Origin: Eledone cirrhosa | Lineage: Eukaryota | Assembly (NCBI GenBank): GCA_964016885.1 | Contig: OZ024745.1 | Location: 48,174,001-48,238,000 of the forward strand | DNA: 64,000 bases | Direction: 5' to 3' | Shown: positions 1 through 64,000 of the stretch, one piece after another | How the letters are laid out: every line of letters begins with the position of its first letter | How positions within the stretch are numbered: position 1 is the first letter of the stretch | The notes under the pieces: model-generated | What the model saw: only the letters and a program-made list of their open reading frames with translations | Databases searched by the model: none | What the model was told of the DNA's origin: nothing | Translations under genes and position numbers: made by a program

Positions 1-404
1 GAAACGCCCCCTACCCTATTTTTCCATTTTTCAATATACTACTGATTTTAATATCAGTAGATTACTGGGCCAAATCAAGTTATGTTAGAATCTTTAAAAA
101 GATCTCGTACGAATTAAATACAAAAAAGTTTCAGTCCCAAACAAAAGCAAGCTATTTCAAATTATATATTTTAAAAAATGACATGAATGTTCTCAAAGAT
201 TTTGAGTGGATAGACAATTCTACAATTCAAACTGTAAAGTTAAAATACAAAAGATGCAAAATATGAAGAAATTCTTATCTTTCTCTTGAATCACAAACTC
301 AAGCGAAAAATAGTACCTTGCAAAATAAAGTGCCTTGATCACAAACTTAGTTGCAACAAATGAATTGAGATGCTTGGTGACGGTGAATAAACAATATCTG
401 TATC

Positions 405-445
<41 letters not shown>

Positions 446-1283
446 GATAGATACACATACACATGTGTGCGAGCATTAACCCCCCCCCCCCCATACACAC
501 AAACGTGTGTGTGTGTCTGTGTGTGCCTTGTTTTTGGTACAGAAAGAATTTTGTCTTCAGTTTTATTATTGCCGGGTCAAAGGCCACTGCTCTTTTCAAC
601 AACGTCAAATAACAACGCCACCACCATCATCATCATCATCATCATTTAACGTCTATCTTCCACGCTAGTATGGGTTTAGACGGGAATTGTCCTACGTGAG
701 GCAAGATTGGTTGTCTTGCTCGTATAGGACTGTCTGGCAGGTTTTCTACGGCTGGATGCCCTTCCTAACACCAACCCCGTTTACAGTGTGGATATATATG
801 TAGAGAGAGAGTGAAAGAGAGAGTAAGAATGGGTCTACGTGTTTGGTACACATCTATCTATCTATCTATCTATCCAACAGAGGGCTCAAACATGCAGCCC
901 GCGAACTACTTTTCTATGGTCCGTGGGAGAACCAATATTTCAGATTCCATTATAACTGGTGAAAATAGGGCGGTGAGCTGGTGGAATCGTTAGCACATCT
1001 GGCGAAATGCTTAGCGGTACTTCTTCCGTTTTTACGTTCCGAGTTCAAATTCCGCCGATCTCAACTTTGTCTTTCATCCTTTTGGGGTCGATAAATTAAA
1101 TACCAGTTGTGAACTGGGATCAATGTAATCGACGGGACCCTAAACCCTAAATTTCATGCCTTGTACCTATAGTAGAAATGATTATAACTGATGAAAATCA
1201 TCACCCACCACCACGTTTGGCCCACTGTGCCTCTCCTCCAGGACATAATGGCCCTTTTATGTCCTTCAGTTTGAGACCCCTCT

Positions 1284-1327
<44 letters not shown>

Positions 1328-1580
1328 CATTTTACTTTTTTTCTGTCTCTGGACTACGCCCATGCTGGAGCATCACCTTGGTAAGTTATGGGGATGTCAA
1401 CAAACCAACAAGCATTGGTGGGAGCGCAAACGCAAAGACACACACAGACATATATACATATATACAACGCGCTTCTTTTAGTTTCGGTCTATCAAATCCA
1501 CTCACAGGGCTTTGGTTAGCCCGGGCTGTGGGACTGAACCCAGAAACGTGATTGGGAAGCAAGCTTCTTGTCACACTGCG

Positions 1581-2425
1581 CATCATCATCATCATTATTT
1601 TATGTCCGCTTTCCCCTGCTTGCAAGGGTGGGACGGGTCTTATTCAGCATCTTTCCACTTGTCACGGTCCTTCGTCATCTCCACCGTGAGCATCAGCGAT
1701 CTGAGGTCTGTTCTCACCACCTCCACCCATGTTTTTCGTGGTCTACCTCTACCACGTCTTCCTTCAACTGGCATTTCCTGGCACTTCTTCACCCATCGGT
1801 CATCCTCCATGCGCATCACATGTCCATACCACCGCAGTCTCCTCTCTCGCACACTACATTCTATCCCTCTCAGACACAGTTTCTCTCTCAACACATCCAT
1901 GCTGGGTCGTTCACGCACATTAACATTGCACATCCAACGGAGCATGCTTGCCTCATTTCTCTCCAGCCATCGCATATCCTCTGCAGTTGCTGCCCAAGTC
2001 TCACTACCATGCAGCATCGCGCTTCTCACACAGGCATCATATAACCGGCCTTCCGTATGCAGGGAGAAACCCTTCTTCGTCAGCAGCTCCCTAAACTTCT
2101 TCCAACCTGTCCTTATTCTAGATACTATGGCCTCAGAACCCCCCCCCCCCTCCCATGCTACTCTGATCTCCTAGGTACCGGAAGCTATCCACCACTTCGA
2201 TAGCACCCGCCTGCATTTGAAAAATGTGTCTATCAATGCGACTTCTACTGTCTAATTTCCCTGTACATCTACTGCTTACTTAGTTTTTCCTACCTGTTAG
2301 TTTGTACTAACTGTTGTGTACCCAGGATCTGCATTGTGTGCATTTTATAGAATTTATGCCAGTTCCTTTTCTGCATATCGAACATGGCCATTTCCCTGAC
2401 GGAATCAGAGTTTTGAAAGTCAAGT
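1581..2425 (-). mobile_element. RTE-clade LINE, 5'-truncated (family A)
   Basis: ORF 1640-2029 (MLHGSETW...RRLRWYGHVMRM...GRPRKTW); (CAT)n tail at 1581. Confidence 0.88.
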
Positions 2426-2633
2426 TACTTTATAACTTTGTTTTTATTTTGTTGTTTTTATTTTTATTGTTAATTTAATACCTAATATCTGACTCTGTAT
2501 CTAAAGAATTAATTCAGCGAAACACAGAACTTCTCGATGGATTTTACAAGATTAAATTTGACTTCTATCCAGAGGTAGACCAGACTGAAAAAAGAAAAAA
2601 TATATATATATGTGTGTGTGTGTATATAATATA

Positions 2634-2670
<37 letters not shown>

Positions 2671-3670
2671 CTACATACATATATACATACATTTACCTAT
2701 GTATATAGCTATGCATTTATACATTTGTATATATACATTCATTTATATTTAAGTGTGTAAGGATGTTGACATGATTTATGGGTTTTTTTGTAAGGAGAAA
2801 TTTTGTCTCCAGATTTTATTACCTAGGGAGATTAAATACCTCACCTCTGGCTGAAAGCTGACCAGGTTCTCAACCTCATCAAACACCAACGCCGGCTTGT
2901 GTGTGTATATATGTGTTTGTATGTATGTATGTATGTATGTATGTATGTACGTCACCCTCCTCACCAAGGAGTGGAGTGAGTGGGGGGGGGGGGAACAATT
3001 GTACAAATCTCTCAGCTTAGATTCGCTACATATATATGTATCATCATCATCATCATTTAATGTCCATTTTACGTGCCAGCTTGGGTTAAACGAGCTGTCT
3101 CGTTGTGAGACAAGCCAGGTTGGAGGACCGTATTTTGCCCATACAGAAGTGATTTTGGCTTGGTTTCTACAGCTGGATACCCTTCCTAATGCCAACCACA
3201 TTTACATGGTGGGTATGTATGTATACATGCATGCATGTATGTAGCTGTGTCTTTGAGCAGCAAGGTATGTAATAATAGCTGTCATAACAGCTATAGGCTA
3301 TTATTTATGTCAGTTGATATAACATGATAGTTGCTGATTGATTGAGATGATTTCAGTTAATTTGGCTGTCAAATAAATCTGTAGGCAGGGCCTATGAGAG
3401 GGGTATTCCAGCTGGTACTTTGTTCTGGGACCCAAGAATTAAGAAGACCCCACAGCAACCATGCATCATCCATGTTGAGAAAAATCTTTGCCTGCTTTGG
3501 GCCCCAAAGGGGTCTTATACCACATTGAAAAATTTCTCTTGTAAGTTCACATCCCTGCCATGTCATGAAAGTGGTTCACCCTTTATCAGGAAACATTCAC
3601 GGCATGTTTACTATTTCATTTTGTTTTCAATTAATAAATTGAATATAATAAGGATTTTTATGTTTTTCAG

Positions 3671-3749
3671 GTATATTTACGATAAATTTGTAGTAGGTCA
3701 GGTGTATTTAGAAGCTAACAATGGCAGAAATTATTTTGATTCTAAAGAG
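3671..3749 (+). CDS. C3-like exon (MG3): YIYDKFVVGQVYLEANNGRNYFDSKE
   Basis: ttttcag acceptor, gtaag donor; resembles YxYGKPVxG. Confidence 0.75.
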
Positions 3750-6700
3750 GTAAGATTTTTGTCAAATATGGAAATATTTTCATTGTATTGGATTTCTTCT
3801 CTACCCATTATACATCCATTAACTTATCTCTCTTTGTATTTTATCTATATATTATATATTTATGTGTCTCCATACATCTGTCTGTTGATTTCTTCTTCTA
3901 TTACTTTTCTACAGACATATTCCAATACATATCATCATCTTTCCCATCATCATTTAATGTCTATTTTCTCTGCTATCAAGGGCTGGGTGGGTTGTCACAG
4001 ACCAATTCAGTACTCAAGCAGAGCTACTGACCACTCAGATTGATAGAAAGTGGGGGTGCAACTCCATCTTGCTTACATATGTTCCCATGCTCTACTGAGT
4101 ACATTTTATCATGGCACCAGTGCTAGGGAGGTTGTCATGTCTTTGAAACAGTTGAAGGATCCCCCTGATCCTTTATTTGGGAGGTTTTTTTCTATGGCTG
4201 GATGCCTTTTCCTAATACACACCTTCACACATATACACAATGTACAGTTGCAAATGTTAATCTCATGAGACCATGAATTTGCAGCCAGAAAGGCTTCCTT
4301 CAGTCATGTTGGTAGAGCAGTGGTGTCTGCTGCCACTGTAGAGACACACACATGAGTGAGATCTCTGAGTGTCGAGACTACATTTCAAGGAACTTTATTC
4401 CAGGATTCTTTGCTTGTTTTTTTCCATTGAGTGCACTTTTCTTCAGTAGCAAACATCAATTTCTCATCTCCTCTTTTAAAATTTTTGTTTATTTTCAGCC
4501 CTCTCTACTTCCAGCCTTCAGTACTTTCAGCCCTTTCTATTTCCAGCCTTCACTAATTTCAGCCCTGTCTGCTTCCAGCCTTCTCTACTGCCACCCTTCT
4601 CTACTTCCGGCCCTGTCTACTGCCAACCTTCTCTACTTCCAGCCCTATCTACTTCCAGCTTTGTCTACTTCCAATTGTGTCTAGTTCTTCCAGCCTTCCC
4701 TAGTTCCTTTATCTTTCTGTTAATCTATCCACTTATCAATATTACGACCCTTGCCATTCTGAGTTCAACTCCCGCCGAGGTTAACTTTGCCTTTTATCCT
4801 TACGGGGTCGATAAAATAAAGTACCAGTAATGTACTGGATAATTGCTGGCCGATGTGCCAATAGTAGAAACAATATTATTACTTTCTCTGTTAATCTACA
4901 GTTATCAATACTTGTTCGTAATATATATATATTCTTTAATATCATACAATTAAATTCACTATCTAATTTTCCTGTTTATGATTCTATTAAAGTTAAATAA
5001 TGGTCAGTGTACTTTCAACATAAAAATGAAGGAAAAACAGGCAAATCTTCAAATGTTTAATGTTAAAGTTCGAGTTATTGAAAGCAACACAAGAGCAACA
5101 GAATATAAAACTGATAATACAGCAACATTTATCAACATGAAAGAAACCGATCTCCAATACAAAGTAAGTATCAAATGTATAGAAAATAACATCTAGATGT
5201 TGATTAAACAAATATGTCTATTTTATTCATCTCTTCTCTGCCTTGTCATTATTATACGTTTCATTATAGTTTAGCAAAGAAAGGAAGTGAAGTGACCATG
5301 GCTATTTTTTCAAAACCCCTGAGACTATTGGGAAGAAAGGAAGGTAGGAGGAAGGTTTCTTTAACTGGAAACCTGGCCTGAATGCTTGCAACAAAGTGGT
5401 GTTCACTAAAGGCCCCTAAGTCCCATATGATGGCGTTAAACTGGATGATAGGTTAACTTTCCTACCCCACCAAAGTTATGCCCCGGCTCAGTGTCATCAT
5501 TGTAACATTTGATTTGATTTTTATATGACCACCCAGTCCACATTGTAACATGGTTGGTGTTAGGAAGAAACCAAGTCAAAATTGAGATCCATATAAACAA
5601 GATGTAGTCACCTGATCTGACTTGTCTCATAACATGACAACCTGTCTAACCCATGCAAGCATGGAAAATGGACATTAAACGAAGATGTTGGTGTATGAGT
5701 TAGATGGGCATGCAGTGTTGAATATGTCTATATGTCCCCATATGATGAAAGATCTTTAGATAAATTTAAACACTTTAAAATAAACAGCTTTGTATTGTAA
5801 AACAGATTCATGTTGTTTGGTATCAAAAAAATTAATTTGTGCCAGAAATGATTATTATATTTCTATTTTTAGGAGTTATTAGATGCCAATGAAAATAAAC
5901 ATTATAAAGACGTATCAGACCAGCAGAAAAACAACAACGTTTCAATTATATTAACTCGAAGCAATATAAAACTTTTAACAGTAAGTAAAATATTTTGAAT
6001 AGATGATTAACCCTTTTATTACTTTATTCCTAATGAATGACACTATTTGTGATCTACAAATAATTTTCAAAATAATCAAGAATTTTGATGTATTTTTTAA
6101 GCTGAGGTTTATGGCAGTGGATTGGTAGAATCCTTAAAACATCAGATGAAATGTTTTTGAATTTGTTCTGCATGTAATATGGAATGAAATTGAAATAACA
6201 ATAGAATATGTATAGTTTGAGTTGTATTCCTCTAAATATAATCTTGCTACAAATTGCTGGTCTTGTGCCAATGCTAGAAAGAATTATTAAGCTGGTGTTT
6301 GGAGCATTTAAATGTTTTTAGCATTTAAACTGGCTGTATCTGTCCCAAATTCACTAACCTCTTTTTATTCAACCAGCTGTAACTGGCTGCTCATACTTAT
6401 GTTAAAGTATTGTTCTCAAAATAAATAATATCAAAATGTTGTAGATTCAATATTATGTAAGATAATTAGGTAAGATAAAGTCTTTACCACAAAAATACCA
6501 TAGTACGAGGGTAATCCCAAAAGTAAAGCCTCCAAAGCGATGGGGACACAGAGAAACTGTTTGTACGGCTGTTGGCAACACTGTTGTGATTGGTGCTTTC
6601 TTCACTCCTAAACAAGTATGTGCGTGCTTCGCTGGGATGCTCAATCTTGGCTTGGCAGCCGTTGAGAATGGAGCTCCCGTTGAACGCTACCGCCAAGTGC

Positions 6701-7557
6701 TAATTTCGAGCAGTTATTATATACGAAGGCAATCCCAAAAGTAAGGTCTCCTTCCGAGGAAAACATGCATAAAGATCGGCGGATCACTCTGGATGCTCTC
6801 TGCATTTTGGTTCCTGAGGTTTCCCGAAGCACCATCCACAGGATTTTAACGGAAAAGTTGCAATATCGGAAGTAGACCTTACTTCTGGGATTGCCCTCAT
6901 ATATATAGAGTAATGTAAATGCTAAAATGTTAAAGTTTATAAACATAAAATTATGTGAACATAGCATAATCAAGAGGTTAGCTTCACAATAACTAGGTCT
7001 TGTGTTCAATCCCACTGCATGACATCTTGAACATGTCATTTACCATGACCTTATGTTGTGAAATTGGAAAGAAGGAAACTGTTTTGAAGTTTGCCAAGTG
7101 GACTGTGCCAGTAATTCAAAGGGACAGCTTTGTTATATAGTGTTTCATGCTGAATCTCTCAGAATTAAATTAGGGGTACATATATCTGTAAAATGTTCAG
7201 TCACACATTAATTTCATGAACAGCCTATTCTATTGATTGATGAATTGGAACACTCATCATAGAAATTGACAGACATACATCAACATAAAATTATGATGGA
7301 AGGTTTTTCTTTTGCTTTTTTTGATAAATATAAAAACGTTAATAAAATATAAATTGTTTTGTATCATAGAAACAAGAGTGGTTTCAAGCAGTCTTGGTAT
7401 CAAAACGGTTAATTGATAAGCTTTATTTCTTTTAGAGAATTGTTGTTGCAGTTGTGTAGTTCTAGTCTAGACTGGCCAACTCTGATCAAACATATTTAGT
7501 ACCTGTATAATAATTATAGACTTACCTAGAGTTCTATTGTAACTTATGATGGATTAA

Positions 7558-7634
<77 letters not shown>

Positions 7635-8930
7635 CAGCAATAGCTATAACTTTGAAACAAAATGTTTTATCAGAAAGAATTCTTTGTTAATAAATTGTAA
7701 TGTAGAATTACTTAGTAGTTTTAGAATAATATAAGGGCCTGCTGAAAAGTTTATAGGCTGACTACAAATGTTAGAGCTGTGAAATCTTGCTTACATGCAT
7801 TAATTTGAACTCTTCTTATTAATAACTGCATTGTTTCTTTCCAGAAACTATGTTGAAAAATATACCTCATTTGGTCGTTCAACGAGAGTATCTTGGTCAG
7901 CCTATGAACTTTTCAATCTATAAACTTTTCAGCCAATGCTTGTATCATAAATTCCCTTCCATTTAGATTTATTTCTAGATAATATCTTTGTGTTTTTATT
8001 TTATTTATTTTAATAAATGATGCTATTTCTTCATTGGTAAATCTTTTGGCTTTATTTTGTAACATGTCTTTAATTTGATATTTTATGCAGGATAAGAATG
8101 TAAGAATAACAGCTGAAGTAACTGATTTGTCTGTAAGGACACTTTCTTATATGGTAAGAACAAATTTATTCTTTTATTGTCTTATTCTTTTACTGGTTTC
8201 AGACTAGGTCAGTTACCAGGCTTTGGGGTTTGGAAGAGACATTGGAATATTCTGGGTGGGCACTTCTAATTCACCTAATTCTAATGTGAAGTTTTGGAAT
8301 AAAGATATCACTGTAAATGTTCCTAAATCCAAGGGTATAGTATTGTAAAGTAGGGAGGCAGGGACAGTACCATCTAGTGTTCCCCTCCCAAGACGATGGG
8401 CTTCGCTTCTGTCATCAGATTATGATCATACTGGAGCATTACCATCAAGGGTTTTAGTGAATCATATCAACTAGAATATTTATTAGTAAATATTTGTGTG
8501 TTGAGGAAGGATGAAAGTATTTGGGTGAGAGGGAGGATGGAAATTATTATGGAAGAAAATAGATGAAGAGGAAGACCCAGACAGACATGGCTAAAGATGA
8601 TGGAAGAGGAAATGAAAACCAGTGTATTGGTGAGGAGGTAATGCAGACAGAAGAGAACAATGGTGAAGCTTGTTATAGCAGAAAAATTGTTCTTTAAATA
8701 CTTGTCTATATATATCATCATCATTTTATGCCTGCTTTTCCCTGCTTGCAAGGGTGGGATGGGTCCTATTCAGCATCTCTCTATTTGTCACGGTTCTTTG
8801 TTATCTCCTCCACGAGCGTCAGCGATCTGAGGTCAGCTCTCACCACCTCTGCCCATGATTTTCGTGGTCTTCCTCTACTGCGTCTTGCTTCTACTGGGAT
8901 TTCTTGGCACTTCTTTACCCAGTGGTCAGT

Positions 8931-8994
<64 letters not shown>

Positions 8995-11900
8995 TTTGAG
9001 AGGGTCATGCTGCCAATAAAAACACATGCACCTGTTGGTTTTCACTTCAATTTATTATATATATATATAGTAAGAATATTTTCAAAACAGCGAGTGGGTT
9101 TGAAATTATTAGAAATGTAAGCTATCGCCGTATTTTGACTAAAGAAATTAAAGAAATTATTTAGCCTGATAGTGGGGTTAAGAACCCTCGGAGAAATGGA
9201 AATACTCATCTTTTTCCATTTCTCCGAGGGTTCTTAACCCCACTATCAGGCTAAATAATTTCTTTAATTTCTTTAGTCAATATATATATATATATATATA
9301 TATACATAAACATACATGGCATGTTTTTATGATTTGATTATTACAGATTATATCAAAAGGAAAAGTTTTGTTAACAGATAAAAAGTCAAGTACCCATAAT
9401 GTTTGGAACTTTGACGTCGACATCACAAGTGACATGGTTCCCACTGCAAAATTTTTGGTCTATTATTATATGGAAAACAAAATAACAACTGCTTCCATAA
9501 ACCTCGATGTATATGATGTATGCCCATTCATGGTAAAATTCATTTAACTTCTGAACATCTCAACTTCCTTGTCTTAACTCGCATTTTTGTTGATAAAATT
9601 CCACCCCATCAACATTTATTTATGTATGTATGTTATCTCTTTCTCTTAATTTCGAGTATATTTTTGACCGGCCATCTTCCTGGTGGCAAGGTTGCAAAAG
9701 AAAAGAAATTGTCATCCCTTGAATCGCAAGAATGTTTTGCAAATTTTGAAGGTGCCAGCTATCGCAGCCATTTCTAGACTATGAATTAGGGAGCTGCGCT
9801 CTTTGTCCACAAATCCAAGTTCAGTCATACTTTGGTCCAAGCGGGTTGGTATATAACCCGTAGCTCCAATAATGATGGGTATGAAGCTAAAGGTGTATCT
9901 TGGATACTGGATTTGTAAACTCCTCATCAATGGTCCGTAGATGTCCTCCTTCTCCTGTATTTTTCTGACAACGTTTACACAAGTGGGCAGCTGATCTCCA
10001 CAACAGAACACGTTTTCAATGTGTGGTCCCAAACAACAATATCAGACCAGTTGTGCTTTGATTTAGTGGCAGTTTTTATTTTCAGGTTCCACCAGTATTC
10101 CTTAGTGCCATCTGTCTCATTATATTCTTCCTCGTTTGCTTTTAATTTTATTTTCCAAAGTGTGTTCCAGATGGTTCTAGCTATCCCATCGCGTCTCATG
10201 GGGAGGTAGTAGCGAGTTGTATGTATGTATGTTTTTGTTTTTTGTCCTGCAGCGTGTCCAAAATCACCCTCTTCACCAAGTAAACTTGGTGGGGTTGACG
10301 GTTTAGTCGCCGACGACCAGACCTTGCAACAGGTTGTACTGGGTTACTTGTTACCAGTAGCATTCAAGAGTGACCCGACAAAAAACAAAACCTGACAAAG
10401 GGCGGAAGAACTCATAAGAGTCAACGGCCAACAAAAAGTGTGTAAATATGTATGTATATGTGTATATACATGGGTGCATGTGTATGTATATGCGCGGGGA
10501 CATAGAAATAGTCAGGCTGGACACCCGATCGCGCGGTTAAACCACTAGGAGTGACTGACCCCTAGCCTTTGTCAGGGCATTCTTCTAGGAGAAGGCAACT
10601 CAGGAAACTGGGATAACCCCAATATAAAACCTACGGCTCAGTAGTTACCGATGATGTTGATCTTTTCTTCTTTTCGGGTTATAGCTACTGTCGCTCAGAG
10701 ATTGGGATTGGCTCAGTGCACAGTCTTTCCTCACTTTAAAAAATATCTTCACGCACAGGCATTGCACGATAGAATTAATTAATAATTATTAATAATGTTA
10801 TATCGTGCAATGGCCATACTCGATAACGAGGGGGCAGCCATCATGTATGTATGTATGTTTATGTATGTATGTATTTTCTTGTCTCTCTTTTGCTAATTAT
10901 CTCATGTGAGGTAACAATTATGCTCCATCCTGTTATTCATCCCTGGGCTGTGACTAATCTATTTTGCCTCATTACTTACACTTTGTCTGGTATGATTCTA
11001 AACAGCCACCGTGATAATTTTCCCAGTGCCTGGGATACACTCTGAGCTTTCATAGTTACCAGTCATAAAATACTGAAAACTCAAATTTCCTTTGATATTA
11101 GAATGAATGGCTGAATATTGAAAAGTGTTTATTCCATTTGTATCGTCAAATATTTGAATTTACTCTTTTACCTGTACCAGCCATCCGGCTGAGGCCATGC
11201 TGGGGCACCGCCCTTGGAATTACAACATTTTCTGATGTGACACAGTATTTCTTCTAACATAAATCATCATAATCATCGTTTTTGCACCCATTTTTTCCAC
11301 ACTTGGATGGGTCTTTCGTCACGTTCCTTCATTATCTCCTCTATAAGTCAGCGATTTTAGATTAGTTCTCACCAATTCTTCTCAGGTCTTTCTTGGTCTA
11401 CCTCTACTGCAGCTTCCTTCTACTGAGATTTCCTGCCACTTCTTAATCTAGCGATCCTCATCCATGCACATGGATCTTTCTGCTGTTATGATGTCATCAT
11501 CATCATTTCATCATTTTATTTTACGTCTGCTTTTTCCCTGCTTGCAAGGGTGGGACGGGAACTGATTCTGGCTTGATTTCTACAGCTGGATGCCCTTCCT
11601 AACACCAACCTCATTTACAGTGAGTGCTAGGTGCTTTTTTGCCGTGGCACCTCCACAACCACTTTGCAGTGGAATCTCATTTCTACAGCTGAGTAAACTG
11701 GAGCAATGTGAAATAAAGTGTCTTGCTCAAGGAAACAACACATCACCCGGTCTGAGAATTGAACTCACGACCTTTCGATTGCAAGGCCAATGCTCTAACC
11801 ACTAAGCCATGTGCCTCCATGATGTGTACGTAATAAAACAAACAGCACAAATAGACGGTTGAAAGAAAACAAATAAAATAAAATAATAGAAGAGTGGGCC

Positions 11901-13754
11901 TCAAGCTGTGGTGTCTGTCCTAAATAGAAAGCTAATCATTTTTATCACACACATCATACCAGCAGAAAGATTTATTTTTCTCTTGCACAATCCAGCATTT
12001 TAAAATGGTACTCTCAATTAAATTGTGCGAGATCATTTTGCTGGTTTGTGAGCTGATGAGGGTGAAAATGTGTGTCTATAAACTTATCTTGTACATTGCT
12101 TTCTTTATTTCCTTCTTCCAGTCACTTCTACATGCCAACACACTTCTCCTTGTCCTCTTCTTTCAGACTTTTCTATATTTCATCTACCTGTCACCCACCT
12201 TGTGGATTGTCTCTTTGTTGACCACTGGCCCCTGGTTTCTGTCTGAGTCATTTTTGTCTATTGCTGTCTTTGACAGCATTTAGCTGTTTTAACAGCTGTT
12301 CTATTGATGAATTTTCTCATTTTTATATGCATTCAAATACATTCTTGCTTCATCTCGATCAGAGACATTGTTATATATACATATGAACACAACAAACTTT
12401 CTAACAGTTTCCATCTACCAAATTCCCTGACAAGGTTCTTAGTAGAAAGTACTTGCCTAAGGTACCATATGGTAGGAACACACAAAAACCTTATGGTTGG
12501 GAAGCAAACTACTTAACCACATGCCTAGTTATATTTAACCATTTCGGTTTACATTCAAGTTTTGAAGCCAGTCACATTTAGATTTGTCAGTCATTAAAAT
12601 ATAAACCAGTGATGATGATTCAATAGACCAAGCCTCTTCTATATAAATTTGTCATTATGTCAAATTTACATATCCTAATTTTTTTTTTATTGCTAGGGGT
12701 ATTTTAAATCTCAAAGTTTTTTTCTTCTTATCAGCTCCTTGCATGGTTATTTTAACCTTTAAAAGGTCATCTAAGTAATTTTCAAAAAATCTTCACCATT
12801 ACATCATTCAATGGTTAAATAAAAAATTTAAAAAAGGAAAAGTAGGAGAGAGAAATGCATTTCTTTGATAAAGAAAAGGATGATATTTGTTCTTAGTGTT
12901 GTTATTTTTTACTATGCTTGTGTATCTTTTTAAATTATGTTTATCCTCATCTCATTTTTTCCCATGCTAGTATCAGTTGAATGAAACGTTTGAGGTAGTA
13001 TTCTACAGCTAAATGTCCTTCTAGAGGTGGCAAATGTAATGATCACTCATACTTATGTATCATCATCATTTTACATCCGCTTTTCCCTGCTTGCAAGGGT
13101 GGGACGGAAACTGATTCTGGCTTGATTTCTACAGCTGGATGCCCTTCCTAACACCAACCTCATTTACAGTGAGTGCTGGATGCTTTTTTTCTGTGGCGCC
13201 TACACATCCACTTTACAGTGTGGGCTGGGTGCTTTTTAGCCGTGGCACCTCCACGACCACTTTGCAGTGGAATGATAGGGACCCCAGTCCTAGCATCTCA
13301 TTTCTACAGCTGAGTAAACTGGAGCAATGTGAAAAAAAGTGTCTTGCTCAAGGAAACAACACATCACCCGGTCTGAGAATTGAACTCACAACCTTTCGAT
13401 TGCAAGCCCAATGCTCTAACCACTGCTGCTGCTACAACCACCTTTCTCTCTATACACAAGAGTTCTTTTTCAGTCTCCTTCTCAACAAGGAAGATGAAAA
13501 AAACTTACCTCAACACTTAATTTTAAATCTTTAATTTTTAGTTTTTAATACTTATTAATTATTTTTAATTGTAATACTCAACATTTGATAAGATGAATTT
13601 TACTAATACATCGAAACCGGTAATACTTTATATAAAACTCTCTTTTTAAAAGAATTGTCTCTCTCATTTTTTCAATAATGCCACTTTGACGAATCAAAGA
13701 AAAGGAAAAAAAGAAAAACAGACCCTTAAATATATTTTCAGTGCTATTTCCAAT

Positions 13755-13847
<93 letters not shown>

Positions 13848-16800
13848 CTATATCTATATATATATATATATATGCCACAAAACATTTTGTTGAATGTTTT
13901 AATGATTCCACTAATCCACCTCCTTGGACTGGTTCTTTATTTTATTGACGACAAAAAGATGAAAGGCAAAGTTAACCTCAGTGGTATTTGAACTCAGAAT
14001 GCAGAGAGCTGTAACAAGGCATTTTATCCAATGCTCTGATGACTACCAAAGATATTCTTTTACTTGTTTCAGTCACTAGACTGTGAACATGCTGGAGCAC
14101 CTCCTTCATTTAGTCAATCATCACCTTGACATAAAAGCAAAAATTGAAATTAACCAAGTATTGTTTCGATAATGAATAACTGTTAAATATTTTGCATTTC
14201 CAATGTCATTTTCTTGCTAAACGAATTGAGAGTATATAATTAACTAAACTCAGTAATGTTTTGTGTTTCTAGCATGTTTAATTCATTTTCCTTTTAGATA
14301 TACACAGATAAAAAGGAATACCATCCCAAGGAAAACATTGAGATAGAAATACATGGCAGAGCTGGTCAATATGTGGTATTATCATTTGTGGACAAGGCTA
14401 TGAATTACCTTAATAACAAACACAGAATCACAAAAGAATTTGTAAGTAAATATTTTTTCAACATTATATTAAATTGATCATTTTTCTGAATTACAAAGAC
14501 CTATGGGAGTAATATTTATCTCCAGTTTCCATTGCATTAAACAGATGAAAAATAAATATAATCCTGGATAGGACACTGCTCTATTGCTGGTAGCTTTTCC
14601 ATCAATCTCACAATAGTGCTGCTTTTTACAGATGTGAATTGTAAAGATAAATGGACCACCTTGGTTTTGATGATAAATGTTTCAGTTGTCCAGTCAATGA
14701 AATGGTCTATCATAAAACTGATGTGTTAGTGGCTGAGTATTTTACAGACCCATGTACTTTTAACATAATTCTCAGTTCAGCATGATACAGTGTATGACAA
14801 GGCTAGTCCTTTGAATTACTGACAAGCTTTCTAACAGTTTCTGTCTACATAAACTCACTCACAAGGCTTGGGTTGACCTGATTTGAAGCAAACTTCTTAA
14901 CTATTTGGTCATGCAGTCTCCATTAGTTGTGAATTATCCCGCAATACCTACCTACACCCACTGTCCTGTTGTTTATTTTCTGAACAGCCACTATCATATA
15001 TTTTAGTTATTGCCTGTTTATTCCATTTCTATCATCCATTCCATCTCCAATTTAATTTACAGTATTTTCCAACATTACACAATGTATTGCATCTTAATAG
15101 AGGTTGTGAAAGCCCTATTTCAGACAATGGAAAAACAGTCTATATCTAAATGGAATTTGAGAGGTCAACCAATAACTTCATTTGGTATAAAGAGGATGGC
15201 TAATAATTAGCTTAGTGATTACAAAACAACATAATAATGGTGCATTTGCAAATGGGCGATTATTCAAGAGCCAAAAGTACATGAAAACAGCGCTTTGGCA
15301 GCGTCATTAGAATGTTGGATAGAATGCTTTGTGATACTCATTCCAGTTCTCTGCACTCCTTCAGTCCAAATCCTACTGAAGTCAACTTTGTCTTTCATCT
15401 TTTAATAAAAAGACTGATAAAAAATGTACCAGTCTAGTACTGAGTGCAAGTCTTCCTCTATATCTCTTTCTCACTTCCTTTCTATCACTCTTTCTTACCT
15501 TCTCTGAAAGAAATGAGCCGTGTTCAGACTTGGAGAGAAGATAGGCTTCCCAGGTTTAAAGTATCCAAGACATGCTGTATGTTACTATGGCACTCCTATG
15601 TCTCTATCAGAAGTTATGAGTCCATACATACTAACTTACATGAATTGCCTATGTATTACTTTTAGTTTTCTTTTTTTTAATTCACATTTCTTAATAGCAA
15701 AGCTATAGGTTAATTATGGCCAACCCTGTATATGCTTCATAGATGAACACAAAACAGATTCAAGGATCTGAACTGTTTAACAATGAAATAATAAATTCTA
15801 CAACACATATTTTAGATAAATTGTATATAAAATGAAATTTTAAAGTATATTATATGAAACTGTTTGTTATTTTTAAAATTGTGTTCTTTCTATGGATTTA
15901 CCATTTGTAGGTAAGAGACCAAATGCTTTTGAATCTTGAAACAGATGGAATGTTGAACAATGATGTAAGTTTAGAATATATCTTTTTTTGTCAGTTTGGA
16001 TTTTAGTTTTTTTTTTTCCTCTTTTCTATAGAAAATTTTTAATTTATTAATTAATCTATATTTTCAAATAATTCAAATTGTAGTATCGTTAATTAAAATG
16101 ATTTCTATGAGAACTTATGTAACCAAGCTCATTTGAGCCCCCAGCTCATTTGAGCACCGGATAGAGTATGGAAATGTAGGTAAGTGAGATGCAGGCTCAC
16201 AACTTATTTGAGAGGTCAGTAGCTTTACTTGCATACTGGCTTGGCCTGTTATGACCCATCCAACCTTTACTAGCAGGAAAAACTGATGTTAAATGATGAT
16301 GATGATGGATGCATGCATCATATTATCATTTATAGAGCTGTATTCATCTTGACTTTCAGCACTTTTCTTTTTAATTAACTCACCTCAAGCAAGGCAATAA
16401 AGCTACTAAAATACAAAGGTTTGTTGAGAATGGAAAATGCAAGGGTTTATTGAGAATGGAAAAGGACAAAACAGAGAGAACATAATGCAAGAAAAGAAAA
16501 AAAGATGATGATTGATGTTACTTTTGGTGGTGGTGAGGAGGAGGCAAAGGGGGAGGAAGGCAAAAGAAGGAGGAGGAAGTGGAGGAGAGGCAGAAGGACA
16601 GTTGTTGTTGATTTGTATTTGAACTTTTCATAATTCCTCTTTGTTACATCATTCACATTTTTTTCACAACTGATTTTCCATGCTGGCATGGGTTGGATGG
16701 GACATTTTGAAAAAGATTTTGATGGTCAGCTACTCTTCATTTTGTCAACTATTTTTATTTAATATGCAAACATATGGTGTACTCATTCTAAAATAACAAA

Positions 16801-19800
16801 TGTTTTTGTTTTTTTGATATTCAAAATATTTTCAATATAACAAGTATTTCAAGGCCATTTTCAATATAACAAGTATTTCAAGGCCATTTTCCCTGCTAAA
16901 GAAGTTAGCTTCTCAGGGCCCCATAATAAGCTTCTCCATTTTTCCCTCTTGTTTGCATATGCCTTTCCAATGCACTGGCTTTCATTTCCTTCTTCATCTT
17001 TAGCCATATCTTTCTTGGTCATCCCCTTCCTCTACTTCCTTCCTCAGTCACTTTCATCCTTCTCCACTACATGATCCAACCATCTCATTCCATTTCTCTT
17101 CACAACATTCACTTGAGTGTAATTTATTAATGACTTTTTTTTTTTTTTTTACTTTGTAGAATTTTAAACTATCTATAGTTCAGGATTATGACAGAACATT
17201 CTTGCAGAGAAAGAAAAGACAAGATGCAACAATATCCCGTGAGGTTCCTGTTACCACTCCGAAGCAATTTAATCATTTGGTATCTAATATATTTTAACTA
17301 TTTCATTGTAAATGAGCTTTTTAAATGAACACTTACTCTTCCAATTTATCCACTAAAAATACTTTATAAAATTTTGAGTCAAAGAAAGAAGAGCAATGCC
17401 TATGATACCTTCCAGGGCCTCCAAGACCTGTGGAAGTGAGGGAGGAAGGTATCTTTAAAACCAGAGACCTGGCTCAAATATTTTCAACAGAGCAGGCTTT
17501 GCTAAAAGCACCCAAAGTGCACCTGGGTGATGGATTAAGTCTACCATTCAAGAGGGTGGCAACAAGATTTGAACTCAAAATACAAACAGCTGGAAAAAAT
17601 ACTGCTCTAACGATTTGGCCAGTCCAAACTTAGCAGACAGAACCCCAAAAAATACTGGAAGGCATTTTATCTTAGATTCTAACAACTCCACCAATTCAAC
17701 ATCTAATTCATCATCATCCTCATCATTACCATCATCATCTCCAACAGCAATAATAGGACAGTTGTAACCATGTGGGTAAAAATTTGATTTCCTAACCATG
17801 TGGGTCTAAGTTTGATCCCACTATTCAGTACATTACAGTAGAAAAGGAGTAGACATAAACTCCATATGGTGTACACAATGTAAACCTTGGGTACACAAGA
17901 GATGTAGTGGAATAATGGGTAGACTAACAAGAAAGGAAGACTTTGTATGTAGAAGATGCACAGGAGTAATCAAGGGGAAGAGCAGCATTAATATAAACCT
18001 CTTCAAGTCAAGAGAAGGGTCCATAGAAGTGGTTGGTAGCTTTTGCTGTCTAAGTGACATAACCAGCTGTGGAGGAGGGTGCTCTGGGAGCATAATAGCT
18101 AGAATAAGGATAGGATGGAAGAAGTTTAGAGAGCTACTCTCACGGTTGACAACAAAAGGTTTCTCCCTACATACAATATAATGCCTGTGTGAGAAGTGGA
18201 ATGCTGCATGGTAGTGAAACATGGGCAGTGGCTGCAGAGGACATGTATAGACTGGAGAGAAATGCTCTGATGGATGTGCAATGTAAATGTGAGAAAAAGG
18301 CAGAACTTGGATGAACTGAAGGAGAAACTGGGTTTAAGGGGAATCCAAGGTGGTGTGCTGGAGAGAAGACAGGATTGGTATGGGCGTGTGATGTGCATGA
18401 ATGATGATTGATGGGTGAAGAAGTGCCAGTAAATGCTAGTAGAAGGGAGCTGCAGTAGAGGTAGACTGAGAAAGACCTAGGCAGAGGTAGCGAGAGCTGA
18501 CCTTGAATTGTTGAGAGTCACAGAGGAGATGACAAAGAAACGCAGTAAGTGGATATACACTGTGCTGAGAAGGAACTATCCAACCCATGCAAGCATGGAA
18601 AAACTGACCTAAAAACGATGATGATGATGAGCTGAGGTTTGAATTTTGTTAGATATTCACTTACTCATTTGACCTATGAGGAATATTGTATCCTGAACTT
18701 ACTAATAACAACCTTAGTCTTGACTAAATAGTTTTGTATAATAGTTAAATAGGAGATAACATGATCTATGGTGACAGTAATTATGTTTCATTTGGCGAGC
18801 TTCACTGTTACAATTAACTTAATGTTCTCAATTAGTGCACTATTCCATGTCCTGGTAAGTATAACAATTATTACGACACTCCTATGTGATTGCTAATTGT
18901 TCTAACTGCTAGATGGTTTCCTGGAATACTATTGTGTCAGTTTTGTTCATTCTTTATGTTATGGTCCTATTTTCCAACTAATGATGTATATTTATTTACC
19001 CTTTTTTTGACACACACACACACACGCACACGCACACACTACCTTGAAAATCTCCTGCTAGATTTGAAGGTGTTTTCACTGGGATATTTGTTAAACTGGT
19101 TTTCCTTCTTGTTTGTTAATCCTGTTTGTATATCAGATACAAATTCATTGTTTGCCCATATATAACAGAATTATGATTCTGTCATCAACTTTAACACCCT
19201 AACATTTTAGACACAATTATATCTCGGCAACTTTGCCACTCTCCTACCCCTTCCCCCTTTCACATTTTGCTTCTCATCTCTGACCTCTTAATTTTGTTTT
19301 TTTCATGCCATAGTATAAGCTATTAATTTGAGAAAATGATTATAGGTTTCATGCAGCTGCCACTATGGAAAAGCAGTGTTGATTGATGTGCTATTAACAT
19401 TACATGATTAAAAATCTCATACTAATTAAAGCTGAAATGAGTTGTCATAAAAATTTGTGAAGATAATTTTTCTAATGATGAAATCATAGGTGTAGATGAA
19501 TGGCTTGTGAGAGCTATACAAGTTATGTATAATGAAACAGTCAGTAAAGTTAAAATTAACAATGAATATTGTGAAGAATTTAGTGTAAAAGTTGGTGTTC
19601 ACCAAGGCTCTGTCCTTAGCCCCCTCCTATTTATTATTGCCCTTCAGGCTATAACAGAGGAGTTCAAGACCGGCTGCCCATGGGAACTCCTATACGCAGA
19701 TGATCTAACGCTCATAGCTGAATCAATGGCCGAACTAGAAAAGAAATTCCAAACATGGAAGCATGGCCTAGAATCAAAAGGCCTTAAAGTTAACTTGTCT

Positions 19801-21091
19801 AAGACTAAAGTCCTAGTTTGTAGAAAGGAAAATAAGGCACAGGTACCCTCAGGGAAATGGCCTTGCTCAGTGTGTAGAAAAGGAGTAGGCAGAAATTCAA
19901 TTTTATGTCCCAAATGCAAAGTATGAGTACATAAAAGATGTAGTGAGATCACAGGTAAACTATCTAAGAACGTAGACTTTATATGTGGCCGATGCTTAGG
20001 TGCAATAGGTAGCAAGTGTCCACAGGATACTAGCCCTTTCTATTGCCCAGATGGTCCTATAGAAATAGTAGACACTTTCCGTTACCTGGGTGATGAAATC
20101 AGCAGTGGTGGAGGGTGCTCTGAAAGTACAGTAGCCAGAGTCAGAACGGGATGGAAAAAGTTCCGAGAGCTTATACCGCTGTTGGCCACAAAAGGTTTCT
20201 CTCTAAAAATGAAAGGCAGATTGTATGATGCTTGTATACGAACAGCAATGTTACATGGCAGTGAGACATGGGCATTGTGTGCAGAGGACCTGCGCAGACT
20301 GGAGAGGAACGAAGCATGCATGCTCCGTTGGATGTGTAATAGTAACATACGTGAACGGCAAAGCATAAATGAACTAAGTGAGAAATTAGGAATAAGAGGG
20401 ATCAGATGCTGTTTACTCGAGAGAAGACTACGTTGGTATGGCCACGTGATGCGCATGAAAGACGACAGCTGTATAAAAAAGTGCAGGGCGATCAAAATTG
20501 ATGGTAGTTACGGAGTAGGTAGACCCAGAAAAACCTGGGACAATCTGATAAATTCCGACCTTACACACTTTCACCTCTCTAATACAATGTCACTGGACCG
20601 ACATCTTTGGCGCTACGTAGTAATACAGAAGACCCACCTTGCCTATATACAAAGCGAAACCTACAGTCAGTAGGCACCTCTTAACCAAATATACACCCCA
20701 ATCCACTACCCCTACCCTATCCTCCCACTCCCACCAACACCACCCCCTCTCTATAAAGTTGGTACCACAACATCCAGTCCAAATAAATGAGATAAATGAG
20801 ATCGAGATCGTGTAGGTGTCACAAGAAAAAACACACAGTCCACGCTGTAATGTGGCCATGTAGGTAACACGGTAAAAAGTTCCCAGTTCCACACTGTAAA
20901 TGTGGTTGGTGTTAGGAAGGGCATCCAGCCGTAGAAACCTGCCAGATAGTCCTATATGAGCAAGACACAGTCACCCGACCAACCTTGCCTCAAGTGGGAC
21001 AATTCCCGTCTAACCCATGCTAGCGTGGAAAGTGGACGTTAAACGAGGATGATGATGATGATGATGATATAAAACTGAGGATGTCTGTCTC

Positions 21092-21124
<33 letters not shown>

Positions 21125-24100
21125 GTGCATGTGCACGCGAGTTTGTATCCCTAAAACTCGAGAAGTACCCAACCGATCTTTTTCAAACTTTACATGTGTA
21201 TTACTTATATTTCAGGGAGCGTTATGCACATAAAAAAACTCAATATTTTGATCCCCTGGGGCCCGCATTAGGAGAAAAACTGCATTTTTTCAGCTTTTTA
21301 GGGGTTTTTTGAGGCGTTACGTCAGACCGATTTCCTTGAAATTGTAACTATGTATTAGTCAGTCTCTTCTTCAATACCGTGAGCAAAGAAAATCCAACTT
21401 TTTAATCGTCTAGGGCCTGCATTAGGTGAAAAACTTCATTTTTTCAGCGTTTTTAGGGCTTTTTTGAGGTGGGTACGTCTAGCCAATTTTCCAGAAATTT
21501 CAAAGAATATTATGCACATAAAAAAAATCATTTTCTTGATCCCCTAGGGCCCGCATTTGGTGAAAACCTGCATTTTTCCTGCTTCATCGAGGAAAATCTT
21601 AAAGATTATCCAGCCATCAGAGTATTCGGTTTATTTTCTTTACATATTGTCGAGGCATGCAGTTTTTCCACGATTAGGTCTGTTGGCGGCCCGCGTTCCA
21701 AAATACCTTATCCCGTGCAATGCCGGGTACCACTGCTAGTGATAAATAAATTTGGTACAATATGTCACCAAAGTTAATGAGAAGTATCTAGAGCAATAAT
21801 TATACAAGGTTACAGGGCAGCAATTTGGCAGAGCCTCTGACAAATGCTTAGCAGTTTTTGTTCCAGTTCAGAGTTCAAATCCTGCCACTTGTCAACTTCG
21901 CCTTTCATCCTTCCAGTGTTTATAAAATAAAATACCAGTCACATACTGGGGTTAATTTAATCAATTTTCCCTCCTATTTATATTTGTAGATAGAAAATCC
22001 TCAAGTGCCTGGGAACTTTGAATATATGTTTAATGATAATGAAAATTTTATTGAAGATAGTAAGTATAATTTTATATACAACTAATCTCATATACTTTTG
22101 ATGTTATTTTACTTTTGCTTTAGTACTATTGACTTGGTTGTGGTGAAGTACGGACATGGTTTGAGATGACCCATCTAACCCTTGCTATCAGAGAAAACGG
22201 ACATTAAATAATGACGATATATTTTGCAAAGTGATTCAAAAGTTATTATCTCATTTATTCTCCCTTTAAGGGTTTGATAATCATCATCATTATCATCATC
22301 ATCATTACTGTTTAATGTCCATTTTCCACACTAGCATGGGTTAGACAAGTTGTCCTACTGTGAGACAAGTCAGATCAGGTGATCACGTCTTGCTCATACA
22401 GAACTATTTCTGGTTTGGTTTCTATGGCTAGATGCCCTTTCCTAACACCAACCTCATTTACAGTGTTGACTGGGTGCTTTTTATCATGGCACCAAAATGA
22501 CCAACTAACAGGTTATATTAGGTACTTTTTCATTGTGTCACAAGGATAATCATTATTGTTTGGCATAAACCTTTGTACCTATATATATCTTTCATGTGAA
22601 TTTCCCATATTTTTTATAAGTTGTTTATTTGAATTAATACATTGTTTTTGTTGACTTGGAGAAAGCCTTTGATAGAGTCCCCCCCGCTCCATTATCTGGT
22701 GGGCTCTTAGAAAACTAGGTGTTGATGAATGGCTTGTGAGAGCTATACAAGCCATGTATAAAGAAACAGTCAGTAAAGTTAGAATTAACAACGAATATAG
22801 TGAAGAGTTTAGCGTAAAAGTTGGTGTTCATCAGGGCTCCGTTCTTAAACCCCTTCTATTTATTATTGCCCTTCAGGCTATAACAGAGGAGTTCAAGACC
22901 GGCTGCCCATGGGAACTCCTATACGCAGATGATCTAACGCTCATAGCTGAATCAATGGCTGAACTAGAGAAGAAATTCCAAACATGGAAGCACGGCCTAG
23001 AATCAAAAGGCCTTAAAATTAACTTGTCTAAGACTAAAGTTCTAGTTTGTAGGAAGGAAAATAGGGCACGGGTCCCATCTGGGAAATGGCCATGCTCAGT
23101 GTGTAGGAATGGAGTAGGCAGCAACTCCATTTTATGTCCAAAATGCAAAGTATGGGTGCATAAAAGATGTAGTGGGATCACAGGTAAGCTAACTAAGAAT
23201 ATAGATTTTATATGTGGCCGGTGCTCAGGTGCAATAAGTAGCAGCAAGTGCCCACAGAATACTAGCTCATTCCATTGCACAGATGGTTCTATAGAAATAG
23301 TGGACACCTTCCGTTACCTGGGTGACAAAATCAGCAGTGGTGGAGGGTGCTCTGAAAGTACAGTAGCTAGAGTCAGAACGGGATGGAAAAAGTTCAGAGA
23401 GCTTATACCACTATTGGCCGCTAAAGGGTTCTCTCTAAAAATGAAAGGCAGGCTGTATGATGCCTGCATACGAACAGCAATGTTACATGGCAGTGAGACA
23501 TGGGCATTGTGTGCAGAGGATATACGCAGACTGGAGAGGAACGAAGCTTGCATGCTCCGCTGGATGTGTAATAGTAATATACGTGAACGGCAAAGCATAA
23601 ACGAACTAAGGGAGAAATTAGGAATAAGAGGGATCAGATGTTGTTTACTCGAGAGAAGACTACGTTGGTACAGTCACGTGATGCGCATGAAAGACGACAG
23701 CTGTATAAAAAAGTGCAGGGCGATCAAAACAGACGGTAGCTCCGGAGTAGGCAGACCCAGAAAAACCTGGGACGACTTGATAAATTCCGACCTCACACAC
23801 TTACACCTCTCCAAGACAATGTCACTGAACCGAGATCTTTGGCGCTACACAGTAATACAGAAGACCCACCTTGCCTAAGTACAAAGCGAAACCTACAGTC
23901 AGTAGGCACCTCTAACAAAAATACACCCCCGTTCCACTACCCCCACCCTATCCACACCACCCCTTTCAATGTAAAGTTATGTTGGTACCACAACATCCAG
24001 TCCAAAACAAATGAGGTCGTGTAGGTGTCACGACAAAAAAAACACAGTCCACGCTGTAATGTGGCCGTGTAGGTAACACGGTAAAAACCTCCCAGTCCAC

Positions 24101-27100
24101 ACTGTAAACGTGGTTGGTGTTAGGAAGGGCATCCAGCCGTAGAAAACCCGCCTGACAGTCCTATACGAGCAGGACAACCAATCTTGCCTCAAGTGGGAAA
24201 ATTCCCGTCCAAACCCATGCAAGCGTGGAAGATGGACGTTAAACGATGATGATGATGATGATGACATTGAGTATTTATGACAGCACACTTATGCTCCCAC
24301 CAGTTGTATTTACATCCTTTTGCCTCCTTTTGTTTTCAGATTCTGCTGACATCTTACCTGGTGAATTTTATGATCTGAAATTGAGGTGATATATATATAT
24401 ATTCCAAAATACTTTATGAGAAATTGTTTTGCAGAAATATGCAGTTTGATTATTGTGGATATTCAAGATAGTTATGATAGCAATGAGAACCTCAGTTATT
24501 TGAGTTGATAGTGTGGACCTTCCAGCTATATATTAAAGATTTCTTTTGATCAACTATGTTGTATCCACTTTGCCTTTCATCCTTTTGAGGTCAATAAAAA
24601 AAGTACCACTCATTTCTCCCCCCCCCCCCATAAAATTACAACAACAACAACAAAAAAACAAGTTGGCCACGTTCAAACCTGGAGAGGGTATGGGCTCTGC
24701 CCGGTTTTAAATGTCTATATCACTTATATCATAACAGCAACTCTATGACTTCATCAGGAGTTACAGGTCCATACATGCATAGAAAAGATATCTAATTCTC
24801 AATAGTTCATTCACTTTGTTGGCAAATTGACAGAATCATGAGAGGCAAGGTAAAATATCTTCAGGTATTTATTCCGGCCCTCTGTGCTGTGAGTTCAAAT
24901 TCGCCTTTCATTTGATATAATAAAGTATCAATCCATAACAGGATTATTGGAGCATTGGGCATGATGGCTTTAGGTATTTGTTCCAGTTTTTTTGGCTCTG
25001 GGTTCAAATCCGGTTGAGATCAAATTTGTCTTTTATCCTTTCAGGGAAAAGATATAATAAAGTATAAATCTAAGGCAGTGGCTTGACCTAATTGTTAGAG
25101 CATTGGTCAAGATGCCATGCAGTGTTTTTTTTTGGCTCTTTGCATTCTGAGTTTAAACCCTACTGTGGCCTACTTGGGTTCACACTGCCCCTTGACTCTT
25201 TGGTACCTTTAGCAGGGTTCACTCTGTTATAAATAATTGGGTCAGGTTTCCAATCTGAGGATATCTTCCGTCCTTATCAGTCTTTCAGGCCCTGTATAGG
25301 TTTGGGGCATTGGCCCCCACCACCCTGATTAAACAGTAAATTAGAACTATAGAAAAAAAAATGATTAAGCCATTTCATTTCATGTCTTTCACCAGTTTAC
25401 TGTGCGATAACATCTTCTGCAGTTCATGTAATTGTTACAAATGGTTTGCATCCTCAGATGTTTCTAATGTTAATCAACATTGAAAATATATAAAATGATG
25501 ATAATGATGAAGAAGAGGAAGTGGAGAAGGAGGATGATGATGATGATGATGATGAAGAGGAGGAGGATGTGTATGTTGAGCATGATTAGGATGTGAATGA
25601 AGATGATGATGGCGATGATAAAATAGATGGATTTTTCTTTGTAAAATTTCTGTAATATTTACATTTATAAAATGCCTTCTAAAATAATTTCTTCTGCCTT
25701 TTTTTTTTTTTATTTCAACAGAAATGATGGTATTTCCAAAATGAATTTCTCTTTACCAGATTATATTACAACTTGGGAGATTCAGACATTTGGAATTACT
25801 GATACTCATTTCTGTGTGGCTGAATTATTTGAAGTAAAAACTTTCAAAAGTTTTATGGTCAAACTGAAATTTCCTGAGTTTATAAAAATATTTGATTATG
25901 TTGCGATCAAGGTTTTTCTATATAATTATAAGAATACAGGCCTAAAAGTAAGTTCCAACATTACTTTTATATGTTAATGCTACAAGCTTTGCAATAGGTT
26001 TGAAGGTGAATATTTAAAATTGTACAAAAGTAATATTTAACATTGTTCAGATGATTGTATGTATATATATGTATGCATTTATATGTATGTATGTATATAT
26101 ATGTATGTATTTATATGCATGTATATACGAGTATATACAGTAATTTTGTGACACACTATAGTGTTGCAACCCAGTTTGAAAGCCTCAGCTCTAAATAATC
26201 AATCATAAAAAGTAATTCATATCTATATTTAATACCAGGAAGACTCCATAACTTGATAGCTTCTACTACCTAGGTGACTTAATTAGCAGTGGAGGAGGTT
26301 GTTCTGAGAACATAGTACACAGAATAAGAAAACGATGGAAAATGTTCATAGACCTCTGGTGACAACAGAAGGTTTCTCTTTATGAATGAAAGGTTAACTG
26401 TATGATGCCTATTTAACTGTATGATCCCTCGAATTCACTTATATAAGAAATTGACATTTATCCTTGTAGTTTTATGCAACAAACAAACAAATACATTTGT
26501 ATCTTTCTTTATTCCTAGGTAAAACTTACTCTTCATAAATCAACAGATCTTTGTTCATATAACAATAAAAAGGGACATTCATATCAAACAACTGTTAATA
26601 TTCAAGCAAATGAGACTACCTCTACCACTTTTGTGATTCGACCTATTTATTCAGGATATTTGCCCATCAAAGTCTCTGCTAAAGTGATTGAATCAAATTA
26701 TAATGAAATTGTTGAAGAGGAAATGTTTGTTCACAAAAATACTTCAAATGTAATTATTCTATTCCTTTATCTAACATCTCTGTTTTTTCATTGGCCAGAT
26801 GAGTATTAGCAATTAACTGTATTTCAATAACAATACTGAAACACACACACATATATATATATATATATATGAGAAAAGTCAACAAGGAACATGTAGTTTT
26901 GACACTATAGTGTCAAAACTACATGTTTTCACCTATATTTGAGTTCTAGTAGAAAGCAGGGTAAGGGAGCACTGTCTTGATAATGACCAGAGTCAGAAAT
27001 GACATTGTCGACAGTTACTCAGCCTTAGCTTCTGCTAGAATCTGCTGAAGACTTTCAAAATGTTTATTTGTAAACATACTGTATATCACTAGATATACAA

Positions 27101-30100
27101 AATACTCATACTTACATATATATTTAAAAAAAACAATGAAGTTTTGTTTACATGTAATCACCTACATTATATATATATATATAATTGGTGTTGGATGCTT
27201 AAAGCGTCCATATGCGGTAGGAGGGCGTTTGAGCACTCGATGCTCTCATAGAGCAGAGTATTATATATATATATATTTATATATTTATTTTTATATATAT
27301 TGTTTCTTTAACAGTCTCTGAAAGATAATGAAAATAATCTCTCATCCGAAATTACCGTTCCAGTTGTGAAAATTGAAGATAATGAAATATCATTCAAAAA
27401 CCGTATGTAGGAAATTGTATTTGATCAAAATATTGACATCCTTATTAACTGCCTTCATTTTGATATTTTGCACTGATTTTAAATGTAAAAAGATTTTATA
27501 AATATATTTTTCAATTTTAACACTAAAAGATCCTATGTACAAGTATCTCATTAACATTTAGATCATAAGTTTATATATGTTAAATATATGACAGTGTAGA
27601 GTGGTGAGTTGGCAGAGTTGTTAGGATGTCGAATTAAAAATGCTTTAGTGTTTGTTCCAGCTCTCTGCACTCTTATTTCAAACGAAAGGCCGTTTCTACT
27701 GTCTCCAGCAATCCTGCAAACTGCTATCTTTCTTCCTGTCATTCCAATAGCAGTGCACATTCTCCAAATTGACTGAGCCAAAATCAACTGGAAATAGCTA
27801 TGCCTGCCATCCTTTCTCTCTGCACTTCTGCACAATATCTTGGTACTTGGCACTCTTTTATTTGAAATAATCCATAATTCTATTCTGTTCTTTTTTCAAT
27901 TCTGATTTTTAAATTTTTTATTTTCTTTTTGTACTAGGTTATTTATTTAGCAGTATTGTGAAAAGTGCCTTAACTGAACCTGAGAAATTGATACTTATGT
28001 CATATGGATCTGGAGAACAAAATATTATTTATATGGCACTAACAATTTATGCTTTGAAGTATATCAGAAATACTATCCAGATGGATGAAGAAATATTTAA
28101 TAATGGGAAGAAATTCATCAGAATGGGTAAAGTTGGTTTTATATAACATATATCTTAGGTGGTGGCTTAACAGAATCGTTAGAGCATCAGACAAAATGTT
28201 TAACAGTATTTGTTCCAGGTCTTTACATCTGAGTTCAAATCCTACTAAGGTCAATTTTGTCTTCCATCCTGCCAAGTTTCATAAAATATTGTGTAATCTG
28301 TAAATCCCTATATTTTCTTAAAATGGTGACAGAACACCTAGGAAATCCTATGTCTGACAACCTCCCTAATATGCATTAAGTATTTAGTTCCATCCCTTTA
28401 CATTTTGAGTTCAAATCTCCAGCTGAAGTTCATTTTGTCATTCATCCTTGTTGAGTCAATAAATTACAGTACCAGTCAAATACTGGAATTATTATAATGA
28501 TTATATAGGACAATGGATTAGCAGCATCAGAGCATCAGACGAATGTTTCATAGCATTTATTCCAGCTCTTTACATTTTGAGTTCAAATCTTGCTACGGTC
28601 AACTTTGAATCCTTCTGAGATCGATAAAATAAAGTATGAGTCAAGTAGTGGGGTTGATATTATTGACTTTCGCATCTCTCCAAATTTCTGTCCTTTTAAA
28701 TATCTCAGAAATCAGTATGTAACATATATAATACAGTATTATGGAATTATTGCATAATATATCTAAATACAGAATAACTCTTTAAATTCATTGAATTAAT
28801 TATATTATATTCTTGTTGTAGTGTCCTTGACTGGCCCTAATCTAACAGACTTGTGATCAAAGGTATTCTAGTCTTGATAATCTTGTCTTTTTAGGATATC
28901 TAAGACTAAGTTATCTAATGAATCCCACCTTTGGAGATGGTAAGGGTATCATTTGAAAGAGATTTAGCTGCTATTCTTCATATGTTGAGCATTCATATAG
29001 AGTTTCCCTCTTCTCGATATAATAGTTTCCTTGGACAGAACTAAAGTAAAAAGCAGGCCTAGGTAACTTGCAGCACTCAGAATTCATGTTACACTTTATG
29101 ATTTTTTTTGTATAGCATGGTATGATTATATAAACATATCAAATTTTTACGAAAATCTTGTAACCTAATTCACTCTTGCTTTGTCGCAATCAAATTTTTA
29201 GGATTTGCTTAGTGTAACATATGGCATTGTCTGTACTACATACAATGTTTTTAAAATTAATTATTTTTTTAGAAGTGTTGTCTGATTTTCCTAATTTATG
29301 GTGAACAATATTTCATAAAGTCTGCTGCTAGAGAAAAGTTGCTTACGTCTGGGGTAAAGAATAGCTGAATTCATAAAGGTCAATATACTAAGATAGAAAT
29401 AAATATTTGTAATTTAAATCTTGTGACTTTAGAAATTTATTTTAGTACGTCCTAGCAGAATGGCCTGGCGTTGCTCGGGATTTGCTCTAGGGTTCTTATA
29501 TATTTAATATATCGAGCCTCGTGAAATAAATGTTTGTTTATATTTTGTTATTGTGTATGCAAAAATATCTGTACACGAATATATAATTATATATATATAT
29601 TAAAATAACAGATTAAAGTTTAAGCAAAGATTCGCTGCTTTCACTCTTAACAGGATCTTCTGAAACTAAAAAAATCAATCTGTGAACACAGAAGTACATA
29701 TTTCGAAAAACGTTACACACTATATATACACGCACTATATATACATATATACACACATATAGCGTCATAATGTCGTAATGCAGACATCCAGACATACAGA
29801 CAGATATTATAAGGGCGTGACGTTGTAGCTATGTATCTATCTAAAAAGAGAGACTAAGAATTATAGAGAGAGATCGCTTTTTCGTCTAATGCAGTCTCTA
29901 GGGCATTGAAAATTTGAAATATGTTTTGCTCACAACACTCGCACGGCCATAAGTATTACATGTGTAAAGTTTGAAAACAATCGGTTGGGTGGTTCTCGAG
30001 TTTTAGGGAATCAGACAGATAGACATTCTCTGTTTTAGATATATAGATGACATATAGAGAGAGCTTCATAGAGGAATTTTGCAAGATGGAACAAGACTGC

Positions 30101-33100
30101 TTTCGGAATCCCTAAAGAGAGGGGTGTGTAAAGGAGCTTCTCTCAAGATTCAAAAGAGCTAAGAGGAAATGACAAAAGAAGGCAGCAAGTGGGAAGATAA
30201 TGTGCTGGAAAAGACCTGTCCAACCTTTTCAAGTATGGAAAAGCAGAAGTAAAAATCATGATGATGATGACGACGATGGTGATGATGATGTTTAACCTCT
30301 TGTTCTCAGCAATGCGCAAATAAAAAAAGTTTTCATTTTTGGAAATGGTTGTGTATGAATAGAGGGACACAACCCAGATATGAAGGGAGTTAAAAGGGAT
30401 GATTTGACAGGGATAAACTACTCTTACAAACAAAAATATTTGGATTTATTGTAGAAATTATTTAATTACATCATTCAAAATGTTGAATAAATTTTTTTTA
30501 AATAATCAAATTCATATTTTTCAGGTATTGAAAAACAGATGACTTATAGAAAAAATGATGGCTCTTATTCAACTTTTGAAAATACGGAATCAAGCACATG
30601 GTAATGATAAAGACTATTTGCATTAATTGCATTAATAACAGCAAAATGTGATTCAAGGCTTAATATTACTGAATGCATGAAATAACAATCATCATCATCA
30701 TCTTCACTATTTAACGTCTGTTTTCCCAGCTAGCAAGAGTTAGATGGTCTTCACAGAGTGAATCAGTACTCAAGTAGGGAGCATACTGATCCCACACTCT
30801 ACCGAGTACAATTTATCATGACACTAGCACTAGTGAGGTTGTTCTGTCTTTGATGTAGCTGAAGAGTCCTCCCAACCATTTGTTTGGCAGCTATTCTACA
30901 ACTGAATTCTCTTTCTATCACCAACCACTTTACAGAGTGAACAGAGGTTGGTAATTGGATATATATATATATATATATATACAATATATTAATAAATGGA
31001 AACTATATTTATAAAACCATAATTATTTTATTATATATATTTCAAGGGCGACCAAGGTAAATTATGGTGCGCTGAAGTGAGCGAAGAAATAAATTTTATA
31101 TGGTTGAGCAATCAGAATGTAAATATTCATTATGTTATGTTTATATTATTTATAAAGGTAAAGTTAAAAAATTAAATTAATGATAAAAAATCTTTACAAA
31201 AGAATAGTTATAATTTAGTTAAAAATTTAACCAGAAATTTAATTAAAATTTAATTAGAATTTAATTAAAATTTAATTAATTACAATAAGATATATTACAA
31301 AAAGAAGTATTCAAAAATTTAAGATGTATTAAGGTTTAGATGGGTATGTTATGTTATAGGTTATAAATTATTTGAATGTATAGTATTTTGCATTGGAAAA
31401 AACCAAGTATAGTTTAATTGATTAAAGTAAGTTTGGCTAAATATAATTTTGCCAGAGTTTATTAATAGTTATAAATCAAATCTTAAACATCAAATATTTA
31501 TGGAGATTTACGAGAGTTTAGAAAGGAAAAATTATTTAATTAGGAGTATATATTAAAACAATTTACAATTTCAACTATAAAAATTGAGATTATAAAAACA
31601 ATAAGGAAGTTTAAAGGAAGTTAAAAGGGATTTTTTAAAAACCCAAATGACTCAAAGGATAGATAAAAATCACTATGAAAGTTATAAGAAGTTATAAAAA
31701 GTCATCTTAAAATATAATTAAAATATTAGACATAATTATTCTACATATATATAAATAATATAAATGATTGGATATATATGAAAATATATAAGTATTAAAA
31801 ATAATTGGATATATATGAAAATACATAAGTATTAAACATGTTTAGAATATTGGAAGATGTAGGGGTAATGGAAGATATGAAAATATTGGTTTTTCGTATC
31901 TTTCAAAAGAATCTTTCAAAAACTTAATCATAAGTTTTACAAAAATTTCCAGGTGTTTCGAAGGAAATTTTTAGAATTTTTCAAAACATTTTCATAAAAG
32001 AATTTCTGGAGGTAGGATTGAAAAGTGCAATAATATAAGTATTAGAAAGTAAAGGTTTTAAGGAGTAAATTAAAATTAATAAGTGTACTTTATATATTTA
32101 GGAAGGTTAGAATTATATTGATATATATAATCTGAGGGAAGAGATTATAGGTGTTTGAATGTAGAAAACGTTAAGTAAGGAAGAATGAACATATATTACA
32201 TTTTATATATATATCTAAAAGTTGAGTTTAACGGATGTTTACAAGAACTAAATAAATTATTCCGTAAATTAATAGAGTTCTTAGATTTTAGTATAAAGAA
32301 TATTTCCTCTACGCAAAGGCTACAAAATTTGGATAGAGCTGTGTAAGATGGTGCTTTGGAGACAATATTCCAAGATAAAGAGTAGTTTATATTCTTGGAT
32401 TTTAAATTCCATAAGTTGGATAGAGAAGTTGAAGATCTTTTGGTAATATTCGTAAAGGAACATCTATGGTTATTGAAACGAGATTTGAAGTCTGCCAAAG
32501 TAGAGCCGACATAGTTGAAGGAATTATCTTTGGTTTTGACATTACAATTGTATACTATATTTTTAACTAAACAGTTATTATTTAGAGGACAGTTAGATTT
32601 ATGTTTTATAAATATAGTTTCCATTTATTAATATATTGTATATTTACTCCACTAACTTGTTGAGTGCTTTATATCAGTTATAAAAATGTTTAATCATCAT
32701 CATCATCATCAACGTTTAACGTCCGTGTTCCACGCTTGCATGGGTTTGGATGGGGGTAGTCCCACTTGATGCAAGAGTGATTGTCTTGCTCGCATAGGAC
32801 TGTCTGGCAGGTTTTCTACAGTTGGATGCCCTTCCTAACACCAACCACATTTACAGTGTGGGTCTGGGAGGTTTTTACCGTGTTGCCTACACGGCCACAT
32901 TACAGCGTGGACTGTGTGTTTTTTTGTCGTGACACCTACACGATCACATTTGTTTCGGCCTCGATGGCGCGGCACCAACATAACTTTACATAGAACGGGG
33001 TGGTGTGGATGGGGTGGGGGTGGTGGTGGTGGGACGGGGTGTATTTTGTTAGAGATGCCTACTGGCTGGAGTAGGTTTTACTATATATTTTTAGGTAAGG

Positions 33101-34698
33101 CGGGTCTTCTCTGTTACTGAGTACCGCCAAAGGTCTCGGTCCAGTGACATTGTCTTGGAGAGGTGTAAGTGTGTGATGTCGGAGTTTATCAGCTCGTCCC
33201 AGGTTTTTCTAGGTCTGCCTATTCCGTGACTACCGTCTATCTTTATTGTCCTGCACTTTGTTATACAGCTATCGACTTTCATGCGCATCACGTGTCCATA
33301 CCAACGTAGCCTTCTCTCGAGTAAACAACATCTGATCCCTCTTATCTCTAATTTTTTCCTTAGTTCGTTTATGCTTTGCCGTTCACGTATATTACTGTTA
33401 CACATCCAGCGGAGCATGCAAGCTTCGTTCCTCTCTAGTCTGCGTATATCCTCTGCACACAATGCCCAGGTCTCACTGCCATGCAGCATTGCTGTTCGTA
33501 TGCAGGCATCGTACAACCTGCCTTTCATTTTTAGGGAGAACCCTTTAGCAGCTAATAGTGGTATAAGCTCTCTGAACTTTTTCCAACCAGTTCTGACTCT
33601 AGCTACAGTACTTTCAGAGCACCCTCCCCCACTGCTGATTTTATCGCCCAGGTAACGGAAGCTGTCCACTATTTCTATAGAACCCTCTGCGCAATTGAAA
33701 GAGCTAGTATTTTGTGGGCACTTGCTGCTACTTATTGCACCAGAGCACCGGCCACATGTAAAATCTATGTTCTTAGTTAGCTTACCTGTGATCCCACTAC
33801 ATCTTTTATGCACCCATACTTTGCATTTAGGACATAAAATGGAGTTTCTACCTACGCCTTTCCTACACACCGAGCACGACCATTTCCCAGAAGGGACCGC
33901 CGCCTTGTTTTCTTTCCTACAAACTAGTACTTTGGTCTTAGCCAGGTTAATTTTAAGTCCTTTTGACTCTAGGCCGTGCTTCCATGTTTGGAATTTCTTC
34001 TCTAGCTCGGCCATTGATTCCGCTATGAGTGTCAGGTCGTCTGCGTATAGGAGTTCCCATGGGCAGCCTGTCTTGAACTCCTCTGTTATAGCCTGAATAT
34101 ATATATATATATATGATAAACACAAAACGTGTTTGCATTGCAACAGACAAAGTTAGCTATTAATGAAATAAACTAATTAAAGTGAATACAATTTGTCTGT
34201 CTCGATATAAGTCAATAAAGACAAGCTTATATTGGCAAAGGCCGTGATTCCTGGACAAATCTAAATTTCAAAATCCAAACCCGCTCCGTAGATGAATTTG
34301 AATTTCGAAACCTAAATATGTTTCGCAACGATGGTACGTGAATTGAAAAATAAAGAGAATCGAAATGGAATTGAAATAAAAAGTGAAATATCCAAATCTT
34401 CTGTGCTTATCAACAGGAACCCAGTAAAATTAGCATATCTCACCATCAAAATATTTTGCAGGTCTGACTACACATGTGTCTAGCCAGGCCAAAGTAGCCG
34501 TCCCGCATTCCCGGTGCTAGAAATAACAGCCGTTTGTGCGTTATTAAAGATCAGCTCTACAGTTAAGGAGCAATATACTATATTATAATTTGAGATTAAA
34601 CTCTCAGTCGTTTACAATAAATCAGCTCCAAGAAAGGCCCCTTTCTTGGAGCTGATTTATTGTAAACGACTGAGAGTTTAATCTCAAATTATAATATA

Positions 34699-34732
<34 letters not shown>

Positions 34733-37013
34733 CACAAGAACTTGCAAATAAATACAGTATGGAAATAGAGAAATTGTTTTTATTATTTCTATTAGGTTGA
34801 CAGCATTTGTATTGAAGATATTTTGTGAGGCATTAACTCTGCAAGAGATAGACAGGTCTGTCATATCGTCAGCATTTCTATGGCTACTTAAGAAACAAAA
34901 GAACAATGGTGCATTTAAAGAAGACAAATTGATTATTTATAAAGAAATGATGGTAAGTTTGTGATTTGGGAATTTCTAATATTGATTTGTTTGTGTTTTT
35001 AATTATCATTTTTTTTCTCAAATTATATACAAAACATTATACTATATATTTTTTTATTCAATTAATTTAAATGCCTGTATAGAGCTAGCAAGCCATGACA
35101 GACTATGAGAGGTGTCTAATAACCTTTCCAATTAAAAATCAAAAACAAGAGAGAAACAAAGAGAAAAAAGAAAGAAAGAAAATGAAACACGAGGCAAAAG
35201 AAACAAAAATAAGAAAAAATGTTAAAAAGCAGGGATAGCTATAAAGCAGTTAAAAGTTTCTGTTGAATCTTTTCATAGCCTCCTTATACTGAAAGATGTT
35301 GTTTATGATTGGTGGATCCTTGACAATATTTTGCACCTCTTGGTGAGTTTTTAAAGACAAATTTCAAAATGTCCTCTCTCACAGACTGGTAGTTTTTATA
35401 TTGGAACAAATAGTTCCAATAAAGTTTCTAGGTTGTCTCCACAAGAACATAGAGGTGACTCTGTATGGCCTGTTCATGATAAAATATAGTTCATGGTTGA
35501 AGCCAAAATAACATTAGTTTATTAACATACATTTTAAATTATAATCTTCCAACATAATTTTATATAAGAACCATATGTGGAAGTATTATCATGATAATAA
35601 AATGTTGAATCCATGGCAAATTTCTACAGCTGGATACTCTTTTTTATGCCAACCCATACTTTTCAGTATGGTAAGAGATTAACCAACTTAACAGCATTTT
35701 GGAGGTAAAGACACGCACAAATACACGCATATATACAAACAATGGGCTTTCACAGTTCCCATCTACCAAATTTATTCACAAGGTATTTGTTGGCCTGTGA
35801 TTATAGCAGAATACACTTAGCCAACAACATGCTTTATAAGAGAACTTCGAAATCACACAACCATAGTAGTAAAATAATAGTTTTGTAAATTCATCAAAAT
35901 TCTTTATTAATTAATGGAAATAGAGTATATTTCTTTAAAAGTACAGTCATAAAAGGGTTGAAAACGTATTTCAGCAATGATAATATGCATATATATATAT
36001 ATATAAAAAGTAAAAAAGCTTAGAGATATATTTAAAGATTATTTTTTTCTACAGAATGAATATTTTTATAATTGTTACATCAAATAGATTTAAAGTTTCA
36101 ATTTATATGTCAATCTTATCAAATAAAAAAAGGTTGTTTTCATATTCTGTGGGCAGTTAGAACATATGTGAATTTTCTGACAAAATGTCTTCTTATATAT
36201 AAGCACTTTGTGAAGTTTGGTGGTGGTGATAGAAGTGGAGTTGAACAGATCCGTGTTCAATTGATTCACCAGAAAATTCTCTTGAAACAGTAAATTTCTA
36301 TTCATAAATAATGGACTAAATGGCATTTCTTTATTCTGTAATTTGTACACACACACAACAAAGCAAAGAAATGCCACTATATATATATATATATGTGTTT
36401 TTTTTTGTTTTTTTTTAATCCAGGGAGTTATTTCTGATACTGGTTTAACAGCCTTTGTTTTAATTAGTTTCATGGAGTGTAAAGAAAATTTCCACCAAGA
36501 GGTAATTGTTTATTTGTTGCATTTTTAATAATGAATTATATTACATATATGTTAGTGTGTGTTTTTATTTATATATATAAACACACATGCCTCTGGTCGC
36601 ATTATTCATGATATCACTATTCCTTTAGTTTTTGTGTTCACTCTGAGAAGAGATTTGTCAATTACTCACTCATTGAGTGCTTTGTGACAGTCTCCGATGA
36701 TTCGATTGTTTATCTGCAAATTCGATTATACTCACTATTATATATATATAAATATACATATTAAGCTAACAGAAGTCTGATGAGCTTTTGATTCCAGAGT
36801 CAGGCCCGATCTATAGAGTTCGAACCTTGAACTGATTAATTGCAAAACATGTAACATACCTGAATAAACGTAATGAAAATTTGACACCTCATCCATAATT
36901 ATTATTAATATTACACTCTACTTGGTACAACGCCTGAGTACATACTGGAAACTACGCATCGAATGCTCACTTTGGTGAACCAACAGTAACTTGATGTTTC
37001 ACTCCCTAAAATT

Positions 37014-37044
<31 letters not shown>

Positions 37045-40000
37045 CACACAATGCAGATCTTGGGTACACAAGAGATGTAGTGGGATAGCAAGCAAACTAA
37101 CAGGTAGGGAGAAATACATATGCAGTAGATGTACAGGAAAATTAGATAGTAGAAGTCGCATTAATAGACATATTTTTCAAATGCAGGTGGGTGCTATAGA
37201 AGTGGTTGATAGCTTCCGGTACCTAGGAGATCATATTAGCATGGGAGGGGGGGGGGGGGGGGTTCAGAGGCCATAGTATCTAGAATAAGGACGGGTTTGA
37301 AGAAGTTTAGGGAGTTGCTTCCTCTGCTGACGAAAAAGGGTTTCTCCCTGCGTACGAAAGGCCGGTTATATGATGCCTGTGTGAGGAAAAATGAGGCAAA
37401 CATGCTCTGTTGGATGTGCAATGTCAACGTGCGTGAACGACCGAGCATAGATGTGTTGAGAGAGAAACTGTGTCTGAGAGGGATAGATTGTAGAGAGGAG
37501 ACTGCGATGGTATGGACATGTGATGCGCATGGAGGATGACCGATGGGTGAAGAAGTGCCAGGAAATGCCAGTTGAAGGAAGATGTGGTAGAGGTAGACCA
37601 CGAAAAACATGGGCGGAGGTGGTGAGAGCAGACCTTAGATTGCTGAAGCTCACAGTGGAGATGACGAAGGACCGTGATAAGTGAAGAGATGCTGTGCTGA
37701 ATAGGACCCGTCCCACCCTGGCAAGCAAGGAAAAGCAGACGTAAAATGATGATGATGATGATTATATGTATATATTTAAAAAAACTGGAAAAGAATGACT
37801 TCATTAAATTTAATTTTATAATATTATGATTTTACAATTTTTTAAAATATATCTTTAAATTTACCCTTCTAAATATACCTAACTGTACCAAGGATTTCAC
37901 ACATTTTCTAATATATATATATATATATTGTGTGTGTATGATGTGATAAACATTTTATGAGCTCTTTCTAAAGTTAATGTTAAATGTTAATGTTACATAG
38001 TAAGTTCAGCTTTGTGTCATTTTAAAATTTTCATATTTAAATTCAAGGAAATTTTTGATAGCTCAGTATTTTACATAATTTTTCTGTTTTTCATTTTCAA
38101 CAGATTCTTGAAAACGAACAGGTTATCATCCACTCCATTAAATATTTAGAACAAGAACTTAATAGAATTGAGGATGATTTAACATTATCAATTGTAACAT
38201 ATGCTCTGACCGTAACAAGAAGTAAGAACAGTACACATTCTTGGAATAAATTAGATGAAAAGGCCATATCAGAATCAGGTAGTAACATTTATCTTTGGTT
38301 CTCTCTTACTGTTTGAGATTGCATATTATATAATGTTATGATATTTGTTACAATGGACTGGTGATGTATATGTTACAATGGACTAGTGTATCAGTTGATA
38401 TACAAGAGGAGATCCATTCTGAATGAGAAACGGTGTTTCTTATTTATAATTGGTGAATGGCCCACTCTCTAAAGTTGTGCTAGAGTCATGACAAAAAGGA
38501 CCCAGTCCATACTGTAATGTAGTGCTTGTATCATAACAAAAAGGACCCAATCCATGTTGTAAGTGCTGGTGCCATGACAAAAAGTGCTCAGTAAGATGGA
38601 AGTGTCAGAATCATGATAAAATGCTCCCAGTGCATTACTGGTGCTTTATTATATCAACACTGTAAGGATAAAAGGCAAAGCTAACCTCTGTGGTATTGAA
38701 CCCAGAATGTAAAGGGTTATAACTCTATGCCACAAAGCACGTTGTCTGGCTCTCTATCTATACTGCCAATCCACTGCCCTTAAATATGGTAATAACGATG
38801 ACAGTGATTTGTGGTAACATTGAGATGACTGAGTCATTAGAGCATAGGACAAAATGCCTTTCAGGATTTGTTCTGAGTTTAAATCCTCCTCAAGGTCAAC
38901 TTTGGCTTTCATCCATTCAGTGTCAATAAAGCAAAGAACTAATCCATCATGGTGGATTGGTAAAATATTAATGCATTGGGTGAGATGCCTTGCTGTAATT
39001 ATCTCAGCTCTTTATATTCTGAGTTCAAATCCTATTGTGGCTTATTTAGGTGATAGACTTAATTCCATTGCCTGGCTTATCACCCCCATCTGGCACATGG
39101 GGACTTTTAATAGAAACCACTATGTTACAAGCATTCAAAGTAAGTCACTGGTTCCAAGATAACTTTATTCCTCTTTCTTTCTCAATAGTCTTAGTGATCC
39201 TGGCAAAGGTGGTGAGTACTATTGGCTACTATTCTTTATTCCCTAATAAAACAGTAAGAAAATAAATAACCAATGCAAGTGTTATATTCTTTGCAATAGT
39301 CATACTATGTGTGCATGTATTGTGGTGTGTGTGTGTTTGTGTGTAGTGGTATGTATGTATATAATGGTGTGTGCTTGTCTGTAGTGTATGTTATAGCAAT
39401 GACATGTATGTATATAACAGTGTTTGTGTATGGTACATGTATATAGTGGTGTGTGTTTGTTGTGTATGATGGATGTGATAGTAGTGGCTGCTGATCTTAT
39501 ATGGAACCAAACAAGATAATGAAAACAAAGAACAAAACAAAGAGGAAGAGAAAGAAAAACAAACAGGAAGAAGAAGAAACTACAATTTGTTGATGAGTAT
39601 AAACCTCAAATCCCAAAGACATCTCCTGAATTGAGGGCAGTGGCTGTATGGGTGTATTGTTATGTCTACCTACATTTCTAATGTTCTGAATTACTACACA
39701 TTATGTCAGACAGGCAGAAACCCAACACCCATGTCATGTCAACAAGAAAATAGTAAAATAAATAGAGAAATTAAATAGGAATAAAATCACAAATGAAATT
39801 ATATAAGTACCACACACAGAGACACATCACTATACATGCACATGAAAGGCTAAAACAGCAAACATAGCATTATACATATTCATGCCACTGCTATTACATA
39901 TACCAGAAACAGACTACTATATACAGATTCCAACACTAATACTATACACACACGTGTCACAATTATCACATACACCAAACATATACAGACTACAATATAC

Positions 40001-43000
40001 ATACATATGCCACTACTATCACATCCATCACACACAACAAACACACACCACTATATACATACACAACAAACATACACAATACACAAACACTTATATATGT
40101 ACATGTCATTAACATACACTACAGACAAACACACACATCACTATATACATACAGACAACTACACACAAACACACACACACCACAACACACATACAGATAC
40201 ACACACAAATACACACACACCACAATACACATACAGACAACTACACAGAAACACGCACCACAATACACATACAGACAACTACACAGAAACACGCACCACA
40301 ATACACATACGGATGACTACACACAAATACACACACACCACAATACACATACGGACAACTACACACAAACACACACCACAATACACATACATGCTATTAC
40401 TATACACATACATGCTACCACTATCACATACACTACACACAAACACAGAACACTATACACATACATGCTACCACTTTCACAAACACAGAACACTATACAC
40501 ATACATGCTACCACTTTCACAAACACAGAACACTATACACATACATGCTACCACTTTCACAAACACAGAACACTATACACATACATGCTACCACTTTCAC
40601 AAACACAGAACACTATACACATACATGCTACCACTTTCACAAACACAGAACACTATACACATACATGCTACCACTTTCACAAACACAGAACACTATACAC
40701 ATACATGCTACCACTTTCACAAACACAGAACACTATACACATACATGCTACCACTTTCACAAACACAGAACACTATACACATACATGCTACCACTTTCAC
40801 AAACACAGAACACTATACACATACATGCTACCACTTTCACAAACACAGAACACTATACACATACATGCTACCACTTTCACAAACACAGAACACTATACAC
40901 ATACATGCTACCACTTTCACAAACACAGAACACTATACACATACATGCTACCACTTTCACAAACACAGAACACTATACACATACATGCTACCACTTTCAC
41001 AAACACAGAACACTATACACATACATGCTACCACTTTCACAAACACAGAACACTATACACATACATGCTACTGCTGCTTGCCATACCAGAAATAGCAGCT
41101 ACATTCCCCCACATTACATACTGCCATTTAAAATAAAAGTTGGAGGTAACATCCATCATTGTTGTTAGGGGTTTGGGTGTGTGGGGGTGGATGTTGGGGA
41201 AGATGGCGATGACGATGAGGAGGAAAAAGTGGTAATCCAGATGACAACAACAACAACAGTGATAATTTTTACATTATTCTATCTACTATACATTCACCTT
41301 TAATGAGTTGTAGTGTACCTGAGCACTGTACACAATAATTTTCATTATCATACCAGTCACGCACTGGGGTCAATTTAATCGACTTTCCCCTTTCCAAAAT
41401 TGCTGGCCTTGTACCTATATAAGAAACCATGCGATGCTGCATGGTAGTGAGACATGGGTAGCAACTTCAGAGGATATGCGCCGGCTGGAGAGAAATGAAG
41501 CAAGTATGCTCCGTTGGATGTGCAATGTCAATGTGCGTGAACGACCAAGCATAGATGAGTTGAGAGAGAAACTGGGTATAAGAAGGATAAGTTGTGGCAT
41601 GCAGGAGAGAAGGCTGCGATGGTATGGTCATGTGATGCGCATGGAGGATGACCGCTGGGTAAAAAAGTGCCAAGTAATCCCAGTAGAAGGAAGACGTAGT
41701 AGAGGAAGACCACGAAAAACATGGGCGGAGGTGGTGAGAGCAGACCTCAGATCACTGAAGCTCATGGAGGAGATGACGAAGGACCGTGACAAGTGGAGAG
41801 ATGCTGTGCTGAATAGGACCCATCCCACCCTTGCAAGCAGGGAAAAGCGAACGTAAAATGATGATGATTATTTTCTTATTTCAATTATGCTTCTCTATTG
41901 CTTCTCTTCTCTTTAATAAATTTACACAATTTTATCAGAATATTTCTGACAATATCAAATGTTGAAAATAATTACAACTATTCCTTCTGTATATTATTTT
42001 TAATGTAGGTAAAAAATATTGGCAAGCTGAATATGATGGAACAGATTCTTCTTTTTCGGTATTAACAACAGCTTATTCTCTGCTAAGTAGAAACCAACAT
42101 GATAATATAACAGAGTCAGAACCAATCTTCAAATGGTTGATGTTACAAACTAACAAAAATAGAATTTTCAGTTCTACTAAGGTAAGCTACTTAATGACAA
42201 GTCAAATAAGTAAATTTTGATTTGCTTTAGATAGATAGATACAAGATACACTCTATCCCTGTGTATAGTAAGAAGCAACTGTCAGAAAGGACATCCAGCT
42301 GTACAGTGCTCAGGTGCACTACAGCTATATAACATTGCCTTAAAAGCAAGCATAAAAAAGTTGACATAAAAACGATGACAATGATGATTGATATATATAT
42401 ATATAAAATACCATGTGAACATGTTACCATTACACTAAGGAGTGACTGACACTTCTTCCCATCTTTTTAGGATGCTATATTATACAGCTTGTAGTTAGAG
42501 CACAGCTGAATGCCAACATACCTTGTAAATTATTAAAGCACTGAGAGTATTTGAAATTTGAAAATATGAGAATCCCAAATGCAGAAAATAACTGTAAAAA
42601 CAATGGATCACTATAGATAATAGTTGAGAAAAAAGTGGACAGAAGCATTTCTGTCCACACACAAAGTGTATATATAAATATTATTGTCTAGTTTGGGTTG
42701 TGCGGATAGTACCCGTGATCTTTTTTAGGGTCTCTGAAAAAGGTGGGGTGGAGGAAAGTATCCTTAACCCTTTTTGGCAGGTTGGTATTAAAAGAATTAA
42801 ACTGGAGACCTGGTCAAGTTGTTTATAACAAAGTAGACTCTGCTCCTGGTACCCAGGGGCCAAGTAGTGGTGTTAAACTGGGTGATGGATAAGTCCCATA
42901 GCAGAATTTGACCTTCAGAATGCAAAGAGCCATAACAAATACTACAAGGCATCTCACTTGGTGATCCAGCCAGATCAATTGAAGATGTTGGATTCTGACA

Positions 43001-43909
43001 AGACTTGCTGGAAGATGTGTTGGAGGACTTGGCTTTCGCGACCCTCCCAAGAATAAGTGGGCAAAGAAGAGGAAGACTGGTACCTTATTTTATCCCCAAC
43101 CCATTTGCAAAAGGATGAAAGGCAAAGTTGACCTCAACAAGATTTGAATGTAAAGGGCTGTAATTAAATACAGCAAAGCATTTTGTCTGATACTGTAACA
43201 AGTCTGCAAATTCACTGCCTATAATAATAATTATAATAATAATGAAAATAATGGTTTCTTATATAGGCACAAGGCCAGTAATATGAGGGGAGGGTGAGGG
43301 GAAAGTCGATTAAATCGACCCCAGTGCATGACTGGTACTTTATTTTATCGACCCCCATAAGGATGAAAGGCAAAGTTAACCTCGGCGGGATTTGAACTCA
43401 GATCATAAAGGGCCGTAACTCTATGCTGCAAAGCATGGCATCCGACCCTCTACTGATACTGCCAACCCACTGCCCTATAATAATAATGAAAATCTTCCGC
43501 CCTATAATAATAATGAAAATAATAATTATATTTATTCTTATTACCTAATTTTTGTTTTCCAGAATACTGTGATTTCACTACAAGCTTTGGCAGATTACAG
43601 TATCAAGAGTAATATTCCATATCAAGACTTCAAGTTGGACATCATTGATGATTTAGACCAAAATGAACAAGAAATCAGCAATTTCCTAATTAATCGGAGT
43701 GCTATCTTTGAAAAACCAGCAATTTCAGATGTAAGAATTGATAAATTTTATTTTGTATTCACCAATACTAAGTTAACCCCAATGCTAACACATCTCTCTC
43801 TCTCCCCCCTCTCTCTCTATCTATCTCTCTCTCCCCCTCTCTCTCTATCTCTCCCTCTCTCTCCCTCTCTCTCCCTCTCTCTCCCTCTCTCTCCCTCTCT
43901 CTCCCTCTG

Positions 43910-43940
<31 letters not shown>

Positions 43941-46833
43941 ATATTAAATAAATGGAAACTATATTTATAAAACCATATTTATTCTATTATATATATTTCA
44001 AGGGTACCAAATTTTGGTACTCTATCATCAGATAAAATACGAAGTGTGTTTTATAAATTTTGACATAACCAAGGAGAATATACCTTAATGGTTCAAGTTA
44101 TCCCTGGATAGTGTGTGTGTAAGTTCAGGAAAGGTTTACTTGAGACATATGAGAAGGAAGACGAGATAGACACATATGACATAGAGGACAATTGGAAGTT
44201 TCACAGCCTACTGAAAAGACTTGTGGCTGGAGCTAAGTACCAAAGTACCAGCCAGACAGAGAGTGACCTGGTGGGAAATAGAATAGCAGATAGAACCATT
44301 AAAGTCAAGAGACAGGCATAAAAGGCTGGAAAAATTGGGACAGCAAAGACCGATACCTGGTAGCTAAAAGAGAGGTTAGGCAACAGATATACATAGCACA
44401 AGAAGAGGCTGTCTTGTGATGTGAAGATCAGAGGCGTGAAGTGTTCCACATTGCAAGGCAGTATGTCAATGTGAATTAGAATATTGTTGGGGGAAAAGTG
44501 TGTTTGAAATGACACTGGTGCACTTAGTATCACTGATGCTCAAAAGAAAGGCTGGAAATGCTACTATAAGAGGTTAACGAATGTGGAAGATGAATGGGAG
44601 GAAGGAGACTCCTAACTTACCCGACAGTTATAGGGTCAAAGAAGCAATCAAAGAGATGAAAAATGGTAAAGCCATAGGTTTGCCTGAGATAGTCACTGAG
44701 ATGCTGAAAGCGCATCTGGAGAAGTAGGAGTTGAACTAGTCAATCAGATAATACAGGACAGAGCCATACCCAATGACAGGTGAAACAGTATAATCATTAA
44801 TTGCTACAAGGGAAAAGGTGATGCCCAAGAAAGAAGCAACGACAGGGGAATAAAAGTTATGAAAGTGACAGACTTCTAGCACAGCTAATTAGGGAAAGAG
44901 TCAAATTAGATGAGATTTAATTTGGTTTCATACTAGGAAGCATAACACCAGAGATCTTGTTCCTGTGTCATTGCCTAGAGAGGTGCAATTGGGAAAGGTC
45001 GGCTTTTATCACTTCATCCCAAGTCTCCCTGTAATTCATTTATTTAAATAGCTCAAGTCACCTTTAGAACATATTACATTAATCACTTTAATACAAATTC
45101 AACTTTGATATTTTCTTTCTTTGCATTACTGAATAGTGTTATCAACCCATCCAAAACTGACTTGTTTCTATGAAACAACCATCACCTAATTTTAAAGTGC
45201 TCCTATTTAAATTAAATTCTTTTAATATAATTTGATATAAGAACCTTCTGTTAAGTTATTTTATAGTGGATTGGCAGTATCGGTAGAAGGTCGGACGCCA
45301 TGCTTTGCAGCATAGTTACGGCCCTTTACAGTCTGAGTTCATTTCCTGCCGAGGTCAACTTTGCCTTTCATCCTTACCAGGTCGATAAAATAAAGTATCA
45401 GTAATGCACTGGGTAATTGCTGGCCTTGTGCCAAATGTAGAAACAATTATTTTAGTATTGAAATAATTAATAATTCCAGTAAATCTCTACTTATTCTTCA
45501 TTAATTGATTAAAATATCGCCATGAAAGAGTTTACTAGTTATCACAGTTACAAAATAAATCCTACCTTAAAGGCAGTCGATTTGTAGAATTGGTAGAGTG
45601 CCAGACAAAATAACTTGTACAATTAGGTTACAAACCTCTGAGTATCTTCTGGGCTCAAAGCCTGCTAGGTTTGACTTTACCTTACATTGTTCTGTGGGAT
45701 GATAAAATATGTACCAGTCACATTTACAGGTCCATTTATTTCACCACACACCTCACTTAAGATGTGTGGTCTCATGTTAAAAGCAATTATTAATAACTAT
45801 TTCTAATTTTAAAATAATGATTGTTACTTAAGGCACAAAGCCAGAAATTTAAGGGAAGAAAGGGATAAGTCAATTAAATCAACCCAGTATTTGACTGGTA
45901 CTTGATTTTATTGACTGTGGAAGAATAAAAGCAAAGTTCAACTCTGCAGGATTTGAACTCAGAATGTAATAAGCTGAAATAAATACTGCTAAGCACTTAT
46001 CTGATGCTCTAACAACTCTGCCAATTTACAGCCCTAGCCATTATTATTAATATCTTGGCACAAGGGCGGTGGATTGGCAGTATCGGTAGAGGGTCGGACG
46101 CCATGCTTTTCAGCATAGTTACGTCCCTTTACGATCTGAGTTCAAATCCCACCGAGGTTGACTTTGCCTTTCATCCTTACGGGGTCGATAAAATAAAGTA
46201 CCAGTAATGTACTGGGTAATTGCTGGCCTTGTGCCAAAAGTAGAAACAATTATTAATATCTTGAATGATTGTTTGATATCCCAAAATAATATTTTGTAAA
46301 TTATTATGGAATTGAAATATTTTTCAGCTTCCTGAAGAAGACCAAAACACCATCACTTCCCTAGGACTTGGCTCTGAAGTTCCATTTGCTAAAAATATGT
46401 TAGGAGAGAAGAAATGCTATTTTGAAATTAACAGTAAAGTAATTTTCATCGAGGGTAAGAAAAAGGTGTAAGTAATAATTTTGGACATTTTCATCATTTC
46501 ATTTCATTTCATTTCACGTCCGCTTTTTCTCTGCTTGCAAGGGTGGGACGGGAACTGATTCTGGCTTGATTTCTACAGCTGGATGCCCTTCCTAACACCA
46601 ACCTCATTTACAGTGAGTGCTGAGTGCTTTTTTGCCGTGGCACCTACACGACCACTTTGCAGTGGAATGATTTGGACCCCAGCCCCTATCATCTCATTTC
46701 TACAGCTGAGTAAACTGGAGCAATGTGAAAAATAAAGTGTCTTGCTCAAGGAAACAACACATCACCCGGTCTGAGGATTGAACTCACAACCTTTCGATTG
46801 CAAGGCCAATGCTCTAACCACTAAGCCATGTGC

Positions 46834-46865
<32 letters not shown>

Positions 46866-46980
46866 GTATATATATGTATGTATATATATGTATATGTATA
46901 TATATGTATATGTATGTATATATATGTATATATATGTATATATATATATATAAATAATTAGAAGATAACTTCATGAATGT

Positions 46981-47059
<79 letters not shown>

Positions 47060-50000
47060 CATGTGTTATGATTAAAATATTTTAAATAACTATTTACTTA
47101 AGCAATATGACAAAATAAACATACAAAAATAATTAATCAGTATTGACAAAATAAATATATAAATATGTATATACATATATACATATGCATGTATATATAT
47201 ATACATATGCATGTATATATACATATGTATGTATATATATATATACAATCATACACACGCATATATGTATAATATGCTATTTCTACTACACCTATGGACC
47301 ACCATGAGGTTCCCCATATTTAGCTGCTGTTTCTAACACACCTATGGATACTATGAGGTTTCCCTCAATTTAGCAGCTGTTTCTAGCACACATATGGAGC
47401 ACCATGAAGTTTCCCTTACTTAGCAGCTATTTCTAGCACACAAATGGACCACCATGAGGATCCCACTTTTTAGCTGCTATTTTTAGCACACCTCTCCACC
47501 ATGACTTCCCCCAGTTTAGCTGATGTAGCTGCTACTTCTAGTACACCTATGAATCACCATGAGGGTCCCTATATTTAGCTGCTATTTCTAGCACACATGA
47601 ACCTCCATGAGGTTATCCCTATTTAGCTGCTATTTCCAGCACACTTATGGACATCATGAGGTTCCTCCTATTTAGCTGCTGTTTCTAGTACACCTATGGA
47701 ACACCATGAAGTTCCCCCTATTTAGCAGCTATTTCTAGTACACATATGGACCACTATGAAGTTTCTCCTATTTAGCTGCTATGTCTAGCACATGTATGCC
47801 CCACCATGAGGTTCCCCTATTTAGCTTCTATTTCTAGTACATTTATGGAGCACCACGAGCTTACCCCTATTTAACTGCTATTTCTAGCACACACATGGAC
47901 CACCATGTAGTTCCCTATTTAGCTGATATTTCTAGCACACGTATGGACCACCATGAGGTTTCCCCTATGTAGCTTCTATTTCAAGCAAACCTAGGGACCA
48001 CCATGAGGTTCCCCCGTATATATATATACTAGCAGAAGTACCCGGCGTTGCCCGGGTGTAAGTCGACCTTTGGTCTGTTAGAATGTGTGAAAGTTACTTC
48101 CCGCGCATCACAGGTTCAAAACTTCGAACTTCAATGGAAAAAAATAGGTTAGTAGACACAGGTGTGTAATTTATTAATTGTAGTTACACAGTGTATCGTT
48201 GAAATTGTTCTCTGCACGACTGACGGAAGTCAAAATCGCTTGATATTGAATGTTCAGTTAATTTAAAGCAGGGTGAAAATGTCGATTACTTTCAGGGTTT
48301 TTTTTTTTTTTTACAATTTTTGCGCTCACATGTGCAGAAGAAGAATTAAGAGGGCCTTTATCTTAACCGCGGCATAATGGCGAGTCTTTTGTGACAGTTT
48401 TCAAGAATATAGGACGTTCCTGTAAAAAGTTTTCCCATGTGTAACTTTGCCTTGTTTTTTTGCGCAAAGTCGAGCCCCGCTTCAGTTTTATTGATTTTTT
48501 TTACATCAATGCGTGATCTCTGAAGTAGATTTGAGTAGCTAAAAACCTGTCCCGGTAAATTTGCTATAGATGAAAAAAAGTTGATCAAAATTGTATCTAG
48601 GGTTATTGCCCTTTGCCACAGCCTCAAGCCTCGTCTGACGGGATGTTGGTGATTCCTCCGTCAGCGCTTGTTGGCGACGAAGGTTAACATCAGCAAGCCT
48701 TGTCGTACGTGATGTTGGTGACTCAACCAGCCGGGAAAGACGTCTATCAGCGAGTCGAGATTCGCGCTCAGCAGGTGTTTCCTAGAGAAAATTAATTAAT
48801 TCTACTGGTTAGCTAAGCCAATGGCAGTGTCAATAGTAAATGAGAAAAGTCTAACATGAACAAAAGGGAATCAAGGTAAGACAATAAATTTAATATAACT
48901 ACGATTAGAATGTTGTAGTTGCTTAAAAGTGGTGACAGTTAGGATAAACGCAGTACTTGCTAACTATGGTGCGACCACACTTGGAATTTGCATCATCAGT
49001 CTGGAACCCCTATCTTGCTCGGAACATTGACCTCCTGGAAACTGTTCAGAGACGTGCAACCAAGCGCATACCCTCCATCAGACACCTACCATACTCTGAA
49101 CGCCTTGCTTCCCTGGGCATGGATTCATTGAAGCTCCGACGTCTGGCAATGGACTTGGTGAATACCCACAAAGTTTTTAACCATCTCGCCAACTGCAACC
49201 CTGAGCGCCTCTTTGATCTCCATGTGTCTAACACACGTGGACATGCCTACAAGATAAGAAAACAGCACAGCTCCCATGACTTTCGCAGACATTTTTTCAC
49301 GCTCAGAGTTGCTGAAGCATGGAACAAACTGCCTGCGTCAATTGTTAGCTGCCGAGACACTGCATCCTTTAAGACACTCATGCTTCCCAAAATACGCCAA
49401 AACTACACCTGATGTACCCCTTCCATACACATGCACACATGTGTGTATCATGACTCGTGCACTGTTCATTTTGCTGATGTTTGTGCATTGCCCTATGTAC
49501 TGTACATGCACTTTTTTGATGAGTTGTGGTGCACCTGGGCACTGTGCACAACATTTCGTTATTGTTATTATATCATGACTCATACACTGTTTATTTTCCT
49601 GACATTTGTACATTATTCTATGTACTATACATGCACCTTTGATGAGTTGTAGTGCACCTGAGCACTGTACACAATAATTTCATTATTATTATTATTAAGG
49701 GAGAATATTGCATAAAGGATTAATCAATTGTGAATGAACTCATACCTGAGAACGCCTAATTCGTTGTCTCAAAGCAATAGCTGTACCTTTTTTGGAGGTA
49801 AGTCTTGAACGTTTCCGTGTGGGCATAACGACGTGCAACAAAGCTGTTAGGTTAGAGAGAGGTGATTAAATACAGAGAGAGATGACACCAGATTCGTTAG
49901 CATGGTTACTGGTGAATGGGAAGGTTTGGAAATATGATTACAATAACTTACCGAATTTTCCCGTCTATAAATTGCACTTAAAATAATTAAATTTAATCAA

Positions 50001-53000
50001 AAAACAGCTCTGCGCTTTATACTCCGGTGAGCCTTATGTATAAATAATACAATGGTAATCAATCACGGCTCTAACAGAAGTAATAGATCTAGACTAAAAG
50101 TAAAGAAGATAGCATTTTCTGGTTGGCCTTACACGCCGTTGCGCGGACATGATTTTAAATGATACGCCTTATATCCTGGTGAGCCTTATAGAGCGGAAAA
50201 ATATCTATTGGAAAAGAATACGAATTCATGACCAAGGTGTGACAAAATAGGCCTGAAACAAACTTGTCCAAAACCCTAGGATTTTTCTCGTTAAGTATCC
50301 ACCCAAAAGGAACCGTTTTTTAGTTACAAAAAATAACCAAAGTGTATAGTAGCTATATTTCTGACATATCATGCCAAAAAGAACAATATATTCAAAAAAT
50401 GTTCTAAAGTACATTCAATCTCTCTTTTTGACTGATATCTTAATAAGCAAGTTATCGATTTTTTTTATTGGCTGTCAGTGTCTATCTGCATGCAGGTGTG
50501 CACGTGTGCGTAATTAATTGCAAATACGCTCATAACATTTAGTCGTAAGCAGAACAAAAAATGCCATTAGAGGTGGGCTAATAATGAAGACACAAACCCT
50601 GGTGAACTTACGTTTAAACACCCGAAAAGTTACTCACTTCCTGTGCAAAAGACTGTATTATAAATTAAGTAATTTTTTAGAATCTTTTGTTTAAAAAAGG
50701 AAAACATTGGTACGATGTAAACTTTTTTACTTGTATTGTATGTGTACAACACAAGTTGGTCAACGTATTATTTAGTAATTTTTTTTTCAAAAAGCATGAT
50801 TATTTAAGACTGTTTGAAAATTTACTCACAGCTTTTAGGTTCACAAAAAACACCATTAAATTTGGTTCCCTTTTCAGATAGGGATAATACTGTATTTCCA
50901 CTTGAATAAGGTGGAATATGAAAAGAAACTCTTTAATGGTCGGTCGTTTACTGAGACAGCTGGGAAGACATGCAGCTGGCCGTCCAATCAATAACGCACG
51001 TCCTTATATGGGCATATGAAATTTATTTTTATTGCGCCAGATGTAAACTAAGAGTTCTTGTGTTCAAATTCACATAAAATTTCATTGGAATCGAAAAACA
51101 TTCTGTCATAGGGCCCGATTATCGATTTTTCGAAAATTTCAAGTAGCCTATTCCACTCTACGCGTTGAGTTTTATATATGTGTGAGGTTTCATGAAAATT
51201 GGATGAACGGTGTAGCAGGCAAGTTCGGTACACTAAACAATGTCCATCTTCCCTTTATATATATAGATATACATATATGTGTGTGTGTGTTAGGTAATTC
51301 CGAAGGAAAAGCAAATAATTAAATATATATATATATATATATATAGAAGTGGTTACACAACAGTTAGTTCACCATACTGAGAACAATTGTTTCACCTTAG
51401 CCGATCCTCAGCTCGTAATGGACATGGTTATACGTAACAGGAAGGACAACCGCATATATATATATATCCAAAATTAAATTAAGGGTGTCATGTTCGAGAG
51501 ACATGCGCCATATCCACTTTAGAAATTATTCCCTGTGATTGTTTCATATGTTTATTTTAGATATATATATATATGTCAATCAATTTCTAGTTTATATATA
51601 TAAATGTAATCTGAGTTTTTTGAATATTAATAATAATATTCGATTTGTTTGCAATTATGCAAACAAGCCTCATTTTTAAAGCCATGTCAGTAGAATGAGC
51701 CTCTCATTCTTGCTCTTGTGTTGGCATATATATATATATATATGTGATGCGCATGGAGGATGACTGATGGGTGAAGAAGTGCCAGGAATTGCCAGTTGAA
51801 GGAAGACGTGGTAGAGGTAGACCACGAAAAACATGGGCGGAGGTGGTGAGAACAGACCTCAGATCATTGAAGCTCACGGTGGAGATGACGAAGGACCGTG
51901 ACGAGTGGAGAGATGCTGTGCTGAATAAGACCCGTCCAACCCTTGCAAGCAGGGAAAAGCGGACGTAAAATGATGATGATGATGATATATTCATGTATTA
52001 ATACTTTCATTATTTTTTCATTAAAGGCTATGTGATTATTCTCCTGCCATGAATCCTAATAACAAAACTACTGTTTACTGTGTAACAATAACTGTCAGGT
52101 TGGTAATTTTGATGTATACTTAGTTTCTAATGTTGCCCCAATTCTCACTATCATCCCTTTCATCCTCATCATCATTTTAATGTCCCTCCCTCCTTACTGG
52201 TATAGCAGTTTTTAAAGGCTGGGTGGCCTTTCTGGCACCATCCTTTCTAGTCATCTCTTACAACATGTAGGCATATAGTGTGCTTATTCTTTAAACCAGC
52301 ACACATATGCCATCATTATCATCATTGTTTTTACCATTTTCAACGCTAGCATAGATTGGATGGAGTGTTTTAAGAGACAGTGTTTTACAACTACATGTCC
52401 TTCCTGATGTCAACCCTTAACCCTTTAGCATTTACATTATTCTATATTTCCTATACGATCTGAGTTGAAATCCCGCCGAGGTTGACTTTGCCTTTCATCC
52501 TTACGGGGTCGATAAAATAAAGTACCAGTAATGCTCTGGGTAATTGCTGGCCTTGTGCCTAAAGTAGAAACAATTATTCTATATTTCCTATTATATTTTC
52601 ACAACCTCACATAATATCCCACATAATATTGACACTGAGATTTTCATATTATTTATTTTGAGAACAATACATTAATGAGTGGCTGGTTACAACCGGTTTG
52701 AACAGAAAGAGGTGAGAGAATTCTGGTTGGATATGGCTTTTTTAAATGCTAAAGAATTAAGGCATTCAAGGATATGGTATATCTATTCTAAAAACTGGGG
52801 TACACATGGCAAGGATATACACAGTTATATTTACAGTTAAAACAGTAACATGCTGATATCAATTCAGTGGAATATACTTCTCTTCAATAGAAATTTGTTT
52901 GATATCCAACCAAAAGAACTTGATATTATTATTTTTTTAATATTCATCAGATTCCTTTTCAAATCAACTTCATCAAATTAAATTTATGTAGTTTATGAGT

Positions 53001-56000
53001 ATTCTACTCTCTAACCAGATGATAAATGCACCCATACATTCTTTAAAGTGTTTAGTGATAAGAAGAGCATCCAGCTATAGAAAACTTGCTAAACAAAGGG
53101 TTGAAAAGACCCTTCAGCTCTGTCAAAGACATAACAACCTCCCTAGTAAAGTATACTTGGTAGTGCACAGAACTGTATATAGATGAGATGTAGGCCCCTA
53201 GCCCACCTGAGAGGTCAGTAGCCCCATTTAAGTACTAATTCAATCTGTGAAGACTCATCCAACCCTTGCTAATTTGGTAAACGAACATTAAATGGTAATG
53301 ATGATGATATATCAAACTAATAGTGAATTCTCCTTGTTTATTTTAGGTATCTTGGACCCCAAGACTCATCTTTAACAGCAATAGATGTTGATATTTTGAA
53401 AGGTCATTATATCCCAGAGGAATCTTTAAAGATGGTAATATCACACAAATATTATTTTATCAAATCTTAACCCTTTTGATACCAAACCTCCTGAAACTGC
53501 CCCCAATTTATGTTACAAAACTGCTCATTTTAAAATGCTTATCCTTAATTTTATTCTAGAAATCTTTCTTCACTAATGTTTTAGATATCAGTTTACTTAT
53601 GAAAAACTTCATTATTTTATTAAATTCCTCCAAATGTTTGGTTGTTTTCAAAATTAATAACACATGGGCAGTGAATTTCATTTGAAATACAGTAATGAAA
53701 GCGTGAAATATTGTTCATGACAGTTAAGCATATATCTCAAAGACTTGCTTTCCAATTCAAAGGCAGGAAATACTTTAGTTCTGAATAGCTGATGATCCTC
53801 TACAAAGCATAAGTATTATCTACAACATTCAAATAGTGCTTCCAAATTTGAGATAGTCTCACTTACACAGTCTTCATTGTATCTGTTTAAATTTAAACCT
53901 TCCATCATAATTTTATGTGAGAACATTTATTAAGTTATTGTCCAAATACCAGCTTAATAATGAAAAAGTTAGTTGTATTACATCTCTCTAATTTTTGGTT
54001 ATTTTAGAATTTATTTAAAATCACAGGTAGTGTATTTCATTAGAAATATAATGATGAAAATGTAAAAAGGGAATAACAAAATATATATGAGGCAGTTTAA
54101 GGTGAATTTCTAAGTATCCTGTTGATTGGGAACTCAATTTAGTGCTGCAGATCCGTAAATGATATCATTTGATACAAACTCATTATAATATATTATAATA
54201 CCATTATGCATAATCTTTTTCATATAATATAATATTTCTTTATTTCAGCTGTCAGCTGATAACTTGAAACATTTAAAATTAAATGGTAAAACTACATTGA
54301 CATTAATCTTTGAGAGCGTAAGTATTGTTACTACAGAAATCTTGCTTCATATTATGTTTTATTTTTATGTTTATTTCATTTTATTTTATTTTGTTGTTTT
54401 CTCTTGTGTAATTTATATATAGAACAACTATGTTATAGAATTTTAATTGTAATTGAAGCAAAAATAGATGTATGTGAATTATTGTGGAAGGTAGAAAAGA
54501 CACATCAAAGACAACAGCATATCATTTAAATTATAGGTATTTATAATCTTTAGTAATCTAGATTATAAAAGAAAACCTGTTTCTCCATTTGTCTGTCCAC
54601 ACCATTTATATGTAGGAGTGAAAAGGGGAAGAGTGAATGGGGAGGCAACCCTTTTTTTTAGGCTGAGAAAAGGGAGATAACTTGTGTCATGCTTATAGTT
54701 TATTGCAAACTTAAGACTCTACAAGGGTTAGGGGTAATAAGGTAGAGATCTGTAGGAAGGGGTGGTCGGGATGAGCCAGAGGAGGGGGGGGGGGGTTATT
54801 TGTGCCCGAAACGACAAGGCTGGAGACGGAGAATGAGTCACTGCATATTGCATCCAAAATTAGGGACTTGTCTTCCTTGAAAGTGAAGAAGGCTTAACCT
54901 GTTGAGGCACTTGCCATCGCTCTGGTCATGTCCAGCTGGCTCCAGTTGCGAAGGGAAACTGGTTGCTTTGAGGCTCCTTCTGATGATGTTGTTCAGAGTA
55001 CCATGACAGGGGAGCCAGCCTGCACTAAGGCTGCAAGATAATGGGTGCAGACAGAACTCATCAACCACTGTTCTACAACAGCATCTGTGTGACTCACATA
55101 CACGGAGGCCAAGGTGCTGTGCTGCACCAATGTGGGTGCACTTCTTATCAAGAACTCTAAGTTTGTATCCCTCTTTCATCCTTTGTGAGGTGGGGCTCTA
55201 TGAAATAAAATGCCAGTGATGTACTGGGAACAATTTACTTGAGTATACCATTCACCCAAATTTGAGGCCTTCTCCTTTGTCATAAATCAATATTATAAAT
55301 TGCAAGAATTTCATTAATAAAATGAATAGGTTTAACTCTTTTTGATACCAAACTGTTTGAAACCACCACTAATTCTATTAAACAAGTATTTAAAGTATTT
55401 ATATTTTTCTAAAACCTTCCATCCTGGGGGTCTGACAGTATGGGCAGGACAGGTTAGTGCAGGGCTGGGGAGTGCAAGAGGAGAAAATAGAAGTCTGGAG
55501 TGGAGATATCATGTGAGCATCCGCATTAACAATAGAAAATGTAAAAGGCTTTATGTTATGCTCCAAACACCAGCTAAATAATGAGAAAGTTAGTTATGTT
55601 ACTCTAATTTTTTTTATTATTTTCAAAATGATTTGAAACTCACAAGTAACATTTTTCATAAGAAATATGGTAATTAAAGGGTTAATACATTTCAGATTCC
55701 AAGCAACAAAGTACTCACTTTCCATTTACTGGTAGTCAAAGATGGATATGAAAACTCAATATATCGGTCAACCATTCAAGTTTATGAATTTAGTAAGCTA
55801 CGTAAGTGTACACATTTCTTTTATGTTTCTTGTACCTAAATAAAAAAAATCATTATCTTCTTCTCCTCCTCCTCTTCCTCCTTCTTGGCCCACTTATTCC
55901 TGGAAGGGTCAGAGGAACTGAATCCTCAAACACACCTTCGAGTGGGTCTTGTTAGAAGCCAATATCTATAATTGATCTGGCTGGATCCCCAAGTGAGGCC

Positions 56001-59000
56001 AGCTGAGCTCACACATGTTATCCAACCATCTTGCTCAGGGACTACCCCTGGGTCTCCTGATGTTTGGTTTTGCCTATAAAATTTGTCCAGCAATTCCTGA
56101 GATATTCTAACCACCTGTCCACGTTATTGGAGCTGTAATCTCTTAATTCGGAGAAGTAGTGATTCTACTTGGAGCCCCTTTTATTATTTTTGTGGTAGGT
56201 CTGAAGGAAGGAGCAGTTCTCTTGCCCTTCACTGACTCTAGCGGAAGTTCCCATGACCTTTACAGAGCTTCCAAAAGTGAACAAATAGATGCCATTAATG
56301 TTCTGCTTAAACTGTTGCACGTTGACTCCACTGGAAAGACATGAGTGGGGAGGGAATTTCTGGGGGTCTGACAGTATGGGCAGGACAGGTTAGTGGTTAG
56401 TGCAGGGCTGGGGAGTGCAAGAGGAGAAAATAGAAGTCTGGAGTGCCTGAGTGGAGATATCATGTGAGCATCCGTATTAACAATAGAAAATGTTGAAGAA
56501 GGACAGCACATGTTTCTATTCTGTAAAAAGTAGGTTGGTAGAATTAGTGGAAGACTTGGAGGTCCCTTGGTTTCAAGGATGACAACATCTCTTTGTGTTG
56601 GTGCTAAATGCAGTTGGTGATTATGCTGATGTGAGCGAAGACCATGAGCTGAGCAGCAGAGTTTTCCACAGGTCAGACAAGGAAAGGGTAAGCTGGGTGT
56701 TGGAAGTGATCTTGCAGCAGCTGTAACAAACTTTGCTTAGCATTCATCAAACCATATGCCAACTCTAACTACAAATCAATAATAATTGCATGTAAACTTC
56801 ATTATATATAGTATAATATTATACCTTTTCAGATGAAAGCTGTACAATTCTTTACCCAGATAAAAAAATTAATTTGTTCTGTGACTCAAAGAAAACAGAG
56901 TGTATTTGTTCAGGAAGTAAGTATAATATTTCATTATTTCATTTTTTAGATTGGCAGTATTGGTGGAGCGTCAGATACCATGCTTTGCAACATTGAACTA
57001 TGGCCCTTTACGTTCTGAGTTTAAATCCTGTTTAAATCCCGTTTAAATCCCGCCGAGGTTAACTTTGCCTTTTATCCCTACAAGGTCGATAAAATAAAGT
57101 ACCAGTAATGCACTGGGGTAATTGCTGGCCTTGTGCCAAAAGTAGAAACAATTATTTCTTCTAACTCTGTCTACTTTGTCTTTGAAGCATCTACACCAAC
57201 TACTACTTAGGTCACCAGAGTAATAGTTCTAGAGAGCCCTCAGGGTACTTGAAAAATTATTTCAAACATGCTCTTACTCTTGTGCATCTGCTACATACAA
57301 AGTTTTCTTCTATGTCAGCTTGCTTGTCATTAAACTGAAACTAACTGCTGCTTTGCCATTTCTGTTTCTAGTAATATATTCTGTATGTTCCAATTGTTCC
57401 ATGTAGTATTTCATTTTTTCTTCTTTTTTTATCATACATACCATTCATACATACATATATAGCATACATATATACCATACATACATACATAAATGGATAT
57501 TTATCTCCAGGAAAATATTCAAAGAGTAAAATTTCTTTTTAAAAAAGAATTCTAAAATGATATCATCAATACAGGATGTGGAGGGAAGAATGGAAGCAAA
57601 AAAAGAAGTGCTAAAATAACTAAAAAAATAAATATTTCCATACACTGACAATATTAAAATCACACAACTTATGTAAGTGTTCACCCACGATGGGTTGAGC
57701 ATTGTAAACAGAAGGCAACCATTGATAATTAAAGATGTCTGATTTGGAGATTGTCAACCAATTGTGATTCCAATGACAGACACCATATGCTAGGACCAGA
57801 TATCAATTCAAGATCCAACTTAATCATGCTAATCCATGTTTTCAGATGTCTACTTCACTGCTTACACCCTTCTATTGCAACTGTGTCACAAATAACCTCA
57901 TCTCATGGGTAGCAGTGTGCATGACCAAACCAACCGAGGTGCCTTTTGAGTAAAAGTTGTTGAAAGGAATGAATCTAATAGTGATGACAAGTTTCAGGAT
58001 TTTTTTTTAAATGAATACATAATAACCTCTGTATCTCAGATATTGATATTTTTCTTTGAATAGTTTGTGTAAATTGCTCAGATAATGGAAGATTAAATAA
58101 AATAACATATTACGAGGAATTGGCTTGTAAATCAAACCAAGTTGGTGAGTTATTTATTCTCTTATTTTCCTTTTAACCCTTTTACATTTATATATTTACT
58201 ATTGTATTTTTGTGGTAAACACTTTATCTTACATAATCATCTCATATAATATCGAATCTATGAGATTTTGATATTTATTTTGAGAACAATACCTTAACAT
58301 CAGTATGAGTGGCCAGTTAAGACTGGTTTGAACAGGAAAAGGGGGGAGAACTCTGGCTGGATATGGCTGATTTAAATGCTAAAGGGTTAGCAGGTGATGT
58401 ATTGGCAGAACGTTGGATTGTGTGCTTTGCAGTATTCGTTCCACATTTCTGTGATCTGTGTTCAAATCCTGGTATGGTGAACTTAACCTTTCATTCTTTT
58501 AAAGTTGATAAATAAAGTACCAGTTCAGTACTGTGGTCAACTCTTCCTCTATATCTCTTTCTCACTTTCTTTCTCTGGAAGAAATCAGTTGGTTTAAAAT
58601 GCCCCCACCCCCTCTCCTCCCAAAAAATGTATGTCACAACAGTGCCCTTATAACTCCATCAGGGTTATGGGTTCCTACGTTCATGCATACAAACAATAAT
58701 TTAGCAGAAAATATCTATTAAAAAAAACCAGGTTTGTTGATCTAAATGTTTATAGTATCTTTACTAATGGACAGGTTGTTATGAACATTTCCAGTATCAA
58801 AGTAGACTTTAAACTTTAAAAATTATATAGCATTATTTTGTACCTTTCAAGAACGTTTTTTTAATGCTGTTTCACGTGGTATAGGACGTTAAAAGTTAAT
58901 TTAGAATGTACTGTTGTATTTTCGCGTAAAGGTTTTATTAGACTTTCTGTTTTTTCTTCTTTTTTTTTGTGCCTCACTTATCACCCTACCAGGAAGTGTG

Positions 59001-60185
59001 ACCAACAAATAGTATTGGCTTTTAAAAGACCAATGGAAACATAGTTTTCTTGGTCCAATCTGATGATTGGCTTCTTTCTTTCTTTTACCGTTGAATTTAT
59101 TTCAGTGTAACCACCACCACCACCACCACCGTCACCACCACCACCACCACCACCACCACTGCCACCGCCACCACCACCACCACCACGATCATGATCATGA
59201 TCATCATCATGATCATGATCATGATCATCATAATGATCATCATAATGATAATGATCATGATCATCATCATGATCATCATAATGATCATGATCATCATCAT
59301 GATCATCATGATCATGATGATGATCTCTATGTCATGTATAACTTTCTATTCCCTTGGTGGTATCTAGAACATGTGTTGTTCATTAATTTTCTCACCAGCT
59401 CTCCTTCAATTATATTTTGATGGCCTGGTTAGCTTATGTACTGGTTAGATTCTCTTGTTTTCTTTTGGTTTTCAAATTTCTATATTCCAAACCACATTAG
59501 ATCATCTTACTGCCCCACTTTCAATTCTGTCTCTCTTCATAATCTCAGCCGCGCTCTCTTCCTTTCTGTCATACATTATTGTGACCCTCTGGCCCAGCAC
59601 TAGTGATATTGCCTGTTATCTAGGAAGATCAAAGAGTACCCCCTACTCTACAGCATGAAATGAGCGAATGATGGGTTCAAAAGGGGTTGGGTGAGTAATG
59701 AGAGAGAGAAACAAAGAGGGAGTGAGTGAGTGAGAGCTGGCAGTACAAAAATGACGATGGTAAGGTGTATCTATAAAATAAAGTACCAGTAATGCATTGT
59801 GGCTGATTTAATCAATTTTCCTCTCCCCTAAAATTGTTGGCCTTGGGTCTAAATGAAAACCATTATTATGTGGATTGGCAGTATCGGTAGAGGGTCGGAC
59901 GCCATGCTTTCCAGCACAGTTACCTCCCTTTACGGACTGAGTTCAAATCCCGCCGAGGTTAACTTTGCCTTTCATCCTTACGGGGTCGATAAAATAAAGT
60001 ACCAGTAATGCGCTGGGTAATTGCTGGCCTTGTGCCTAAAGTAGAAACAATTATTATTATCATTATTATTGTTGTTAAGAAATTATTATTATTTTTATTA
60101 TCATCATTCATTACAGTGGCATTCATCAAATTGTTGTCAATTGATTCAGAAATATATACAGCAGAAGTAATAGAGTTTTTAAAAG
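3671..60185 (+). CDS. Complement C3-like protein gene (thioester-protein superfamily), 28 reconstructed exons, partial at both ends; thioester-dead variant
   Basis: Exons with AG/GT boundaries and compatible phases translate into C3/A2M landmarks in the correct order: YIYDKFVVG (MG3), DMVPTAKFLVYY (MG5), VDKAMNYLN, RKKR, LPDYITTW, GSGEQ, RKNDGSYS, STWLTAFVLK, LQALADY, RYLG (MG8), CICSG..C..C..LAC (anchor/C345C). Confidence 0.9.
4993..5163 (+). CDS. C3-like exon (MG3 end): LNNGQCTFNIK...VRVIESNTRATEY...DLQYK
   Basis: aag acceptor, gtaagt donor; 57 codons, phase 0/0. Confidence 0.75.
5873..5980 (+). CDS. C3-like exon: ELLDANENKHYKDVSDQQKNNNVSIILTRSNIKLLT
   Basis: tttttag acceptor, gtaagt donor; 36 codons; NNVSIIL resembles the MG5 start NNYLHL. 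Confidence 0.7.
6504..6901 (+). mobile_element. mariner remnants, including a 180-bp TIR-bounded deletion derivative (6722-6901)
   Basis: TIR tacgaaggcaatcccaaaagtaaggtct and its inverse at 6874-6901; internal DRRITLDAL..EVSRSTIHRILTEKLQYRK (transposase HTH); a second left TIR at 6504. Confidence 0.8.
7732..7945. mobile_element. Degenerate mariner-like MITE
   Basis: ctgaaaagtttataggctgac and inverted gtcagcctatgaacttttca. Confidence 0.45.
8091..8153 (+). CDS. C3-like exon (MG5): DKNVRITAEVTDLSVRTLSYM
   Basis: tgcag acceptor, gtaag donor; 21 codons; joins IISKGK as in C3 YTYLIMNKG. Confidence 0.75.
8714..8930 (-). mobile_element. RTE LINE 3' fragment (family A)
   Basis: WVKKCQEIPVE..RGRPRKSW and (CAT)n tail. 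Confidence 0.8.
9135..9280. repeat. Perfect inverted repeat, 68-bp arms with 10-nt loop
   Basis: 9135-9202 is the reverse complement of 9213-9280; followed by (TA)n. Confidence 0.92.
9347..9532 (+). CDS. C3-like exon (MG5): IISKGKVLL...ITSDMVPTAKFLVYYY...DVYDVCPFM
   Basis: ttacag acceptor, gtaaaa donor; 62 codons; typical M-x-P-x-x-R/K-x-x-V-Y-Y motif. Confidence 0.85.
9633..10218 (-). mobile_element. R4/Dong-like non-LTR retrotransposon 3' fragment (restriction-like endonuclease), frameshifted
   Basis: HNWSDIVVWD..C.VVEISCP / K..EK..Y..L / IPIIIGATG motifs; flanked by (TATG)n on both sides. Confidence 0.75.
11495..11818 (-). mobile_element. tRNA-derived SINE with RTE-family-A 3' tail (further copies at about 13060-13423 and 46500-46835)
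   Basis: Minus-strand head ggaggcacatggcttagtggttagagc...gttcaattc (A and B boxes); tail cccacccttgcaagcagggaaaa..acgtaaaa shared with the LINE. Confidence 0.82.
14298..14441 (+). CDS. C3-like exon (MG6 beta): IYTDKKEYHPKE...VVLSFVDKAMNYLNNKHRITKEF
   Basis: cttttag acceptor, gtaagt donor; 48 codons; VDKA motif. Confidence 0.88.
15911..15964 (+). CDS. C3-like exon (linker): VRDQMLLNLETDGMLNND
   Basis: ttgtag acceptor, gtaagt donor; 18 codons; weak similarity only. Confidence 0.6.
17160..17279 (+). CDS. C3-like exon with RKKR processing site: NFKLSIVQDYDRTFLQRKKRQDATISREVPVTTPKQFNHL
   Basis: Poly-T tract plus gtag acceptor; RKKR at 17208-17219; donor ambiguous (exon end 17279 or 17238). Confidence 0.72.
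17770..18630 (+). mobile_element. Old degenerate RTE LINE 3' part
   Basis: FVCRRC...GGGCSGSIIARIRIGWKKFRELL with frameshifts; (GAT)n tail. Confidence 0.8.
19488..21068 (+). mobile_element. RTE LINE, 5'-truncated (family B), premature stop at 19924-19926
   Basis: GVHQGSVLSP and YADD RT motifs; 3'UTR of about 400 bp; (GAT)n tail. Confidence 0.92.
21068..21739 (+). mobile_element. Non-autonomous Helitron-like element
   Basis: 3' end has hairpin cccgtgcaatgccggg followed by ctag|t; related to 29452-30048. Confidence 0.65.
21990..22059 (+). CDS. C3-like exon (acidic alpha'NT-like): IENPQVPGNFEYMFNDNENFIED
   Basis: ttgtag acceptor, gtaagt donor; ends in phase 1, matching the next exon. Confidence 0.65.
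22646..24263 (+). mobile_element. RTE LINE, 5'-truncated (family B), 380-aa uninterrupted RT/C-terminal ORF
   Basis: FVDLEKAFDRVP, GVHQGS, YADD and FRYLG motifs; (GAT)n tail. Confidence 0.93.
24340..24385 (+). CDS. C3-like exon: (N)SADILPGEFYDLKL(R)
   Basis: ttttcag acceptor, gtgata donor; phase 1/2 fits both neighbours; occupies the position of FPESWLW. Confidence 0.65.
25722..25947 (+). CDS. C3-like exon (MG6 alpha/MG7): NDGISKMNFSLPDYITTWEIQ...FCVAE...FLYNYKNTGLK
   Basis: LPDxITTW and LYNY motifs; aacag acceptor, gtaagt donor. Confidence 0.92.
26519..26749 (+). CDS. C3-like exon (MG7): VKLTLHKSTDLCS...FVIRPIYSGYLPIKVSA...KNTSN
   Basis: cctag acceptor, gtaatt donor; 77 codons; MG7 pattern. 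Confidence 0.85.
26888..26927. repeat. 40-bp perfect palindrome
   Basis: aacatgtagttttgacacta|tagtgtcaaaactacatgtt, close to (TA)n. Confidence 0.88.
26971..27015 (+). ncRNA. Type I hammerhead ribozyme motif, U3-A8 core variant
   Basis: Stem I actgtc/gacagt, core ttgataa, stem II tgac-caga-gtca, gaaa, weak stem III, GUC triplet at 27007-27009. Confidence 0.6.
27315..27402 (+). CDS. C3-like exon (CUB N-half): SLKDNENNLSSEITVPVVKIEDNEISFKN
   Basis: taacag acceptor, gtatgt donor; supplies the phase 0 to 1 shift needed before the TED exon. Confidence 0.7.
27938..28126 (+). CDS. C3-like exon with degenerate thioester site: ...EKLILMSYGSGEQNIIYMALTIYALKY...KKFIRM
   Basis: actag acceptor, gtaaag donor; matches LIxMPxGCGEQNMI apart from C>S and P>S. 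Confidence 0.92.
29452..30048 (-). mobile_element. Non-autonomous Helitron-like element
   Basis: ctag plus hairpin cctggcgttgctcggg at the left end; tctatatatc-type start at the right end. Confidence 0.62.
30525..30600 (+). CDS. C3-like exon (TED): GIEKQMTYRKNDGSYSTFENTESSTW
   Basis: tttcag acceptor, gtaat donor; YRxxDGSYS and STW motifs. Confidence 0.92.
30979..32642 (-). mobile_element. Penelope-like element, 5'-truncated, with GIY-YIG endonuclease remnant and inverted termini
   Basis: ORF 32196-32624 CPLNNNCLVKNIVY..YVGST..FKSRFNNH..C.LC.EE; about 40-bp inverted repeat 30979-31018 / 32601-32642; adjacent to (TA)n. Confidence 0.82.
32694..34096 (-). mobile_element. RTE LINE, 5'-truncated (family B)
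   Basis: ORF with YADD, PHD-like insert and FRYLG; 3'UTR and (CAT)n tail at 32694. Confidence 0.92.
34573..34704. repeat. Perfect inverted repeat, about 65-bp arms
   Basis: atatactatatt...agaaagg cc cctttct...aatatagtatat; runs into (TA)n. Confidence 0.92.
34796..34952 (+). CDS. C3-like exon (TED): LTAFVLKIFCEA...WLLKKQKNNGAFKEDKLIIYKEMM
   Basis: attag acceptor, gtaagt donor; WLTAFV and QxxxGxFxE motifs. Confidence 0.92.
36424..36501 (+). CDS. C3-like exon (TED): GVISDTGLTAFVLISFMECKENFHQE
   Basis: atccag acceptor, gtaatt donor; LTAFVLIS motif. Confidence 0.9.
37040..37762 (+). mobile_element. RTE LINE 3' fragment (family A) with internal deletions
   Basis: KKFRELLPLLTKKGFSLRTKGRLYDAC; (GAT)n tail. 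Confidence 0.85.
38104..38278 (+). CDS. C3-like exon (TED): ILENEQVIIHSIKYLEQEL...SIVTYALT...KAISES
   Basis: aacag acceptor, gtagta donor; YLE and YAL helices. Confidence 0.88.
40438..41071 (+). repeat. 40-bp minisatellite, about 16 near-identical copies
   Basis: Unit aaacacagaacactatacacatacatgctaccactttcac; degenerate CA-rich precursor upstream (about 39810-40437). Confidence 0.95.
41428..41868 (+). mobile_element. RTE LINE 3' fragment (family A)
   Basis: ORF 41434-41856 ending LNRTHPTLASREKRT; (GAT)n tail. Confidence 0.88.
42009..42181 (+). CDS. C3-like exon (TED): GKKYWQ...SVLTTAYSLL...IFKWLMLQTNKNRIFSSTK
   Basis: tgtag acceptor, gtaagc donor; YW, TAYxLL and WLxxQ motifs. Confidence 0.9.
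43563..43730 (+). CDS. C3-like exon (TED end/CUB): NTVISLQALADYSIK...PAISD
   Basis: ttccag acceptor, gtaaga donor; LQALAxY motif. Confidence 0.9.
43982..44037 (-). ncRNA. Type I hammerhead ribozyme motif in a Penelope-type terminal repeat
   Basis: Minus strand ttttat-CTGATGA-tagagtaccaaaatttggtaccctt-GAAA-tatata-TA-atagaa; the flank matches the terminus of the element at 30979. Confidence 0.6.
44060..44940 (+). mobile_element. Highly degenerate RTE LINE internal fragment (upstream of the RT core)
   Basis: Remnants such as AIKEMKNGKA, EML, CYKGKGDA..RSN.RGIK and FGF, broken by stops and frameshifts. Confidence 0.65.
46065..46255 (+). mobile_element. tRNA-derived SINE, about 190 bp (related copies near 968, 4745, 43250 (-), 45266, 52455, 56950, 59869 and many older ones)
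   Basis: Head ggcggtggattggcag...gagttcaaatccc; body gaggttgactttgcctttcatccttacggggtcgataaaataaagtaccag; (ATT)n tail. Confidence 0.85.
46328..46467 (+). CDS. C3-like exon (CUB/MG8): LPEEDQNTITSLGLGSEV...KKCYFEINSKVIFIEGKKK
   Basis: ttttcag acceptor, gtaagt donor (phase 2); GxG and CxF motifs. Confidence 0.8.
47275..48015 (+). repeat. Diverged minisatellite, about 50-bp unit, about 15 copies
   Basis: Consensus approximately tttagctgctatttctagcacacctatggaccaccatgaggttcccccta. Confidence 0.88.
48029..51267 (-). mobile_element. Non-autonomous Helitron-like element (about 3.2 kb) with nested CR1
   Basis: Minus strand 5' TCtatatatataaaggg at 51267; 3' hairpin cccgggcaacgccggg and CTAG at 48029; inserted between A and T. 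Confidence 0.72.
48952..49697 (+). mobile_element. CR1/L2-group LINE 3' fragment
   Basis: VRPHLEFASSVWNPY..LETVQRRATK..YSERL..FFTLRVAEAWNKLP; internally duplicated 3'UTR; (ATT)n tail. Confidence 0.88.
51742..51985 (+). mobile_element. RTE LINE 3' fragment (family A)
   Basis: KKCQELPVEGRRGRGRPRKTW...; (GAT)n tail. Confidence 0.85.
52027..52098 (+). CDS. C3-like exon (MG8): LCDYSPAMNPNNKTTVYCVTITV(R)
   Basis: taaag acceptor, gttggt donor; phase 2/2, joins to RYLG. Confidence 0.72.
53347..53434 (+). CDS. C3-like exon (MG8): YLGPQDSSLTAIDVDILKGHYIPEESLKM
   Basis: ttttag acceptor, gtaata donor; resembles C3 [21 protein letters not shown]. Confidence 0.88.
54249..54317 (+). CDS. C3-like exon (MG8): LSADNLKHLKLNGKTTLTLIFES
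   Basis: tttcag acceptor, gtaagt donor; 23 codons. Confidence 0.78.
54790..55140 (-). mobile_element. CRE-like non-LTR retrotransposon remnant (zinc knuckle / RLE region)
   Basis: LGL...C.C..VVD..LHPLSC..SAG..CH..LNNIIRRSL..PSQLEP.G....DGK resembles the CRE C-terminus. Confidence 0.7.
55696..55801 (+). CDS. C3-like exon (MG8): IPSNKVLTFHLLVVKDGYENSIYRSTIQVYEFSKL
   Basis: tttcag acceptor, gtaagt donor; VYEFS occupies the VYDYY position. Confidence 0.82.
55860..56150 (-). mobile_element. Degenerate RTE (Rex3/Expander-like) 3' end; related tail at about 42950-43075 (+)
   Basis: Minus-strand RPRGSP*ARWLDNMCELSWPHLGI; shared end gaccct..aataagtgggc.aagaag. Confidence 0.5.
56833..56916 (+). CDS. 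C3-like exon (MG8 end/anchor): ESCTILYPDKKINLFCDSKKTECICSG
   Basis: ttttcag acceptor, gtaagt donor; resembles C3 ESCTRFYHP...LC...CRCAE. Confidence 0.88.
58064..58144 (+). CDS. C3-like exon (C345C start): CVNCSDNGRLNKITYYEELACKSNQV
   Basis: aatag acceptor, gtgagt donor; C...AC pattern at the start of C345C/NTR. Confidence 0.8.
59110..59325. repeat. Compound (CAC)n / (GATCAT)n microsatellite
   Basis: Read directly from the sequence. Confidence 0.9.
60117..60185 (+). CDS. C3-like exon (C345C): AFIKLLSIDSEIYTAEVIEFLK(G)
   Basis: ttacag acceptor, gtatga donor; Y-x-x-x-V-x-x-x-x-KG NTR pattern. Confidence 0.78.
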
Positions 60186-61769
60186 GTATGAATTTTGTTT
60201 TACAATTTATAATAACTTGATTTAAGTTGATTACAATATTTAATCATATTGGCTTTATACACATACAATTCCCAGCTGCTGCTGCCACTACTCATTTTTC
60301 AGCTAAGTACACTGCAACAACAAGAAATGAAGTGCCTTACTAAAGGATACAATGTAACACTATTTAACTATAGCGATAGAAAGAACACTTCTGTTTATTC
60401 AAAGTATATCAATTGAACAACTAAATATAAAGACAAACATATACAAAATTTCAGAATATCATGAAAAACTATTGACATTGTATAAAGATTATTGAGCAGT
60501 GTCTGATAAAAACAAAACACACTATTAGAGGGAACAAAAAAGGGGAAATGAAAAGACAAAAAAGAGTAAAAAAAAAAAGAATTATAAGCAATGAAAGAAA
60601 GGAACAGCAATTACATCTCAGTCTGAGTGGTGCCTCAGCCACGTCTGCAGACAAAATAACAAAGGTATTACCGCAGAGAATGGCCAGTGACATACACTGC
60701 AAAAGTCAGTCCACCACACACCCTCCCTATTTAAGCAGGCTGCTGTCTTTCCGACTTTACAGAGGAAATCAGCAGTGTGAGGACCCAGGATGCCTGAGGT
60801 CTCGATCAAACTTATGGTCTTATGATTGTGAGCTCAACACCCTAACCACTAGACCATGCACCTTTACAACCCACCAACTATACCTTACAAAAATCATTTA
60901 TTGTATTCCTCAATAAACATATAATGATGCCATTTAGGGAGTAACTATATCTATATTTTTTAACTGTTGGTCAATCAATGATAAACATTGACTGCCAGTT
61001 AACTATAGAAATATAAAAATATACTAAAGTGAAAACCAAACCAAACAGTGAGTGTGTTTTACTATATTTTTCTGGCAATATTAGAACATGACCCTCCCCA
61101 AATATAATGATGCCATTTATTTTATAAACTCCCAGTTTGAAATTAATTCTACTCAAGCTCAGAAGGCCTTATTGATATCCTTATTTTAATCTTCTCCAAG
61201 GAAATAGGGTCCTTTTAGACAAAGATGTCACTCCCATCACATTATCCCAGTTTGGTGTAGCTGTTCCCTAAAGTGATTTACGATTCCCAGAATTGTTATT
61301 TGTTGTCAAATGAGTGTTTCTCATTTCAACACAAGGCCAGTAGTTTGAGGGGACCCAGTATTTAACTGGTACCTTATTTAATCAACAAATCAACACCTGA
61401 AGGATGAAAGGTAAAATTGACCTCAGTGGAATTTGAACTCGGAACGTAAAAAGTAGAAATAAATAATGTCTGATTATCTTCAAATAATATCTTCCTCCTC
61501 CTCCACAACATCATCATCATCACCTTCCTATTATCCTCATCATCCACCTCCTCCTCATCACCTTCCTATTATCCTCATCATCCACCTCCTCCTCATCATC
61601 AACATTGCCCTCCTCTTCCTCCTTCTTATAATCAGCAGCAGCAGCAGCAGCAGCAACAACACCTTCCTCCTCCATCTTATAATAATCATCTATCTCCTCT
61701 TCTTCCTCCTCCTCCTCATCATCATTGTTATCATGTTTGTGTTTTGAGACAATGTTTACAGCTAAATGC

Positions 61770-64000
61770 CATTCCTGACACCAACTGCTTTAGTAACCAC
61801 TCATGACACCAACTGCTTTAGTAACCACTCATGACACCAACTGCTTTAGTAACCACTCATGACACCAACTGCTTTAGTAACCACTCATGACACCAACTGC
61901 TTTAGTAACCACTCCTGACACCAACTGCTTTAGTAACCATTCCTGACACCAACTGCTTTAGTAACCACTCATGACACCAACTGCTTTAGTAACCATTCCT
62001 GACACCAACTGCTTTAGTAACCACTCATGACACCAACTGCTTTAGTAACCACTCATGACACCAACTGCTTTAGTAACCACTCATGACACCAACTGCTTTA
62101 GTAACCATTCCTGACACCAACTGCTTTAGTAACCACTCATGACACCAACTGCTTTAGTAACCACTCATGACACCAACTGCTTTAGTAACCACTCTTGACA
62201 CCAACTGCTTTAGTAACCACTCATGACACCAACTGCTTTAGTAACCACTCTTGACACCAACTGCTTTAGTAACCACTCTTGACACCAACTGCTTTAGTAA
62301 CCACTCATGACACCAACTGCTTTAGTAACCACTCATGACACCAACTGCTTTAGTAACCACTCATGACACCAACTGCTTTAGTAACCACTCATGACACCAA
62401 CTGCTTTAGTAACCACTCTTGACACCAACTGCTTTAGTAACCACTCTTGACACCAATTGCTTTAGTAACCACTCATGACACCAACTGCTTTAGTAACCAC
62501 TCTTGACACCAACTGCTTTAGTAACCACTCATGACACCAACTGCTTTAGTAACCACTCATGACACCAACTGCTTTAGTAACCACTCATGACACCAACTGC
62601 TTTAGTAACCACTCATGACACCAACTGCTTTAGTAACCACTCCTGACACCAACTGCTTTAGTAACCACTCATGACACCAACTGCTTTAGTAACCACTCAT
62701 GACACCAACTGCTTTAGTAACCACTCATGACACCAACTGCTTTAGTAACCATTCCTGACACCAACTGCTTTAGTAACCACTCATGACACCAACTGCTTTA
62801 GTAACCACTCATGACACCAACTGCTTTAGTAACCACTCCTGACACCAACTGCTTTAGTAACCACTCATGATACCAACTGCTTTAGTAACCACTCATGACA
62901 CCAACTGCTTTAGTAACCACTCATGACACCAACTGTTTTAGTAACCACTCATGACACCAACTGCTTTAGTAACCACTCCTGACACCAACTGCTTTAGTAA
63001 CCACTCATGACACCAACTGCTTTAGTAACCACTCCTGACACCAACTGCTTTAGTAACTACTCATGACACCAACTGCTTTAGTAACCACTCCTGACACCAA
63101 CTGCTTTAGTAACCACTCATGACAACAACTGCTTTAGTAACCATTCCTGACACCAACTGCTTTAGTAACCACTCCTGACACCAACTGCTTTAGTAACCAC
63201 TCATGACACCAACTGCTTTAGTAACCACTCATGACACCAACTGCTTTAGTAACCATTCCTGACACCAACTGCTTTAGTAACCACTCATGACACCAACTGC
63301 TTTAGTAACCACTCATGACACCAACTGCTTTAGTAACCACTCATGACACCAACTGCTTTAGTAACCACTCATGACACCAACTGCTTTAGTAACCACTCAT
63401 GACACCAACTGCTTTAGTAACCACTCCTGACACCAACTGCTTTAGTAACGACTCATGACACCAACTGCTTTAGTAACCACTCATGACACCAACTGCTTTA
63501 GTAACCATTCCTGACACCAACTGCTTTAGTAACCACTCATGACAACAACTGCTTTAGTAACCATTCCTGCACCAACTGCTTTAGTAACCACTCATGACAC
63601 CAACTGCTTTAGTAACCATTCCTGACACCAACTGCTTTAGTAACCACTCCTGACACCAACTGCTTTAGTAACCACTCATGACACCAACTGCTTTAGTAAC
63701 CACTCATGACACCAACTGCTTTAGTAACCACTCCTGACACCAACTGCTTTAGTAACCATTCCTGACACCAACTGCTTTAGTAACCACTCATGACACCAAC
63801 TGCTTTAGTAACCACTCATGACACCAACTGCTTTAGTAACCACTCATGACACCAACTGCTTTAGTAACCACTCATGACACCAACTGCTTTAGTAACCACT
63901 CCTGACACCAACTGCTTTAGTAACCACTCCTGACACCAACTGCTTTAGTAACCACTCATGACACCAACTGCTTTAGTAACCACTCATGACACCAACTGCT
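61770..64000 (+). repeat. 28-bp tandem satellite, about 80 copies, running off the window end
   Basis: Unit gacaccaactgctttagtaaccactcat with variants cattcct, cactcct and cactctt; no spacers. Confidence 0.96.

Follow-up and report, generated by a model that had tools for sequence, protein, structure and literature searches.

The window analysed here, 64,000 nucleotides of the 3.0 Gb Eledone cirrhosa genome (C5:48174001-48238000), carries 28 exons of a paralogue of complement C3 on its + strand, at 3671-60185. They join over 3,311 nt into 1,103 aa with 0 stops and AG/GT ends throughout, which bears out the in-frame product of about 1100 aa described in an earlier note on this DNA. Its features are the following, in window coordinates.

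3671..60185, + strand: the 28 exons of the C3 paralogue that lie in the window, from MG3 into C345C (first half)
3671..3749, + strand: exon, MG3
4993..5163, + strand: exon, last part of MG3; the corresponding C3 exon, which also begins MG4, is 15 codons longer; in spliced contig
5873..5980, + strand: exon, MG4-slot remnant (YKELxxANxN motif) and first MG5 strand; C3 has two phase 0-0 exons at this place, of which one is lost
8091..8153, + strand: exon, MG5; matches the 62-nt gap in the spliced contig
9347..9532, + strand: exon, MG5 with beta-chain Cys of the predicted inter-chain disulfide
14298..14441, + strand: exon, MG6a
15911..15964, + strand: exon, shortened LNK without the CSPGGG cysteine
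17160..17279, + strand: exon, carries the end of LNK, RKKR (17208-17219) and the first part of the Cys-free linker replacing ANATO
21990..22059, + strand: inferred exon (phase 0-1), variable linker; from splice score and phase only
24340..24385, + strand: exon, alpha-prime-NT-like segment
25722..25947, + strand: exon, MG6b and MG7 start, alpha-chain Cys (HFCVA)
26519..26749, + strand: exon, MG7
27315..27402, + strand: exon, remnant of CUB first half; one phase 1-1 exon lost
27938..28126, + strand: exon, TED start, GSGEQ at 28006-28020; preceding Pro also changed
30525..30600, + strand: exon, TED
34796..34952, + strand: exon, TED; Tyr (34938-34940) at the place of the C3 catalytic His
36424..36501, + strand: exon, TED
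38104..38278, + strand: exon, TED
42009..42181, + strand: exon, TED; STK instead of the near-invariant STQ
43563..43730, + strand: exon, TED end and CUB second half
46328..46467, + strand: exon, CUB end and MG8 start
52027..52098, + strand: exon, MG8 insert, two Cys
53347..53434, + strand: exon, MG8; Leu where C3 has Met1378
54249..54317, + strand: exon, MG8; Ile where C3 has Tyr1425
55696..55801, + strand: exon, MG8; YY motif (C3 Tyr1460-1461) changed to FS
56833..56916, + strand: exon, anchor region, 4 Cys kept
58064..58144, + strand: exon, anchor end and C345C start
60117..60185, + strand: exon, C345C; the final two exons follow beyond the window, about 37 and 40 kb further downstream

The full model extends beyond both window ends, with six exons upstream (to about -59.6 kb) and two downstream, and reaches 1,439 aa in 36 exons over about 160 kb, two of its introns measuring 37-39 kb each. 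Homology to the Octopus orthologue placed 27 of the 28 window exons. The linker exon at 21990-22059 (70 nt), for which the homology search gave no match, was selected on splice score and on restoring the phase; among 16 listed candidates it stood second to a retrotransposon ORF and was the best of the others. None of 117 upstream candidates for the start exon was convincing. Some 59.6 kb upstream of the window, immediately ahead of the first exon of the model, a MMILKL start similar to the Octopus signal start occurs out of frame; an exon further upstream, a slip in the assembly or damage to the signal peptide are possible explanations. No second copy of the paralogue was found in 264 kb around the gene, nor in a genome search with a stricter first pass.

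Four runs of one study cover the stretch and none is recorded as RNA; X4 is one sample without library or tissue record. In this run a single 1,060-nt contig lies on 4991-5163, 5873-5980 and 9346-9532 with 0 differences, and the 62 letters between its second and third pieces fit the 63-nt exon at 8091. Contigs of run X1 continue into introns. We read X4 as cDNA: this supports transcription of the paralogue, four of its exons are spliced together, and that transcript has no MG4 exon. The RNA support from E. cirrhosa covers the MG3-MG5 exons, so that of the junction check suggested beforehand the part around the missing MG4 is backed by a spliced contig, and genomic phase together with the database models of the orthologues supports the junctions at the ANATO slot, the thioester exon, CUB and C345C.

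Used as a query, one exon retrieves a single protein, Octopus sinensis XP_029658479 ('CD109 antigen-like', 1,474 aa), whose cluster includes O. vulgaris 'complement component 3' models and O. bimaculoides XP_014770265 ('complement C3-like'). A partial model of 1,226 aa represents the orthologue in Argonauta. All four species display the same losses: in 4/4 orthologues the motif reads GSGEQ, a Tyr replaces the catalytic His, neither LNK nor the ANATO slot contains a Cys, and a RxxR site is present. In one O. vulgaris model the 62-aa MG5 exon with the inter-chain Cys is left out, and the Argonauta model is without a 21-aa MG5 exon; these skips possibly correspond to alternative splicing of phase 0-0 exons or to model errors. 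Neither the 150 best representatives nor 13 matches of a word search, a weak search that also missed octopus C3, include a decapod orthologue.

The genome also encodes a canonical C3 with GCGEQ, VIH, a six-Cys ANATO and MG4 (C18:37.30-37.33 Mb, 39 exons in 37.6 kb, 1,678 aa). The earlier note had suggested looking for such a copy nearby; it exists, on another chromosome. Of the 35 introns of the paralogue, 29 match those of canonical C3 in place and phase (24 in the same column, 5 within 5 columns), and the other 6 fall in remodelled or poorly aligned parts. According to this intron map, one phase 0-0 MG4 exon and one phase 1-1 CUB exon have gone from the paralogue. With canonical cephalopod C3 (O. 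vulgaris, Argonauta, Sepia cluster) it shares, besides these introns, 31% identity, the RxxR site, the inter-chain Cys pair, the anchor and C345C. The canonical protein differs by keeping GCGEQ, the His, the six ANATO cysteines, the LNK disulfide, MG4 (103 aa) and CUB, and measures 1,678 aa against about 1,450 for the paralogue. Other TEP-family loci lie at C18:43.42-43.47 Mb, C4:281.60 and 281.98 Mb, C1:441.6 and 441.97 Mb and C1:325.8 Mb. The thioester exons of the two C1:441 Mb loci, separated by about 360 kb, translate to the same sequence; these loci are either a recent tandem duplicate or an assembly duplication.

In a search of representatives at 50% identity, the Argonauta paralogue came first and Argonauta C3 second, far above the others; the third-best representative, a synthetic triple C3d construct, was dropped. 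A cluster-atlas search returned only generic C3/C4/C5/CD109 clusters. Trees of 150 rows (FastTree) and of 36 and 18 rows (IQ-TREE, mixture model), which omit 10 representatives below 900 aa, the synthetic construct, two unrelated cluster members and nine near-duplicates, group the paralogues in one clade with full support, sister to octopod-plus-Sepia C3 (100/100). Grouping with octopod C3 alone was rejected by the AU test (p 0.0001), and the duplication therefore predates the octopus-squid split. The missing decapod orthologue could reflect loss, missing data, or a long stem branch combined with odd composition.

The RefSeq name invites another identity, that of a CD109 or an insect-type TEP and not of a C3 derivative. 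The best solved-structure sequence match is indeed CD109 (E 5e-74 vs 1e-69 for C3), the ANATO is absent and Pfam NTR is silent in Octopus. However, grouping with two CD109/TEP-type rows is rejected (AU p 0.005), the clade is sister to cephalopod C3, 29 of 35 introns are common with C3, and the anchor and C345C are present, whereas CD109 and insect-type TEP have no C345C and group in the A2M branch. This identity is hardly credible. The gene is almost certainly a functional C3 paralogue: trees and introns agree with the derivation from C3 put forward in the earlier note and with a thioester loss independent of that of vertebrate C5, and the placement outside the C3 clade, envisaged there as a refutation, is not what was found.

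The thioester motif, read directly, is GSGEQ instead of GCGEQ, and the catalytic-His site is IIYKEM instead of VIHxEM. Their surroundings are altered as well. The Pro preceding the motif (present in 126/126 relatives) and the Gln of STQ (123/126) are both replaced. In MG8, the equivalents of human C3 Met1378, Tyr1425 and Tyr1460 (numbers mapped onto the paralogue by alignment), which we take to be the thioester-shielding residues, a role that PMC9156758 describes in general terms, are Leu, Ile and Phe, Leu or Trp in the paralogues, while 114/119, 114/117 and 106/116 thioester-bearing relatives retain Met, Tyr and Tyr respectively. Because Cys, His, Pro, Gln and MG8 shield are all replaced in four species, the encoded protein must, by its sequence, be unable to form a thioester. 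The ANATO slot has 0 Cys in 4/4 orthologues and no Cys occurs from RKKR to MG6b; the protein has no anaphylatoxin to release.

The MG4 slot is 43-49 aa long in the paralogues. It measures at least 85 aa in each of the 43 other complete C345C-bearing representatives, among which 4 are without the thioester Cys, 3 without ANATO Cys and 3 have a short CUB first half. Genome matches to Pfam MG4 both (2/2) fall at canonical C3, none elsewhere. In CUB, the first half comprises 35-36 aa vs 72 in octopod C3, and 53 low-complexity aa in Argonauta. Hidden exons do not account for these losses: across 13,212 six-frame ORFs of 264 kb, cephalopod-C3 profiles for MG4, ANATO and the CUB exon gave nothing (best E 1.2-6), and in the same search a control profile recovered its exon at E 8e-10. 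Net charge has also shifted, from between +41 and +56 in octopod C3 to between -1 and -14 in the paralogues.

Other features persist. The RKKR site, with cleavage predicted, is kept as RxxR in 4/4 orthologues, the inter-chain Cys pair (MG5-MG6b) is present in 4/4, and anchor and C345C keep 10/10 Cys. The C345C has 4 Cys and matches the profile of cephalopod C3 C345C at E 1e-13 to 1e-16 (fish C5 reaches only E 0.005), and a structure-model alignment to C3 extends to residue ~1650, into this domain. Its weak point is Pfam NTR, which does not detect C345C in two Octopus orthologues and stays below cut-off in Argonauta (E 0.033). The inventory made from the letters, with thioester Cys, catalytic His, ANATO cysteines and most of MG4 missing, and RKKR, structural cysteines and C345C persisting, is in this way confirmed by motif reading, profiles and four orthologues; a non-covalent product is supported, and the worry that exons had been overlooked finds nothing in its favour in these searches. 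The half-deleted CUB, the lost MG8 pocket and the constraint concentrated on TED come in addition to it.

This constraint is visible when the two genes are compared between species. The Eledone paralogue is 65% identical to that of O. sinensis, vs 79% between C3 and O. vulgaris C3. Its TED alone retains C3-level conservation, with identities of 83-90% in the N half and 72-82% in the C half (85-87% and 69-73% in C3), whereas MG7, MG8 and C345C reach 40-57% vs 70-90% in C3. Over three species, invariant columns in the paralogue amount to 216/293 in TED vs 267/634 (42%) in the other folded domains (Fisher p 1e-19); in canonical C3 the figures are 216/310 vs 513/745 (69%) and do not differ (p 0.83). 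The TED has moreover been rewritten: 92 positions, about one third of the domain, are fixed in four paralogues in residues absent from four cephalopod C3s. No face-specific conservation was detected, neither between thioester-side loops (56/81) and far-side loops (21/33; p 0.66) nor among helices, which are likewise even. Conservation being spread over the whole TED, constraint on the fold together with relaxation elsewhere may explain it. The least conserved segment is the linker replacing ANATO (29-40% identity).

Such faster evolution than C3, one exon that is inferred and a start codon not pinned down could also be expected from a decaying pseudogene or an annotation artefact. Against it stand open frames in four species, the spliced contig, the uneven domain conservation and neutral simulations at 18% amino-acid change, of which 0/200 were stop-free (mean 15.8 stops). 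The pseudogene reading is largely refuted and we hold it for very improbable; the gene is intact, as had been proposed.

Two AlphaFold models of orthologue residues 254-1453, from 17 and 46 rows (pLDDT 60.9 and 73.7), present MG3, MG5-MG8, TED and C345C as folded. The MG4 slot appears as a short helix plus disorder, the linker at the ANATO place is disordered, and CUB has in both models a pLDDT under 50-70, a low confidence that may be a modelling limit. The modelled TED superimposes on C3d and C4d with Z 35-36 and rmsd 2.0-2.3 A over 279-287 residues. With an rmsd of ~12 A to the alpha chain of native C3 and ~25 A to C3b, the second model lies nearer to the native form, at a pTM of only 0.45 and with an alignment composed mostly of canonical C3; this counts against an always-open shape, and fold searches did not distinguish open from closed.

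Several functions of the human protein help to read these losses. MG4/MG5 dock substrate C3 on the convertase and CUB touches the proconvertase (PMC10092904, PMC12922740, in excerpt). iC3b is unable to bind factor B, and TED is a ligand of CR2 and CR3 (PMC4451739, in excerpt). Applied to the paralogue across about 25% identity, these human C3 interfaces suggest that the absence of MG4 would impair its docking as convertase substrate or partner and that the broken CUB would impair its binding of factor B, in the manner of iC3b, its TED being held on a loose tether. Cut at RKKR, the protein would consist of two chains held by the kept MG5-MG6b disulfide. Since the cascade parts are lost or relaxed and TED is kept, we favour a secreted two-chain TED binder: an intact, conserved octopod C3 duplicate displaying TED for non-covalent binding outside the convertase cascade, a reading that we give about an even chance. 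The partner of TED would be a conserved one, most probably a receptor on haemocytes or the surface of microbes, and the product could be a non-covalent opsonin or a C3d-like decoy in haemolymph. Among the roles offered in the earlier note (decoy, scaffold, convertase regulator, secreted effector), that of a convertase scaffold is the one we consider least likely, since the losses fall on MG4 and CUB.

This last role deserves to be considered in its own right. A C5-like or venom-factor-like scaffold would be a constitutively open C3b mimic that binds factor B and acts as a fluid-phase convertase or as a dominant-negative sink. Available text of PMC4974347 presents the ANATO of human C3 as a proposed safety catch whose removal gives the C3b shape, and all 10 cysteines of C345C and anchor are kept. 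Yet the parts contacting factor B are relaxed (C345C 47-51%, MG7 46-57%, CUB halved), MG4 is absent, the C-terminal residues vary among species, and the conserved part is TED, which a convertase scaffold does not need. Such a scaffold seems to us quite unlikely.

The Cys-free linker could alternatively act as a bait region in a protease sensor or non-covalent protease trap, convergent on the TEP/A2M plan, where cleavage alters the shape. Its low conservation, its disorder in both models and the proximity of the second model to native rather than activated forms would suit such a role, and ovostatin, which has no thioester, is still inhibitory (PMC7016707, excerpt). But the MG8 pocket and CUB, which in the accessible text of PMC9156758 are said to hold the closed form of A2M-family proteins, are degraded here, the protease-caging MG ring is without MG4, and the genome already has other GCGEQ-bearing TEP-family genes. 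We regard a trap or sensor as improbable, although it is the strongest of the competing functions outside TED display.

Other thioester-less TEPs have non-immune extracellular or junctional roles, and matrix or growth-factor binding or gland secretion may be imagined for the octopod protein too. MCR proteins devoid of thioester work in development and metabolism (PMC7016707, excerpt), and both the charge shift and the disappearance of every immune-chemistry residue point in that direction. The same excerpt describes MCR with an LDLa domain in the place of ANATO and a transmembrane tail; the paralogue has neither, its linker being Cys-free and its C-terminus a C345C, and it descends from C3, not from MCR or CD109. 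A non-immune role appears to us a little less probable than the protease trap.

Closer to the secreted TED binder favoured above is human iC3b/C3d, with no ANATO, no reactive thioester, a broken CUB and a receptor-accessible TED (PMC4451739, PMC10092904, in excerpt). iC3b arises by proteolysis and is covalently fixed, whereas the paralogue state would be gene-encoded, non-covalent and without MG4, so the likeness is a working analogy only. Taken further, it would make the protein a permanent iC3b/C3d mimic encoded by a gene whose cascade parts (ANATO, MG4, half of CUB, the thioester and its shield) were all deleted exon by exon, a seven-MG scaffold displaying a re-specialised TED to a new and conserved receptor or ligand on microbes. 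This remains tentative, and we consider it rather doubtful; if true, this would be the first case in nature of a C3-family protein closing its MG ring without MG4.

Thioester loss has occurred repeatedly among invertebrate C3-likes (PMC8960428). Excerpts of PMC8960428 describe a gastropod type without thioester, ANATO and cleavage site, and those of PMC7016707 two Biomphalaria C3s without thioester and ANATO. The gastropod type I proteins and Biomphalaria BgC3-1/BgC3-3 (the naming differs in the part available of PMC9363628) likewise keep C345C. The alpha-beta cleavage site of type I is lost, whereas the octopod paralogue keeps RKKR and belongs to a cephalopod-only clade; it is set apart from type I by descriptions, no type I row having been identified in our trees. 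For one gastropod (Biomphalaria) C3-like, CDD did not detect MG4 (PMC9363628, same part); its length is 1,754 aa and therefore does not indicate a physical MG4 deletion. Vertebrate C5 and razor clam ScoC3-like-3 are also thioester-less two-chain C3 paralogues. These two retain ANATO within a full set of 13 domains, and cleavage activates them, as the accessible text of PMC8960428 has it, whereas the octopod paralogue is without ANATO; fish C5 has lost the first two MG8 pocket residues too. Among fish models, those of Alosa and Scleropages are without the thioester Cys and most ANATO cysteines and keep MG4, the Alosa cluster counting 6 members from two species.

The idea that such loss is exceptional is consequently not borne out: with thioester-less and ANATO-less C3-likes of gastropods and clam already published (PMC8960428, PMC7016707, both in excerpt), the earlier note overrated its novelty. 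In the open literature searched (six accessions, 0 matches; most supplements and subscription papers, e.g. on Littorina or Euprymna C3, lie outside it), we found no description of the octopod gene, its clade or its MG4 deletion, and the accessible parts of PMC13365339, PMC4199593 and PMC9835746 do not mention the gene. The octopod C3 paralogue thus appears real, conserved and undescribed, and the kind of protein already known. The record is corrected on two points, the RefSeq CD109-like name and the survey of PMC8960428, which in its accessible text credits O. bimaculoides and O. vulgaris with a single C3-like apiece, the accessions being different ones.

One and the same animal carries the canonical C3 and a stripped version of it, a clean pair for comparison which shows what C3 still serves without covalent chemistry and cascade, TED being indicated as the part under selection. 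In the excerpts of PMC8960428 the function of the thioester-less razor clam C3-like is stated as open. The MG4 deletion is a natural test of MG-ring tolerance; human C3 uses MG4 for convertase docking and drug binding.

The introns in the window hold repeats of their own. Near-identical truncated LINE copies lie at 19441-20670 (+), 22676-23875 (+) and 33094-34152 (-), with Pfam matches to a reverse transcriptase and an embedded PHD-finger. Minisatellites occupy 40438-41071 (perfect 40-bp unit), 47275-48015 (50-bp unit) and 61769-64000, where a 28-bp unit is repeated in at least 80 copies, 96% alike, and continues past the window end.

Follow-up and report, generated by a model that had tools for sequence, protein, structure and literature searches.

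The gene we investigated in Eledone cirrhosa is a transcribed, intact paralogue of cephalopod complement C3. Judged from its sequence and those of its orthologues, it appears to have lost the activation machinery of C3 as a set, namely the anaphylatoxin domain (ANA), the thioester cysteine, the catalytic His, the MG8 shield, the LNK disulfide, MG4 and an intact CUB. The window, by which we mean the whole stretch of 64,000 nucleotides analysed (positions 48,174,001 to 48,238,000 of contig OZ024745.1), contains a C3-derived model of 28 exons (3671..60185, + strand) that encodes 1103 residues without a stop and has GT-AG ends at all introns. The model spans the domains from MG3 up to and including the first third of C345C; the 5' exons precede the window, and no last exons were found up to 64000. 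Identity of the window protein amounts to 65% with O. sinensis P0001, 54% with Argonauta P0008 and 35% with Sepia P0009. The sequencing runs, of which three of four were compared with the window, all come from one study and possibly from the source sample; none is recorded as RNA, and run X4 is taken as RNA because its contigs skip introns. Contig 17 of X4 joins 14441 to 17160 through a 54-base insert, as long as exon 15911-15964, and covers exon 17160-17279 up to 17275; contig 21 joins 26749 to 27938 through an 88-base insert, as long as exon 27315-27402. The features used below are the following.

4993-5163, +: exon, end of MG3; from the sequence, exon 5873-5980 is a short remnant in place of MG4
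9521..9523, +: Cys at the place of the C3 beta-chain inter-chain partner, aligned with Talpa C3 Cys557
14298-14441, +: MG6a exon
15911-15964, +: shortened LNK exon, the LNK Cys pair missing in the alignment
17160-17279, +: exon with the end of LNK, RKKR (17208-17219) and the first 20 linker residues
19487..21064, +: in the first linker intron, LINE copy encoding a reverse transcriptase (RVT_1 E 6.7e-16)
21990-22059, +: Cys-free linker exon of 23 codons, phase 0/1, predicted from splice signals
22716..24264, +: in the second linker intron, LINE copy encoding a reverse transcriptase and a PHD-like finger (RVT_1 E 2.6e-14, PHD E 1.4e-5)
24340-24385, +: exon of phase 1/2 at the alpha'NT end/FPESW position, FPESW motif lost
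25722-25947 and 26519-26749, +: exons for MG6b and MG7 (PF00207 E 1e-20; spliced contig 21)
27315..27402, +: first CUB segment, reduced to a short remnant (88-base insert in contig 21)
27938..43730, +: TED exons (PF07678)
53347..60185, +: MG8, anchor and start of C345C

A preliminary description had counted about 69 residues and no cysteine between RKKR and LPDYITTW, which starts at 25753. The four exons that encode this stretch (17160-17279, 21990-22059, 24340-24385 and 25722-25947) have GT-AG ends and compatible phases and give 69 residues with 0 Cys. Exon 21990-22059 has a GTAAGT donor and a pyrimidine-rich acceptor and aligns loosely with the O. sinensis linker; exon 24340-24385 is 67% identical to P0001 613-627 over 15 residues, and an X4 contig branch at 25720 is consistent with its 3' end. 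The absence of the ANA after RKKR, which the same description had proposed, is real: no trace of it was found in the introns, and the orthologues from three Octopus species, Argonauta and Sepia are without it too. Between the same anchors the orthologue linkers comprise 52-72 residues and are Cys-free, as against 82 residues with 6 Cys in the canonical Argonauta C3. The orthologue records with Cys-free linkers include proteins encoded on Logan contigs of about 4.5 kb, for which spliced transcripts are the only possible source. The linker is rich in Pro, Ser and Thr in Octopus and Argonauta and variable in sequence and length, and the acidic, alpha'NT-like stretch that precedes MG6b in the window is not conserved among the orthologues. 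The basic beta-alpha site reads RKKR in the window and KKKR, KKRR or RKRR in orthologues; no basic processing site was found in the Sepia orthologue.

Could the missing domain be an artefact of the gene model, with a diverged ANA exon concealed in the introns? Among the matches listed, the RNA joins stop short of junctions 17279-21990 and 22059-24340, and profiles are weak both for the first halves of ANA and for this lineage (the MG3 exon scores E 0.048). Nevertheless, we regard this explanation as very improbable. When the 556 peptides from a six-frame translation of 17280-25721 were searched with profiles built from 73 ANA segments, no match emerged (best E about 1); with held-out controls the same approach recovered 6 of 6 whole ANA (E<=1.9e-5) and 6 of 6 second halves (E<=0.008), first halves being found weakly (E 6e-5 to 0.17). 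A Cys-Cys pair occurs in none of the phase-compatible open candidate exons (0/65, 0/44, 0/31 and 0/4). The earlier impression that these introns hold no Cys-rich exon is upheld by profiles and by the candidate-exon screen, and the orthologues, including those on spliced-transcript contigs, are Cys-free at this place. A 19-base stretch of phase 0/1 at 18836-18854 does contain 2 Cys and could be counted in favour of a hidden exon; it was not adopted, having a weak pyrimidine tract, a phase clash with exon 21990 and no counterpart in the orthologues. X4 cover is absent at 18870-19336, which is neutral for the ANA question. With the ANA of the canonical Argonauta C3 as query, the best tblastn match (18041-18091, E 0.12) lay within a decayed LINE and was rejected. 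We dropped PF01821 as a test because it misses the six-Cys ANA of the canonical Argonauta, Patella and Pinctada C3 and is therefore uninformative here; it is unusable for calling the ANA absent in molluscs. The LINE content attributed to the linker introns was borne out by the RVT_1 matches. Of the 8442 bases in the linker interval, 5114 match other places in the window, and the LINE at 19487..21064 is 88.6% like 22716-24264 across 1590 bases.

GSGEQ replaces the thioester motif GCGEQ at 28006-28020, and the position of the catalytic His (34938-34940) is Tyr; all five ANA-less cephalopod rows have GSGEQ or GSGNQ and lack the His. The three MG8 positions that we take to shield the thioester are L, I and F rather than M, Y and Y, and Met at the shield site is present in 0/5 ANA-less cephalopod rows versus 17/17 of the canonical C3 rows shown. 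The aromatic pocket of MG8 has been described (PMC9156758). Between its anchors the MG4 region has 69 residues in the window and 46-70 in the ANA-less cephalopod proteins, compared with 151 in the canonical Argonauta C3, where PF17789 matches with E 1.5e-19; the profile has no match in the orthologues. From the lengths in the orthologue records MG4 appears to have been deleted; the profile scan of the introns for MG4 was weak, in that the true MG3 exon itself reached E 0.048. Between anchors the first CUB segment has 58 residues versus 96, some 40 fewer, a deletion that spliced contig 21 spans; the second has kept its length, with 57-66% identity among octopods. MG4 and the CUB are retained in all non-cephalopod rows compared.

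In the structure predicted for the O. sinensis protein both CUB halves have pLDDT below 50 and the linker is disordered, whereas in a control canonical C3 with nearly the same alignment set the CUB strands lie mostly at 76-89; the low CUB values may be due in part to a scarcity of close relatives in that alignment. The model has a pTM of 0.48 and an rmsd above 20 A to both native C3 and C3b, and its TMq of 0.41 to C3 (2a73_B) and 0.35 to C3b (2i07_B) is to be read with the fact that Foldseek failed to separate native and activated forms even for the control (0.48 versus 0.37).

The TED is more strongly conserved than any other part of the protein, with 253 of 287 positions identical (88%) as against 291 of 459 (63%) in the MG domains. 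The ratio of TED to MG distance is 0.26-0.31 in three octopod pairs, which are not mutually independent, 0.51-0.62 in deeper cephalopod pairs, and 0.63-1.24 in all 12 control pairs. Such a low ratio can reflect a constrained TED or relaxed MG domains. MG8 identity is 56%, compared with 82-90% for the TED.

In the tree of 27 rows (LG+C20), which has a single canonical cephalopod C3 and in which only one of the four ANA-less cephalopod rows passes the composition test, the ANA-less proteins are sister to the canonical Argonauta C3 (SH-aLRT 99). FastTree recovers the same grouping from 49 rows with support 1.0. The AU test (LG+F+G4, 23 rows, 5000 resamplings, below the program's recommendation) rejects a union with gastropod type I (p 1.6e-4) and with CD109 (p 1e-38). 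A look-alike NNFRL stretch in Patella P0145 had suggested orthology with gastropod type I, which the trees and the AU test reject. On this phylogenetic evidence the duplication of C3 appears to predate the split between cuttlefish and octopods, and the origin of the paralogue is probably separate from that of the published ANA-less gastropod C3 (PMC8960428).

That the protein belongs to the CD109/insect-TEP class, in which an ANA was never present, is scarcely credible. NCBI names P0001, P0007 and P0008 'CD109 antigen-like' and P0147 'CD109', and Biomphalaria TEP-3 also has GSGEQ (PMC9363628). However, the tree, the AU test, the C345C-type tail and the inter-chain cysteines all argue against this assignment, and the squid CD109 is a different gene, which has GCGEQ and for which a GPI site is predicted (PMC4361686). 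Both cysteines of the pair are present in 5/5 ANA-less cephalopod rows and neither in 4/4 CD109 rows; the alpha-chain member, in FCVAE, is at 25813-25815. In C3 a disulfide joins the beta-chain Cys to the alpha-chain Cys at these places. C345C (PF01759) is matched weakly in Sepia (E 0.0076) and Argonauta (E 0.033) and not in the Octopus proteins; the Cys pattern of the tail aligns, and the tail is folded and strand-rich in the O. sinensis model, the window holding its start only. In the ESM Atlas the whole protein matched C3/C4/C5 clusters, and the linker yielded no informative result. The CD109 labels that databases give this gene need correction.

The activation switch, the reactive bond and two modules are lost and one domain has stayed constant; the product is therefore probably a non-covalent binding protein and not a complement trigger. 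The reading we prefer, to which we give a probability of roughly one half, is that of a non-activatable protein that presents its TED on loose tethers, similar to iC3b, and binds non-covalently. The protein would be secreted and, in Eledone cirrhosa, cut at RKKR, with the conserved inter-chain disulfide holding the cut chains together. It would neither become activated nor attach covalently nor build a convertase. The TED, on loose tethers where the CUB used to be, would offer a receptor, a regulator or a target a surface for non-covalent binding. Shape and logic would be those of vertebrate iC3b/C3d, directly encoded by a gene. In iC3b the cut CUB leaves the TED flexibly attached (PMC10092904), and iC3b is unable to bind factor B (PMC4451739). 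Vertebrate binding rules may not apply in cephalopods. A more speculative and rather doubtful extension is that coleoids encode, in a gene of its own, an equivalent of the end product to which complement regulation leads, an iC3b-like protein in which ANA, thioester, MG4 and CUB are dismantled and whose TED is a strongly conserved ligand that signals to, or dampens, a TED receptor free of any cascade; if true, the protein could be used as bait for the first mollusc TED/C3d receptor.

The preliminary description had offered two other functions, a short bait-like linker and a constitutive state like that of C3b or cobra venom factor. In the first, a compact, native-like protein, on the model of C5 (without a thioester) or of TEP/A2M, would carry the Cys-free linker as a protease-sensitive bait, and cleavage would switch its shape and expose a binding site. 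We hold this as a tentative alternative, somewhat unlikely on balance. The linker is variable (52-72 residues), Pro/Ser/Thr-rich in Octopus and Argonauta and disordered in the model; the model is slightly nearer to native C3/C5 than to C3b, which also counts against an iC3b-like arrangement, and intramolecular contacts could explain the conservation of the TED. However, the native state depends on packing between CUB, TED and MG8, of which the CUB is degraded and MG8 less conserved than the TED. The thioester is absent as well, and monomeric A2ML1 reportedly needs it for inhibition (PMC9156758). The variability and disorder of the linker suit a bait, but a trap would lack a thioester.

The second function is that of a platform that binds factor B and cleaves canonical C3. 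The absence of the ANA, the RKKR site and the acidic residues before MG6b in the window would suit it, as would the MG2, MG6, MG7 and C345C kept by the orthologues and the end of the octopod proteins one residue past the last Cys. Yet neither the acidic stretch nor the basic site is conserved (Sepia lacks the latter), and mature cobra venom factor has shed its TED and kept its CUB, the opposite of the pattern in this gene. Contacts in the proconvertase involve MG2, MG6, MG7, CUB and alpha'NT, and substrate docks on the convertase via MG3-MG7, including MG4-MG5 (PMC12922740). MG4 and CUB serve convertase assembly and docking in vertebrates, and a C3b or cobra-venom-factor state is therefore unlikely. 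With MG4 deleted, the CUB short and unfolded in the model and the acidic stretch unconserved, the proposal finds no support, and we consider it improbable.

In a published survey of C3-like genes each cephalopod is credited with a single C3. Cephalopods appear, from the comparison of sequences, to harbor a second, separate origin of an ANA-less and thioester-less C3 beyond the known gastropod cases. The same coupled losses (ANA, thioester, His and MG8 shield) occurring twice suggest that C3 has been turned into a non-covalent protein by the same route more than once, and the cephalopod gene has gone further than the gastropod one, with MG4 deleted and CUB degraded. It offers a natural test of the stability of an MG ring without MG4 and of the role of a TED without a thioester.

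The closest known protein is the canonical Argonauta hians C3 (GAB1607029.1, P0056), the sister in the tree, which shares the start of the TED, the FCVA motif, the domain order, the inter-chain Cys pair and C345C with the ANA-less copy; its six-Cys ANA, GCGEQ, His, MG4, LNK Cys and full CUB are lost or degraded in the duplicate. Gastropod C3-like type I is a molluscan paralogue without ANA or thioester (Peng et al. 2022, PMC8960428), for which Patella P0145, Babylonia P0231 and Elysia P0209 and P0206, typed by features, served as stand-ins. Like the cephalopod copy it lacks ANA, thioester and catalytic His and has an altered MG8 shield; unlike it, type I has an MG4 of 105-108 residues and, in most cases, a long first CUB segment (40-73), is described without an alpha-beta site (PMC8960428), in contrast to the RKKR of the window, and shows no special conservation of the TED (TED/MG ratio 0.64-0.77). 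C5 and the bivalve ScoC3-like-3 are likewise members of the C3 family without a thioester, but both retain a six-Cys ANA, and in C5 pairs the TED shows no special conservation (TED/MG ratio 0.84). An A2M-type trap, in which cleavage of a bait exposes a thioester, has the variable linker in common with the cephalopod copy, in which the thioester is absent. C3b and cobra venom factor share the lack of an ANA and the retention of C345C and MG6-MG7, but require CUB and MG4-MG5 surfaces. Vertebrate iC3b, like the cephalopod copy, has no ANA and no live thioester, a disrupted CUB and a retained TED (PMC10092904); it differs in being a product of proteolysis that is covalently anchored and keeps MG4.

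The loss of the anaphylatoxin (ANA) domain from this C3 paralogue is real. The 69 Cys-free residues between RKKR (17208-17219) and LPDYITTW (starting at 25753) noted in the preliminary description were recovered unchanged from the translation of four exons that have GT-AG ends and agree in phase:

Exons spanning the linker
17160-17279, + strand, exon with RKKR
21990-22059, + strand, predicted linker exon, phase 0/1
24340-24385, + strand, linker exon
25722-25947, + strand, exon with LPDYITTW

The gene model comprises 28 exons (3671-60185; 1103 residues, no stops), and the gene extends beyond the window on the 5' side and past the last exon found (60185). The model is 65% identical to the orthologue from Octopus sinensis (P0001), 54% to that from Argonauta (P0008) and 35% to that from Sepia (P0009); on sequence grounds the window DNA is octopod.

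Sequencing run X4 is of unrecorded kind, but its contigs omit introns and it is taken as RNA; every run comes from a single study. In contig 17, positions 14441 and 17160 are linked by 54 bases, matching exon 15911-15964 in size, and the contig stops at 17275. Contig 21 links 25720-25947, 26519-26749 and 27938-28129 and carries 88 further bases, the length of exon 27315-27402. It starts at 25720 and shares 30 bases with an unspliced piece; we read this as a probable branch, in which the other path from upstream would end in AG. Exon 24340-24385 fits such a path but is not proved by it. Among the contigs listed, spliced evidence stops at 17275 and resumes at 25720, and both junctions of exon 21990-22059 lie between. 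The stronger support for the predicted absence of ANA is comparative: Cys-free linkers are found in records of O. sinensis, O. vulgaris, O. bimaculoides, Argonauta and Sepia pharaonis, as well as in proteins encoded by Logan contigs some 4.5 kb long. On common anchors the linkers measure 52-72 residues, versus 82 with six Cys in the canonical Argonauta C3. With a shortfall of just some 30 residues in the window and in Octopus, the linker may be a decayed ANA, not the result of a clean removal. In P0008 the replacing linker carries a run of eight prolines. The same record is without a 21-residue exon adjoining the 62-residue MG5 exon (window 9347-9532) that an annotated O. vulgaris isoform (P0002, CAI9718466.1) omits.

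A search with PF01821, suggested in the preliminary description, cannot decide whether an ANA exon is hidden in the introns. In all 17 parsed canonical mollusc C3s (eight further molluscan rows were unparsed) the basic site and FPE.W enclose six Cys; PF01821 matched 0/17, and the canonical Argonauta hians C3 (P0056, GAB1607029.1) gave no match at E<=1. Since PF01821 misses the six-Cys ANA of P0056, P0165, P0173 and other mollusc C3s, its absence in molluscs is uninformative, and profiles built from 73 ANA segments were used in its place. Their best match among 556 six-frame peptides of 17280-25721 had E about 1, and no phase-compatible open candidate exon contained Cys-Cys (0/65, 0/44, 0/31, 0/4). 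This agrees with the preliminary description, in which no Cys-rich exon was seen in these introns. The profiles recovered held-out whole domains (6/6) and second halves (6/6) and first halves only weakly. The ANA of P0056 is unusually compact. A 19-base AG...GTAAGT stretch at 18836-18854 (six codons, two Cys, phase 0/1, weak pyrimidine tract) has no counterpart in the orthologues; it shares the phases of exon 21990-22059 and so could be at most an alternative to it.

Of the description of these introns as mostly LINE, Helitron and SINE sequence, the LINE part held: two reverse-transcriptase LINE copies lie inside the linker interval, and 5114 of its 8442 bases (~60%) recur elsewhere in the window.

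Repeats in the window
19487-21064, LINE copy, reverse transcriptase then PHD-like finger, 5'-truncated-looking
22716-24264, LINE copy, same order, 5'-truncated-looking
32693-34097, LINE copy, same order, 5'-truncated-looking
40364-41071, intronic tandem array, 40-base unit, about 16 near-perfect copies

The three copies represent one LINE (84-90% alike), and a 400-codon open frame is retained at 22676-23875. The kilobase 31001-32000 has a GC content of just 19.8%.

In NCBI the orthologues go under the names 'CD109 antigen-like' or 'complement component 3'. In trees that include a single canonical cephalopod C3 (P0056) and three cephalopod rows of skewed composition, the cephalopod proteins without ANA fall into a single clade with P0056 as its sister (FastTree support 1.0, 49 rows x 892 columns; SH-aLRT 100 and 99 under LG+C20, 27 of 49 rows). 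The AU-test (23 of the rows, LG+F+G4, 5000 resamplings) rejects topologies that group these proteins with CD109 (p 1e-38), with CD109 plus CPAMD8 (p 1.6e-8) or with the gastropod proteins lacking ANA (p 1.6e-4). The ANA-less cephalopod proteins retain the two Cys that form the inter-chain disulfide of C3; neither is present in the CD109 rows. The trees, the AU-test and the retained Cys together place the loss of ANA between a duplication in cephalopods and the cuttlefish-octopod divergence. A C3-like fragment with GCGEQ (P0101, on a 17.5 kb Logan contig) is close to none of the references used.

ANA is not the only loss. At the thioester motif the sequence is GSGEQ, or GSGNQ in Sepia. In 5/5 rows Tyr or Asn replaces the catalytic His, with a second alignment placing Ser in Sepia. 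At the MG8 positions that we take to shield the thioester (M1378, Y1425 and Y1460 of human C3), the window has L, I and F. The octopods in the alignment lack both the FPESW motif and the Cys pair of LNK. The stretch from the MG3 end to a fixed MG5 strand measures 46-70 residues versus 151 in P0056, a difference of one whole MG domain; PF17789 (MG4) matches P0056 (E 1.5e-19) but has no match in P0001, P0006, P0008 or P0009. Judged by length, MG4 is deleted; its profile found nothing in 125 intron peptides, where the MG3 control was itself weak (E 0.048). MG7 lies 56-58 residues from the thioester motif (75 in Argonauta) versus 96 in canonical C3, a shortening bridged by an X4 spliced contig. 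AlphaFold2 modelling of the O. sinensis orthologue (C-terminal 991 residues) gave a folded thioester domain (TED), MG6, MG7, MG8 and C345C; both CUB halves (295-333, 627-691) and the linker (60-135) have pLDDT <50. In a canonical control with a nearly identical alignment set the CUB strands form, mostly at 76-89; the low CUB confidence in the paralogue could partly stem from few close relatives, and the second CUB segment is not shortened. By Foldseek the model resembles C3/C5 folds, but the scores do not separate the native from the C3b arrangement (TMq 0.41 native, 0.35 C3b, rmsd >20 A; control 0.48 and 0.37).

The TED is conserved. Between the window and O. sinensis its identity is 253/287 (88%), versus 291/459 (63%) for the MG domains, and across four octopods 219/293 TED columns are invariant, versus 46/120 in MG8. 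For the TED/MG distance ratio, three octopod pairs, which share branches and are not independent, give 0.26-0.31 and three deeper cephalopod pairs 0.51-0.62, versus 0.63-1.24 in 12/12 control pairs (C3, C4, C5, type I, CD109); relaxed MG domains may explain part of the low ratio.

Peng et al. 2022 (PMC8960428) describe C3-like proteins of type I in gastropods, which lost the alpha-beta site, ANA and thioester and have no known function, and give five cephalopods one C3 each, the Octopus accessions differing from the gene here. Loss of ANA from a C3 paralogue is already published and thus not new as such. Unlike type I as described there, the ANA-less Patella protein P0145 has RLRKR at the usual place. 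PMC9363628 and PMC7016707 note thioester variants in Biomphalaria and an ANATO missed by software. Squid CD109 (PMC4361686) is a separate gene, and the passages of PMC4199593 and PMC13365339 do not treat the ANA-less cephalopod paralogue. A literature search of openly accessible papers showed no description of it among the entries listed, and searching by two accessions returned 0 papers. What appears undescribed is that the cephalopod gene arose independently, has lost MG4 and CUB and conserves a TED without a thioester.

The losses and the C3 ancestry are plain; secretion, cleavage, conformation and binding partner we infer. The suggestion of a constitutive C3b-like or cobra-venom-factor-like state, in which the protein would serve as a convertase platform, is improbable. 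In human structures (PMC12922740) the proconvertase touches CUB and alpha'NT as well as MG2, MG6 and MG7, and substrate C3 is docked by way of MG3-MG7, centred on MG4-MG5; a protein missing MG4 and CUB fits these contacts poorly. The other early suggestion, a bait-switched protein with the Cys-free linker as bait, is possible though less likely than not, but the thioester is missing and the packing partners of the native state are lost; in this family that state depends on CUB-TED-MG8 packing with an aromatic MG8 pocket (PMC9156758).

We favor, with a probability of about 0.5, a non-activatable, non-covalent protein in which the tethered TED would be the working surface, acting as in iC3b/C3d. 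iC3b arises by cuts in CUB and has a flexibly attached TED (PMC10092904), and it has lost factor B binding (PMC4451739). In vertebrate iC3b the CUB is disrupted by proteolysis; in the cephalopod paralogue the disruption would be encoded in the gene itself, and the TED is kept in both.

Follow-up and report, generated by a model that had tools for sequence, protein, structure and literature searches.

Organization of the C3-derived gene

The window, a stretch of 64,000 nucleotides from Eledone cirrhosa, carries a gene derived from complement C3. It is read on the forward strand, as are all features located below, and occupies positions 3671-60185 with 27 of its 36 modeled exons. The model, built with orthologues, extends over ~160 kb; six more exons lie upstream, to contig coordinate ~48,114,400, and two downstream, to ~48,274,800. 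All exons are bounded by AG/GT, and the spliced frame of 1439 amino acids is intact and contains no stop, which rules out a pseudogene. A start codon and signal peptide were not located in the E. cirrhosa genome. Pfam matches of the orthologues (MG2, MG3, A2M_BRD, A2M, TED and A2M_recep), together with a fold search, place the protein in the TEP/A2M superfamily.

Exons 4993-5163 and 5873-5980 border the site of an absent MG4 (4993-5980), where ~75 residues are missing relative to C3. A putative furin-type beta/alpha site, RKKR, is encoded at 17208-17219. The linker exons 17160-17279, 21990-22059 and 24340-24385 (17160-24385) are Cys-free where C3 has a six-Cys anaphylatoxin (ANA) domain; exon 21990-22059, placed by a weak match and the fit of its phase, is the least certain of the model. 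MG6b, MG7 and a shortened first CUB half are encoded by 25722-25947, 26519-26749 and 27315-27402 (25722-27402). The first TED exon, 27938-28126, is the thioester exon; it is bounded by AG and GT, matches positions 5-68 of Pfam TED_complement and is identical to octopod orthologues at 55-56 of 63 residues. The remaining TED exons follow at 30525-30600, 34796-34952, 36424-36501, 38104-38278, 42009-42181 and 43563-43730 (30525-43730). Exons 56833-56916, 58064-58144 and 60117-60185 (56833-60185) encode the Anchor and the start of a C345C-like tail that continues beyond the window. This tail aligns with C3 tails and has their Cys pattern and introns. Pfam NTR matches in proteins of the thioester-less clade described below are weak (E 0.03-0.1, below the cut-off in two of four and none in the other two), and canonical O. 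vulgaris C3 likewise falls below the NTR cut-off.

The introns are rich in mobile elements. A LINE-like open frame of ~1045 codons with endonuclease and reverse-transcriptase features lies in the 39-kb upstream intron of the gene (contig ~48,126,070-48,129,200; -47931 to -44797 in window coordinates). Related retrotransposon reverse-transcriptase fragments fill other introns; three of them (19441-20673, 22676-23878 and 33091-34152) lie in or near the stretch where anaphylatoxin exons would be expected or within TED introns, and shorter copies occur as well. An intronic tandem repeat of ~60 bases at 39846-41168 yields long spurious open frames.

A serine codon at the former thioester site

The former thioester motif, at 28000-28020, translates as SYGSGEQ. 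Base 28010 is C, and the codon at 28009-28011 is TCT (Ser) in place of Cys. Genomic contigs from runs X1 and X2 differ from the thioester exon at no letter, although these runs derive from one sample, possibly the assembly's own source, and are not independent. Run X4 comes from a different sample of the same study. Its contig of 1012 nt joins 25722-25947, 26519-26749, 27315-27402 and 27938-28126 with no differing letters and extends into the next exon; it is taken as a transcript on the grounds of its splicing and of the single genomic copy found for the thioester exon. Thus, Ser is present in a spliced transcript. A contig from run X5, representing a second species (organism B), also covers and keeps the Ser codon, and differs from the thioester exon at 27965, 28002 and 28101 (three of four differences listed). 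RAD-seq runs X6 and X7 do not extend over the codon. The same codon in contigs of four runs, the spliced one and the second species included, rules out sequencing error. The sequence-only reading had judged the substitution not to be a single-base error, and this holds.

The substitution is not confined to Eledone. Ser occupies this position in 14 of 14 orthologous records, among them three Octopus species, Argonauta and Sepia. The motif loop reads SYGSGEQNIIYMALT in nine records (O. bimaculoides, O. sinensis, O. vulgaris and Argonauta hians) and SHGSGNQNIIYMAMS in five records from the cluster of Sepia pharaonis CAE1271171. Since Ser and the neighboring changes P>S, T>N and M>I are common to octopods and cuttlefish, they predate the split between the two. 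Without Cys the Cys-Gln thioester cannot form, and the Cys-x-x-Gln of functional C3 is absent from all 14 records.

A Cys-to-Ser change on its own is ordinary. Vertebrate C5 also has Ser at the thioester Cys position and has lost the Gln. The retained Gln, which the sequence-only reading had set against C5, is indeed present but is not unusual: of 337 other proteins with a motif, retrieved here as a query-biased sample, 16 read GSGEQ, and named examples are Biomphalaria TEP3 and human OVOS1 (PMC12874980). Mutated thioester sites are reported in 5 of 11 Biomphalaria TEPs, the GSGEQ of TEP3 being one (PMC7016707; PMC9363628).

Descent from complement C3

The closest proteins to the gene product come from Octopus and Argonauta, and database names within the clade vary between CD109-like, C3 and NTR-domain protein. 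In an IQ-TREE analysis of 36 rows and 676 columns (MG6b to MG8, LG+C20+F+G4), five thioester-less proteins form a clade (100/99) whose sister group is coleoid C3 (100/100), and both lie within the complement clade (100/100). FastTree recovers the same sister relation to canonical coleoid C3 (99) within the complement clade among 157 proteins. These trees are to be read with the deviant composition and long stems of the clade members in mind, and with C5, gastropod type I C3 and Nautilus absent from the set. Intron positions agree with the trees: 32 of 35 introns, the C345C tail included, lie no more than four residues from an intron in the intact C18 C3, where chance would give ~20% per site.

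A CD109 or insect-type TEP identity has some appeal, given the lack of an anaphylatoxin domain, the similar length and a CD109 or insect-type TEP as the top PDB sequence match of clade protein P0006. However, grouping with the six CD109 rows is rejected (p-AU 2e-71), and the cephalopod protein lies outside the CD109/iTEP clade with a C345C-like tail and no hydrophobic GPI-type end. The features of MCR (TEP6-like) are likewise missing, as the linker is Cys-free, no LDLa match is found and the C-terminus is polar. Orthology with vertebrate C5 is not indicated either: the sister group is cephalopod C3, in a tree without a C5 row, and there is no ANA domain.

Octopods and cuttlefish have this gene in common, a duplicate of complement C3 that is intact and spliced. 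Neither Nautilus, vampire squid nor gastropods contributed an orthologue to the 150 best representatives or to further searches, all limited to their top matches, so the age can be bounded only as before the octopod-cuttlefish split. A second C3 copy, hidden under CD109 or C3 labels, changes the inventory of cephalopod complement.

The sister group, canonical coleoid C3, is represented by Euprymna scolopes ACF04700, O. vulgaris CAI9738204 and the E. cirrhosa gene on a separate chromosome (C18:37.30-37.33 Mb), which keeps the catalytic His and the anaphylatoxin cysteines. The two forms have in common the MG-CUB-TED-MG8-C345C layout and, for the octopod copies, a putative basic beta/alpha site. 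Only canonical C3 has GCGEQ, a six-Cys ANA domain, LNK cysteines, MG4 and the MG8 residues discussed below; it is ~240 residues longer than the thioester-less copy and ~30% identical to it. Canonical coleoid C3 (P0093, P0210, P0092 and the C18 gene) also carries a second basic site, RPRR or RIRR, in the first CUB half just upstream of TED, where extra processing may be possible.

Losses accompanying the thioester cysteine

The 71 residues after RKKR contain no Cys; the six-Cys anaphylatoxin domain and the LNK cysteines are gone. MG4 (PF17789) is found in two of two canonical C3 proteins and in none of four clade proteins, the gap being common to octopods and cuttlefish. A search of the introns for remnants of MG4 and ANA gave nothing above chance, as 60 and 44 of 100 shuffled sequences scored at least as high. 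CUB is also reduced, its first half being shorter than in C3.

The residues that support thioester chemistry have changed as well. The catalytic His, ~110 residues downstream of the motif, is kept in 10 of 11 canonical C3 proteins and is Tyr in all four octopods; in the window this Tyr lies at 34938-34940 (IYKEMM, against IHKEMM in the intact paralogue). Elsewhere in the clade, Sepia P0206 has His and P0010 has Asn. In MG8, Leu (53372-53374), Ile (54306-54308) and Phe (55789-55791) align with Met1378, Tyr1425 and Tyr1460, in human C3 numbering as counted on the protein alignment, which we take to be the residues shielding the thioester in the C3 crystal structure. All three are kept in 11 of 11 canonical C3 proteins; Met1378 and Tyr1425 are replaced in all five clade members and Tyr1460 in four, Sepia P0206 keeping Tyr. 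The putative basic beta/alpha site is present in four of four octopods and absent in Sepia. As P0206 combines His and Tyr1460 with the lack of a furin site, cuttlefish and octopod proteins may differ in function.

Published work on C3 provides a setting for these losses. MG8 aromatic side chains are reported to shield the thioester (PMC9156758). The closed form is described as relying on two elements, the thioester pocket at the junction of TED and MG8 and the ANA domain, which acts as a wedge; this domain touches MG3 and MG8, and its loss destabilizes native C3 (PMC3464232).

The invariance of the motif loop, Gln included, among the octopods compared, and that of the Gln column, matched by just one other column in an alignment of 67 proteins, could point to an internal oxygen ester between Ser804 and Gln807, a slower or purely stabilizing bond in place of the thioester. 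This is very unlikely, because other residues stand in place of the catalytic His and at the shielding positions of MG8, the adjacent Glu is Asn in Sepia, and numerous unrelated proteins with GSGEQ also retain the Gln. When Cys is mutated to Ser in A2M or C3, the engineered proteins are bond-less and activated-like, which bears against such an ester too.

The cephalopod lineage, the loss of MG4 and the joint loss of the supporting residues look new; the kind of event is already known. This is an old, well-conserved loss of the thioester in which the catalytic His, the MG8 shield and the ANA domain were lost together and TED was conserved.

Constraint on the retained TED

From the flanking changes P>S, NM>NI and AP>AL, the sequence-only reading had argued for relaxed constraint. 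The changes are present, but they were scored against a generic consensus, as the nearest intact paralogue reads QTMIFLAP and not QNM..AP. Relaxed constraint does not fit the loop, which is identical at 15 of 15 positions in O. vulgaris, O. bimaculoides and Argonauta (11 of 15 in Sepia), with P>S, C>S, T>N and M>I invariant in the five clade members compared.

Between Eledone and O. vulgaris, the thioester-less copy is identical at 251 of 293 positions in TED (86%) and at 678 of 1123 outside it (60%). For canonical C3 in the same species pair the values are 237 of 308 in TED and 1040 of 1350 outside (77%), although the C18 C3 used here was stitched from tblastn matches that have errors at their edges, so that the contrast in TED (p=0.007) is less firm. 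Within octopods, the TED that lacks the thioester is conserved at least as well as the active TED, and drift is faster in the remainder of the protein. In the comparison of octopods with decapods, TED identity is 149 of 286 for the thioester-less copy and 210 of 309 for C3, so the thioester-less TED changed fast early on; with the long stem branches, this indicates that constraint was not uniformly high. Against organism B, the thioester exon shows two non-synonymous differences over 151 sites and one synonymous over 35, too few sites for a usable dN/dS and with difference lists that may be incomplete, and one MG6b/MG7 exon has pN about equal to pS (7/181 against 2/44). The AlphaFold model of P0208, a fragment from the cuttlefish cluster, retains a helical TED predicted with confidence (mean pLDDT 82.4); in a fold search it matches A2M, C3, C4, C5 and CD109 structures.

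Branches that are long relative to C3 and the lower identity outside TED might suggest a duplicate decaying under relaxed constraint, or an error in the sequence. Such an explanation is most improbable: the codon recurs in four runs, the spliced contig and the second species included, the frame is intact, the motif is identical across octopods, and the gene is kept in octopods and cuttlefish. Covalent chemistry was abandoned long ago in this coleoid C3 paralogue, and the gene has persisted. It offers a clean test case for what C3-family proteins do without that chemistry.

Other thioester-less relatives

Loss of the thioester is reported to have occurred repeatedly and independently in C3-like genes, and the gastropod type I form has also lost the ANA domain (PMC8960428). 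The gastropod type I proteins BgC3-1 and BgC3-3 of Biomphalaria are a parallel: they have C345C, a mutated thioester site and no anaphylatoxin domain, with an intact C3 alongside (PMC7016707; PMC8960428). However, they are attributed to a duplication in the gastropod lineage and have also lost the alpha-beta site (PMC7016707; PMC8960428), whereas the copy in cephalopods falls with their own C3, retains this site in octopods and has no MG4. As type I sequences are absent from the tree, independence from them is inferred. Vertebrate C5 and razor clam C3-like-3 are further C3-family paralogues without a thioester; they keep the anaphylatoxin domain and release an a-fragment, and C5b nucleates the membrane attack complex (PMC8960428). 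The comparison with C5 made in the sequence-only reading therefore stands for a paralogue without the bond and fails for the domain, which C5 keeps and the octopus protein does not have. Biomphalaria TEP3, OVOS1, fish C3 isoforms and Mya and Culex proteins have the same single-base Cys-to-Ser change with Gln kept, but belong to separate origins in other TEP subfamilies or lineages.

Published counts give each of three cephalopods one C3-like gene, in every case the canonical one (PMC8960428). A search by topic, motif and accession, with subscription journals and most supplements outside it, found no description of the thioester-less cephalopod lineage, and the accessible portions of PMC4361686, PMC13365339, PMC9334734, PMC12773714, PMC7768046 and PMC10142993 do not describe the paralogue. 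Much cephalopod and mollusc complement work sits in subscription journals, so the term undescribed is provisional. Among the rows listed in the O. vulgaris ink proteome supplement, neither accession nor motif of the paralogue appears, which is not evidence of absence; a CD109 row among them is another protein (PMC10142993).

Candidate functions

The product is probably (at about 0.58, judged from sequence) a secreted, non-covalent binder in an open, C3b-like shape, derived from a duplicated C3 that lost Cys, ANA and MG4. After duplication, the intact C3 would have retained covalent tagging, which would have freed the second copy. Once the thioester and the anaphylatoxin wedge were gone and the TED-MG8 face had changed, little would be left to hold a closed native form, and the conserved TED may serve as a binding surface for a microbial pattern, a hemocyte receptor or a complement partner. 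The three changes together favor an open form, although neither loss alone forces opening: C5 has no thioester and insect TEP1 has no ANA domain, yet both stay closed.

The C5 precedent lends itself to another explanation, in which a closed, C5-like pro-protein would be switched by cleavage in the Cys-free linker and act as a non-covalent downstream scaffold, for example for an MACPF protein. Octopods have the furin site and a protease-accessible linker, an MACPF transcript is reported from squid white body (PMC4361686), and the top ESM Atlas feature match is a cluster with the automatic name Complement C5 (score 0.98), clusters for C4 and C3 scoring the same or nearly so. Nevertheless, this seems unlikely given that the anaphylatoxin domain is absent, the MG8 interface residues are replaced and the thioester-less razor clam C3-like-3b is reported not to be hemolytic (PMC8960428).

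Remodeling on this scale, with MG4, ANA, the LNK cysteines and some of CUB gone, would disturb the surfaces where C3 meets its partners, and may instead reflect an exit from immunity to a function in structure or secretion, as part of a barrier, mucus, an egg coat or a gland product, comparable to the thioester-less MCR and ovostatin, the latter reported to remain functional without the bond (PMC7016707; PMC12874980). Descent from C3 and the kept C345C-like tail make this unlikely as well.

The open, non-covalent binder might be taken further, to an undescribed second complement component of coleoids: a minimal, always-open C3b mimic without thioester, anaphylatoxin or MG4, whose TED would bind a fixed partner and which would prime or tune the C3 convertase unactivated. 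This extension is speculative and on the doubtful side. If true, coleoids would have reached a multi-component complement system independently, and this would be the first demonstration of a TEP that folds without MG4.

Additional TEP loci and GSGEQ proteins

Other GSGEQ C3-like proteins are found in several fishes (P0018-P0020, P0022, P0024 and P0030) and in clams (P0131, P0143 and P0365, from Mya and a related representative); those put in the tree fall outside the cephalopod clade.

The E. cirrhosa genome contains further TEP loci, five of the seven with a visible thioester exon reading GCGEQ, the C18 C3 among them. A second TEP without the thioester motif lies at C4:281,595,000-281,605,000 and reads NGEGN at that position; it is ~380 kb from an A2M-like gene with GCGEQ and is possibly a tandem duplicate with a separate loss of the bond. 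Two near-identical CD109/TEP-like genes, at C1:441.60-441.62 Mb and 441.96-441.98 Mb, lie 360 kb apart on the same strand and represent a recent duplication or an assembly duplicate. TED exons of another TEP-like locus, presumably resembling MCR-type proteins and with no visible thioester exon, are found at C1:325.79-325.82 Mb.
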